From Okamejei kenojei (taxonomy: Eukaryota): DNA of 64,000 bases. Positions 1 through 64,000 of this stretch are shown here, piece by piece; the first letter of the stretch is position 1; every line of letters starts with the position of its first letter. The notes under the pieces are model-generated. The model saw only the letters and a program-made list of their open reading frames with translations, did not search any database and was not told the DNA's origin. The stretch lies in the NCBI GenBank assembly GCA_035221665.1, contig CM069139.1:71362001-71426000 (forward strand), written 5' to 3'. The position numbers and the translations under genes were made by a program.

Positions 1-2019
1 ATCACTGATGGCTAATATTATACAAATCAGTAGCAATAAAGTTTAGACTAGATCTGGATGAATATATGGTCTCACACAGACATATAAAGTAATGCAGAGA
101 TGAGCATTCTAGCACCACAGATCCTGAAGGCAAACACAGATATTTCTATGCGTTTGAGTTATTTAATCTTTAAGACGTTGATATTTAGTGTTACTTGTCA
201 CCTTTCTGCCTGCAAATCCAACACTGGATGCGCTCTGAGGCACTAGTTCATTGGCATGTTATACCCTGCAGGGCAAGGTCCTGATTTAGTTGCACTTAAG
301 GCAGGTGAGATCAAATGAATTCGCACCCAGAATTATTCCTTAAAAAAATATTTTGGCACATTAAAATAAAAAAGGTCTGAGGTATTTGCAGAAGCAGAAA
401 ACTACACACTGTTTAAAGTTAGACTTCATAATGAGATTAATCATTATTTTCAATGTGAAGGGAATTAATGCAAACATGGTTTATTTTCAGATGGGTTACA
501 AGCCTAACTCTGACCCATATATTCTGACATGTCACATTATTTGAGAGTGGTTGTGCCGATACAACATATAAGGGGGAGAGGGATGGGGAGAGATTCATTA
601 CTTAAGCGCAAGTACCCTTTGGTGCCTACAGTGTCAGATTCTGCATCGTCACTGCACCAGTCTATATAAAACTGTACAACATAAATTATTAGTGTCAAAA
701 AAATCAATCTACGCTCCTTCAAGAGGCTATATTGTTTCAGGAAACCCAGTCAAATCCATACAAATTATGCCATAAATATTAAAGCTTATACCAACAAACT
801 GTTATATACATTGCAAATTATAAACAAGACCACAAGGAAAAACAGGCATCCTTCTTCTTCAATGATGGGTACACTCAAAATTAAGCAGAGGATCCAAATT
901 ATTTCCTCAATGGCCCGATGTTACATTTGGGATAAAGAAGCATCCCACCCTTGACCACTCCAAACCCAAAAGACAGTAGTTAGAAATCTCAAGAACCCAG
1001 ATTATAGTCACAAAAGGTTATCTGTCGCTGGGCATTTTGGACGTTTTGCTCTAGTCCACTAATGTGCACGGTGAAAATAAGCACCTACTTGTGGGGGAAA
1101 GATCTCATCAGTTTGACTCAATTTATTCCTCAGGAATCACCACAAATGATAAGACCCTAAGAAGTGCATCTGGAAAGTGAAAGCTCACAAAAGCTATGCC
1201 ACAGCCTCACTAAAATGTTGTGTGACAAATATGTAGCAGCTGGTAGGTGTCACCTGTGCAAACCTAACCCACTTGCTGGCGCTGGAAGGTGAGAAAAGCA
1301 TCTAGTGGGACTATCTGCAGCCCCATAGCCGTGTGACCCCTTTTTTAGCTGCTCTGGTAATGAGCATCTTTAAGCCTACACTTTGTATTGCATGGCAGCT
1401 GAAAGACTCACTTCAGAAGCACAAATAAAACTAACCAAAATAAACAAGGGTAATCATTCTCAGACTTCACACTTTGGGTTGCTCTGTGAAATGGTTCCAA
1501 CTGAAATGGTTCGTGGGCTCCTGGCAAGGAACAACTTAACTCATGATTCAGAAAGTACTTCCAGGGAGAAAGATACACTGCCTGTATTCCAAGAACTACA
1601 TCTATAGTTTAATGCAGAAACATCCAACTAAAGTCAGCTTTTTACAATTAATCTTTGCTCTGCATGGATTATGCCATGTCGTGAACAGGTTTGTCATCCA
1701 TCTTTCAACTTTCAGGCTTCAGCCCTAGATATTGAGAGCCAAACAAACTCATAGGTAATAGCCACAAACAAACATGGTGTGTACCAAGTGCCATCTTCCC
1801 CTTGTCACAGAGAACCAGTTCAGAAGCTCTCACCACCGTCAGGCAAGACTTGGAATGATTTTTACATTATTCCTTGCCTTGGATCATCTTTTTTAAAACA
1901 TTAAAGTTAATCGATGCAAAGCTTTAAAACTGCACACAAGCAGCGGATGGTTGCAGCTTGCAAAGGGCTCTTGGCACTGGCTAGCTGCTGGTTTTTCAGT
2001 CCAGTACAGCTGAGAAAGT
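1..2019 (-). other. Probable PACS2 3' UTR / downstream region; candidate AATAAA signals at 1127-1122 and 485-480
   Basis: Follows the stop codon and has no recognisable repeats. The actual cleavage site cannot be determined. Confidence 0.55.
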
Positions 2020-2138
2020 TTAATAAGCAGATTTCAAATGGGTGAAAATGCCGATTGGGAAATACTTCACGTGGGAAGACCACTGAGCTGCCAGCTGAAA
2101 AAACTTCACATCATTCCATTCCACACCATCAATCGTTA
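2020..2138 (-). CDS. PACS2: PACS2 last coding exon (V)[38 protein letters not shown]
   Basis: Acceptor tcttccag, phase 1, TAA stop at 2022-2020; 119 nt. Confidence 0.95.
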
Positions 2139-2514
2139 CTGGAAGAGAAGCAGAGGAAGAGTGAGCACATTGGAAAAGTTAAGTATCTACTTTCCACTTT
2201 AAAAATACTTGGATGAGAATTTAGTGTGCAGATATGCATGATCTGGCATGGCATATTACAAAAACAGGGTGAAGAGGAGCAGAATGGGCCTAACTCTTCT
2301 AAAGAGCTGCTTGAGCACAATGGGCCACATGGCCCGTGCCTGTGCTGCATAATTATGCACAATTCACGATGACTCATTTTTTGTTTTTATCTGCAAAGAG
2401 AAAGTAAACCAAGATTTCCTGTGCCAATTCTGAATGTTTTAAGCAAGCTTCCTATGTGTACTAATTCGACGTGCTTTGAACAGACAATTATAAGCATCAT
2501 CAGATATTGAGGAT

Positions 2515-2695
2515 AGACACACAAAGCACGAGTAACTCAACGGGTCAGAAAGCATCTCTGGAAAAAAGGAATAGGAATAAGAAAAAGGAATACCCATTCC
2601 TTTTCTCCAGAGATGCGTCCGTCCCACTGAGTTACTCCAGCTTTTTGTGTCTATCTTCAGTTTAAACCAGCATCTGCAGTTCCTTCCTACATAAA
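2515..2695. mobile_element. Short Penelope-derived fold-back element with 11-bp TSD
   Basis: Inverted gagtaactca...gcatctctgga arms; TSD atattgaggat at 2504-2514 and 2696-2706. Confidence 0.75.
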
Positions 2696-2834
2696 ATATT
2701 GAGGATTGGACTATGCCAAACTGGCTTGATTGTACTCATGCATATTATGGTTGGACTTGAGTGGATAGCACTCAAACAAAAGCTTTTCACTGTATCTCAG
2801 TACACGTTGCAATAATAAACCATTACATCCAATA

Positions 2835-3478
2835 CATACATGGTTCCCTGAAAGTGGAGATGTAGGTGGACAGGGTGGTGAAGAAGGCATTTGGCATCTT
2901 CATTGGTAGGGTATGGAGTACAAGAGTTGGGACATTGTGATGCAACTGTACAAGTCGTTGGTGAGACTACATGGAGCACCGTGTGCAGTTCTGGTCACCC
3001 AGCTATAGGAAGGATGCCTTTAAGTGGAAAGGGTGCTGAACAAATACACCTGTTTGAATTACACAGAGAGAGAGTGGACAGGCTGAGACTTTTTTCTTTG
3101 GAGCTTGGGATAAAGGGTGGCCTTATTGAATTTATAAAATCGATGAGGCATGGATATGGTGAAGAATCAAGAGTCTTTCTCCACAGGGTAGAGGATTCTA
3201 AAACAAGGATGTATGCTTAAGGTGAGAGGGAAGAGATTTAAGAGGGACCTCAAGGGCACCTATTTCTTTCAGAGGGCAGCCCGTATCTGGAATGAGCTGC
3301 CAGAGGAAGCTATTGAAGCGCTTATAATTATCACTTTCAAAATATATATGGATACATATATGGATGGAAAGGCTTTAGAGGATGTGGACCAAATGCAGGA
3401 AAATGGGACCAGCCCAGAATACCAACTTAGTCAGTATAGACAAAATGGTCCAATAAACATGTTCCATAATTCTATTAC
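2835..3478 (+). mobile_element. CR1 (HER1-type) LINE 3' fragment, decayed
   Basis: ORF remnants RLRLFSLE and YFFQRAARIWNELPEE, typical of the CR1 ORF2 C-terminus. Confidence 0.85.
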
Positions 3479-3499
3479 TGTGCGCAATACTTCAATTAT

Positions 3500-4895
3500 G
3501 CAGAAACAAAGAACTGCAGATGCTGGTTTATACCACAAAAGTGCTGGTAACTCAGTGGGTCAGGCAGCTTCTCCGGAGAAAAAGAATAGGTGATGTTTTG
3601 GGTCGGGTCCCTTCTTCAGAATGAAAGTAGGGGGTGGGGGAATGGGTTAGAAGAACTGGAAGTGAGAAACGACCAGGACAAATCACGACCAGCAACAAAT
3701 AACTTTGGGCAGTGAGGTGCCTTGGTAGGCCCACTAATAGCGAGAGAAGGTGCGATCTCAAGAGGGATACAATCTGGTGAACTGTGGAAATGGTTAAATG
3801 ACTAGGGTGGAGGAAGGGGGGAGCTGAAGGAAGTGTTGGTAGAAGTTACTTAAAATGATACAATTCAACATTCATCCCCCTGGGCTGTAAGCTGCCCAAG
3901 TGAAATATGAGGTCCTGTTCCTCCAATTTGCATGTGGCCTCACTCGGCAATGGAGGAGGCCCAGGACAGAAAGGTCATTCAGGCAATGGGAAGGCAAGTT
4001 GAAATAGTTAGCACTGGGAGGTCCCGTAGGCATCGGCGAATCAAGCACAAGTGTTCAGCTAAACGGCCGCCAAGTCTACGTTTGGTCTCACAGGAGCCCA
4101 TACCTGGAACTCTGTCAGTAGCTAATAATTTAAACTCCCCCTTCACCTCCCCACATTGAATTTTCTGTCCTGGGCCTCCTCCATTGCGAGAGCGCGATCA
4201 CACGCAAACTGGAGGAACAGCCCCTCATATTCCGTGATGGTATTTTCGATCATAGAGTCATACAGTGTGGAAACAGACCTTTTGGCCCAACTTGCCCACA
4301 CCGGCCAACACTACACTAGTCCCAGCTACACTAGTCCCACTTTCTTGCACTTGGTCCATATCCCTCCAAACCTGTCCTACCCATGCACCTGTCTAACTGT
4401 TTCTTAAACAATAGGATCGTCCCAGCTTCAAGGTGTCAGAGGTTATGGTGGGAAGGCAGGAGAATGGGGTTAGGAGGGATAGATCAGCCATGATTGAATG
4501 GCAGACTTGATGGGCTGAATGGCCTAATTCTACTCCTATTCCTTTTGACCTAATGCCATTAACCAGCCCCAATCCCCCTTCACCTAGTCCCATTTTCCTT
4601 TTATTCACTTATTTCCCCCTCCCCCACAAACACTTCCACCTATATCCCTCCCTTGGGGCTTTACAATTTACTCCTTTTATCTTTTTTTCACCTTTGCCAC
4701 TTTACATTTGCCAAGCAAACCCACCTATCACTTGCTTGTCTATTTCCCAGCCCCACCTCTCTTTCCCAGCTTTCTTCCCCCTACTACTCTCAGGCTGAAG
4801 AAGGGTCCTGGCCCATAAAGTTGCCTGTCCATTCCTCTCTACAGATGCTGCCTGCTCTGCTGAGTTCCTCCAGCACTTTGCTTTTCGCTCTACAT
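3500..4895. mobile_element. Penelope-like element remnant with inverted ends and GIY-YIG fragments, interrupted by CR1 tails at ~4250-4545
   Basis: ETKRRLG.R.AEH and RKLEEQ.LIF remnants in opposite orientations; family terminal sequence at ~3510-3620 and ~4795-4880. Confidence 0.7.
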
Positions 4896-5261
4896 CTCCA
4901 GTGACATTAGTTACGTGAAATTTCAGGATGGCGAGGGTTGAGTGCAAGAATAGGTCTGTGTATATGGGATACTAATCTCTGAAGGTCTGAAGATAGGGGC
5001 TCACCAAAACATACATTGGAAGGTTGGAATTAACCAAACAACTAATCCTTGAAATTGAGTTTCAGCTGTGGTTCTCGGATAGCAGCCTATCCTCAAGTCC
5101 CAATCCAGAGGTGCAAGTACAAAATCTAGATGGCTAGTTGTAGTGCGCATTGGGTGGATGAACTGTCAGAAAACTTTGCTCTAAGTAAACATTAACAAAA
5201 CCCTTTGAGTGAGCATAAGCAATCCCATTTTGTCCCAACTATAATAATGGAAAGAAACTTT

Positions 5262-5402
5262 GCCAATGTATAGGAGTCCACACCTGGAACAGCGGATACA
5301 GTAGCTGAAGTTTGAGGAGGTGCAAGTGATCCTCTGCCTCACCTGAAAAGACTGTCGGGGTCCTTGGACCAAGTCGAGGGGGGAGGTATAGGGACAGGTG
5401 TG
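5262..5402 (-). mobile_element. Penelope-like GIY-YIG endonuclease fragment
   Basis: Translation QSFQVRQRITCTSSNFSYCIRCSRCGLLYIGK. Confidence 0.8.
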
Positions 5403-5473
5403 CACCTAGCCATAGCAGACTTACAAGGAGACATTGTTACAGGGCAAGTAAGCCTAATTCTTTCCCTTCATAC

Positions 5474-5587
5474 CTTGCAGCATGGTCTGCTGCTGTTTTG
5501 CAGTGCAAATTAACCGGCTGATGCCTTCAATCACTTGGCTCTTCGATTCCAATTCTTTGTCTTTTGTTTTCTTAGGCAAAAACATCA
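5474..5587 (-). CDS. PACS2: PACS2 exon (V)[37 protein letters not shown]
   Basis: ttacag acceptor, gtatga donor; 114 nt, phase 1-1. Confidence 0.95.
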
Positions 5588-6007
5588 CTGTAAGAAAGAT
5601 AGTTGTTTCATAGATAAACATGAGGTATTGAAATACTGTGCACTGCACTCCAATGTGACACAATAAATAATCAACTTCAAAATATAATCGGGGACGCAAA
5701 CATGTTGCAAGGAAAGGCACTGGACTTCGAAATGGCTTTCCTGGAAATGTATATCTCCCATTATTATTAATAACTGAAGAGCAATGCCATAATTTAGACG
5801 ACTTTACCACAGAGTACACATGGGCTATGTCCTTAAAGGACCGGCTGCACTAAAGGTGGGTAAATGTTAGCAACCAAACCTCATGTGTGCCTCATCATCC
5901 AGTGGCAATGTTACAGATAATTAAACAATGTAATTAAAACAATAGAATCTTAAGCATCACACAGTTCTTTCTCAGCAGGTCAGGCAGCATCCATGAAGTG
6001 CTTCCAG

Positions 6008-6308
6008 GGTGGCATGACGGCGCAAGTGGTAGAGCTGCGGCCTCAGCGCCAGAGACCCAGATACAATCCTGATTTTAGGTGCTGTTTGTGCGGAGTTTGC
6101 ACGTTCTCCATGACCACGTGAGGGTTTCCTCCGGGTGCTCCCTTTTACCCTGGGTTTGTAGGTTAATTGTCGTCTGTAAATTACCCTGAGTGTGACAGGA
6201 TTGGGAAAGTGGGATAACATAGATCTAATGTGAATGGGTGATCAATGACCAGCATGGACTCGGTGGGCTGAAGGGCCTGTTTAAATGCTGCTTCTCTAAA
6301 CTAAACTA
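6008..6308 (+). mobile_element. tRNA-derived V-SINE (HE1-like)
   Basis: A-box-like head ggcgcaagtggtagagc, V-domain gagtttgcacgttctcc...gggtttcctccgggtgctcc, CR1-like tail with ctaaa repeats. Confidence 0.85.
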
Positions 6309-6392
6309 ATTTTCATTTTTGATATTAGATTTCCAGCAACTGCAGTTCTTTGATTTTAAACAAGTAAAATCCTGCTCTCTGTAGTCTCTTAC

Positions 6393-6622
6393 CCTTTTTG
6401 TTCTTCTCCTTTGTCACCACTGTCATGGACATAGTGGGCAGGGTTGTAATTTCCCCACCATTGGGCAGCCTGCTGACCTGGAGCGAGCGGAAGGTGCACT
6501 TCAGTGTGTTCTTGGCCGTGGCATCCTTCTTCTCTGGATCCTTCTTCTTGTCGGCCAGTTGTGCAATCCAATAGTCGACCTGCAGTCCCATCAGTTCTCC
6601 ACTGTGACCAAGGCTCTGCGAA
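6393..6622 (-). CDS. PACS2: PACS2 exon [18 protein letters not shown]...[14 protein letters not shown]
   Basis: gtgtcag acceptor (phase 2), gtaag donor; 230 nt; lies within ORF 6325..6768. Confidence 0.93.
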
Positions 6623-8345
6623 CTGACACGAGACAAGCAGGGTGAAGTTACTGAACCTGCCAAACACTTCACATTAGCATTCATCAATGGCACATCGCTT
6701 TTAACAAAATAACAAACGGAACCACGAGCAAACCCCGTGCAGTAACATGCAATAAATATGATCCACATGAAGATGCAATAAATTCATGGCAGGTGCATTT
6801 ATCCATGTGACACCACCACAGCATTAACCTTTGATCTCTACTGGAACTATGAAGAAAAAAAATGTGATAACACTAATGCTACCAGCTACATTGGTACAGG
6901 CCTATGGAAGGTCCCGTGATTACTTTAGCTTTACCTGCAGAGCAGAGGTGGATTAGAGTAAATAATTAAAAAATGGAGAGCAAAACAAAATGCCAGGTTG
7001 AACAGATCCACTGCCACCGACAGGAGGCCTTCGGTCACCATGGGGCCCCCACTCCTCTCACCATCTGTCGCTTCCTAGGTGGGGTATGTTGGCGACTCCG
7101 AGGGAGGTGGGAAGAGGGGTGGAGAAAGAGGCCGACTGGACAGAGCGATGGGAGAAGCAGGTGGCCGGTGGTGGAGAGGACAGCGCCAACAGCAAGAAAC
7201 AGCAGCATGTGATAGGGACTCGCTGATACACCTTGCGAGTCGGGAGTGGGGTCGTAGCCAGGGCTCTAAATGACCGGGGAGGTGGTGGGAGCCAGGGATG
7301 GGTCGGCACGTCATACTATTCACATTCAGTTAACAACGCCATCTGTGGCCACTCAGGATATTTCAACGGAGCACTTGTAACCGATTACCGGGGGCTGGCG
7401 GTGGGAAGATGACAACAACTTCAGACTTCAGTTGACGGAGAGTCGGTGCTCAACATGTGCTAAAATGTTTTTTTTTTAACCATCCGACTAAGATTGACGT
7501 TAAAAATAAATAGTATGCCAATTTGAAGTTTAGCCAATATAGTCCAATTCTTGAATAAAATAAGCACTGTCACATTACATCTTGGCCATGTTAGCCTAAA
7601 CAGGTTAGACTCCAAGAACTTTCTGTTTAATTAAATAAAATTGAGCTGAACACCACAGTGACAGTGTCAGTGGATGCAACATTGTCAAAGGAGTCATCCT
7701 GCAGATCAAATGCTGGACCCCCAAGTTCCATCTCAGATGTAAAAAATCCTAAGGCTTAAAGAATGCCAACCAACACACAAGCCTCGTCAAGGGTCCCGAC
7801 GTCACCTCCAGATTTTCTCCAGAAATGCTGCCTGACCAGCTGAGTTACTCCAGCATTTAGAGTCCATCTTCACTAGAACATAAGGTATCTTTCTATCTTC
7901 ACAGTTGCTGCCTGACCTGCTAAACACTGCTAGCATTCTGCTCTCACTTCAAAGACCTCATTAATTTATTTAGAAAGAGATCAGTATATTGTTCCCAGTG
8001 TTCTGATCAATATTCATCCCTCGCCTCTAATCAAGACAATCTGACTATTATAACAGTGCTACCCAGGGGAAGCTGCTGTGTACAAATTGCCTGCTGTCTT
8101 TTCTATGTTACAATAGTGACTACATTCCAGTACAATAGATGCCAAGTCAGAACAAGGTTGTGAAATGCACTATATTTAGTACTAATCTCTTTTTCAAAGG
8201 CAATCAATGCCAGCTGAAATCATTGGCGTGAATCCAATTCTTACTGAGTGAATGAACAGCAAGTTCGATTGCGCAAAAAATAAAAAATAAAAAAATCTGC
8301 CTGACGATATACTTTAAACTGCACAAGTCCATCTCCAATACTTAC

Positions 8346-8478
8346 CTTGAATACAGTCCACTTCCCACGGAGGGTGAGGAGGGTGGGGTAGGGGAGGCTT
8401 CCTTCATTGCTGGAGATAGTGCCGGGGGTGTGGAGGACAAGACACTGGAACCTGAAGTGGCAGCATCATCTGAATCAC
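8346..8478 (-). CDS. PACS2: PACS2 exon (G)[43 protein letters not shown]
   Basis: tttgcag acceptor, gtaag donor; 133 nt, phase 1-2. Confidence 0.95.
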
Positions 8479-8656
8479 CTGCAAATAACATCAATTATTT
8501 TACAGGACTGTAACAACTGCTTGACGCTGCTTTAAAGGATTACCATAAATTGGTATTCCATCAAATCCGATTAAGCACAGGTTTAAAATCATATTACACA
8601 TTTTTTTTTTTTTAGTTGATTGTAATCCATTTGGGCTTTCTGAAGAAATTACAAAC

Positions 8657-8699
8657 CTGAGGTGGCTGAAGACTGCTCCACAATCCCAACTTTCACAAC
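8657..8699 (-). CDS. PACS2: PACS2 exon VVKVGIVEQSSATS(G)
   Basis: cttgcag acceptor, gtttgt donor; 43 nt, phase 0-1. Confidence 0.93.
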
Positions 8700-8842
8700 C
8701 TGCAAGCAAAAATATTACACAATCAGTTCAATGTATTAAAACACACAAAGCCACCAGGATCAAGAGCCTCCTCATTTCAATGCACCTCATTTAGGTTTAC
8801 TCATCTGGATTCCGTATTTACATTCGCCCAGTAACATTTATG

Positions 8843-9550
8843 TTTTTTGTTTTTTTAAATTTTATTTATTAGAAGTACAGTCAAAATACATTAATACACG
8901 CCACGTATATATTATTACATTTATTGTACCCCTTCATTTTTTAAAGCTATTAGGAAAGGATAGAAATTGAGGAAATAGAGAAAGTGATAGTGTAGAAATG
9001 TGACGAAAGGAAAGAAGAATGACCCTTTAGACGAGGAATTAGGAAAAAATAAAAGAGATAGACCCTAGAAAAGAAAAAAAAGAAGAAAAAAGAAAAAAGA
9101 CAGTTTCTCTATTATGAACATCACGCAAAAGGGATATACCAACTTGACACTTTTCATCCCCCTTTACCAAGTCCTGACATCGGTGCCTTTTTAAAGTACC
9201 TTATACTTGTAGTAAGTCTATAAATGAAGACCACGTCCTATAAAAGTGATCTGATTTGCCTGCCAGGAGGAGTCTCATATCTTCCAGGTGTAGTGTTTCA
9301 AACATCATTGAAATCCACACGTTTATTGTTGGTATAGGAGCGTTTTTCACAAGATTTTAAAATAAGCTTTTTTCCAGTTATTAACCCGTAATCAAATAGG
9401 TTCTTTTGAAACACATTTAGTTCAGGGCTACCTTCCGTTGTTCCAAAGATAATCCATTCTGCTTTTGGTATCAGTTTTATTTAAAATAATTTTGTAAAGA
9501 TTTCAAAAATTTCATTCCAAAATGTTTCAATTTTTATACCAAAAAACAAA
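8843..9550 (-). mobile_element. 5'-truncated L1-clade LINE 3' end with poly(A) tail and 16-bp TSD
   Basis: Minus-strand remnants FWNEIFEIF, WIIFG, WISMMFETLHLE, FYRTWSSF; AATAAA plus A-rich tail; TSD cccagtaacatttatg at 8827-8842 and 9551-9566. Confidence 0.85.
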
Positions 9551-10091
9551 CCCAGTAACATTTATGAAGAGACTATCTTGTGCATGACGTGAACAGTGAA
9601 GAGACCATTACATTAATTCTATATGACTTTCTCTGCCTTGCAGAATGGAGAGTACTTCTGCTTTGTTCCAACATTTTACAGACCATTTATATTTCACCTG
9701 ATAACTCAAAACATACTTTTTCTATTGAAGGAAACCATAAAAGAATCACAAATGTTAATTGCTGAAATGCTCCCTGAATACACCTTCTCCCAAGTCAGGC
9801 AATTGTCTAAACAATCCCCCCAATGTACCTGTACATCTTCACTATACCCTCCTACCAACAGCCCTCCATAAGATTTGTGCTCCCAATATTTCCTCTCTTG
9901 ACATTCATCCGCGCACTCCCGTCACATTGGAAACAAAGTAGGAAAAAGATTATGACAAAATTGGAAGGGAGGAAAGACTTGATTTGCTCTTTGAGGAATG
10001 GTGATAAGGGAAAAGTGGATGTACGAGCCTGTCCAATGAAAAAACACAAAGACAATTGTGAAACATTAAAAGACAAAATTAGATCACTTAC

Positions 10092-10134
10092 TCCAATAAA
10101 GGGAATGAATTTCTGGCAAGAGTCTTCATCAGGG
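10092..10134 (-). CDS. PACS2: PACS2 exon (S)PDEDSCQKFIPFIG
   Basis: T-rich tract plus cttag acceptor, gtaagt donor; 43 nt, phase 2-0. Confidence 0.93.
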
Positions 10135-11959
10135 CTAAGAATAAAAAAAAAAATAATTAAATCTAATCCAGAACTTTATGCTTAAGAATGAGTGGGAAAT
10201 GATGCAAATCTGCACATGCAGTAACAAGTCAGCTTCATCTAATATTCTCGATTGAATTTGCATTAATGCGCAGTAGCATCATTCTTTAAATCAGCTGCAA
10301 AGGTTTGTGTAGAGGTATTGGGAGAGTCATATCGTGTGGCATCAGACACATACCACTCCAGGCAACATTATCTCATCTATTGTAACATGAAAATGTTTCA
10401 GAAAATCGTGGCTCTACAGAGGATATTAATTACGACGGCATTAGGGATGAACTAGTTTCAGAGTAGGACTTGAGAAGCTGGTATTTTTTCGTTTCACAGC
10501 AGGAAAGTTTCAGAAGCGATTTGTTAGAAGTGTTGAAAATCATGTTGGGATGTGGTAAACATGGAAAATACTTTACAGTGGCAGAAGAGTGAGCAACTAA
10601 GGGTAAACGGACCACAGGGGATACAAGTGTAATTCTTTCTTTCTTCACATAATTATTACACTCTGGAAGGCACTGCTCTAATGCATGGTGGGAGCCAATT
10701 ACACAGCAACATTCAAAAGAAAATCGATGGATGACTGAAAGGAAAATCTTTAGAGCTATGTGGAAAACCACAGGTTGCTTGCTCCACCAAATTAGCAGAG
10801 GCAGGATTGGCCAAATGGCATACTTCTTTGCTTTATGTTTAATTTCAGAAAGTTAATTTGTTTTCCAGCCAGCTATTTAACTTCCCAGAAAAATAAAATC
10901 ATTTCCAAGTCAATATTCTTACAAGCATGGACATTCATTAAAAAATAACCCTTCAAGACTTAAACTAAGCAATCTGGCAAGTGCCATATGCTGGTCCATA
11001 AGGATAGGTGTACAATCTCTCCTGCAAAGGAGGGGGTTTGGGGGTTAAATAGAGCATTTATTTCAGCTCGGGCAGTAAATGTAGCGATTAATTTTGTAAA
11101 CTGCAATGTTCCAGATTACAAGGTCTCTCATGGACACAAATAAATATAAGGATTATTAAGAGACATAAAACCAAGGGCATTTACTTGGACAAATATTTGG
11201 AACATTACAAGATGCAGGAGTTCTTGTGTGAGTACGGGAATATGATAGGGTACAGAAATCTTCAGGGAAAACTTGAAACTTGACAGGACACAGGAATTCC
11301 TTGAGTACTGGGACTGAAATACAGCCAAAACCCTTAGTTCAACAGGCAACTCTTTATTGGTGGGGTATTGACAATGGTAGAGCAAATGAGACCCCTCTTG
11401 GAGCACGGCTCCTTAACACTGATAAAAAGAGCTACATTCTCAGTGTGATGAATGGTTCTACCACTTGATGTGATTCTCACTAAAGTTCCTATTAATGAAT
11501 GAAGTGAGACTATTAACTGCCAGATTACTTAATATTTGATGCTGAGCAGGCAAATAGCATCTGCCACAATGAAGCAAGAACCATGAAAATGCCATTAGAA
11601 TTTTTCAAGTCTTATAGGTCCAAGTTTCCATATCATTTTAAGAATGCTAAAAAACATGCCAAGAACTTTAGGCCACCCCAGTTCAGTCCTTTAAACTGAT
11701 GCACTGAGGTCCAGAATTTAAGTCTGTAGGTTCAGTTGCCTGGATTGGTAGTGCCCGTACTTAACCACACCATTTGAGGTGGAGCATTTGCCCCACGAGG
11801 AGATCTAATAGGATTATCATTAAACACTTGTGGAACATTGACCAATTTTAGTAGGAATTGCCTACTTTTGATTCAGTGGAATACAGAGCATGAAATTACT
11901 TGTAGAAATTATAGGAAACATATTGGAGCAGCATGTATAGTAATCGCCTGCATTATCCC

Positions 11960-12262
11960 ACGGGCCACGTGGGAGCCAGAGGACACGTCACCGGGAAGAA
12001 AGGAGGGCCCGGCGTTGTGGAACCCCCGTGAGGAGGGAGGGAGAGGGGAGGGGGGTAGAACAAAGGAGGACCCGGAGTGGGGGGGATGGCCATGAGGGGA
12101 TGGGGAGGGGGAAGAGAGGGTAGGACAGAGGAGGACCTGGCGTGGGATACTTTATACTTCCTAAGTGCCCTTTACGTGGCAACTATTTGCATACCTTGGG
12201 TATGTAAGTAAAGAATTTCACTGTGACTTGTCACCTGTGACAATAAAATATTCAATTCAATT
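11960..12262 (+). mobile_element. Unclassified retroposon 3' end (GC-rich body, caataaa plus ttcaa-repeat tail)
   Basis: Tail aatttcactgtgacttgtcacctgtgacaataaa; a related, more decayed tail lies at ~23880-24030. Confidence 0.5.
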
Positions 12263-13188
12263 AGATTTACTGTAGTGTTGGATGACTGTGAACCTGGGAC
12301 ACACCAGTATACAGTCACAGCAATTCCTGCTACAGGCTGTTCAGGAGAAGACTCACGCACTTTCATGCCTGTACTGCAGTTACCAGGAGGGATGTCAGCA
12401 CACTCCAAAAGCTTGATTAACACACACTCAAATCACAAGCATCTTTAGTTCAAAAGGCAGGCCAAGAGGCTATCGACTAGCTCGCGAATAAACAGGGGTA
12501 AGAGAAGCAGCAGCAAAAAGAAGGCATACATTATTTTTTAAGCCAGTCTTTTCCTTTCACTTCATTAACAAGGAAGTAATGTTTGCACACATAGCTTGCA
12601 AAATAACTTGAGGAAAGCAGAGAGACAGAGATAGTATGATTTAATTATAATTGAATGGCAAGAAATGAGTCCAGTTTTGAGACTATCCTGAAGTACACCA
12701 GGAAGTGGCATGAGGAAATCACGAACAGAAAGAATTGTTTCAGCATCGTACCCTTTGTCACACAATCAGTGCAAAGGGTCAGTGGGGAGTCAAATAGAGC
12801 ACCAAATTCATCAATTGTGGGGACCACTAAAATTTGAGGTATTGATATTTTTAAAAAAGGTGGGAAGAATAATTTCAAAGAAAAACCCAAACTCTCATTG
12901 CTGAAAAAGGCTATAGAGAGGGATTACTGTTGGTATTTATATTCAGCAGCACATCCCAGCGCCATGATCATTATGGCCAAGAACAACAGCACAACAGCCA
13001 TTCTTTCAGCATTTCCTTCCCCGTTGCTTTCTGATCAACTGTGTATGTTGCCATTCTCACACGGTTGCAGGGTCAAAATCTTGGCGCTCCATACCCATCA
13101 TTGTGGGAGTACCCTCACTGCACCAAACTCAAGGGCAACTATTAATGGGCAATAAATGGCTTCGAGTCAGCATTATCAATATGCTGAA

Positions 13189-13420
13189 GATAGACACAAA
13201 ACGCTGGAGTAACTCAGCGGGCCAAGCAGCATCTCCGGAGCGAAGGAATGGGTAATGTTTCGGGTCGAGACCCTTCTTCAGACCAAGTTTGAAGAAGGGT
13301 ATCAACCCGAAACGTCACCCATTCCTCCTCTCCAGAGATGCTGCCTGTCCTGCTGAGTTACTCCAGTATTTTGTGTCTATCTTTGATGTAAACCAGCATC
13401 TGCAATTCTTTCCTACACTA
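13189..13420. mobile_element. Penelope-derived fold-back element with two hammerhead-like cores and 14-bp TSD
   Basis: ~95-bp inverted arms; TSD atcaatatgctgaa at 13175-13188 and 13421-13434. Confidence 0.8.
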
Positions 13421-13856
13421 ATCAATATGCTGAACAGGAGGGGACAGTACTGAGTTAATATTCTACACTGTGGTGTAGAAGGAAAGTGACATAAATCAGA
13501 TTTACTGACATTCATCCGAGTATCCATTTAAATCATTAAAGCAGCAGTGGGTAAACTAGGTGGAGTAACAGTTTCATTGGGGTAGCCCAGACAAAGAAAG
13601 GACTTTGATAGCAGTGTGATTTCTTATTTTCTGCTCCAAATCAGCATGGCATTTCTCTCCACACGTTGGCTCCACAAGAAATTCTCAAAACACTACATTC
13701 TCTCCGAAAGGTTAATGTGCCCAGCAAATAGAACGAATTTTCAACTTCATGTATATTTTCGAATTGTAACAGAATCTTTGTTAATTTAAGAAGAAACAAA
13801 AAGACTGGCATTAAAGTCAAGTAAGCGTATTAAAAAACCCAAGCAAACACTGGTAC

Positions 13857-13889
13857 CTTATGTTAAAATCAAAATGAAAGCTCTTTTTC
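13857..13889 (-). CDS. PACS2: PACS2 alternative microexon (R)KKSFHFDFNI
   Basis: 33 nt, symmetric phase 2-2, ataaag acceptor, gtacc donor. Resembles the RKKHFHFDFTL insert I recall in the long human isoform. Confidence 0.85.
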
Positions 13890-15552
13890 CTTTATTGAAA
13901 GCAACCACAAGAAAACAAAAATCACGTGTTATTACATGGACCAAGCTGCACTCACTAGAGGGTTGGTCAGTACAAGAACTTGTCCCTGCCTTGCTGGATG
14001 CTTACATTCAAGCACTGAAGACGGTCCATGTGCACATTGCAAACAGCTCACATTTTTATTAAGTTCATTATCGCAGAGAGTTAGGCGAGATCCAAGGCAT
14101 GACAAAAACAGAGGAAGAGCTACCAAAAGAATGTACCAAAATTGCATTCAGAACAATTACATTTTCAAATGCCCCCTCTACCTCTTGCTTTTATTTCCAT
14201 TCCTGTTGCCTAATAGAAGCAGTGGCTTGTACAACAGGTTAACGATTGTATATCAAAGATAGACACAAAGTGCCATAGCAGCTCAACGGGATGGACAGCA
14301 TCTCTGGTGAAAAAAGGATAGGTGCCGTTTTGAGTTGGGACCCTCGTTCAGACGGTTGATCAGTACTAGATATATCTATCTGCTGAAATAATGAGACTGG
14401 TGATCTATAAACTGTATATCATGGTCACTGTGAGATTTTAAACACACATGCTGTGCTGGGAGGTGGGATGGAGGAGGGGAGGGCAACTGGACCTGTCTAT
14501 ATTGTCCGAAGTATACGGCTGTTGCCTTTTAACCTGGATCAATTTCCGTCAGGCCGCCAGTGGAATAAGGTCACGCAGGACAGATGGGTGGAGAAAACTA
14601 AGATATTAAAAACTCTCTGAATACAGCTAAATACATCAGATTTTTTTGAACCGTCTGAAATTTTCCTTCACCCCCAATCACCCCAACCCCCCTCCCCCCC
14701 CAAACCCTCCCTCTATTCTAAATCATCCTTACAATTTTCCTTTTTGGTGAAGCCTTACTCTTTTGGTTTTGTTCGATATGCTCATGTTAAGTTTCCTGAA
14801 GCTTTTGATATATTGGAGGTGCAATTCAGAGCAGGTTGTAAAAATATTCGGCTCTAACAACGTGGGAGTTATTAGTGGAGACGAGCAAGTTAGCATTTTG
14901 AAGCAGCTTCAATTTCACTTTTTTTTAATGCTTCACTTTATGAAACCAATGCATTACCTCTTGACATGCTTGTAATTGATTCAGAATTAGGTATATGGGT
15001 TTGCTGCCAAGATTCTGCTACAAACCAATGAATGCAGCAAACAGAACGTTCATTGCAGACACAGCAAAATATTAGGTAGGAAGTCTACCTTAACTTCAAG
15101 CTCCTGTTATTTTTTTTCCTAGCTGTTTTGACATATCGTGCTTCAGTTACACTTAATTGACAAAACAGTTGTAAAGAACATGTGCAACATTGCACAATAA
15201 CTGCCAACAGGAAGGGTCATTGGAATTATAAAATATCACAAACACAAATTTGGTGAACCTTAAATATCATGATCCCAGGTTAACATAACATGACTTCATC
15301 ATCGGACTGTGAGGATGCTCGTATCACATACCTCTCTGTATTGCTAGTATCACATACCTCTCTGTATTTGGGGCTATTCTTGAAGAATTGACACCAGAAT
15401 GGAGAGCAGACTTTTGGGAGACGTCTTCATTAACAATTAGACAATCATTAACAATTTAAATTTTATTTTAGCGCTGTTTATCAATGATCAGACAAAAAAG
15501 CTTGTAATATAGTCGTATTTGTTTTTTTTGTATGTATTTTTTGCAAACCATC

Positions 15553-15960
15553 ATGCAAACCAACCTCCCTTTCATTGACACCACCTACACTTCACGGTGC
15601 CTTGGCAAGGCCACCAGCATACCAAGGATTTTGCTCTCTCTTCTTCCCGTCTCGCATCAGGCAAGAGGTACAGAAGTGTGAAAACCCACTCCTCCAGATT
15701 CAGTGACGGTTTCATACCAGCTGTTATCGGGCAACTGAACCATCCTATCACCAACTAGAGAGTGGCCTTGACCTACCATCTACCGCACTGGAGACACTCG
15801 GATTATCTTTAATTGGACTTTACTGGACTTTATTTTGCACTAATCATTATTTCCTTAATCCTTACCTGTGCACCATGGACTTGATTGAAATCAAGTATAG
15901 TCTTTCCGCTGACTGCATATTTTCACTGTACCTCGGTACATATGACAATAAACTAAACTG
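15553..15960 (+). mobile_element. Rex1/Babar-type LINE 3' fragment
   Basis: SGKRYRSVKTHSSRFSDGFIPAVIGQLN-like C-terminus and a tttcactgtacctcggtaca...caataaac tail. Confidence 0.7.
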
Positions 15961-16289
15961 TTGTGGTTATTCGTTTATTGCAATTTGGCTATATATTTTA
16001 TATGTGTATTATGTTTACCCGGCTGTTATGATGTTGCAAGAAAGAATTTCATTGTTCCATTGTTTGTACATATGGCAATTAAACACTCTTGCACTAAGCT
16101 TAGCTGTTGAAAGGAACTGACATAAAGAAATGAAAGGAAAGATATGGGCATCTCTTTATTCTTACTTTCACCCAACATTCAGAAATCGATGCCCGTGCCA
16201 ACACAAGAATTAATAACCATGCGGATGATGTTAATCTAAGTCCTTTACAATATTGATGAAAATGAAAAAAAAAAATTATTGGAAGTCGT

Positions 16290-17195
16290 AAATATAGAAA
16301 ATGCTTAAAAAAATACAGCTAACAGGTCAGTCCGCAGCTGCAGAAGAAGAAACAGAGTTAACATTTCAGGTCAAAGACTCTTTCTTCAGAACCAGGAAAG
16401 AAGGAAAACAACTTAGTTTAAAATTACAGATAGGTCTGAGAAGGACAGGATAAAAAAGGAATTATCTTCATTGGTGCGAGGTAAACTGTTAATGCACCTG
16501 ATTCATGGATTTATGAGGGCAGTTACATTGGAGAAACCAAACATACACCAGCTGACATTATGTGGAGAAACTGTATTCAGTCACCAAGCTGACCCTACTT
16601 TGATACTCAATCCCGCACCCACTTGTGTCCAACCTGTCTGTGGTGAGGATACATAATGAGGCCCAGTGTACACTTGAGAGTAAATAATTAATTTTCCGTC
16701 TGAATATATTGCTGCTTTGAGACTCGAAACCAAATTTTCCAGCTTCGGGTAACTCACTCCCATTGTTTGTTTCAGAACAGGCCAATTCTGCCAGATGCCA
16801 TCCATCTGTAATATCTGCTGGGTTTTTTTTCCTCTCTCCATTAATATGATCTGACCCGCTTAACAGTCATATAGCTCTGCATTTCACAGCTTTTACATTC
16901 TTTTGATTGTATTTTCTCTTATTTCCCTCATCTACCAGACTTCAAATTTCTTTGTTAATGCTATCTCTAAAGGTCCTCAATAATTCATCAACCAGATTAC
17001 TTCATCAACATCTTAATTCCGTAGCAAACTTGACCTTATCTTATGAAAGAGATTCACTTTGTCCTATCTATCGCACCATTATGTCACTGCAATTTGAAAC
17101 ACATTTTCTCTCATTCCCAGTTCTGACAAAGGAGTTAAATGTGAAATGTTAACTTTATTTCACTTCCTTAGCTGCTGCTTAACTCACTGAGTTTT
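16290..17195. mobile_element. Older Penelope-derived element (second subfamily) with inverted ends
   Basis: gttaacatttcaggtc...ttcagaac at ~16357-16391 is inverted relative to gttctgac...gaaatgttaac at ~17120-17153. Confidence 0.55.
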
Positions 17196-17961
17196 TTTCC
17201 AACTTTTATTTTATTATTTTATTTTATATTTAAATCACTTAATAAAACCTACTGGTATGCTGTTGCTATGTTACTCTGGCACCTTTATACATTGTTACTC
17301 TGGCTCCTTTATACATTGGCCCTTCATAACAAGTCCCATCAACACCCTGAAGCTAAGGATTACAATCCAACAACTTGTGAGGGAGTGCATCTACTTGTGA
17401 CAAAAATATTAGAGGAAAAAAATTGCAACGTTAACCATTATTCTGACTTTTGAATGGTTTATTTTCTGCAAGGGTGTTCCAGTGTCCAGATATTTTTATT
17501 GTTCAGTACTACTGTCATGTTAGTTTACACCCACATGTACATCTAAGCCAAAGGGATGCAGATTAGCAGCTGTCGAGAACACCTGAGGTGCATGCCAAGG
17601 TAAAATACTCCACCACATGTGATACAATGTACAATGAAAAAAAGCAACCAGTCTGGCAATGTTTGCTTTTTTATATTAATATTTCACCAAAGTAAGAAAA
17701 ATGCCATGAGAGCAAAGGATCAGTCTTGGCCAAAAAAGTGCAACGTTTTTATGATACAACGTAGAAGTTTCATAATATTGTCATAGATGTTGGCATTTCT
17801 TCAGCTCCCATTTTGATAAAAGCCAAGAAAACTGTCCATTGCTGTCACAGCATCCTGTATTCTGAAGACGCTTAGTGCATCACCTCGTTATAGATTGCGT
17901 AAATTCTGCAGAAAGTTCAAAAATGAAACCCATCGACATGATATGAAAATAACAACTGTAC

Positions 17962-18070
17962 CTTTTCTGCTTGTATGTTAGCATAGCTTCTGCTATCGGT
18001 AATTGGTGGGCAATGTTTGCACTAGAGATGTACTGGGTAACTCTGGAAACAACGTCTGGTATTTCCTGCA
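17962..18070 (-). CDS. PACS2: PACS2 exon (V)[35 protein letters not shown]
   Basis: ttccag acceptor, gtacag donor; 109 nt, phase 1-2. Confidence 0.95.
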
Positions 18071-18827
18071 CTGGAATTAGACACAATTAACAGGTTAGAC
18101 ATGGCATTCGATCAGTTATCAAGACTGCCTTTCTCACCAAAGCCGAGATGCATTCAGAAAACAAATTGAACCAAAATTGAAATAAAAAAGTAAATTAACT
18201 TTGGTCAGAGATTCGCCATACCACCTTTCAATGCCACCATGCATGTTGATGCAGTGCAAAAGAAAATAGGGACATGCAATTAAAAGGAATAGTTTTCATT
18301 ACAACTTGATGACAGTGGCTGTTGTAATGTAGGAAGCATGGCAATCAATTTGACCGGAGCAAGTTCCTACAACCAGCCATGAAAGGAATGAGTAGGTAAT
18401 CTACTCTAGGTTTGTTGGTTGAGGGATAAATATTAGCCATGGAACTTGAGAGAAACATTTCTGGTTTTCTATGCGTGGTGCTGCTGGATTTATTTATTTT
18501 TTTAAATCTATCCAGCTGAAACCAGGCAGAACCTTGTAAAGATAACATAGCACCTCACCCACTGTAGCACTGGAGCATCGGCCTAGACTGTTTACTCCAG
18601 AGAACCACTTGAACACACAACCAGAGTCACAAGGAGAATGTACTGCAGAGGCACAGATCAGTTGTTATTTTTTTTGATTGGCAAACTATCCCTCAATTCT
18701 TGATCTTCTTACTAGAAAGACATGCCCATATTTTCTATTTGCTTTTGACAAGTTATCTTTAAATTCACCTATAATAAACTGAATGCTGAGCAAGAGGCCC
18801 AGGCTACAAAAGCAACTCTGATCCCCT

Positions 18828-19640
18828 GAGTGTGTGAGGGAGTGAGAGAGTGAGTGAGATAGTGAGTAATAGGGAGAGTGAGAGGGAATGAGTGTGGGTG
18901 AGAGGGGGGAGTGTGGGAGGGAGGGAGGAGTGTGGGAGAGGGAGGAGTGTGGGAGAGAGGGAGTGTGGGAGAGAGGGAGTGTGGGAGAGAGGGAGTGTGG
19001 GAGAGAGGGAGTGTGGGAGAGAGGGAGTGTGGGAGAGAGGGAGGAGTGTGGGAGAGAGGGAGTGTGGGAGAGGGAGGAGTGTGGGAGAGAGGGAAAGGAA
19101 GAGAGAGAGTGGGAGAGAGAGCGTGGGATGGAGTGGGAGAGAGAGCGTGGGATGGAGTGGGGGAGAGGGGGAGTGGGGGAGAGAGGGAGTGGGGGAGAGA
19201 GGGAGTGGGGGAGAGAGGGAGTGGGGGAGAGAGGGAGTGGGGGAGAGAGGGAGTGGGGGAGAGAGGGAGTGGGGGAGAGAGGGAGTGGGGGAGAGAGGGA
19301 GTGGGGGAGAGAGGGAGTGGGGGAGAGAGGGAGTGGGGGAGAGAGGGAGTGGGGGAGAGAGAGGGAGTGGGGGAGAGAGGGAGTGGGGGAGAGAGGGAGT
19401 GGGGGAGAGAGGGAGTGGGGGAGAGAGGGAGTGGGGGAGAGAGGGAGTGGGAGAGAGGGAGTGGGAGAGAGGGAGTGGGAGAGAGGGAGTGAGAGTGAGT
19501 GAGTGAGCGAGTGTGTGAGCGAGTGTGAGTGCGAGTGTGTGCGTGAGTGCGAATGTGTGAGTGAGCTTGAGTGCGTGAGAGAGCGAGTGCGTGAGAGAAT
19601 GAAAGCACGAGCAAGCGCGAGAAAGCACGAGCTAGCGCAA
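18828..19640 (+). repeat. G/A-rich minisatellite, mainly 16-nt units GGGAGAGAGGGAGTG(G/T), grading into (GAGT)n/(GCGA)n
   Basis: Directly visible tandem array; it explains the six low-complexity ORFs here. Confidence 0.97.
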
Positions 19641-19648
19641 GCATTTAA

Positions 19649-20070
19649 CCATATAACCATATAACAATTACAGCACGGAAACAGGCCCTCTCGGCCCTTC
19701 CAGTCCATGCCGACCATTTGTTTTCCCCTAGTCCCATCTACCTGCACTCAGACCATACCCCTCCATTCCCTTCACGTCCATATACCTATCCACTTTACTT
19801 TTAAATGTTAAAATCGATCCTGCCTGCACCACTTCTGCTGGAAGCTCATTCCACACAGCCACCACCCTCTGAGTAAAGAAGTTCCCCCTCACGTTACCCC
19901 TAAACTTTTGTCCCTTAATTCTCATGTCATGCCCTCTTGTTTGAATCTTCCCTACCCTCAATGGGAAAAGCTTATCCACGTCAACTCTGTCAATCCCTTT
20001 CATCATTTTAAAGACCTCAATCAAGTCCCCCCTTAACCTTCTGCGCTCCAAAGAATAAAGACCTAACTTG
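19649..20070 (-). mobile_element. CR1 LINE 3' end, relatively young
   Basis: Uninterrupted frame ERRRLRGDLIEVFKMMKG...FFTQRVVAVWNELP...; ccatataa repeat tail. Confidence 0.9.
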
Positions 20071-21054
20071 TTCTATTTAACTTTAAACATTTATATTGGG
20101 TGTAGTATGTGAGTTACAGCTTTCGAAAAAGATTTTCACAAAGTATTGAAATTTAATGGGAGATTAGGTAATCTGATGTAAAATAGTCTCATTATAGAAA
20201 TACAGATATTATGTCTTAAAGTGTGACCGCCATTATCACTGAAGCTTAACAGCAAGTAATATAGATAGGCATTTCACTTAGAAATCATTAGCATAAAACC
20301 ATAAGGACAGTTAAGGGATTTTTAATATCATGTAAACTTTGAAAGCTAAGAAGCAGAACAGATCATTTCATTTGTTTAAAAAGTTATGCCGAATAGTTCA
20401 AAAAGTAGCTTCCATTGATTTATTGGTAACAAATTTAAACATCACATTAAATAGAAATTGACAAAATAATAAATGTTATTATTTAACATCTTCATTAAGG
20501 AAAAAGCATTGTTGAAAAACGTTATTCAAAGTGCAACTTAATGCCATGACGGGAGATTTGATGCACTATATATAGGATTGAGCAAAGATTGGTCAATTAA
20601 TTTGTAGATTGATATGGCCCAGCGGTAACATTCGTTATCGAATTGTAGTTATGAGTTAAGTGCCATTCTGGATACTGGAGTACAAAATCTAAGCTGGAAC
20701 TTCAGAGCAGCACTAATGAAGTTTTCACCATCTAAAGAGCTTCATTGACATTTGTACGAGGCTCTCGCAGGTGGACACAGTGTTTCAAAGCACCACTTTA
20801 AAGAAGAAAAAGGAACCTCAATTATTTAAGCCATAAGATTGGTCATTCTTCTTGTCACTGCTACATAAATGGAAATTATTCTCTCTTTTATGCTTGATGA
20901 CTTCTCAAATACAATCTGTGGACAACATCTCCAATGTTAAGATTACCATTTTAAACCAAGAAACTAACTAAACACACTTAACATTACATTGTAATTTAAA
21001 GTAGCCCAATTTAAGAAATGGGACGATTGCAATGCAAAATTACATGTTCCTTGT

Positions 21055-21329
21055 TGGACACAAAATGCTGGAGTAACTGAGCAGGACAGGCAGCATCTCT
21101 GGAGAGAAGGAATGGGTGACGTTTCGGGTCGAGACCCTTTGTAAGACTGTAGACTTCAGACTGGTGCAGTCAGCAAGTCCAAGCAGTTTCACAGGCTGAA
21201 GTATATAGAAGGGTCTCACCCCAAGCGTCACCCATTCCTTCTCTCCAGAGACGCTGCTTGTCCTGCTCAGTTACTCCAGCATTTTGTGTATCTTTGGTTT
21301 ACACCAGCATCTGCAGTTCCTTCCTACAC
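21055..21329. mobile_element. Penelope-derived fold-back element next to the donor of exon 21346-21456
   Basis: Inverted acacaaaatgctggagtaactgagcaggac arms. Confidence 0.8.
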
Positions 21330-21345
21330 TTTGCATAGTCCTTAC

Positions 21346-21456
21346 CTATGGAAGGGGCCTCGGTTTTGGTGAAAAAATCCTGCCAGGCTGCATCCTGGAA
21401 AAAAATGTTGTATCTGTAATCGATGGAGCTGAGGTATTTGGCTACAGGATGAGAAC
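21346..21456 (-). CDS. PACS2: PACS2 exon (G)[36 protein letters not shown]
   Basis: ctctag acceptor, gtaagg donor; 111 nt, phase 1-1. Confidence 0.95.
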
Positions 21457-22699
21457 CTAGAGAGAAGGAAGTGTGAGTGCATCAATATTTTGAACATAAA
21501 AATAGTAGTTTTACAATTTGTTGCTTATTTTTATTTTGCATTTTTAAGAGAAACTATCAATTGCAGCGAAGTTTTTTTTTTCCTGGCTTCCAAATTTAAC
21601 TTCATCTTCTTCTGAAACAAATATTGAACTTCATGGAATCATAGAATTTCATTTGAGGCTAATCAGCCCTCAGCGTGCAAGTGAGCTACTTCATAAAGGA
21701 GCTTCGTAAAAACGTTGAACGGCCGTCGCTTTCTCCATAGCCGCACGCATTTCCTGTTTAATTTCCTAGTTTTGGTTCACTGCCGCAGGTGGCCAAGAGC
21801 AAAATCCACAAAGTTGTCAGGTTCAGCCAAGCAAGTCCGAGCAGTTTTACAGGCAGTGGGAGACCCAGCAGCTATCCGTCAAGACAGCAGGGACTCTTGG
21901 CAGCTGTTGTTGAGACTGCAGGGGGAAACAAAAACAACCGAAGACAGAGGAGGAATCCACGGCTACCAAGAATAGGGTGGCAGTTTTATAGAAGCTGTTC
22001 TATGCATTTCCCCATCTACCCGTCTTGTTTCACTCAAACCAACATCATATCAGCAAGTGCTTCCTTACACGTTCCCAGTCATATTTTTAAGTGGATTAAG
22101 GAGATACTATCCAGCAAACTAATTAAGTTCACAAGAATCAACCTGGAGCTTTTGCAAAAACAAACAGATGTTCCAGGTCCTTGGGAATTTTCTGCAAAAC
22201 CATCACATAGCACCTCATTTGGAATTCTACATTGGTGGCCTACAGCACAACAGATGGCAGACACCAAGATAGAAATTCAAATCGTATCCCCACAGTGCTA
22301 AAGTGATACTTTCAACATCTATGGGAAAATATTCACTAAAATATTATTCACTAAAATATACTTTGCCCACTTATAGACGCAATCATAATAATTGCTGCAT
22401 TAACTACAATGCTACTGCATTATTTTTGAAAAACTATTTTCGGTGTCTCTAATTTCTGTTTAGTTTTTAATCAAAAGAAGCAATAAGCTGATGGAGCACA
22501 GGCAAATAATTTATCTCTCCATAGCAAACTATACTGCTCATGAGTTGGACAGCAGGAGGTAGCAACACCATTCAAAGGGGAATATCCATAACATTTGGTC
22601 TTTAACTTCACAGGCACCATCAAACAGAGGCTTATTGCTGCCAAGAATGACAAGGGCCAGATCACAAACAGTCTTCTCTTGTGAAGTGCTGAAAGCCAA

Positions 22700-23535
22700 T
22701 GCGCTGATGTGTGCACCTACCATCACCCGACTCCAACAGTAAATGTCAAACCATCTTTGCTTCTCTGACACCGACCTCAACTTCTCCGGAATTATTCATC
22801 AAATCCAACTTTCCAAACCCACACCCCTCCCTCCTGTCAACCCCCTGTTACCCTATGCCATCTCGGCAAACCTCTCCCTCCTTCCCAAGATCCACACACA
22901 GGTTTGCTATGGCAGGACCATTATTCCACTCTGTTCTTGCCTCCATGGAAAGAATTTCCTCCTAACTTGATTTTTATTTTCTCTTGTTCAATCTTTTCTC
23001 AATTAATCTAATGTCAACAATACCATTTTGCTGGCCCCAATTGTCTCATTTTCGCCTCTGATGTCTGATCTCTTTATGGCTCTATTCCTCACTGGGATGG
23101 ACTGAGAATGTTCCAAGTTGTTTAGTTTCGAGTTACAGCATGGAAATTGGCTCTTCAGCCCTCCTCCTCCTCCTCGTACAATATCTTTTGTCACATCATC
23201 TCTCCTGCCTTTTACCCACATCCTTTCATATTTCCTCTATCTTTGCTTAAAAACTATTACAACACTTAAAAGTTTTCCTTCTGATAAATGGACATTAACC
23301 GTTAAAAGTTGCCTACTGGATAGAATTTGCCTGATGAGTATTTCCAGTATTTTCTCTTATTACCAACCCAGATTTGATCTTGACCTCGGCTCAAAATATT
23401 TTCTGAAGAAGGGTCTTGACCTGAAACGTCACCCTTTCCTTCTCTCCAGAGATGCTGCCTGTCCCGCTGAGTTACTCCAGCCTGTTTTGGGTCTATCTTT
23501 GGTTTAAACCAGCATCTGCAGTTCTTTCTTTCACA
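22700..23535 (+). mobile_element. Penelope-like RT remnant followed by terminal-repeat copies
   Basis: LLPKIHTQVCYGRTIIPLCSC resembles the PLE RT motif LPKIHK...GRPIVS; family terminus at 23401-23535. Confidence 0.65.
23403..23430 (+). ncRNA. Minimal hammerhead-ribozyme-like core in a PLE terminus
   Basis: CTGAAGA-A-GGGTC-TT-GACCT-GAAA-C-GTC fits CUGANGA / stem II / GAAA / GUC. Stem I is only ~2 bp and activity is untested. Confidence 0.5.
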
Positions 23536-23621
23536 ACTCTTCATCCAAAATAGTATTTTTGGACAACGTGAAATATTGCATTAGCGAACTTCCAATATTT
23601 TTAGTTGTAACATGAACATAC

Positions 23622-23776
23622 CAAGAGGAATAATGAGAAACCTCATGTAGCCAAGCCAGTCAGGTGTCTTGTGCGACAGGTGCTCCACAAAGAGCCGTAG
23701 AATAGCGCTCAGGAAGTGTTGGGCTCCTGCCACAGTCACTTTAATGGGATTTGGAGTTTGGGAGTTACAGTTACAG
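23622..23776 (-). CDS. PACS2: PACS2 exon [51 protein letters not shown]
   Basis: tttcag acceptor, gtatgt donor; 155 nt, phase 2-1. Confidence 0.95.
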
Positions 23777-25532
23777 CTGAAAGCAAACAGGAGAATTAGT
23801 GTTTACAAAAAAATAATGCAACCTTAACAAAAGTCAGTACGCAGTACAAGTTTTTTTTGTACCTTTTGTTTTGTAATAAAGTAACTTTGACGGCACCAGA
23901 AATCTGGCGACTCTTGTGTACTGCCTAGGTGAGCTGTGCTGTATGATTTTGCCAGGTTCTATTCAGTGCAAAGCATTTCACTGGACCCAAGTGCATGTGG
24001 CAATACTGTATCATTGAATTGAATCATTGAATTTTAATAATAACATGTTTAAACTCATTTTATGGGCACTGTCAAACGAAATTTGCCATTGAGGCACTGA
24101 CAGTGGGATTAAGGGAAATCATGCGATCATGGAAACAGTGAACAAGCGAAGCCCTTTGACCAGGCATGTTCTGCTGACTTTGTGAAAGAGCAATCATGCT
24201 CACATTCTTTCTTTGCCTCAACAAACCTTCAAGTTCTCTGTTCCTCTGTTCCTCTCCACTCCCTTGCAACATTTATGGAACACTATTTGGAAAAAGGCGC
24301 AGTAGTGATAGAAACCACCTCTTCATATCTTTACCGATGGTCCTAGGGTATGATTTTTGTTTTGCTACTCCAACAAATCCCATCTTAAAAACGTCACTGC
24401 TAGCTTGTCTCTTTGTTCCAGGAATTATAATCCTAGTTTTTCCAACTTCACCTCCGAAATAAAATTTCTCATAATTGCCATTTTTTCATCTTGGTGCCCA
24501 GGATACTCTATAATACTCCAACAAAGGTATGGCAAGTGATTTATAAAGTTCAAGTACGATGCTTTTGCTTTTATTTTCACATTTATAAACCATTTATCAA
24601 CTTGACAATCCATCTTCAAGCTTTTGATTATATACAAAGTCTATGATCTGTACTCGAATAAACTTTATACACCTGCCATTTGTCATACATTTCCACTCGC
24701 ATCCTCCCAAAACGCAGGATTCTTCACTATTTACCAGCACTGAATGCTGTCTGCCCATGTCATTCTGAAACCTTTAATTATCCTCATCACTATCTACTAC
24801 CTAGCCAGGTTTCATACACCAGAGTACTAGCCATATCTCAACTTTCCAAACCAAAATGTACCACAAATTATTGCAAATCTAGTATCTGGTTACTAAGCTA
24901 ATTATATTTAACAGTATCGCTTTAAATCCCCTCAATTTCACATTTCTCTTTCATTACTCCTTTTGAATATCTTCAGAACGTTCTCATAAACATTATCAGT
25001 GTTATGATGTTCATCTGTCATGTCAAGGAGTTATATCATCAGGTTAGTCAGATACAAGTTCCCAACTTCAAATCTATACCCCTCGATTAACCCGATTTCT
25101 CCAAATGAAAATTAGGTCTCTGCTTTCTGCTATTTTCCCAACATTGGGTGGCTTGTAGTTTCCATATTTATCCCTCTCCTCTTTGACTATTACCAACCCA
25201 GCATCGTTACCCAAAGATTAAAAGACCACTATCTTTGCCATATCTTTCTTCACTTATTTTGGCAATCATGGATTGGTGAATTACCAATTTTTAATTCTAA
25301 TCTTTGTTAGACGACTTGAAGCTCGGTCAGAGTGATAGAGTGTAAACACCTTCTAGCACAAAACGCTTTTGTTGATAAAGACACAGTTGCCAATGGTTGA
25401 ACAATTCATCCAAGGGCGTGAAAGAAGGTATCATTGGAGGACCAAAGATATCCTGAGAAAGTTGCAGGCTGGGAGAGATTAGTGATAAGGAGAGATATGG
25501 GCATGCAAGGGTGAGCATTCTAAAATTAAGAT

Positions 25533-25657
25533 GTTTAAGAAGGAACTGCTGATGCTGGAAAATCAAAGGTAGACAAAAGTGCTGGAGAAACTCAGCGGGT
25601 GCGGCAGCATCTAAGGAGTGAAGGAAATAAGCACAAAAGTGCTGGAGAAACTCAGCC
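25533..25657 (-). mobile_element. Short PLE terminal fragment with 11-bp TSD
   Basis: gaaggaactgctgatgctgg...gctggagaaactcagcggg; TSD aaaattaagat on both sides. Confidence 0.7.
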
Positions 25658-26035
25658 AAAATTAAGATCATGTTTAACCATGAAATTAACTGCAAAGGGT
25701 GAACAGATCGAGTATAAATAAGATGTTGGGTAGGAAATTTTTCAGCAAGTTACAATTGCCAGAGGATGGATGGTCAGATTTAAATTGGAATAATCGCTTA
25801 ACACTGATGAGTTCAGTTTAGTTTGTCACCTGTACCGAGGTACAGTGAAAAGCTTTTGTTGTGTGCTATCCTGTCATCAGAAAGACAATGCATGATTACA
25901 ATCGAGCCATGTATAGATACATGACAACGGAATAACATTTAGTGCAAGGTAAAGCCAGCAAAGTTCGATCAAGGATAGCCCAAGGGTCACCAATAAGGAA
26001 GATTTCAGCAGCAGGTGATATGTGACTGGAACAGG

Positions 26036-27677
26036 TGATCTGACCTGCCATGTTCTCTATGGTCATGTACCTTGGTTGATGGACACAAACTCCACCTGAG
26101 CATTAAAGGGATACCAGAAGAGGCAGCTAGAGGTCAAAGTAGTTGCAGTGTAAATAGATGAGCTATGATTGAATGGTGGAGTAGACTCGATGGGCTGAAT
26201 GGCCTAATTTTACTCCTGTCTTATGGTCTTATAAAATGGGTGGAGCCAAGTTCCTGCTTTTATATAGTCATCGCGCCTGTCCCAAGACCAAGTTAGCCAA
26301 CCATTACTATTCCTGCTGCAGATTCAATGCAGATGGCCCTCACTACTTAAACCCAAAATAGTCACCCATCAAACTATGCAAATGTTGCAATGGGGAATAC
26401 TGCCTAGACATTATTTATGGACTGCAATAAGGCTGTGAAGAGTAACTTCTCCCATGTAGCTGAAGCACTGCACCACAGCAGACGGTGTTGCAGTTAAATT
26501 AGGTTGCTACTGTGGCTTTTAATCATAATGGGGACTCTTCACATGAATTGTCAGGAAGAAGCAACACAAGTCATTGACTGAACAGCAACATGTTGCTCTG
26601 TATTGATAATTTCAGAAGTTTGAAAATGTTCACACAAATGTTGTATTGTACATGAAGCCCACGCTATTTCAGGAAGCTGCCGAATACATTGTGTTGGGAA
26701 CAACTTCTATGCAAAAGATGATTCCATCATGCGACCCGTGGATTGTGTACAATTTATTTCCATTCCATTTTCAGCTCTGTCAGCCTTTGGGACTCAACTG
26801 ACATCATTTATTTTCCCAGAACGATTCCAAGCATGGAATAATTATCAATACGATGGTGCTGGATAATGGGCAGGGAATGATAACGTCCAATTAAATTAAC
26901 CCCATTCAACCCAGTAGCAGACACCACTTTTGTGTTGCCTGCTCATTATTGTGATTCTGTGTTGCAGAGGTAATCATGGTGTTAAGCAATTGACAACACC
27001 ATAACATATCATCATTGCTGATTAATGAGCGGGATAAGTTGAACACCAAATGCAATTTGCTCACGCAGTCTCAGTGCAAGACAGTTGGCTCCATACTTTG
27101 CTGCTGTGGTTTACAGGCAACGTTGGAACACCACATACGAGTGCACACTAATAGCATGTGTTCAAGCCTAACAGCAGGGACACAATACACAATTCAGCCT
27201 GGTATTTCACCATCTAGTGTACGAGGAGGATACAAGATCATGCAAGTAATTTGCCAATACTTTTTCTTCATCGCTGTAACACTTAATTTTTTCATTGCTG
27301 CTCGTTGAAGCTTGCTGTGTGTAAATAATACTTTGTTGTGTCTACTGTCCTGCTTTAGAGTTGTGACCATGCTTCAAAACACTTTCATAAATTGTCAATT
27401 ATTTTTGGACATCCCACGATCCTGAAAGTTTGCTTTAAGTCACGCCTCACTTTCTTCTTACATCCCGAGTCAGAGAAACAAAGTCGAAAATCTGTTCATT
27501 TGCTAACAAACATGGCCGGATTTTGTTGCCTCATAGCAAATTTTCTCCTCTTCTAGAATGCACTGCGATACAATACAACAGTAACCACCTCTCATCTGGT
27601 ATCCCTTTAATGCACAGGTGGAGTTTGTGACCGTCAACCAAGGTACATGACCACAGAGAACATGGCAGGTCAGATCA
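26036..27677. repeat. 83-bp inverted repeat pair (26036-26118 and 27595-27677)
   Basis: 79 of 83 positions identical in reverse complement by manual comparison. Confidence 0.9.
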
Positions 27678-28509
27678 GGTCAAACATCAGGAGAGGAAAT
27701 GGGTAATTTCTAGTGTCCTACTCATTTATTGATTTTATTAACGTGTTCAGATCTACTAACACTGACAGAATATTTTCAGATGAATGATAGTCAACTCAGA
27801 ACCAGGCAGAAATTACTTCATTTACCTGGATTATAATGAAAAGAAAACGTCAATTACTTATTTTAATCATTTGATCACTCTGGTCATGGCAACAGTAAGA
27901 ATATACTGACTTTTTGCTGATGTATCATCTCACACCAACGTTTTTACGGTCATACCATTTCACATCAATAGGAGTACCTCAAATCACTTCATAAAATAAA
28001 TGCCAGGATATGATTATACAGAAAAACAAGAACATTGGAAACCAGTTGAGCAAACTACTCCGAGGACGCCTCTTTTTAACATTCGATTTTAACACTAAAA
28101 GCAACATCGGGAGAAAGGATTTTTTTTTTGTTTCTTCTTCCCTAAATGCTGGTGAAATACTCATCTAGTTGAACAATTTCTGTTTTCATTTCATGTATTC
28201 AAATTCTATTTTACTATTAGTATTGTATTACATGCTGTTGGCAAACTCACATGACCCAGAAGCCACAGACTCATCAGCTAATCAAATAAGCCACTGGCAA
28301 ATGTTAAGTGTGCAGCAAGCAATTCTCTATTGGGTGGGGGGCTCTGCTTATAGTAGTGATCTAAAACCCAGTTAAATGTCGACAGTTGCAGCATCACAGA
28401 CAGGTACTCAGTCTATATAATTTCCAAGGTATAGAAAGGACAGGATAATGTAAAACGACTATATTAAAAAGGAGGAAAGAAGGACTTCAGGGAATTTGAA
28501 ATCAATAAA

Positions 28510-28782
28510 TGTGAAGTTATGCTCGCGAATAAGCAAACCACGCTTGGTGAATCAAATAGATCTTTATTGTTGAAGCAAAGAGAACAAGACACACGCAAAA
28601 GGGGGAAGGTTGCCCCGGGGCTCAATACTTATACTAGGGCATACCCCTAAACCTCGTGACAACTCCTTCCCGCCATTACCCAGTCACGTGACCCTACACC
28701 CGACTGCCGAGGATTCGCATAGTAAGTGGCCGAAGCAACAGGTGATGCCACAGGACTCCCCCAGAACCGGAGGCACGAAACC
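28510..28782 (-). mobile_element. 3' LTR (28510-28752) and PPT of an LTR retrotransposon, probably Gypsy-type, running into an assembly gap
   Basis: TGTG...CACA termini; minus-strand TATAAG then AATAAA; GGGGGAG purine tract just upstream of the LTR. Confidence 0.7.
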
Positions 28783-28964
28783 NNNNNNNNNNNNNNNNNN
28801 NNNNNNNNNNNNNNNNNNNNNNNNNNNNNNNNNNNNNNNNNNNNNNNNNNNNNNNNNNNNNNNNNNNNNNNNNNNNNNNNNNNNNNNNNNNNNNNNNNNN
28901 NNNNNNNNNNNNNNNNNNNNNNNNNNNNNNNNNNNNNNNNNNNNNNNNNNNNNNNNNNNNNNNN
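28783..28964. other. Assembly gap (182 N)
   Basis: Run of n. Confidence 1.
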
Positions 28965-29051
28965 TCAGCTATACACAGGTGCAAACATACCAATACATGC
29001 ATATTATACAAAAAAAATATTATCAAGAAAACCAGAAATATATCAACTCAC

Positions 29052-29158
29052 AAGCGTTGTATCCTGGAGACGATAGTTGTGAATGCTGCTTGTATATCAG
29101 CTGAAGAACACGTGCACACAATAGGGAGGTTGTGTTTCTGTAGTAACTCGGAGACGTA
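29052..29158 (-). CDS. PACS2: PACS2 exon [35 protein letters not shown](F)
   Basis: ttacag acceptor, gtgagt donor; 107 nt, phase 0-2. Confidence 0.95.
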
Positions 29159-29827
29159 CTGTAAGGCAGTAAAGTATCATAGAATATTAAGTTTCAGTTT
29201 CAATTTGGAGAGTTCTTCAGTGGCGTCAAGATGGAGCTGATGGAAACTTGACAAAAAGGTAGATTCCTTTCCAACCAGTAGCTATGAGGAGCTTATAGAG
29301 CAGGACATCTGCTTCTCATTGAGGGATTTAAAAAAAAAGCCAACGCCTGTAATGTTACATTTTAATGTTCAATCCTGGAGATGTTCAGAATGAATCATGC
29401 AGTGTGGGATTGGAGTTACACATAGGCCAGGCAGGGGATAGATTCCTCTTCAGCTTTTCCTTGTGGCCATTTTATCAGATTCTGGTCAACAAATTGATAC
29501 TTTGAGTTTGGAGCTGTAATTCTTTAGGTTACTAAGTCTTTCTCTATACCTTGAAACAACAGTCATGTTGGTTAATAAAGGTGATAATAGGGAAGTACAA
29601 AAGCAAGTAAACCAAGCCTGTCCATTTGATAAATAGCTAAGATCACCACCTCTTTAACCACAGAAACCAGGAAATCCTAGGTTTAATCTCCCACTTTGGC
29701 AATTTTTATGGATTTTAGATTTTGGTTACAATCCACTGTTCCTTGCTGAATCCACTGTTCCTTGCTGAAAGATGTGGAGAAAACAATAGGCTCATAACTC
29801 AGTAACAGTGTTAAGTAATCAGTAGTC

Positions 29828-29960
29828 AGTCTGAAGAAGGGTCTCGAACCCGAAACGTTGCCTATTTCCTTCGCTCCATAGATGCGGCCTCACCCGCTGA
29901 GTTTCTCCAGCATTTTTGTCTACCTTCTATTTTCCAGCATCTGCAGTTCCCTCTTAAACA
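29828..29960 (+). mobile_element. PLE terminal fragment with hammerhead-like core at 29831-29859
   Basis: CTGAAGAAGGGTCTCGAACCCGAAACGTT followed by the family terminus. Confidence 0.7.
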
Positions 29961-30464
29961 GTGTGTAGTCAGATTGCTTTACAACACCTGCAGGTGACCT
30001 GGACAAGCTGCTAGAGGAAATGGTTCACCAAATGAGTCGGTGTATTCAGGCCAGACAATTAATGGACTGCAGGCATTAATTAGTATAGAGGCAGGGAGTT
30101 GGCAGATTGATTGATCCAATGGGAGTGTGCAGACCATTGATTAGTTCAAGATAGACACATTACTTTAAGTCTCACAAGTCATTAAATTGGAAATAGATTG
30201 ACCTTTCGCAAATCTAAAGATAAAACCTGGCATTTGCACAGTGGCTTTCATTACAGCGGAACATCCCAAAGCACTTTATAGCCAATGCAGATGTTCTGAA
30301 GTGTGGTCACAGCACAGTCATGATGCATGAAACATGTTAATCACCTGCACACTGTAATCTTCCAAGCACTGTAATCGGCAGCTTTTGGTGTTAGATGAGG
30401 AATAAATGTTGGCCAAGAAACTGAGAGGAATTCTCGGTCATCTTCAAGTGCTACTGCAAAGATG

Positions 30465-31222
30465 TACCATCCAAATGGTGGTGGGTGCATGGAACGAGTA
30501 GCCAGAGGAGGTAGTTGAGGCAGGTACTATCGTAATATTTAAGAAACATCTAGACAGGTACTTGGATAGTTCATAAGTTCTTAAGTAATAGGAGTAGAAT
30601 TAGGCCATTCAGCCCATCAAGTCTACTCCCCCATTCAATCATGGCTGATCTATCTCTCCCTCCTAACCCCATTCTCCTGCCTTCTCCCTTTTATCTCTGA
30701 CACCCATACTAATCAAGATTCTATCTATCTCTGCCTTAAAAATATCTATTGACTTGGCCTCCACAGCCTTCTGTGGATAGAGCAGGTTCAGAGGGATATA
30801 GGCCAAACCTAGCCATGTGGGACGAGTGTAGGTGGGACATGTTGGTCTGTGTGGGCAAGGTGGGTTGAAGGGCCTATTTTCACGCTGTAAGTCTGTTTTG
30901 CACAATAGGAATAGGTGACGTTTTGGGTCAAGACCCTTCTTCAGATTGAGAGTCAGGGGTGGGGGAAAACTAGAGGTACTGTATGAAAAGGTTCACAATC
31001 ACAGAGGGGGAACAGTGAGAGGGTGTTGTGGAACCCGGCAGGGAAATGAGAACCTCTTCAAAGTAGACGTGCCTTGAGGAGATTTTGCAGTGGAGCAGAC
31101 AAAATGTGCAGGAAGGAACCCGAAACATAACCTTTTCTCCAGAGATGCTGACCCGCTGAGTTACTCCAGCATTTTGTGTCCATCTTCAATGTAAACCTGC
31201 ATGTGCAGTTCATTCCTACACA
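30465..31222. mobile_element. Nested CR1 tails (plus-strand copy interrupted by a minus-strand copy) followed by a PLE fold-back element
   Basis: CR1 motifs; tggatag repeated around the inner insert; PLE termini at ~30905-30950 and ~31130-31220. Confidence 0.7.
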
Positions 31223-31363
31223 TTTTACACTATGTCCAATTGATCAACAAACAATTTAATATATGGCAACTCTGGCAATGTAGCACTCCCCTTTGCTGCA
31301 TATTCTTCAGAACAGCAACGTTGGAAAATACAGCAGAAACATACTCTCCACATTGTTACATAC

Positions 31364-31468
31364 CTGTCCCTGCCAGTCTGATGTATTGATCAAAATTATG
31401 TTTTCCGGCAACTGCTCATCTGAAATCAGGATGTGATTTAACTGGTCATAAACTGTTTTCCGGGGGAT
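31364..31468 (-). CDS. PACS2: PACS2 exon [35 protein letters not shown]
   Basis: ccgcag acceptor, gtatgt donor; 105 nt, phase 0-0. Confidence 0.96.
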
Positions 31469-31789
31469 CTGCGGCACAAACAGAAAATACAAACACTGAA
31501 ATGCAAACATGCTCATAGTCTGATTTGCAAGACGGAGCCAAAAATCACTCCATTTGATTTGTCATTTCACAAATAATTATTTAATGTACCAAGGAGGTTC
31601 ACAAACTAGTTAACATTGGAACAGGCCAACCAACCCTCTCTCCATTGCACCATGAAATGACATGGACGATTAGTATCTTAACTTCTTTCGCCTATGCGAG
31701 TTGCATATCCTTTATATGCTTGGAAAGCAACAATCTCAGTTTCAGTTTTAAATGCATTAAAATTTAAGCCCCATTGATCCAACTTGACC

Positions 31790-33680
31790 AGCTGACCAAG
31801 TTGTCTCCATGAGTTAGACCGATTTGCCAGTTTTGGGCCATATCCTTATCCCACATCAAAACTAAACTAAATATCCTTCTAAAAGTTTTCTAGCCATGCA
31901 CTTGTCCAAATATCTTTTAAAGAATGCCTCTATCACTTCCTCTGGCAACTTATTCTATATACTCACCACCCAATGTATGAAATAGTTGCCTCTTTGGTCC
32001 CTTTTAAATCTTTTCCAACTCATCTTAAATCTATGACCTTGAGTTTTAGACAGTCCTACCTTGGGACTAGACAATGATCATCCTCCTTATTTATGCCTCA
32101 CATGATTTTATACACCTCTATAAGGTCACTCCACAACAAACTGCACTCCCATGAAAAAAGAACCAGCCAATCCAGCCTTCCCTCATACTGTAACTCAAGC
32201 TCTCCAATCCCGATGACATCCTCAAATCTTATCTGCACCGTTTCCAGCTTAATGATATCCTTCCTATTGTGGAGTGACCAAAACTGCATAGAATATTTCA
32301 AGGGTGGTCTCACCAACTTTTGTACAGTTGTCCCAATTACTGTACTCAATGCACTGACTGATAAAAGCAAGTATGGCAAATATATTTTTCACTAACATGT
32401 TTATTAATGTTCTCACTTGTGGGAACAATGTACCGCAAAGTGTCTCTGTTCTACACTCTACAATACCGTACCCATTTATTGTGGAAATCCTGCCCAAGTT
32501 TAACTTGCTAAAATGCAACCTTTGGCACTTGTCTCACTGAAACGCCATCTACAATCCATGGCCCACTTCCACAGTTACCATAGATCTGGGTGAAATCTTA
32601 GACAAGCTTCCTCACTGTCCACTATACCACCAATTGTGGTGTAGTCTGCAAAGTTTCTGACCATGCCAATGTCAATGTAGCTAACAAACAACAGTGGGTT
32701 CAGCACATCACTTGTGATAGGTCCAACTGTCTCCCATCTATTCCAATTAGTCTGAAGGATCCCGACCCCAAAACCTCATCTGTACATTCCCTCCACTGAT
32801 GCCGCCTGACCCGTTAAGTTCCATCAGCACTTTGTATTTTGCTCAAGATTCCAGCATCTGCAATTTCTTGTGTCTCTGCTTGTTATAGCCCTCTAGTCTG
32901 AAAAACAACCCTTTACCACCACCCTCTGCTACCCACCTTCAATACAATTTTGGATCCAATTGGCCACCTGACCCTGGGACCCATGTGATCTATCTTCTGG
33001 ACCAGCCTACAGCACACTACCTTGTCAAAGGCCTTGCTTAAAGTCCATGCACTGCTCTCAATCTTTTTGGTCAGTTCTTCAAAAAACTCAATTAAATCCG
33101 TGAGACGGGAGTTCCCACATACAAAACCATGCTGATTATTTCTAATCAGTCCTTGTCTTTCTAAATGCAGATAGATCCTGTCTCTCCGAATCCCCTGGAA
33201 TAACTTTCCTACCACTGATGTCAGGCTCAGTGACCAAGAGTTCTCTGGTTTGTCTTTACAGCCCTACTTTAATAAAGGCCATAGGCCTTGTCATCTGCCA
33301 TCCTCCAGTCTTCCAGTACCTCACCTGTGGCTAACGATAATACAAGTGTCTCTGCCAGGCCCCCAGCAAATTTTCCCAGGCTTCCCGTGACATCCCAGGA
33401 TACACTTGGTCATGCCCCAGGGATTTATACACCTTTATGTGCTTTAAAATCGCCAGTACCTCCTCTATTGCCAAATGGATATGTTTTCTTCCCCGAGTTC
33501 CTTAGCTACCATGACCTAGTTGACAATTAATGCAGAACCATAAATATTAATTTAAGACTTTGCCCATCTCCTGGGACTTTATACATAGACACTTTTATCT
33601 TTCAGGGACCCTATTCTGTCCCTAGTTACCTTTTCCTCTTACTGTTCTTATAGAATCTTCGGATTCTTCTTAACCTTACC
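31790..33680 (-). mobile_element. Long decayed CR1 ORF2 fragment with a PLE terminus inserted at ~32745-32875
   Basis: NQHGFVCGNSRLTDLIEFFE, SKAFDKV, LVRPPLKYSMQFWS remnants. Confidence 0.88.
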
Positions 33681-34689
33681 TACCAAATTGATCTCATGTC
33701 CTCTTTTTGCCCTTTTGCCTTTCTTTGCATGAAGACTTTTATACTTCTAACTTTATGGTTATGCCCCATAGTTTTGGTTCTGTCAAAAGCAGAAACAATT
33801 TATTCTACCAAATCCTCAAAACTAATTAATTACCTCTTAGCTCAATATGTTGCAAGACCGGTTAGTGTAACTTTTCAACATCTTCTAATCTGTTGACCTT
33901 TATCTTTTAAACATTTTTGTAAATCCGTGCTGGATTTCATCATCACCAATATATCCATTTTAAAGTGTAGTGATAATACTGCACACACAATACCACAGAT
34001 GTAATCTAATCTATGCTTTGTATAGTAAAACCGTTCCCTTTTATGTAATAGGTTAACATTCTATTTGGCTAATTTTCCTTGGGACATTGGAGACCATTCA
34101 TCCTCGAGTCTACGTTGATTCACAGAACATTCCCACACCTCGATTATTTTTTTCCTCCACCCAATTATCTCACATTCATCATTTCTCCCATCCAGCTACA
34201 AAGGAGGCCAATTAACCTACAAACATGCACGTGTTTAGAGCATGGAAGGAAACTGAAGTACACAGACAAAACCTATGTAGTCACAGGAAGAATATGCAAA
34301 GTACTACAGGTCAGGACTGAACCTGGGGGTTGCTGGAACGGTGCAAGGCCACAGATGTATATGCTATGCCAATTAGCTACTCTACATTTATTTGTTGCTG
34401 AATGTTAAAAGAAGATCCAGTCCCTCCTAAGTCTCTTCGGATCTCCACTGCTTCGAGGCTTTCAACAATTAAGTAATGCATTTTTTGTTGGCTTTAATTT
34501 TGTAGCCATTATTTTTGGCTACATCTGATACAGCCATTTCTCATCCACAATCTATCAATGCCTTTTTATAATGTTATGTTCCCAACTACACTTTTTCTAC
34601 CAACCAGTGTGCAACTGGTGCCTTTAGATAATGGAGCTCATCATTAATGTAATAGCTGAGGCACAATCACAGACCTTTCTCCGGAACGC

Positions 34690-35302
34690 CCTTAAAGTGG
34701 CATTGCAACAGTAGACAGAGTGATAAAGAAGGCATATGGTATGCTTGCTTTCATTGATCGGGGCACTGAGTATAAGTGTCAGGAAGTCATGATGCAGGTT
34801 TATAGGACTGCATTTGGAATATTGCGTACATTTCTGGTAGATGTGGAGCCTTTAGAAAGGGTGCAGAGGAGGTTTACCAGAAATATGTCTGGGTTTAGGG
34901 GGTATCAGCTACAAGGAGAGGTTGGACATACTTGGATAGTTTTCTCTGGAATGCTAGAGGCTGAAGGGAGACCAGATACAAGTATATAAAATGATGAGAG
35001 GCATAGATACCTTAATCCTGAGGGTGGAAATGTCAAAGACTAGAGGGATTAGCTTTAAGATGAGAAAGGCAACATTTAAAGGAGATGGGTGGAGGATGGT
35101 GGGTGTCTGGAACATGTTGCTGGGGGTGGTGGTGGAGACAGACACAATAGCGGCATTTAATATGCTTTTAAATGTGCCAATGGATATGCAGGGGATGCAG
35201 AGATATGGATTATGTGCAGACAGATAAGATCTTGACAACACGATCAATACCGACATTGTGAGCCGAAGGGTCTGGTCCTCCGCTGTACTGTTCTATGTTC
35301 TA
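34690..35302 (+). mobile_element. CR1 LINE 3' fragment
   Basis: KKAYGMLAFIDRG, LERVQRRFTR, RMVGVWN; tctatgt tail. Confidence 0.88.
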
Positions 35303-36284
35303 TATATGATGTAGTGACCACATTGCTTCAATTTTTGTCCATACCTTATATGTCTAATCTTATCCCACTTAGCCAATCTCCGAACCAGGTCAATAACTTG
35401 TCTTCATTTTCAGGCCCTTTAATTTTAGCTAACGGTCTCTTATGCTGAGTATATTTAAGATCTCATAACCAGTCGTCTTGCTACATGAAAGGGCACACAG
35501 TGAACAATGGCTATGTTATTCCCTCCATTGCAATAGTGATTACACTGTTAGCAGCATTAGTTGCAAAATGTTTTGAAATTTCCAACAGTTAGGAAATAGA
35601 CAAGATTTATTTCATGTGTTAAAGAAGGAACTGCAGATGCTGGAGAATCGAGGGTTAGATTTATTTCATTGCTTCTTGAAAAGATGCAATTAGATTTAAG
35701 AGTGAACTGCTCATTCTTTAATTACTATTCTTAACTACACACACTAATAATTTCCCCACAAAGGTTATTCAGCAGGAGTATATGTTCCCTAGTTTTCCAC
35801 TCATATTTTTAAATCTGTCTCATACTTTAAAAAAGTACCATTTACCATGCTAGAGGGACAATTTCTGGTTCAAAAATGCTGTGGAAGCTAATTGCTAAAA
35901 GAGCTTTAATTTCCTCCTTTGCTTTCTTTAGAATCTGGCAACAGAAACAATCAAATTCCCCATGAACTAGTTACCCTCCGAGGCTATATATTTTTTTCTA
36001 ATACTGTTCACCGGCTTACGTTAACATCAGTGAGTTCCAGTTTTTGATTCATTATTAATTTCCCCAAGAATATCACTGACGTTCCATCTTTAGATCATCA
36101 ACCAAAACAGGCTCATTTATCATTACAAAATAGGATATGATCTGTCCTTATGTTGCTTCCTGAATAAAATATTAAATCAAATATGACCATAATGTTGGCT
36201 CTAAAAAATATTATAGAATTATAGAATTAGATATTTTTATAATACATCCCAAAAGCAATTAGAAATACAATCTAAGTTGATTAC

Positions 36285-36317
36285 CTTTCTGTGTAAAGCT
36301 ACTCCACTGTGACGGAT
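36285..36317 (-). CDS. Candidate alternative PACS2 microexon IRHSGVALHRK
   Basis: 33 nt, open in phase 0-0 like its host intron; tttcattttcaaatag acceptor, AAG|gtaatc donor. No homology support. Confidence 0.35.
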
Positions 36318-37419
36318 CTATTTGAAAATGAAAGTCCCTTGTTAAAATAATTTTCTTCCAAACCTCTCTAATCTCTGAATCAATAGGATTCTATCTTTTT
36401 GTTGTTACTTGGAATTGGAGGCAATTATAATAGTGGTATTTAAGAGACTTTTGGATAGGCACATGGATATGCAGGGAATGGAAGGATATGGCTCGCGTAC
36501 ATGCAGAGGGATTAGTTTAACCTGACATGTTTAGCATGGAAATTGTGGGCCGAAGGGCCTGTTTCTCAGTTTTCATGTTCTCCGTTCCATCAGGAGACCT
36601 GTGCACAACTCCTAGTACAATTTTAAGACCTGCCTTTCCTCAGTTTGAACTAATGACGCACTGAATGCTACCTTCACTTAACTACATTTTTCATTCCAAA
36701 TGTTAAAGTGTCTTTAAATGAGAAAAGCCTAATAGAAAAGATAACGAAAACTGAACAAGCATGTCATTTGTCAGGTTTGTTGCAAAGTGGAAAATCAACA
36801 TTTCGAATGCAGATTTTTCATCAGAATAATTACAGACAAAGCAATGAATCACTGCTTCAAACAGTAATTTATAAGAGTTACATTTATCAACTTTACTTGA
36901 AGTTTAACTTTTCATTCCAAAACTATACCCAAGCCACTTTATACACATTTCAGAAATGGGTTGTAAATTTTTATTCCAAGTTTGAAGAAACCCGCTTCCT
37001 CCTATTCTTGGAGAATTTAAAAGCCAATTGGTATTTTGACACTCATCATTGAACCTCATCACTGCAGTAATTCAGCGTATACACATTGTGGCTACTGATT
37101 ATTACCTCTCTCACATGTGCAGATTGGAAGGTGGGAGGGATGGGGGGGGGGGGTGAATTTAAATTAGTTCCAAGTAAGAGGAGACAGACACCAAATTTAA
37201 AAAGCAGCAGGATCTGAGTTAAGTTCTTGCTTTACATCATTTGGATTGCTAGAAATGAGCCTAATGGCCTAATGCTATGTTTTAACAAAAAGCTGTAAGT
37301 GAGTAGACACAGATTTAAAACATTCCTAATTTTCTGCTTTGCCAGACCTAAAAATTATTTCCACTTGCGCAAATCTTTAAGTAACACACATGCAGATAAT
37401 GACGTCACCGCTCACTTAC

Positions 37420-37467
37420 TTGAGTGAATGCGGCTCTCTTCACGCTGTGCAGCAATGTCAAAGTGCC
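37420..37467 (-). CDS. Candidate alternative PACS2 cassette exon GTLTLLHSVKRAAFTQ
   Basis: 48 nt, open in phase 0-0; branch-like tgctaac, pyrimidine tract and caaag acceptor; gtaagt donor; downstream TGCATG. No homology support. Confidence 0.5.
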
Positions 37468-39749
37468 CTTTGAAGTTAAGGGATGAAATGTTAGCAGTCA
37501 TACAACTTTGAAGTAAAATGTGGCAAAAAAAAAGGGGAATAAATTAAGTTTGGCCGGCTCTTTTTAAAATAAAGATGGAAGAAAGATTGTTTTTTCTAAG
37601 TATTACAAAATATAAGTATCAGTCAGTATTGCATTTGCACATAAAAAAAGCTCAACACCTCATGCCCTGTAATATTCTAGGATATCCATGCCACTTCTAG
37701 AACAAAGTAAAGGCTTATCAAGGTCACAAAAGTCCCTCACATGAGAAACCTCTTGTTTTAACATAGTCTGGCCTTTATAACTCATGAGCTATCAATGTGG
37801 TTGTTTGTAGAATGCCCTTTGAAATGATCTAGGTGAGTTCAGATCTGATGTCCTCCAGAATTCACACAATTGAAACTCTGCACAAATTTGGTCAGGTTTT
37901 GTGCATTTTATTTTCTTGCCCTTTTAAATGAGGCCAAATTGTTCAGTGGTCTCTTCACCGAGGCAAAGCGTGATAGGAGTGTATGAGTAAATCGTGGGAC
38001 TAAGATCTCCACCCCTGCACTTCCCAATAGAAATCTAAGAGCAATGGCAGGGAAGGACTTGTGGCACAGATATCTATGGGGAGATTCAAATGTTGATCAA
38101 AAGATCGTTTAATCCATCTAAGGTCGTCCATGCTCACAAGCTGTGGATCAGTGTCACCATTTTCAACTGTCATTAGGTTATATTTTAAAGTCTCACGCAA
38201 GAGTCTGCATAAAATAAATGGTGACATTGGTACAGAAAGGGAACACCAGAGATAGCAAGTACAACAGGAAAATAGTCCTAAAATAGTTTAAATAAAACTG
38301 GTGACTAAGGTTGGAGGTTTACTTGTTGGTGAATGTTATCGTTATCCTAATTGGTGCAAATTAGCGAAAATGCAGGAAATATATACAAATTATTTAATAA
38401 ATAACACAAACTGGATGACATTGTGCTTTATAAGGAGGATGTAAAGAGGCTTTAAAATGATTTAAACTAATTCAACAAAATATAATGTGCATACATATGA
38501 TGTTTGCTATTTTTGTAGCAAAAACAGAAATGCAGAGCATTAGTTACAAGGTGGCTGGGAGCATTTATCAAATGTTGATGAACATTGGGAGCTGATGCCC
38601 TAGTTCAGAAGTCACTAAGAGCAAGCAAACATACACATGCAGCAAGCAATTAGAAATGCAAATAGTATGCAACAGTAAAGGAGCAAGAGTAAAGGAGCAA
38701 GGATAGCTTACTACAATTATAAAGGGACGTGGTAAGGACCACTCCAGGAATACTGTTGAGGAGATAGACTTTCCAATAGATAACAGCCAAATCCAAAAGA
38801 AAATTGATGTTACAGCGAGTTAAAGGGGAGGGAATGGGAAATGCAGGTGGATAACATAAGGCGATCTGGAAAGCAATGTTGGGAAATTTAACAGCTTGGG
38901 GAACAAGTAGGTTTTGAAGATTTTAACAGAAGTGTTATGGAGAGCAAATGGAAAGTGGAATTGAGACCACGGTCAGACCATTCATGATCGTATTTAGAAT
39001 GGAACAGGTTAGAGGGTTGTTCTTGCTCCTATTTCTTACTTTCTTATGGTACCCGTGACACTGGTATAAGAATGGGGGGGGGCGCACGAGGATTTAAGGA
39101 AGCTTGGAAATAGCATGATGCAAAGGTTATAACCTCTGGATTACATTCAGTTGTACGCACCAACAAGCAATGAAATAGGTACATGCAGATGAATGCATGG
39201 ATAGACACAGAATGCAGGAGGGGAGTGAACAAAATGGGAAGGTTGCACCACCATATGGTAAAAAAAGAGGAAAGGGGTGAATCCAGCTTAGCAGAGAATG
39301 AAAAGCTGCGCACAACTTCAGAAATGAGGGAAGCAAACTTGGAATCAGAGACCAAGGCATCAGTAAGCGAGATGGTTACGACGGACTGAGCGGAGGTGTT
39401 CAGCGAAACGATCGCCGAGCCTGCGCTTGGTCTCGCCATACCAGCATCTGTAGTTCTTTGAATGAAGAAATTATGTTTTACATGAATCACTAAGATCAAG
39501 AGCCATTGAGCATAATTTAACTGTGTACAGAGATAGATACCACAAACATGGTTCATGATGAATACAAAGGTGGAAATGATGCAGATATTATTAAGGAAGC
39601 ACAATATGAAATATTGGATGGAATAAATAGTGAGGGAGAAAATAATAACGGGTTTAACATTGTTGAAAGTAGATAAATCCCAATGCCTGAATGAAATATA
39701 TCTCAGACTGTTAAACTAAGCAAGGTAGTTTATAACATAGGGTCTGATC

Positions 39750-39985
39750 ATAGAAACATAGAAAAAAGGTGCAGGAGTAGGCTATTCGGCCCTTCGAGCC
39801 TGCACCGCCATTCAATATGATCATGGCTGATCATCCGACTCAGTATCCTGTACCTGCCCTCTCTCCATACCCCCTGATCCGTTTAGCCACAAGGGCCACA
39901 TCTAACTCCCTCTTAAATATAGCCAATGAACTGGCCTCAACTACCTTCTGTGGCAGAGAATTCCACAGATTCACCACCCTGTGAA
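39750..39985 (-). mobile_element. CR1 LINE 3' tail
   Basis: catagaaa tail plus aggtgcaggagtagg...cggcccttcgagcc family sequence. Confidence 0.85.
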
Positions 39986-40761
39986 AAATGTTTTTTTGTT
40001 TTTGTTTTTTTTTAATTCATTGTATTCAAATTTCTGACTACAGGTATGGTGCTGGAAGGCTGCTATCATTGAACAAATATTTAAAGAGTAGTAAAGAGAT
40101 AGATAAGGTCATTATAAAAACTGTCTTCCTTACTTCAGTGGTGAGCGGATTGTTGGAAAAATTCTGTGGAACGGAACTAATCATCATTTAGAAAGGCATG
40201 GGCTAGTCGTGGATAGTGGAGATTCGTTAAGAAAAGGTCACCTCTAACTATCTTGAATCAGTTTTTTTTTTGAGAGAGTAACAAATTGGACCGATAAGAT
40301 TGCAAGGTTGAAAAATCTTCATAGATTTTTTGTAAGGCTTTGACAAGGTCTTGGATGGTTGAATAATCTATTAGGCTTTTATTTCTGAACAAGTCAAAAA
40401 TGGCTAGATCTAAAACTGGCTTAATGGCAAGAATCAAACAATAATGTCCGATGGGTGCTTTAGTGAATGGAGGCCGTATCTTGGAGGGTTAATGTGTCCA
40501 TTACTTGTTTGTACAGATTCAGCTTAACTTATCGCCATGCACACCAGGGTGCAATTAATTTCTTTGTTCACATGAAGCTTAGAGCGAACAATAAACATAC
40601 AGTTATGATGAATATAATAATAAATACAAGTGCAAAACAGAATGGTGCAGGATTGGAGTGCAAAAATCGAGCAGTGCAGAAGTATATTAAAGCACAATAA
40701 CTAATTGAGGTACAGAGTAAGAGAACGTGGTAGCAGCCCAGGGATGAAGGCATAAAATAGG

Positions 40762-41110
40762 TACCGTATTTCCCGGCAATGAAGACGCTATTTTTTACCC
40801 TAAAATAAGGCCCGAAAAATTACCTGCGACTTGGAGGCCAAAGGCTAGGCTGTTCGTAGGTTTATAGCAAGTGTGTCAAACTAATTTTACCTCATTTTAT
40901 GGGCAAAATGCGACTTCATGGCATCGGGGAAAATCATCCCGTGGGTCGGATCGGACTCCTTCGCGGATCGGATGCGGCCCGCGAGTTTGACACCCCGGCC
41001 TATAGGAAGCGTTTCCCCACGGCAAATTGAAATGGCCGCCACCACGGCGAATGTCTGTTATTTACTTTTCAAAATTAACGACTCAAAATGGGGGTGCGTC
41101 TTCATTCTGG
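40762..41110. mobile_element. Non-autonomous TcMar (Tc2-like) relic containing a nested hAT/Charlie-like MITE at ~40868-40997
   Basis: ta-ccgtatttcccggc..gaagacgc start with inverted gcgtcttc near the end; inner gtgtcaaact/agtttgacac TIRs with an 8-bp near-TSD gtttatag/gcctatag. Confidence 0.55.
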
Positions 41111-41134
41111 CTATTCATAAGTCTGGACGTCCGG

Positions 41135-41400
41135 GCTTTCAAGCTCCTATATCTTCTCCCAGAAGGTAGAAAAGGGAATGATCATGGTGATAGGCAACTT
41201 TGGCAATATTTCCCGCCTTTCTTTGATGCAACACACCCATGAAGATAGATTGTATGTAGGAAGTGACGAGCGTGTGATGGATTGGGCTGTGTTCACCACT
41301 TGCTTCAGGTTCAGGCGGTCAAGAGCAGAGCAGTTGTCATGCCAGGCTGAGATATCTACTGTCCAAATACCCTCCATGACACATCTGTAGAGGTTTGAGA
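41135..41400 (-). mobile_element. Rex1/Babar-type LINE fragment
   Basis: NLYRCVMEGIWTVDISAWHDNCSALDRLNLKQVVNTAQSIT. Confidence 0.75.
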
Positions 41401-41869
41401 GAATCCTTGTGGGGCAGGGGTTATGCTGGTGATACTTTGGAGAAAGGGTTAACATGAAGATGGACACAAAATGCTGGACAAGCAGCATCTCTGGAGAGAA
41501 GGAATGGGTGACGTTTCGGCCAATTCCCTGGATGTTTTCAAGAGGGTTAGATTTAGCTCTTAGGGCTAAAGGAATAAATGGATATGGGGAAAAAGCAGGA
41601 ACGGGTTACTGATTCTCAGCCCTAGATAACACCACAAACAGCTTACAATGCTTGTTCCCTTTATCATCAATACTTTTTTGCATATCTTTCATTCATTGTT
41701 CCTTATCTTCCACATCACCGTCTATAGAGTCTGAAGTCTCGACTCGCCTATCTCCTTCGCTCCTTAGATGCTGCTGCTGAAAAGATTTTTAGATAATCAG
41801 CCATGATCCTGGTTTGAAGGGCCGAAAGGCCTACCCCTGCACCTATTTTTCTGTTTTCTATGTTTCTAT

Positions 41870-42366
41870 CATAATGTAGAAGACATGATTAATAAGTTTG
41901 CAGGTGGCACTAAAGTCAGTGGTATTTTAGATTGCAAAGATGGTTATCAAAAATGACAGCATAATCTTCATCATTTGGGAAAGGTGGGCGGAAGAATGGC
42001 TAATGGAGTTTAATGCAGATTAGTGCAAGGTGTTGCATTTTGGAAAGTCAAACCAGGTCAGGACCGTCACAGTGAATGGCAGGGCCCTTGGAGCATCGTA
42101 GAGAAGAGAAATCTAGTAGTGCAAGTACACAGTTCACCGAAAGTGGTGTCACAGGAGATAGGGTGTGGTGGGTATAAGGAACGAGCTGCCAGAAGAGATA
42201 GTTGGGACAGATACGATCACAACATTTAAAAGATATTTGGACTGGTATATGGACAGGAGAGGTTTAGAGGGATATGAGCGAAACGTGGGACGAGTGGAGA
42301 TGGGGCATTTTGATCGACATCGATGAGTTGGGCCAAAGGGCCCGTTTCTATGCTGTATGGCTCTGT
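41870..42366 (+). mobile_element. CR1 LINE fragment with internal deletions
   Basis: KFAGGTKV (from KFADDTK), WAEEWLMEFNA remnants and a CR1 tail. Confidence 0.82.
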
Positions 42367-42593
42367 GGAATATTTTGTGGGGAAGACAGCATACGCAAGA
42401 GAATACCTTGCAGATAGAAGCGCAGGGATTGGCAGATTTTGAGAGCGTAATTTAAAAAATCCCTAATGTAGCACAACAAATGGATAACAGTTAAGAAAGA
42501 TACTTAAGATATTAAACATACTTTTTGCCAAACTGGGCTTGGGGGGGTGGGGGAAGACTTTAAAGCATGTGAACACTAACATGGCCATAGTTA

Positions 42594-42934
42594 TGGGTCT
42601 GTCCCACTTACACGACTTTTACGGCGACTGTTGGCACCCGTCATAGGTCGTTGCAGGTTGCCGAAAATTTTCAACGTCGAAAATCCAGCGGCAACTAGAA
42701 AGAGACGCTATGACTCTTTGGGCGACCAAGGAGACTACTCACGACCATACAGGCACCACCCTGGCGACATGTCACCGGGTGAAGCCTGAATGATCATGAG
42801 TAGTCGCCCAAAGAGTCGTACCTTGCTCTGGGCGCTGCTGGATTTTCAACATGTTGAAAACTTTCGGTGACCTGCAACGACCTATGACAGGTGCTGGCAG
42901 TTGCCAAAAAAGTAGCGTAAGTGGGACAGGCCCA
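42594..42934. mobile_element. PIF/Harbinger-type MITE, almost fully palindromic
   Basis: TIRs TGGGTCTGTCCCACTTA / TAAGTGGGACAGGCCCA; TTA TSD on both sides. Confidence 0.85.
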
Positions 42935-44969
42935 TTAGAGTACTGTGTACTGTGTGCTCATTCAGATCGCTACACAATAGGTCACAAACACACTGGTGTT
43001 GTACATCAGATTTACGAGCCAAGACTAGAGAATTGTAATTATGAGTACAAAACCGAGAGACCTGTTTGGAAAAGTCCTAGGGGAGATTTACTTGACTCGT
43101 ATAAAATTATGCCGAGTTAACAGGAACAACCAATTTTCCTTAGCTAGGGGACTTAAATGTAAAGTTATTGGCAGATGGACCCAAAGGAAAACAAGAAGAA
43201 TCATGGAAGTTATTTGTAGAGGAAAATGTCAGCCCACTTTTTTTCCAGCTTTTGCCCTGCCTACTACAATCAGTCTGAAGAAGGGTCCCGACCAGAAAGG
43301 TCTTCTATCCATCCCCCAGACATGCCACCTGACCCACTGAAACACTTTGTTATTTTCAATAACATTCCTTGTAACTTCATCTGCCCTCTTTGCTTAGTTT
43401 GAGATGATATTTTACACAGTACAGTGGGTTACATGAATCTTTACAAGTTCCTCCATAATCCAAGTCTGAACTTGATTCTCTTTGATAAGATGACACTCTC
43501 CTCTGACTGCAGTAAACCCACATACTAATCAACTCATGAATAGCATAGTCGTTCTGTGCTCATAAAACATTCTTGCAAAGTCAGCAGGTGTGGGAGATAA
43601 TAAATAACTGAGACCTATGGATTGCGATTTATTACCAACATCAAGCAACCTGGGTCAATTAAAAGACAAAAAGGTGCAAGAAAGTCACGAGATTACCCTC
43701 AAGCAAGTTCTAAATCAAGTCAAGAAAGTTTAAAATCTATGCAGATGAAAGTAAAATGTTATGTTCCATTTTATTTGTCATACAGAATTTGTCATTTCAG
43801 CATAACCAGTGAAGTTGCTACTGAATATAATATATGCACTTACAAGAGGGATCTAAACACAATTTTAGGTAATACAAATAAAAGCTCTCTTTAAAAAGAA
43901 TGAAAGCACTAAAATTTCCTGTTGCATATTGGAACATTTCATTCCCGCTAGCATTTAGAGGATTGATTTTCTTATAATAGGTTTACTGCATTGTGTTGGC
44001 TCAGAAACTCTGCAGTAGCAATCCTCCATGGTCAATGGAAAAGATGGACTAATTAGTTGTCTGTTTTGAGAAAATCCTATGATGATATTGACTACTGAAA
44101 AGCATTACTGTGGGGGAGGTGGGGAGTGGAATGCTAACTTCTAGAGAAAAATCCATGCCAAATGAACATGGGTGCACACAACTTTAATATGTAACTTGTA
44201 AGCATGGGTTCATTAAGCAAGCAATGCACTTTGATACTCACTGTTTGTGGAAAGGCTTCATGCCACCTCCATGTGATCAGCTAGTCATATAAGCAAGTTT
44301 AAGGCTTTGATGGTAGGGTGCATAGGAAAAGGAATCAGCCATTTCTTTCTCAGATCCATTCAGTCATTCACTTTGCCAATGCTTGCATCTTGTCTCAAAT
44401 TTATTTATCCTTTAAATTGTTACTTAATAAAAACTATTAACTTTAGCTTAGCATTTTTTTGGAAGCAAACAAAGCAAGGTGAATTAATGCTTCCTGACAT
44501 AACTCCAAGACAGTTCGCTCTAATTTTAAGTATAAAAACACTCATGATCTGGGCTCGCCATCAAACAATTTGTTTCAAATTATCCGATCAAATCCTTAAT
44601 CAACTTGACGAGCTTCTTTATTTTTAGGAAGTTAATCTTAGTTAATGCAACTCATCCACTTCAGTCAGGACTGATATAGTACTAAAGGACAACATTTTTT
44701 CCTTCTGGGTAGTTGAGAAGGACTTCTGGGCACATAACTTCTGGTAGCTTTCTATTTATTAGATTTCCAGCACCATAACTTCTTTAAAGATCTGGACCTC
44801 ACATAATTGTCCTTCTTGGATACTCTTATATTTTATAGGCGTGTCACTAGCAACATTTTTGGATGAAATTGTATCAGAGGGATGGTCATCAAAAATCGAC
44901 AGGTTAACAATTAGCGATGCCTCAGAATCTCACTATCTTCTAAGGGAACAATTCATTAGAGAGAACTTA

Positions 44970-45183
44970 TGCGCCTGTCCCATTTTCACAACCTAATTCA
45001 CAACCTTTTTTACTTGTGGACATTTTACAGGCTAGAAAAAACGGCGCAACCTATTTGATGCCACAAGTATCTACGACTAGCATCACGACCTGCTACAACC
45101 TTGTGACGACCATGCTGCGAGTATGAGTCAAGGACAAACTCGGCAGAGGTTGTGAATTAGGTCGTGAAAGTGGGACAGGCCCT
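44970..45183. mobile_element. PIF/Harbinger-type MITE with related TIRs and a different interior
   Basis: gcctgtcccattttcac / gtgaaagtgggacaggc; TTA TSD. Confidence 0.8.
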
Positions 45184-47019
45184 TTACAAGGTCACCCTGA
45201 AAACCATGAGTTATCCTTCTCTCAAAGGACTTGGAGTATTCATTTTGACAGTGCAAACAAATCTCCCAACAGAAATATAGAAGGGAAACTATGTCCAACT
45301 TGGAGTTCCAAAGGTTAATTAACCCTGTATAGGTAAAAGTAAAAGTCACAGAAAACTGATTTGCATGTGAGAGAGAATATATTGGAGGGTATATGGAAAT
45401 TGGAGGGACAGATGACATTCATAGGATTGGTCTCCCAGCAGCAAGCATAGACTGGTGGGCTTAAGATATGGATGTATAAGATTAGAGCACATTTAAAACT
45501 GCAACAAAATGCAATTGTTCCTTCAAATGCCCAGCTGACAGGATAAAGAGGATCAGGAGGCTGGTTGGTCAGCATTACAAAAAAACGTCATGTCTCAATG
45601 ATTTGATTGAGCTTTTAAATAGATGATCTAGAAGTCTGAGGTCAGAGCGGTAAATATCGATATGGACTTTGACAAGGTACCACATGGGAGGCTGGTCTGC
45701 AAGGCGATGTCACATGTGATCCAGAGCAAAGTGGCCAATTAGATACAAAAATTAGAATGAAAGTTGGAAGCAGAGAGTATTTTCCACTCAGAGTGTGATA
45801 TGCACATCGAACAAGTAGCCAGAGGAAGTGGAAGAGTACAATTCTAACATTTTAAAAATAGTTACATAAGTTTGGAAGGATGTGGGTCAAACACAGGGAA
45901 ATAGGATGAATTTGGTTCGGCAACTTGGCCAGCATAGGCGAGTTGTGCCAAATATCAATCTTCCATGCTGAATAGTTCTAATGATTCCAGGTGTCCTTAG
46001 CCCTACTTTCTGAAGTGGCTATTACTTAGGACAAGAACACTGGGAGTACAACCAACATACTGTCATTGTGCTGAACACTGGCTTATTTGGCTCAGACATT
46101 TCTATATCTGCCCAGTAAAAAGTTGAATTACTTCTGTCTGTGCATGCCAGAACCTTGCAGAAAAGTGTTGGAGTAACTCAGTGGGTCTGGCAGCATCTCA
46201 GGAGAGCATGTGTAGGCAACGTTTCGGGTCAGATCCTTCTTCAGGATCTGATTGTAGTCGGGGGAGAGGGGGTATGAGGGAGAAGCTAGAAGAAATGTGG
46301 GGCTGGGACAGTCTGGCAAATAATAGATGAATGCAGGTGAAGGGTGTTTTGATCGGCAGATGGTTGGACAAAGACCAGAGTGAAAAGGCAATAAGTGTGA
46401 GATAAGGAGACAAGGATAGAGGGCGGTGAGCCCAAAACACAATGCCTGGGGTAGTGGTGGAGGCACATATACGAAAGTGATGGTTAAGAGGCTTTTGGAT
46501 AGGTACATGGAAGCGCAGGGAATTATGCATTTGGATCATGTGCAGGCAGATGATCAGTACAAACATTGTGGGCCAAAGGGCCAGTTCGTGTGCTGTACTA
46601 TTCTATGGTCTATATGGATAAAGTGAATGCAGTAGGTGGAATGGATATGGATTAAGGCGGCATTCAAATAGGCTATCTTACAATAAAACAATGCTGATCA
46701 ACAGCTATGAAACGTGATCCCTGAAGTATGCCAGACTAGGTTGCAGATCACTTCACACCATGAGATAGAGAACATTAATATACCATTTCAATTTTTTTCC
46801 TGAAGAAAATCAGGTGGCAAGACACAAGAAATGGTCCAAATGCAATAACAAGGGGAAGCACAGGATACTCTTGGTTGGAAATTGGGACGTCAGACTTTAT
46901 CAATCAAGGTTAAACACTGAATTCTGTACTTTGCATCAGACGTGGCAAACCTGACAGCGTTTGCTGCTGGATTCACCAATAAGCTCAGAGCCAAAGCACC
47001 GACTCAACATACACCCAAC

Positions 47020-47390
47020 AACAGAGGGGACCTCATTGAAACTTACAGAATAATGAAAAGCATAGATAGAGTGGATGTGGAAAGGATGTTTCCACTGGTG
47101 GGAGAGTCTAGGACCAGAGGTAATAGCCGCAGAATTAAAGGATGTTCTTTTAGAAAGGAGGAACTTCTGTAGTCAGAGGGTCTGTGGAACTCATTGCCAC
47201 AAAGGGCTATGGAGTCCAAGTCAGTGGATATTTTTAAGGCCGAATTAGACAAATTCTTGATTGGAACAGGTGTCAAGGGTTATGGGGAGAAGGCAGGAAA
47301 ATGGGATTAGGAGGTAGAAATCAGCCATGATTGAATGGCAGAGTACTCTATGGGTCGAATGGCCTAATTCTACTCCAATAACCTGTGAAC
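47020..47390 (+). mobile_element. CR1 LINE 3' fragment
   Basis: RGDLIETYRIMKSIDRVDVERMFPLVGESRTRG. Confidence 0.88.
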
Positions 47391-47784
47391 CCCATGGCAG
47401 GATGTTCAACTCTTTCGCTTTTTAAGGCATTTCCACACGTTTTAGCATGATTTAAAATTTAATTAAAGTTTAATTTTTCAAACATTATAATTATTTATAG
47501 AATGCAAGGGCACGGAAACAGGCCATTGGTGTTTGAAGAAGGGTCCTGACCCAAAACGTCACCTATCCATTTTCTCCAGAGATGTTGCCTGACCCACTGA
47601 GTTACTCCAATATTTTGTGTCTCCCTGTGACAGAAATAGGCGCTTGGGCCCACTACGTCCATGTCAACCATCAGGCACCCAATCATCCCATCTACTAACA
47701 TTTGGTCTGGAGCTGAATCAATGTAGAGGAGTGTTGAGGTGTGGCATGTACAGTGGGTCAAAGGACCAGTTTGCTTTATGCTTT

Positions 47785-48062
47785 AGTTTAGAGATACAGT
47801 GTGGAAATGGCCCACCGATCACCAACCACCCCATACACGAACAGTATCCTACATACTACGGACAATTTATATTTTAACCAAAGCCAATTAACCTACAAAC
47901 CTGTACGTCTTCAGAGTGTGGGAGGAAACTGAAGCACCCGGAAAAATACGACAGGGTCACAGGGAGAATGCACAAACTCCGTCAGACAGCTCCCATATTC
48001 ACGAACGAACCAGAGTCTCTGGTGTTATAAGACTGCAGCTCTACCGCTACGCCACTGTGCCA
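47785..48062 (-). mobile_element. V-SINE (HE1-like)
   Basis: Reverse-orientation relative of 6008-6308; head ggcacagtggcgtagcggtagagctgc. Confidence 0.82.
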
Positions 48063-49295
48063 GCCTTATTCTCTAATTTAATAATTTGGAAAAATGATAC
48101 TTTAAAAACATATTACAACACAAATCATTCTTAAAGTAACTTAAAATACTTGCCCGAGGCCTTTGTTTTTAACTTATTTAAATTAATCCAATGCCAAATG
48201 GAATTAATTAAAAACTAAAAAAGCTTTGATAAATGCCTCTCAGGCACAGAGAATTAGCTTAACTAGTGCTCTGCATGTTCAAAATGAGTGGGTGGTCAAG
48301 ATCCATTGCAGAATGATCTAGCCAAATGCACATGTATCTGCTGCAGGGACTCTCAGCATACATATTCATGTTTCATCCCAATCAAAGAAATACTCAGCGG
48401 AAAAAAAAATCTAAAATCAGAGCTCTCTCTCAATTATATTCTTCTGGAGGTATAGTTAAAAGTTAATTGATGAGGAGTGATCAGAACTGAAATTTCATTG
48501 TATTTTATAAAATTACCAATCAGTCAGGAAAGGAATACCAGAGCCCTTATCGCATTTACATTCTTTCAGCCGAATAATTTATATAGACAAATGTTTGGAT
48601 CTGCTTTAAATTGATGATCACACTCTCCCGTTCAGCAGAAACGAGCTTTTGTTAATCTGTCAATTAAAATCTTTCACAAGTATAATTTCAGTAAATTTCC
48701 ATTTAATTTTCTGATGAAATGCAAAGTATACTGAATTTCTCACGGTGAGAGTTAGCATTCTTGTTGAATTTAATTTTAAGGAGGAGAAATAATGACAATT
48801 TTGTTTTCACAGAACCATTGGCCTTTAATCTTGTGAAAATCACTCCATGAATGTTTGAATTGATCTGATCTGGAGTATGGTATGATTTGTGGAGCTCTCG
48901 GGGATTACTCTCCATTTTGGCTCGATCTGGATTAGAGAAGGATACAGTCGCTCCCAGCTCACCGTTTCAATCGCTTTTTAACCGATCTCAAGGGTAAAGT
49001 GCATTTATTGATGATTTAACAGAGCAGACAATGTTCCCCAACGATAGTTCATTGCACAAATTGCCCATCATCACTAAGTTACCAAGGTCACAATTGAAGG
49101 ATGATTATTTGGCAGAAATGCCAGTCTTATCCATTGAACCATACATGAAAAACTCGTGTGTCTTCAAAGCAGAAAGAAAATGCTTTAGTTCCAGCAGCTG
49201 CCTCTTGTAAAATTATCCAATATAATATAGACTGCAGGCATCATTATTCCAAGATCACCCCAGAGTAATTTGTGTGGGGCCAAATACATTGCATA

Positions 49296-50859
49296 CAGTG
49301 CCCTCCATAATGTTTGGGACAAAGACCCATCATTTATTTATTTGCCTTTGTACTCCACAATTTGAGATTTCTAATATAAAAAAAATCACGTGTAGTTAAA
49401 GTGCACATTGTCAGATTTTAATAAAAGCCATGTTCATACATTTTGGTTTCACCATGTAGAATTTGCAACAGAGTTTATACATACCCCCCCCCCCCCCCCC
49501 CCCCCATCAGGGCACCATAATGTTTGGGGCACAGCAATGTCATGTAAATGAAAGTAGTCATGTTTAGTATTTTGTTGCATATCATGTGCATGCAATGACT
49601 GCTTGAAGTCTGCGATTCATGGACATCACCAGTTGCTGGGTGTCTTCTCAGGTGATGCTCTGCCAGGCCTGCATTGCAGCCATCTTTAGCTTATGCTTGT
49701 TTTGGGGGCTAGTCCCCTTCAGTTTTCTCTTCAGCATAAAAAAGGCATGCTCAATTAAGTTCAGATCGGGTGATTGACTTGGCCACTCAATAGCAGTATG
49801 TTTGGGATCATTGTCTTGCTGTAGAATGAACCGCCGGCCAATGAGTTTTAAGGCATTTGTTTGAACTTGAGCAGATAGGATGTGTCTATACATTTCAGAA
49901 TTCATTATGCTACTACCATCAGCAGTTGTATCATCAATGAAGATAAGTCAGCAAGTACCTTCAGCAGCCATACATGCCCAGGCCATAACACAGATGAGGT
50001 GGTATGCTTTGGATCTTGAGCAGTTCCTTCTCTCCTCCATACTTTGCTCTTGCCATCATCTCATCTGTCCACAAGACCTTTTTCCAGAACTGTGGTTGCT
50101 CTTTTAAGTACTTCTTGGCAAACTGTAACCTGGCCATCCTATTTTTTCGGCTAACCAGTGTAGCCTCTGTATTTCTGTTCATTAAGTCTTCTACGGACAG
50201 TGTTTTTGTCTGAAGAGTGTTTTTGATCTGTCGGACAGGTGTTTGCGGATTTTTCTTTGTTATAGAGAGAATTCTTCTGTCATCAGCTGTGGAGGTCTTC
50301 CTTGGCCTGACAGTCCCTTTGTGATTAGTAAGCTCACCAGTGCTCTATTTCTTCTTAATGATGTTCCAAACAGTTAATTTTGGTAAGCCTAAGGTTTGGC
50401 TGATGTATCTAACAGTTTTATTCTAGTTTCTCAGTCTCATAATGGCTTTTATGTCTTTCATTGGCACAACTTTGGTCCTCATGTTGATAAACAGTGATAA
50501 ACGTTTCCAAAGGTGATGGAAAGACTGGAGGAAAGACTAGGTGCTGAGAACTCTCTTATACCTGCTTTAAGGAGGCATTTAAACACACCTGAGCAATTAC
50601 GAACACCCTTGAAGTCATGTGTCCCAAAAATTATGGTGCCCTTAAAATGGGGGGGGGCGGGGGGGACCATGTATAAATACAGCTGTAATTTTGACATGAT
50701 GAAACCAAAATGTATAAAAATTGCTTTTTTTTTAAATCTGACAATGTGTACTTTAACCACATGTGATTTTTTTTTTAATATTACAAATCTCAAATTGTGG
50801 AGTACAGAGGCAAATAAATAAATGATGGGTCTTTGCCCCAAACATTATCATGGGCACTG
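49296..50859 (-). mobile_element. Tc1-family DNA transposon with both TIRs, decayed transposase (~50482 to ~49564)
   Basis: TA|CAGTGCCC...GGGCACTG|TA; ~230-bp TIRs with an internal direct repeat ccataatgtttggg; transposase motifs WKKVLWTDE, QQDNDPKHT, WPSQSPDLNLIEH with frameshifts and stops. Confidence 0.95.
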
Positions 50860-51724
50860 TATATTTCAGAATCTCTATGAAAACCTGCTCCGAATTTTTC
50901 CACAGTCAAACAGCTTGAAAAAGCAAGCAAATTAAAAAAAATGAAATATACAAGCAAAAGGGGGATCTAACTTGGTTTAGAATTCAGGGAAAACGATCAA
51001 AGAGGAAAAGTTAGAGTGCAACATGTAATAATGGTTTAAAAGGATGTATTCTATTTTGTAAAACAAGCAAAAACTTTTCAGAGATCATAATTGCAGCATA
51101 AAACAGATGTATTTCAGTATTTTAAGATTATGTTAATATTAACAATTTGAATGTGATGAAATAAAAATGATTTGTTTTATTTTGTTTCCTCTTCCCAAAG
51201 CAATTAATAAGACATTTGAGATACCATTAGTTCATTCATCTGCCACTCCCCCAAAAAAGCAAAGGTGAGAGAGGTCATACTCAAACTAAAAGGATGTATA
51301 CTCAAACTATATGTCACTAGTGAGGACATTCCTTTGAAATTGAAATATTTAAAATTGTGAGAGGCTTGGACCAAGTGGAAAGCAAAACCTTTTTCACTCA
51401 GTAGACAACCCATTAAGTTGAGGGCAGAAACTGAAATGAACTGGTAGAATTGTTTTAAGGAACTTGGACTTTGGATGTAAACTGAAATGCACTATTTACA
51501 CTGAACATGTAGAAGCACCCAGCATATTTGAATGTGCGCGGGAGATTGCCACATAAGGCAATGGGCAGAAAGATGGGAAGTGAGATTGCACTGACTAGCC
51601 CTTTAGGGCTAGCACGGATGCAATGGGCCAAATGGCCTCTTTCACGTGCCTTATTTTCCTATGATTCTTGCAGCAAGTTCTCTTTCAGTAAGCCTGCCCA
51701 GATCGCGCATGCTCTGCCGCCTAC

Positions 51725-51857
51725 CTGCAAGTGCTGTCGTGTCTCTGGTGAGCGCTCATTATCCAAGCTGTTTGCCCGCTCGTTCTGCTGCCGGGCAGGC
51801 TGGCGCTCTTTCAGGGACGTGCTTCTTCCACGTCGTCCTGGTTGTTTCACCTCAGAC
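51725..51857 (-). CDS. PACS2: PACS2 exon (R)[44 protein letters not shown]
   Basis: cattag acceptor, gtaggc donor; 133 nt, phase 2-0; contains the RxRxxS Akt/14-3-3-type motif. Confidence 0.95.
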
Positions 51858-52109
51858 CTAATGAAAGAGAAACCATGGGGCAAATTACACTCATGGCCAG
51901 CACCAAACAAACCCAGCAATCGAATGCTACACACATCCATGGAGCTGAATGTACCCCCTCTGAGCTTTGAAAGTAGCCTTGACTATTTGGCAGTGAAAAT
52001 CAACTTTCATTAGAACTGGTTACTACCCTGAGCCCCTGAGAAAGAAATAGAGAAGATAGGTAAGGGAAGAGATTACTATGAAAGAGAGCATTCCTCTTCG
52101 GGATATCCT

Positions 52110-53215
52110 TCTCCCTGCTGCAGACCTACGCCTTTGATTCATCCCTGGATGGTGTCTATCTACACACCAGATCCGAGGGAAAGCTCTTCCACCTCGCTTA
52201 CCTGTGTGCTAAAACAAAGGTGAATGAGATCCTCATCAGAGAAATGCTCTTCGCCGATACTGTAGCATTTGCACCCAACTCAGAGGAGAGTCTGCAGAGG
52301 CTCACTGACAACTTTGGCCACACCTGCATAGAGTTTGGACTCTCAATCAGCCTGAAAAAGACCAATGTCAGTGCGCAGGATGCTAGCCACACACCTTGCA
52401 TTAAAATCCGTGACCACATGCTGGAAGTGGTTGAGAATTTCACCTACCTCGGATCTACAATCTCCACTAACCTGTCTCTGGACTCTGAAATCACCAGGTG
52501 AGTTGGGAAAGCGGCAGCCTCCATGGCCAGGCTGGCTAAGAGGGTGTGGAACGACAAACTCCTCACTGAAAACACCAACATACGTGTGAACCAGACATGT
52601 GTCCTCAGCACCTTCCTGTACGGCCGCCTGACATGGACTACATACAAACGCCGTCTAAACACCTTTCACATGCAATGTCTTCAACGGATTTTCAGTATCT
52701 CCTGGCAGGACTGCATCCAGCAACATCCTGGAATCCCCAGCATGTACTCTCTGCTGAGGCAGCGACGCCTCCGATGGCTTGACTACGTTCGACGAATGGA
52801 GGATGGCCGCATGCCAAAGGACATCTTGTACGGCCAGCTTGCAACTGGCTCTCGGCGCATTGCACGGCCTGCTCTCCGCTTCAAAGATGCCTGCAAGCGG
52901 GATATGAAGACTTCTGGCATCAACACTGACAACGGGGAGGCTGCAGCAGAGGATCGCTCCACTTGGCATGAGATTGTCCAGGAAGGCATAAGGAGGGCAG
53001 ATGTGGGCAGGAACATGTCTGCTGCAGAGAGGAGGGCCAGCGGCAAGAAACGAGCTTCTACAACCCCAATGACTTCCTTTATCTGTTCCCATTGCGGCAA
53101 AGACTGTCACTCGAGAATTGGGTTGGTCAGCCACAGCAGACTTTGCCAACGCGTGCAATGACCCTGGAGACCTCACCATGGCACTGAAGTCATGAGACTG
53201 AGATCTGCCAATGAT
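52110..53215 (+). mobile_element. RTE-clade LINE, 5'-truncated, with RT C-terminal half and terminal C2H2 finger
   Basis: REMLFAD, GLSISLKKTNV, FTYLGS, LRQRRLRW..VRRMEDGRMPKDILYGQL, CSHCGKDCHSRIGLVSHSR. Confidence 0.9.
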
Positions 53216-53269
53216 AAAATATGGCAAACTTCTGTATGTGCCACCAAGTGCAGCCAGGCATTCGAGGTA

Positions 53270-53750
53270 CTGGTGGTGGTGGAGGACTTCGACTGATCAG
53301 ACTTCTGTTCAAGGAAGTGGTGAGCCGTCTTCATGCTCTTATAACATGGGTTGGAGATATAGAGAGACTGGAGATCCATGGTGAAAATGTACTGGATTGC
53401 ATCAAGAAACTTGTAAAAAGTGGAAAAAGGTGTCAGAAATGTTACAGATGTGTCGGGGAGAAAGAACAGAGTCAGAGTGAGAAGGAAGATATTGTGGATC
53501 AAAATAGGTTGAAAATTCAGGTCTACTCAAACAGTCGTGGTCATGCATCTTAGGAAGTGGATAGAAATGGACTGTGCATTTTTGAGGGAAATTGGAGGAG
53601 GATGGAGAATGTGGAAGGAGCTCCAGGGGAAATAAGGTCACGAATGTGTTGGAAATAATAGCCAGATATTGTTCAGTGGGATCATTGTCCTGAGGGAGGC
53701 TGGTTATTTCTAAAAACAATAGTGCCCCTGTCAGCAAGTCGGATGAGAAT
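53270..53750 (-). mobile_element. Penelope-like RT remnant
   Basis: FYPLPKMH and IFTMDLQSLYISNP, resembling PLE RT motifs. Confidence 0.7.
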
Positions 53751-54879
53751 TATGGAGTTGGTCATTAATATATGGAGTGCAGCAAGTTTAGAGATGGATA
53801 TGAATGCAAGTGTTTGGACTCTTCAGCGAAAATTTTGTTGTTCTTTCATTTGAAAATTTTCAACCATCTTAAATGATTCATTATGCAACCCAGTGATCTT
53901 CAACTGTTAAATGAATATAAAATTAGCCCAAGCCACCTGTTTCACAGAAACTAATATAATTAATCTCTGAAGATAGTTATGAAATAAGGCTTTGATTATG
54001 CTTCTGAAGAATATTAAACTTAAAGGCAGAGCACTTTGGGGAAAATGTGCTAAAGTATACAGGGGGTGGGAAAAGACTGAAGGTTTCATGCAGAAGATAA
54101 AGTGGGGAAATGGTGGGGATAGTCAGTTAAGGAAAAAAGAGAAGATTGGAAGTTTGCAAAGTCAGGTAAGTGGAGTCTTTAATCGAGCTCCAGCTGTTTG
54201 ATGAAGTGGCCATACAGACTACATATACTGTAGATGTCTGCGCATGGGGATGACTCAGCAGAGGGACTAAAAAGGTTGGAGAGTTCTGCTCAGGCAATAA
54301 GGTCATATGTCATAAGTGAAAGGAGCAGAATCAGGCTATTCAGCCCATCAAGTACTCTGCCATTCAAGCATGGCTGGTCTATCTCTCCTTCCTAACCCCA
54401 TTTTCCTGCCTTCTCCACATAACCCCTGACACCCCTACTAATCAAGAATCTATCTATCTCTGTCTTAAAAATATCCATTAACTTGGCCTGTGGCAATGAA
54501 TTCCAGATTCACCACCCTGTCCTCTGCTGTGGTTGTTCATGATGCTCTATATCCCCAATATAAATGCACATTAAATAGCTGAGGCATAGCTGGTACAGCT
54601 CTAGTAGAATAACCTGAAGGGCTTCCTCATGTGATTTTTAAATTATCCAAATGGTGCTTCAAAATGAAAATCCATACATTACATTAAATAGTGCTTGTTC
54701 ATAAATGCAACCTACTCATAAGACAACTGTTGACAAGGCACCTAACAACACGTGTAATTAATGGCTCTGCCTCTCAAAAATGGAAAGGATACTACAAGCT
54801 ACAATCAAAGAAGAGTGTTCAGCCTTCATGTGCCTAAAACAATCACAACTGAAGAAAAGTTAACTAGAGATGGGAGAGG

Positions 54880-55627
54880 GAAAGAGATTACTATCTAAAT
54901 GGCGTCAAGTTGGGAAAAGGGGAAGTACAACGGGATCTGGGGGTCCTTATTCATCAGTCTATGAAAGTAAGCATGCAGGTACAGCAGGTAGTGACAAAGC
55001 GAATCGCATGTGGGCCTTTATAAAGAGGAGTCGGGTAGAGGAGCAAAGAGGTCTTTCTGCAGTTGTACAGGGCCCTAGTGAGACCACACCTGGAGTATTG
55101 TGTGCAGTTGGTCCCCTAATTTGAGGAAGGACATTCTTGCTATTGAGGGAGTGCAGCGTCGGTTTACAAGGTTAATTCCCGGAATGGCAGGACTGTCATA
55201 TGCTGAGAGAATGGAGCGGCTGGGCTTGTACACTCTGGAGTTTAGAAGGATGAGAGGCTATCTTATTGAAACATATAAGATTGTTAAGGGGTTGGACACG
55301 TTAGAGACAGGAAACATGTTCCCGATGTTGGGGGAGTCCAGAACCAGGGGCTAGTTTAAGAATAAGGGGTAAGCCATTTAGAACGGAGACAAGGAAACAA
55401 TTTTTCTCACAGAGAGTGGTGAGTCTGTGGAATTCTCTGCCTCAGAGGGTGGTTCTCTGGATGCTTTCAAGAGAGAGCTAGATAGGGCTCTTTAATATAG
55501 TGGTGTCAGGGGATATTGGGAGAAGGCAGGAACGGGGTACTGATTGGGGATGATCACCCATGATCACATTGAACGACGGTACTGGCTCGAAGGGCCGAAT
55601 GGCCTACTCCTGCACCTATTGTCTATT
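54880..55627 (+). mobile_element. CR1 LINE 3' fragment, relatively young
   Basis: WSPNLRKDILAIEGVQRRFTRLIPGMAGLSYAERMERLGLYTLEFRRMRG. Confidence 0.92.
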
Positions 55628-56047
55628 GAGTCCATTCGAATTGCCATTCAGTTCCCATTTCAGAGTACACCGCATTGCTGCAAATCCAGGGAAAATCAAA
55701 AAGGGCCATCACACAAATGTGCAAGTTTCCTTCCCCAAAGCAAACGAATGAGCCACGTATTTTTTTTTAATTTGGTGGACATAAATTTTAATTGTTGAGC
55801 TGAACACTGGGGAACACTGTCCTGCCCTTATTGAATTACAGAATGTTTTGCATTAGGGATTCAATTTAATATCTCATCCAAAAGACATTACCTCAAACGC
55901 TATAGCACTTCTACCCTAGACTGGGTTATGAACCTGGATTACATGCAGTCTCTGAAGCAGGATTAAAACTACAGTCTACTGACTTGTGTTGAGAGTGCAA
56001 CCTGCTGGACATGCAATTTACAATTTGCTCCACAGAATGAGTCTTAC

Positions 56048-56172
56048 CTACTAGATGAAATAATCAATGATTCAGTCTTTGTGATTTTTCCGCTGGGAGG
56101 CAGCTTTTCTAGGAAGGTGTCTGCATTGATGCTTTCTGATCCCACTGCTGCCTCTTCCTGGCGTATTTGATC
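56048..56172 (-). CDS. PACS2: PACS2 exon DQIRQEEAAVGSESINADTFLEKLPPSGKITKTESLIISSS(R)
   Basis: caaaag acceptor, gtaaga donor; 125 nt, phase 0-2; LPPSG.ITKTESL motif as in PACS2. Confidence 0.92.
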
Positions 56173-57691
56173 CTTTTGTGGAACAAAAAACAAAAGAAAT
56201 GCATGATATAACAATAGCTTAAACTACGTCACATTTTCTTTGAGCATTAAGCAACCCATCTGGTTTGACACCCAAGGTCTTTATCTTACCCGATCAGGAA
56301 CCAAATTTAATGTAAATATTAATGGGCTTTGCCTGTCCATTTCACTACTTCATAAATATTTCCTGCTTTTAATCCAAGATTTCAAGTGTTCATTCAGTGA
56401 GTTGTCAGCACTAGTTTGTACTCAGCAAATCCCAGATTTAACTGACTTCTTAGATGATAACAAAGAGCCTTAAGATGTTTCGTGAAAAGTAAGACATCAA
56501 AAGATATAACTAGTTCTAAATGACAGGTTGGATCTACCCTTATGGAAGAGGGAGGTAATACAAACATATTTTTTTTTAAAGAGTATTATAAATGAGAAAG
56601 GCTCCTTTTGTAAAGTGGATAAAGCAGGATTTTGAAAAATGGATATACCACCAGGATTAAATAAAATTGTTCCCGGGGCTCTTAATAGAAGGAAATAACA
56701 CTGCCTCTGACCATCATTTTCCAAATAATCTTTAGCTACAGGCAGAGTGCCAGAGGTATGGAAGACAGTCAATGTGATACTGCCACTTAACATGGGTTTT
56801 TTTCCCCCAACAACCATTAGGCTATTAAACGCTACAAACTCCAACTAAACTTCGATCCACAAACTGCCTTTGTTGCATTAGGTTTTGCTATTCATTGAGC
56901 TTTTTATGTTTATGAGTATAGAGTACTATGTTGCCACACCAGTTGCGCTGCTGCAAGTAAGACAAATATTGATCCATTTCGGGCCATATGGCATTAAAAC
57001 ACTCTTAACTCTTGAAAGGGATGAACCATGTTGCCATTGGCCAGTGGTGGACAAGTCATTGGAGAAAGGTCTGAGGGACAACATAAACCATGATTTAAGG
57101 AGGCACAGGTTAATCAAGGACAGTCAGCATGGATATTTACAGGAAGATTCGTGTTTAACTGGAATATTTAAGGAAGTAATAAAGTGACACATTTGATGAG
57201 GTCTATATGATAAACTGATAAGGAAATTCAAGACCCATGAAATACTAGGGAAAATGGCAAGTTGTATCTAAACTAGCTTAATGACTGCGTCCTTTGCCCC
57301 TTCCCAGCACGCCCTCACATTTCAACTCCAGGCTACATTTGGCGGCATGATTCAATGTAGTCTTGGAATAGACAAGTTTCATACTCACAGCTGAATGCAA
57401 ATCAGAAATGCTGTCAATGTGAAATTTGCTTGGAGAGTTTTTGAGCTTTTCAGGTACATCTATCTGTGTGAAGAATAATACAGTTGGCCAGTTGCACAAA
57501 AAACACAATGGGACAATGTAGAAGAAAGCAATGTGAGAAAGGTGGCAGCAATCTAATTGAATTCCAAGATAGCATTGACCCTTCGGAAATGGTCAACATT
57601 TCACCTGCAATGGAGCCCACACAAACTGCAATTCAGAAATTTGTGCACCAGTTGTGTATTCAACAGTTTTTTAACCATATTTTAAGCTTTG

Positions 57692-57990
57692 TTTAATTTA
57701 GTTTAGTTTAGAGATACAGCATGGAAGCAGGCCCTTCGGCCAACCAGGTCCACGATGAACAGCATTCCCATAACCGAACATACCCTACACACACCAGGGA
57801 CTATTTATAATTTTGCCGAAGCCAATTAACCTATAAACCTGTATGTCTTTGGAATGTGGGAGGAAGCCGGAACACTCGGAGAAAACCCACGCAGGAGAAC
57901 GTTTAAACTCCATACAGACAGCACCAGTAGTCAGGATCTAACCCGGGTCTTCAGCGCTGAAAGTCTGCAACTCAACTGCTGGGCACCGTG
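57692..57990 (-). mobile_element. V-SINE (HE1-like)
   Basis: tttag repeat tail, V-domain reverse complement, tRNA-like head. Confidence 0.8.
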
Positions 57991-60174
57991 ATCATTTAGA
58001 TGACATACGACTTCAAACAATTCTAACCTGAAACATACATCACCTTAACCAGCCGGATTGGAGATGATAGTGTCATTCCCATCATCACACTTGACGATCA
58101 CACTGCTATACATGACATTTTAATGCATATACATTATATGCATTTATTCTCCACTCATTGCATATTTTCTAAGCAACATGATCCATTTCTTCAGCAACTT
58201 TTAGACTTCCTTCTGAGCAAATTAATTTACAGAATAACAAACTGTTTGCTGCGAGTCATACTTCCAGCTCATCAGTCGATGCAAAGCTTGACCAAGGAAA
58301 AACAGATAAAGCAATGAGCTGCCCATTAAACAAGCCTGTTCCACTTATATCAGCTTTCATTATTTCATCTTCACATATCTGACATGACCTTGAGAACTTT
58401 CAATAGAAAGAATGTCCAAAGCTGCTAATAAACTGTTAGTTTAACTTCTCTGCCTCATCTACAAAAACTAGAATTGCAAATGTTAATGTCATAAACTGCC
58501 TTAAAATTTTCCAATTACACTTTTAAAGATTTCAACACCACAACTCTTTATGCTGTCTTTACTATTCAGTCCTTTTAGTGTGACATTTTGCATCTCTTAT
58601 ATGTCACCTGTCCAACAGCAATTCAACCAACAAACCTCACCTTCTTATTTGCTTACAATCTCCTTCAAACGGAAGCACACATGTTCGTCTGTGTGGAAGT
58701 GCCTTGGGAAATTGCACTGAGCTAAAAGTATAACAAATATTTGCAAAGAGAGGAGTTATAATGTGATAAGAGCCCAAAGTCTTCCACGGGAATGTCAAGC
58801 ATAGAAGGTCATGGCACCAACTGGATTGCTCTTTGAAAGAATTGCTGCAGTCAAGTTAGGATAAATAGTCACATTCTGTACTATTCTAATATTCTACAAA
58901 ATATGGCACCTATGTTATTTATTTTGTTTGTTTATTGGACTGGGGCAATACTGATAATAAAAACATAAATTGCCAACTTCCATCAAGAAATTGGCTGTGA
59001 ACCAAGTTCTGGGCTGCTGAGTTTTATTTTATTTGTTTATTCTTAATGTTTTAATGTTTTATGTTTTATTCTTAATGGTTTACTGTATGTCATGATGTTA
59101 CTTGCGAGTGGAACACCAAGGCAAATTCCTTGTATGTGTACTTACTTAGCCAATAAACTTATTCATTCATTCAGCCCATTTGGTGAGGAGATTTTACATT
59201 ATTGCTGGATAAGGAGTTTCAATTGTGATGATTTCTAGGACAGCCAAGCTTGTGGCTTAGAGAAGAATTTACAGGTACATTCCCACGCAACTTCTCTCTT
59301 GTACTTGGAGGCAGTTTAGATTTAGAGTTTGTACGATGGTGTTGAAAAAGCCTTGATGAGTTATGGTAGTGCATTTTCTGAATGATACTGCAGCTTGCTC
59401 AATATCAGATGACTGTGGAAATTAATCCTAACTCACTGTTTGCTTCCTGTAGATACTGTTGCATTTATCTCTGATGATAAATTCATTCTCTGAGTTCAAC
59501 ATGGCAGTGAGCATCCAAAATATAGTTAGCATGTCCCAGAGCACCAAAAGCCTACCAAAATATATATCACTAATTAAACAACGGAAGGCATGGAAAACTC
59601 CTGTTATCAATCTTGTGTTCTTAGTACTTTTCTTTATGGCTGTGAAAGTTGAGTTCATATACTCCAAGCGGGAGCAGAAATTGAACTTGCAACCATCAAA
59701 GTCTCAGTAAAATCCTTGCTATCACTTAAGACTAAGAATCACCAACATTATGATACTGAGCAAACTGACCTGCAGTCTACACTGATGGTACATGTGGAGC
59801 ATGTACTTCAAGTTCGTCTGCTGAAGGCTGTTCTCCGTAACCAGCATCAAAATCAAAGAATGGAAAAGAACTCTGACGTGGCAACAAGGTGAGAAGTTTG
59901 GAATTCCCGTTGACAACCAGAACACCGCTCAGAGCCACTATTTGAAGGTGGCAAGTGAAGGGTGGCTCAATCATCGTGGAAAAGTAACAACCCAAGCATG
60001 CTAGCCAAAAAGCCAAGCATTGCCCAATACCACTTGATGAGCAGATTGAAAGCCACTGTGTTCATTCCAGCGTGACATACTCTTATCCAACACCACCACC
60101 AGAAACTAATAAAAGATTGATTTTGTAGAGTTTCCTTTCACTTGTCAAGACCCCATCCAGTCTTCTCTACACAA

Positions 60175-60378
60175 TAGATAGACACAAAATTCTGGAGGAA
60201 CTCAGCGGGACTGGAAGCATCTCTGGAAAGAAGGAATGGGTGACATTTCCGGTTGAGAACCTTTTTCAGACTCAGGCTGCAGAAGGGTCTCGACCCAAAA
60301 CACTGCTGCCTGTCCCACTGAGTTACTCCAGCATTTTATGTTCATCTTTGGTATAAACCAGAGATCCTTCCAACACAC
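60175..60378. mobile_element. Penelope-derived fold-back element
   Basis: Inverted family arms; imperfect TSD ending in acacaat. Confidence 0.7.
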
Positions 60379-62049
60379 TCCTCCACACAATGTTGTGGTG
60401 GTCTGTCATTGGTAAAAAGACCAAAAGTTTCAGATGGTGCATTGGGGGTCCAATTAATTGAACTGCTTTAACTTGGATAATACTAAGCATCTTGCGTGTT
60501 GTTACAGATGCAAGTGAAGAGTAACATGTCCTATCATGCTGCCCACATGTACATCGTCATGATAAAGAGCTATCAGGAAGTAAGCTACTCACTACAAGTA
60601 CCCAGCATGGGACCTGACCTTGTGGCTGAAATATTTGTGAGACAGGTTTAAGAAGTTTCTGGTTAATTGGTGATACCATAGCGTTGATGATGGACAACTT
60701 GCTGTCCGTAAAATCACTGAATATCAAAGAGTATTGGTCAGACTCTTGTTGCACATGTTTATTACCTAGCACTTACACGGTGCGAATATAACTAGCAGTT
60801 TATCAATTCAAATTGGATTGTTTTATTTTCTGAGGAATTAAAAATGGTATCAAACAATCAGCAGCAAATATCCCCTTTTGACCTTATCACAGAGTGAGGA
60901 CATTAAGTAGTTGCAAACCTAAAGCATTGTTCTGCAACAGTCTTCAACCAGAGACGATCTAGCTTTGAAAAGGCACACTCGTATTTCTTTGCACCAGCTG
61001 TGGCTCTTGCCAAGGAGAGGTCTGTCCTTTTAGTATGGGTCCCATGTTATCAAGAACAGTCCCTGTCTACCCATTCATGTTTGAAACAAGAATAAAATAA
61101 GATCTGCAGATAAAAGGTGCAATTTTCCCAGATCGTCGAAAACTTAGTTGTACCAGAACAACTTTGTTACAGGGAAGATTTTTTCTGGAGTATAAGTCTT
61201 TCTGCAATACAGCCAAGATCTGACTGTCCAGAGAGGGCCCTCTCTGCATTTACTTTCCTCTGCTATGTGCTTACATTGTGGATTGAATAAAGTCAGATTA
61301 AGAATGGCTTCTGTGACAGTGAGCACATTATGAGGAAGTGTAGAGTCGTTCGTTCAGCACTGACAACACAATTGTAATTGCCTCAGCTGCAGTCAGAACA
61401 ATGATGTTCTTTGAGTTTCATCTCTTGCACACTGCCCACCACTGATCACTAACAGATGGGACCTGAATGCAGGGGTTGCATTTGACATAACAATTTGGCA
61501 ATTTGACACATTTGACAATTATGGGATCACCCAGCTGAGTATTCCATGCTGCTGCTTCAGTGCAGTCAGACAACTTCACCCACGGGCTGATTCTCTTACC
61601 ATGTGCTGCAGAACCTATCCAGTATCTGTTATGACTTGGCTTTGTCAATCAAGTAAAGTGCCACTGAATGTCTTTGGGAAATGGAATCCATAATATCTCA
61701 CCCAGAGTGTATTTTCTCTCTCTCCAAATTGTGGTAAATATGGAACACTCTTCACAGACAACTGAGGTTCATAGACGGTAATCAGGAAGTTTTCTTGTCC
61801 CAGGTGCCTGGAGATGTTTCCAAGCTACTCAATTGTTTGTCACTTGCTGGTCTGTCTTGTCAACTGGGCACAACAAACTCAGGAGAGTGATGGCAGTGGC
61901 CAAAATGCTGGCTGAAAGATATAGCTACTCTCAGTAGTACTCTCACTTCTCTCAGTTTAGGTACTTGTCCTCAAATGTTCATACTTTGCAAAATTGATTA
62001 AACTGCGACTACTTCTGCCCTGAGCAAGTCAGGTGCATAGGTCATATGG

Positions 62050-62392
62050 TGATACAGTTGTGGAAACAAGCCCTTCGACCCAACTTGCCTATGCCGGCCA
62101 ACATGTCCCAGCTACACTAGTCCCACTTGCCTGTGTTTGGTCCATATCCCTCCAAACTTGTCCTATCCACGTACCTGTGTAACTGTTTCTTAAATGTTGG
62201 GATAGTCCCTGCCTCAACTACCTCCTCTGGCAGCTTGTTCCATACACCCACCACCCTTTGTGTGAAAAGGTTACCCCTCAGATTCCTATTTAATCTTTTC
62301 CCCTTCACCCTGAATCTATGTCCTCTGGTCCTCGATTCCCATACTCTGACAAGAGATTCTGTGCATCTACCCAATTTATTCCTCTCCTGATT
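62050..62392 (-). mobile_element. CR1 LINE 3' end
   Basis: ESRTRGHRFRVKG...FTQRVVGVWNKLPEEVVEAG. Confidence 0.9.
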
Positions 62393-62551
62393 TTATTCAA
62401 TGGTCAATGCTTGTTTTATGCTTGTGTTTGTAGTGTGGTTTGGCATAAGTAATAGTTACAAAGCGAGTTTGGGGTCCCATTAAAAGCAATGGTACTCATT
62501 AAATTATATCCTTTATATTAGCATCTAAGAGACAGCACGCCTTATGAGACG

Positions 62552-63480
62552 CGTAGGAAGGAACTGCAGATGCTGGTTTAAACCAAAGATAGACACAAAA
62601 AGCTGGAGTAACTCAGCGGGTCAGGCAGCATCTCTGGAGAAAAGGAATAGGTGACGCTTCGATCATGACCCTTCTTCCGACTGAGAGTCAGGGCAAAGGG
62701 AAATGGGGGATATAGGTGGTAATATAGAGGGATGTAGACCAGATGAATGAAAAATATGCAAAAAGTAACGATGACCAAAAAAGGGTGGAGCCCACAATGT
62801 TCCATTGTTGGTTGTTGGCTAGGTCATAACGAGTTATAGTATACAGACAGTGAAACTCCAGGATGACAGTGAAATTAGTACGCTGACTAGGGAGTAGGAG
62901 GGCATGCAAGGGTTACATGAAGTTAGCAAAGTCAATATTCATATTGCTGGGTTATGTTGCCCAAGCAAAATATGTGGTGCTGTCCATCCAATTTTGTTCT
63001 TTGAGATGCTCGACTGACAAAAAAAAAGAACAGTGTCGCACATGCCATTGATTAGAAATCCCCGAATAACGCACTTTTGTATGACTCACTCCTCCATCGT
63101 TGTTGGGAAGTTAGGTCTAAAATAACAGATTTTTTAATTACACCCTAGTGGTATGAATATTGATTTCTCTCATTTAAGGTAGCCCCGGCATTCCCTCCCC
63201 CACCCAAGTTGCTTCTCGTTTTCACCCTATAAACAGCTAACAATGGCCTGTTTCCTTTGTCATCGTTACTTTTTTGTATGTCTTTCATTCATTGTTCTTT
63301 ATCTCTCCACATCACCATCTATATCTCTTGTTTCCCTTATCCCTAACCAGTCTGAAGAAGGCTCTTGACCCAAAACATCACCCATTCCTTCTCTCCAGAG
63401 GTGCTGCCTATCCCGCTGAGTTACTCAGGCTTTTTGTGTCTATCTTCGGTTTAAACCAGCATCTGCAGTTCCTTCTTACA
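62552..63480. mobile_element. Penelope-derived element with long inverted ends
   Basis: The ~62552-62900 arm is inverted relative to ~63190-63480; decayed GIY-YIG C-terminal remnant near 62910-63000. Confidence 0.78.
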
Positions 63481-64000
63481 GATTTTTACTTATTTTGTTT
63501 TTATTCAATTTGCATCCTTATGTAATGCAATCCATGACCAATCCAACATTCTCTGTGAAATCCCACTCTGCCTCACATTTCCGCTGTCCTGATCAAGAGA
63601 TAGGTCAGGACGTTTTGATCAGCAACTGGTGATTTCAATTTGGGTTGCTATTATTGCACATTTATGCCAGAGAACTGTTAAAAATATAGTATTACATTTC
63701 TGTGTGCGAATGGAGTCGGCCATCCAGCCTCTCGATTCTAATTGACCATAGCCAATTTGTTACTGGGCTCTATCAACCTATTCTGTTAATGTATTCCTCA
63801 ATATTTCTTAACAAACTCTGACTTAGATTTGACTTTTTAAAAAGACTGTGACAATATATTTTTAGGTGAGAGTGTTCTGGATTTCCACTACCCTTTATGT
63901 GAATAAGTGCTCCCACAGTACATCCTTGATTTTAAGAAGGGTCCCAACCCAAAACATCACATATTAATGTTCTCCAGAGATGCTGTCTGACCCGCTGAGC

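Follow-up and report, generated by a model that had tools for sequence, protein, structure and literature searches.

The 64 kb stretch of DNA analysed here (the window) is populated by copies of one short repeat, most of them carrying a hammerhead-ribozyme-like core, which marks the 5' end of the unit. A search profile built from eight copies recovers 25 of them at E<1e-9 (14 on the + strand and 11 on the - strand) and 36 matches at E<10; the same profile run on the reversed window returns two matches, the best with an E of 2.3. The recurring terminal sequence of the original prediction, estimated at about 20 copies, is therefore real. Measured from the core to its distal end, the unit is ~130-135 bp long. 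The whole core is covered by 19 of the 25 aligned copies, and the repeat material occupies ~4.6 kb, or 7% of the window. In bacterial and archaeal genome contigs, the core has 0 matches.

These repeats probably represent the pseudo-LTR (the 3' terminal segment) of endonuclease-bearing Penelope-like retrotransposons (PLEs) belonging to several related subfamilies, and survive as 5'-truncated, decaying copies, many of them within PACS gene introns. Four traits of such elements are seen in the window: (i) the C-terminus of a GIY-YIG endonuclease upstream of the pseudo-LTR, (ii) 5' truncation with an inverted partner, (iii) a one-sided tail of 30-40 bp and (iv) target-site duplication. GIY-YIG remnants lie upstream of two copies, and weakly of a third (Table 1).

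Identification of the endonuclease came through a four-fragment alignment search only; protein searches with single endonuclease fragments, or with a reverse transcriptase (RT)-like fragment, returned no matches. The database proteins that identify it score 15-20 bits against the Pfam GIY-YIG model, below the curated cut-off of 22.6, and the two named matches are Leucoraja erinacea gene models; these proteins look like gene models built on repeats. PLE protein remnants had been placed near the same termini, and for GIY-YIG this is borne out by tblastn and profile matches joined to the termini. It does not extend to the PLE-RT: the candidate at ~53400-53900 (-) has no database matches, lies ~6 kb from the nearest core and is RT-like by its resemblance to RT motifs. 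The window contains no full-length element and no confirmed PLE reverse transcriptase.

Table 1. Repeat copies, head-to-head pairs and endonuclease fragments in the window (C3 and G12, core positions; + numbers, positions along the unit; UTR, untranslated region)
Feature	Position (strand)	Description
Head-to-head pair	2514..2690	Arms begin at predicted cleavage site (+30, +29); tail on + arm only; ~16-bp target-site duplication (10/11 matches, p 0.001)
5'-truncated PLE	3504..4092 (-)	Frameshifted GIY-YIG C-terminus 3849-4092 (tblastn, P0001 of the protein database, E 8.7e-15, 61-62% identity across three frames; profile matches), pyrimidine-rich 3' UTR, core C3 at 3619, G12->A, tail; nhmmer E 1e-26
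Inverted partner arm of 3504..4092	4134..4900 (+)	GIY-YIG C-terminal piece 4134-4244, then UTR, core C3 at 4795; broken by unrelated dispersed repeat 4250-4555; no target-site duplication for the pair
Isolated GIY-YIG N-terminal fragment	5256..5336 (-)	tblastn and profile matches
Copy	7789..7873 (+)	Starts inside core (+7); no tail
Head-to-head pair, short copies	13188..13419	Cores 13281- / 13289+, 7 nt apart; tail on + arm only; perfect 13-bp target-site duplication
Solo short copy	14250..14353 (-)	No tail; core decayed
Head-to-head pair, short copies	21053..21330	57-nt junction with repeated start fragments; tail on + arm only; possible duplication (8/11, p 0.07)
Solo short copy	23402..23536 (+)	Core bases all intact; stem I down to 1 bp
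Copy	25533..25657 (-)	Begins at predicted cleavage site (read by eye against 29831+; automatic call +34); 25-nt internal piece in tandem before; perfect 11-bp target-site duplication
Solo short copy	29828..29960 (+)	Sole copy with 11/11 scored core bases and 7/7 scored pairs intact; duplication 9/11, p 0.011
Head-to-head pair	30907..31222	- arm: UTR and core (C3 at 30944), ends +38; + arm: begins inside stem II, with tail; duplication 9/11, p 0.011
Diverged copy	32730..32869 (+)	5' end ambiguous, possible short UTR (p 0.13)
Isolated GIY-YIG fragment	39369..39459 (-)	GIY-YIG 39369-39446 (tblastn E 6e-07), abutting inverted tail fragment 39438-39459 + (only E 0.25)
Copy	41447..41529 (-)	Starts inside stem II
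UTR-bearing copy	41636..41775 (+)	Internal deletions through core; E 0.002
Copy with UTR	43230..43346 (+)	Core at 43275; 3' part decayed
Copy with UTR	46162..46460 (-)	Core at 46244; no tail
Solo short copy	47531..47629 (+)	No tail; C3 and G12 changed
Head-to-head pair, short copies	60173..60376	Cores 60269- / 60277+, 7 nt apart; tail on + arm only; target-site duplication 10/11, p 0.001
5'-truncated PLE	62553..63015 (-)	UTR, core C3 at 62679, tail; weak endonuclease remnant 62950-63015 (profile iE 0.012); nhmmer E 2e-43
Long copy	63190..63481 (+)	UTR common with 62679-; core at 63352, G12->A; tail
Solo short copy	63930..64000 (+)	Cut by window end

The hammerhead core and its decay

The motif is a minimal type I hammerhead in a PLE pseudo-LTR, as had been proposed; its second stem needs redrawing. 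A 5-bp stem closed by a 2-nt loop cannot form, so stem II is a 4-bp helix with a 4-nt loop. The CUGANGA core and one unpaired base before stem II have the expected base in the majority at every position, the inserted base being A in 19/19 copies. The G10.1-C11.1 pair that closes stem II, followed by GAAA, is G-C in 17 of 22 cells, and the helix is 85.5% paired. G12 is kept in 9/19 copies, with losses mainly at CpG. The stem III palindrome has the majority sequence A-C-G-U, the next base being C (14) or U (4) among the 19, and helix I has 2 bp, paired in 80% of cells. The weak, diverged copy at 17123+ has a different, 4-bp helix I. The extra A, the palindromic stem III and the 2-bp stem I are thus all present, but they are not unusual, since each is already found in the 2014 consensus or its examples (PMC4209133).

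Five copies had been named as the best preserved. All five have the motif, but intactness fails in three: G12 is changed to A in 30917-30944, the stem III palindrome is lost in 13254-13281 and stem II is damaged in 46218-46244. A strict minimal-hammerhead descriptor passes two loci (23403+ and 29831+), against a mean of 0.045 and a maximum of 2 in 200 shuffles. Almost every copy in the window has a broken hammerhead, and decay looks neutral, the core being no different in this from the remaining unit. The excess core conservation and the compensatory stem II changes called for earlier are not seen within the window: non-CpG divergence is 10-13% in the core versus 13% downstream (p 0.31-1.0), and a two-sided change occurs in no stem II pair and in 0 of 8 helix pairs overall, the copies being close relatives that decay neutrally. 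Both results are expected of dead copies and so say little about the source elements.

A covariance-model scan against Rfam returns no hammerhead family among its seven matches at E<=10, and the miRNA-family matches at 2503-2663 arise from an inverted pair folding as a hairpin. RNAalifold finds no consensus structure, and a single full copy shows no folding advantage over its shuffles (z -0.31). In the predicted fold of the consensus, the core pairs with a downstream pyrimidine tract, so that the core of a monomer would be sequestered; the hammerhead fold is predicted to be 5.8 kcal/mol less stable, with a pairing probability of 0.04 for stem II and about 0 for stem I.

The hammerhead of the source elements is probably a weak ribozyme, assisted by dimerisation or by protein and dispensable for insertion. 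It is possible, though doubtful, that this lineage's source elements themselves carry a vestigial motif, which has lost cleavage and been kept as a promoter or protein-binding sequence. The 2 bp of stem I and the predicted fold are consistent with such a loss, as is the failure of 8/9 tested Xenopus retrozyme dimers to cleave. The loss of G12, seen as CA in nine copies versus TG in one (p 0.02), could mean that some source elements lacked G12. However, the hammerhead base is the majority at each catalytic position (G12, at a CpG site, is tied 9:9), and the scissile bond is the start of three arms. A poor predicted fold is, moreover, compatible with activity, since the Anolis PLE hammerhead cleaves only with the protein of the element.

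Copy ends and the mode of insertion

Seven head-to-head pairs lie in the window. The 3' ends of the 25 copies fall into two main groups, 11 at +126 to +130 and 10 at +84 to +106, with 4 elsewhere; these two ends, ~35 nt apart, delimit the PLE 'tail'. As described for PLEs, the tail is carried by exactly one arm in four of the seven pairs, the other arm ending at +89 to +102; a fifth pair is asymmetric in another way and two are not. Target-site duplications of 11-16 bp flank 6 of 13 units at p<=0.011, with unit ends chosen by hand, and no significant duplication is seen for the other 7/13. The idea that the arms of one pair derive from different subfamily templates, raised by 2575-/2590+, is not settled by the sequence identities.

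Automatic 5'-end calls over-extend upstream because the gap penalty is too lenient, so they were set aside for upstream ends and used for 3' ends and internal starts only. Upstream ends were taken from separate comparisons of upstream sequence. A further upstream comparison, among paired copies, is confounded by the inverted partners. The 5' starts of 11/19 arms (8 insertions) lie <=7 nt upstream of the core, their upstream match to any long copy not exceeding the chance level of three shared bases. Three further arms (2 insertions) begin at the predicted cleavage site. The 7-nt core spacing is identical in two independent pairs. For 8 of 16 insertions to stop in a 5-nt window, P is ~6e-9 at a truncation rate of 0.6%/nt and 5e-5 at 2%/nt, both rates being rough assumptions. 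The cluster at the core and the starts at the cleavage site suggest that reverse transcription runs off at a fixed 5' end of the RNA and that its templates are occasionally cleaved.

Insertion may be pictured by analogy with the Poseidon element of Anolis (PMC11167929): the RT-endonuclease would make staggered nicks in the two target strands, reverse transcription would be primed by each nick at either of two internal sites located downstream of the hammerhead, corresponding to the two tail ends, and the cDNA would extend towards the RNA 5' end, so that priming from both nicks would give a head-to-head pair with the tail on one arm. The commonest short copy would then be the run-off product of an RNA that begins ~3 nt before the core, at an Initiator-like TCAGTC, which is the least certain step. 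This TCAGTC is presumed to be an Initiator from a six-base resemblance, and the same bases also resemble a 3' splice site. If the A three bases before the core is taken as +1, there is a G at +24, and four of the five bases of the DPE consensus are matched at +28 to +32.

In its fullest form, this reading treats the copy ends as fossil traces that map the PLE RNA. The hammerhead would sit at the very 5' end of the transcript, overlapping an Initiator/DPE-type core promoter; most short copies would have arisen by run-off synthesis of cDNA on uncleaved RNA, with priming inside the 5' pseudo-LTR, and the scissile-bond starters (2 insertions) would be reverse transcripts of ribozyme-cleaved RNA. 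So complete a scheme is speculative and rather unlikely to hold in all its parts. If true, the promoter overlap would explain a stem I of only 2-3 bp, and the scissile-bond starters would be genomic evidence of in vivo cleavage by a PLE minimal hammerhead.

There is some chance, though a minority one, that the 5' cluster marks not a transcription start but a stall or template-switch hotspot of reverse transcription, where the folded core meets the pyrimidine-rich UTR, or else an intron boundary. Long copies do have a pyrimidine-rich tract there (68-84% C+T), with AG 2-4 nt before the core in 5/7; in Drosophila virilis Penelope, an intron terminates on the 5' side of helix I, and self-priming has been invoked for palindromic inverted junctions. 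Short copies, however, mostly retain G or AG before the core and have no upstream exon sequence in common, which argues against spliced templates. An extra, cap-derived G is not consistently present at the 5' ends inspected by eye. From the window alone, a stall and run-off cannot be told apart.

That the short copies are instead a dedicated non-autonomous element of ~135 bp (SINE-like or a retrozyme monomer), with master copies of its own and mobilised in trans by PLE proteins, is distinctly unlikely, and the retrozyme-like, non-autonomous family of the original prediction is not upheld. The 5' end and length are fixed in 11 arms, and dispersed retrozyme monomers have been described in vertebrates, with retrozymes in one chondrichthyan. 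Against this, none of the 37 tandem-repeat rows for the window is a tandem array of the unit; the hammerhead is minimal, lacking the ~6-bp helix I with loop contacts of canonical type I; at least two copies continue into endonuclease remnants; and the diagnostic bases of short copies make up at least three distinct sets, two of them also found in long copies. On a weak tree of 23/25 rows (63931+ and 30944- left out) with 16/20 branches unresolved, short copies are interspersed with long ones: the short copies require four label changes, and 0% of 200 bootstrap trees make them monophyletic. A clade of three short copies and one internally truncated copy has support of 90/78, and the starred branches force no more than one origin, so the tree would still be compatible with a single origin of the short copies.

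Comparison with known systems

The distribution of copy ends could bear on two questions, namely PLE hammerhead cleavage in vivo and the origin of inverted pairs and tails. A genome with this many copies permits a purely computational test of germ-line cleavage, through 5' ends at the scissile bond.

One close parallel is Poseidon of Anolis carolinensis, PAc (Frangieh et al. 2024, PMC11167929), in which the hammerhead lies upstream of two reverse-transcription start sites that define the tail, and both target strands are nicked and extended, which fits the two 3' ends and inverted pairs seen here. In contrast with PAc, the window holds no intact ORF. In the sections consulted, the PAc paper describes no genomic copies ending just 5' of the hammerhead; it reports a lack of RNA reads from the cleavage site.

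Animal non-LTR retrozymes (PMC7229834; bioRxiv 10.64898/2026.07.22.740005) share the type I hammerhead, the short unit and the kinship to PLE pseudo-LTRs. What defines them is a tandem arrangement of 150-450 bp units, together with canonical hammerheads and circular RNAs. The window, in contrast, shows no tandem units, a minimal hammerhead and a predominance of inverted pairs with duplications.

The minimal hammerheads of metazoan PLEs (Cervera & de la Pena 2014, PMC4209133) are likewise close. Their consensus is CUGANGAH-G..C-GAAAN-palindrome-NUH, and most are solo copies from truncated PLEs, some being close opposite-strand pairs. The repeats described here share CUGAAGA with one unpaired base, G10.1-C11.1, GAAA, the loopless self-complementary stem III, the short helix I, the pseudo-LTR location and a predominance of solo or opposite-strand copies. 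The lengths of helix II (4 bp) and helix I (2 bp) lie towards the lower limit of those published, a 2-bp helix I occurring in 6 of the 56 rows of Fig. S3. Neither those rows nor the 31 rows of Table S1 include a cartilaginous fish. The finding adds a probable one, at high density, to a long list of animals. Such an addition to the catalogue is in itself no surprise to the specialist, and the finding is largely ordinary. Apart from the clustering of copy starts at the motif, which stays unexplained, the repeats are a further example of the known PLE minimal-hammerhead kind.

Repeat unit and hammerhead core

A profile built from eight copies of the repeat finds 36 matches in the window at E<10, 25 of them at E<1e-9; the best match in the reversed window, used as a control, has an E of only 2.3. 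The unit is ~130 nt long, counted from C3 (the first core base, +1) to its far end, and copies are named here by the window position and strand of C3. The motif is present at all five sites cited in the original prediction, but the stem II proposed there, of 5 bp with a 2-nt loop, is corrected to 4 bp with a 4-nt loop. The core is spanned by 19 of the 25 aligned copies. All 11 scored catalytic positions are kept in four of these (five once copy 46244- is realigned), and copy 29831+ alone combines them with all seven scored pairs. A strict descriptor passes only two loci, 23403+ and 29831+, against a shuffle mean of 0.045 loci, and an Rfam scan of the window gives no hammerhead match.

Neither covariation nor excess conservation of the core, both looked for as marks of selection, is seen among the copies. 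No pair has changed on both sides, with a covariation score below the shuffled mean, and non-CpG divergence does not differ between the core (24/188, or 19/188 realigned) and the downstream sequence (82/628). This is expected of dead copies and speaks neither for nor against activity of the source elements. CpG decay at four sites of the copy alignment is skewed on the sense strand (27 CA vs 13 TG, p 0.04; at C11.1-G12, 9 CA vs 1 TG). An old, diverged relative at 17123-17194 (+) (E 0.004) has flanks that would pair over 4 bp to form helix I, the second pair being different; this is possibly a between-family compensatory change (n=1).

In its predicted fold, the consensus RNA pairs the core with the pyrimidine tract downstream of it and so buries it in a helix; the hammerhead fold would be 5.8 kcal/mol costlier than this alternative. 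For an Anolis Penelope-like element (PLE), the available text of PMC11167929 reports that hammerhead cleavage requires the element's protein, and that insertion in vitro still proceeds when the hammerhead is inactivated.

A Penelope-like carrier

The element that carries the repeats is a PLE. The sequence upstream of copy 3619- matches database proteins in three segments separated by frameshifts (61-62% identity, E 8.7e-15). These proteins were retrieved by aligning four fragments of the window and searching with the alignment (6 matches among 1447 candidates); three of the five scanned match Pfam GIY-YIG, below the Pfam cut-off. The original prediction had placed both GIY-YIG and PLE reverse-transcriptase (RT) remnants at or near the repeat termini. 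The former are borne out upstream of 3619- and 4795+, and weakly of 62679-; for the latter, the RT-like stretch at ~53400-53900 (-), whose decayed frames have no pseudo-LTR nearby, finds no support in protein and profile searches. In their motifs, these frames resemble the N-terminal part of a PLE RT.

A Leucoraja myocardin isoform model (database protein P0006) includes ~30 residues of this endonuclease tail, either as an exonised repeat or as an annotation artefact. The PLE arm at 4134-4900 is broken by one copy of a second dispersed family, which resembles CR1/HE1-type 3' ends; the LINE remnant in the table is probably RTE-like. Copies located from 6.8 to 31.3 kb fall in introns of the PACS-family gene.

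Features of the window surrounding the repeat copies
Feature	Position	Strand	Evidence or remark
PACS-family host gene exons	5457-5849, 6328-6783, 31310-31561	-	Pfam Pacs-1, E 1e-27 to 4e-12
Second endonuclease arm	4134-4244	+	reaches core at 4795+ across inserted repeat
Weak third endonuclease remnant	upstream of 62679-	-	protein/profile searches
Isolated endonuclease fragments	5256-5336, 39369-39446		protein/profile searches
Tc1/mariner-type DNA transposon remnant	49293-50862		long terminal inverted repeats; HTH_Tnp_Tc3_2 and DDE_3 matches
LINE reverse-transcriptase 3' remnant, two frames	52082-53161	+	Pfam RVT_1, E 5e-4
Second abundant dispersed repeat family	4250-4555, 30472-30889, 47197-47390, 54300-54520, 62042-62324, others		
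G/A-rich tandem array	18827-19636		16-bp period
Assembly gap	~28780-28965		182 N

The architecture of the copies is also the PLE signature, described in the accessible parts of three sources as 5'-truncated partners in inverted orientation, a tail of 30-40 bp at a single end, and duplications of short length (bioRxiv 10.1101/2021.04.23.441226; PMC3846280; PMC8969392). Most of the 25 copies have their 3' end in one of two intervals, +126 to +130 (11 copies) or +84 to +106 (10 copies), and the tail between these ends is confined to one arm in four of seven head-to-head pairs. With unit ends placed by hand and 4 nt of slack, junction duplications occur at p<=0.011 in 6 of 13 units but not in the other seven.

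In the asymmetric pairs 2514-2690, 13188-13419, 21053-21330, 30907-31222 and 60173-60376, the tail-bearing arm is always on the + strand (5/5), antisense to the host gene (two-sided chance 1/16). The insertion at 25533-25657 (-), flanked by a perfect 11-bp duplication, has a 25-nt internal piece directly abutting the predicted cleavage site in tandem, an arrangement suggestive of template jumping at the 5' end of the RNA.

Clustered 5' ends

For 11 of 19 arms (8 insertions), the sequence upstream does not significantly match that of any long copy; seven carry the pyrimidine-rich UTR and one is ambiguous. Two independent pairs have cores exactly 7 nt apart. Under assumed truncation rates, this clustering has a P of ~6e-9 (0.6%/base) or ~5e-5 (2%/base). 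In Anolis, the enzyme initiates reverse transcription internally, at two sites that lie downstream of the hammerhead, and it extends both strands of the target (PMC11167929, in part). This makes run-off the simplest model: reverse transcription would stop where the RNA has a fixed 5' end, ~3 nt before the core, and paired priming would give inverted insertions. A stall or a splice-related cause may instead produce the cluster.

The sequence at the proposed RNA 5' end resembles an Initiator; with the A three bases before the core counted as +1, the base at +24 is G and four of five DPE bases are found at +28 to +32. Drosophila virilis Penelope has an Initiator/DPE promoter whose start lies 46 bp before an intron, and it is this intron that ends at the hammerhead (PMC2377424; PMC4209133, both in part), so that the geometry in the window would differ. 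In three further arms, from 2 insertions, the copy begins at the predicted scissile bond (C3 again being +1): at +29 in 2590+, at +30 in 2575- and, read by eye, at +29 in 25626-. These starts have a P of 0.045-0.11 and are only suggestive, and it seems unlikely that copy ends record both the RNA start and occasional cleavage in vivo.

Retrozymes and published PLE hammerheads

The predicted retrozyme-like identity is not supported by the evidence here. Non-LTR retrozymes are described, in the text available, as units arrayed in tandem that bear canonical type I hammerheads (PMC7229834; bioRxiv 10.64898/2026.07.22.740005); a tandem-repeat search of the window finds no array of the unit. The preprint reports retrozymes averaging 363 bp in one chondrichthyan. 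On a tree of 23 rows, four label changes are needed for the 10 short copies and four for the 7 long ones, and neither class is monophyletic in any of 200 bootstrap trees; because no more than 2 of the 20 branches have good support, a single origin of the short copies remains compatible with the tree. On this evidence the repeats are not retrozymes.

We found no literature linking hammerheads with elasmobranchs, or joining PLEs, truncated copies, hammerhead and transcription start; the related papers, mostly in titles and abstract openings, do not describe this family. Given its abundance, the repeat is likely to be in some repeat library already. PLEs occur in every vertebrate lineage sampled, elephant shark included (PMC4350176, in part).

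The other half of the interpretation, a PLE minimal hammerhead, stands: the motif is of an already known type. The published consensus, as far as the accessible portion of PMC4209133 goes, leaves one base unpaired between 9 and 10.1, has a G10.1-C11.1 pair and is palindromic at 15.2-16.2. Its 56 aligned rows include no cartilaginous fish. Such motifs number thousands per genome (~4,000 in coelacanth, ~9,000 in Xenopus). Most stand alone and are ascribed to truncated PLEs; some form close opposite-strand pairs. Helix I has 2 bp in 6 of the 56, and the fish examples, like the window copies, have C-G-U-C after GAAA.
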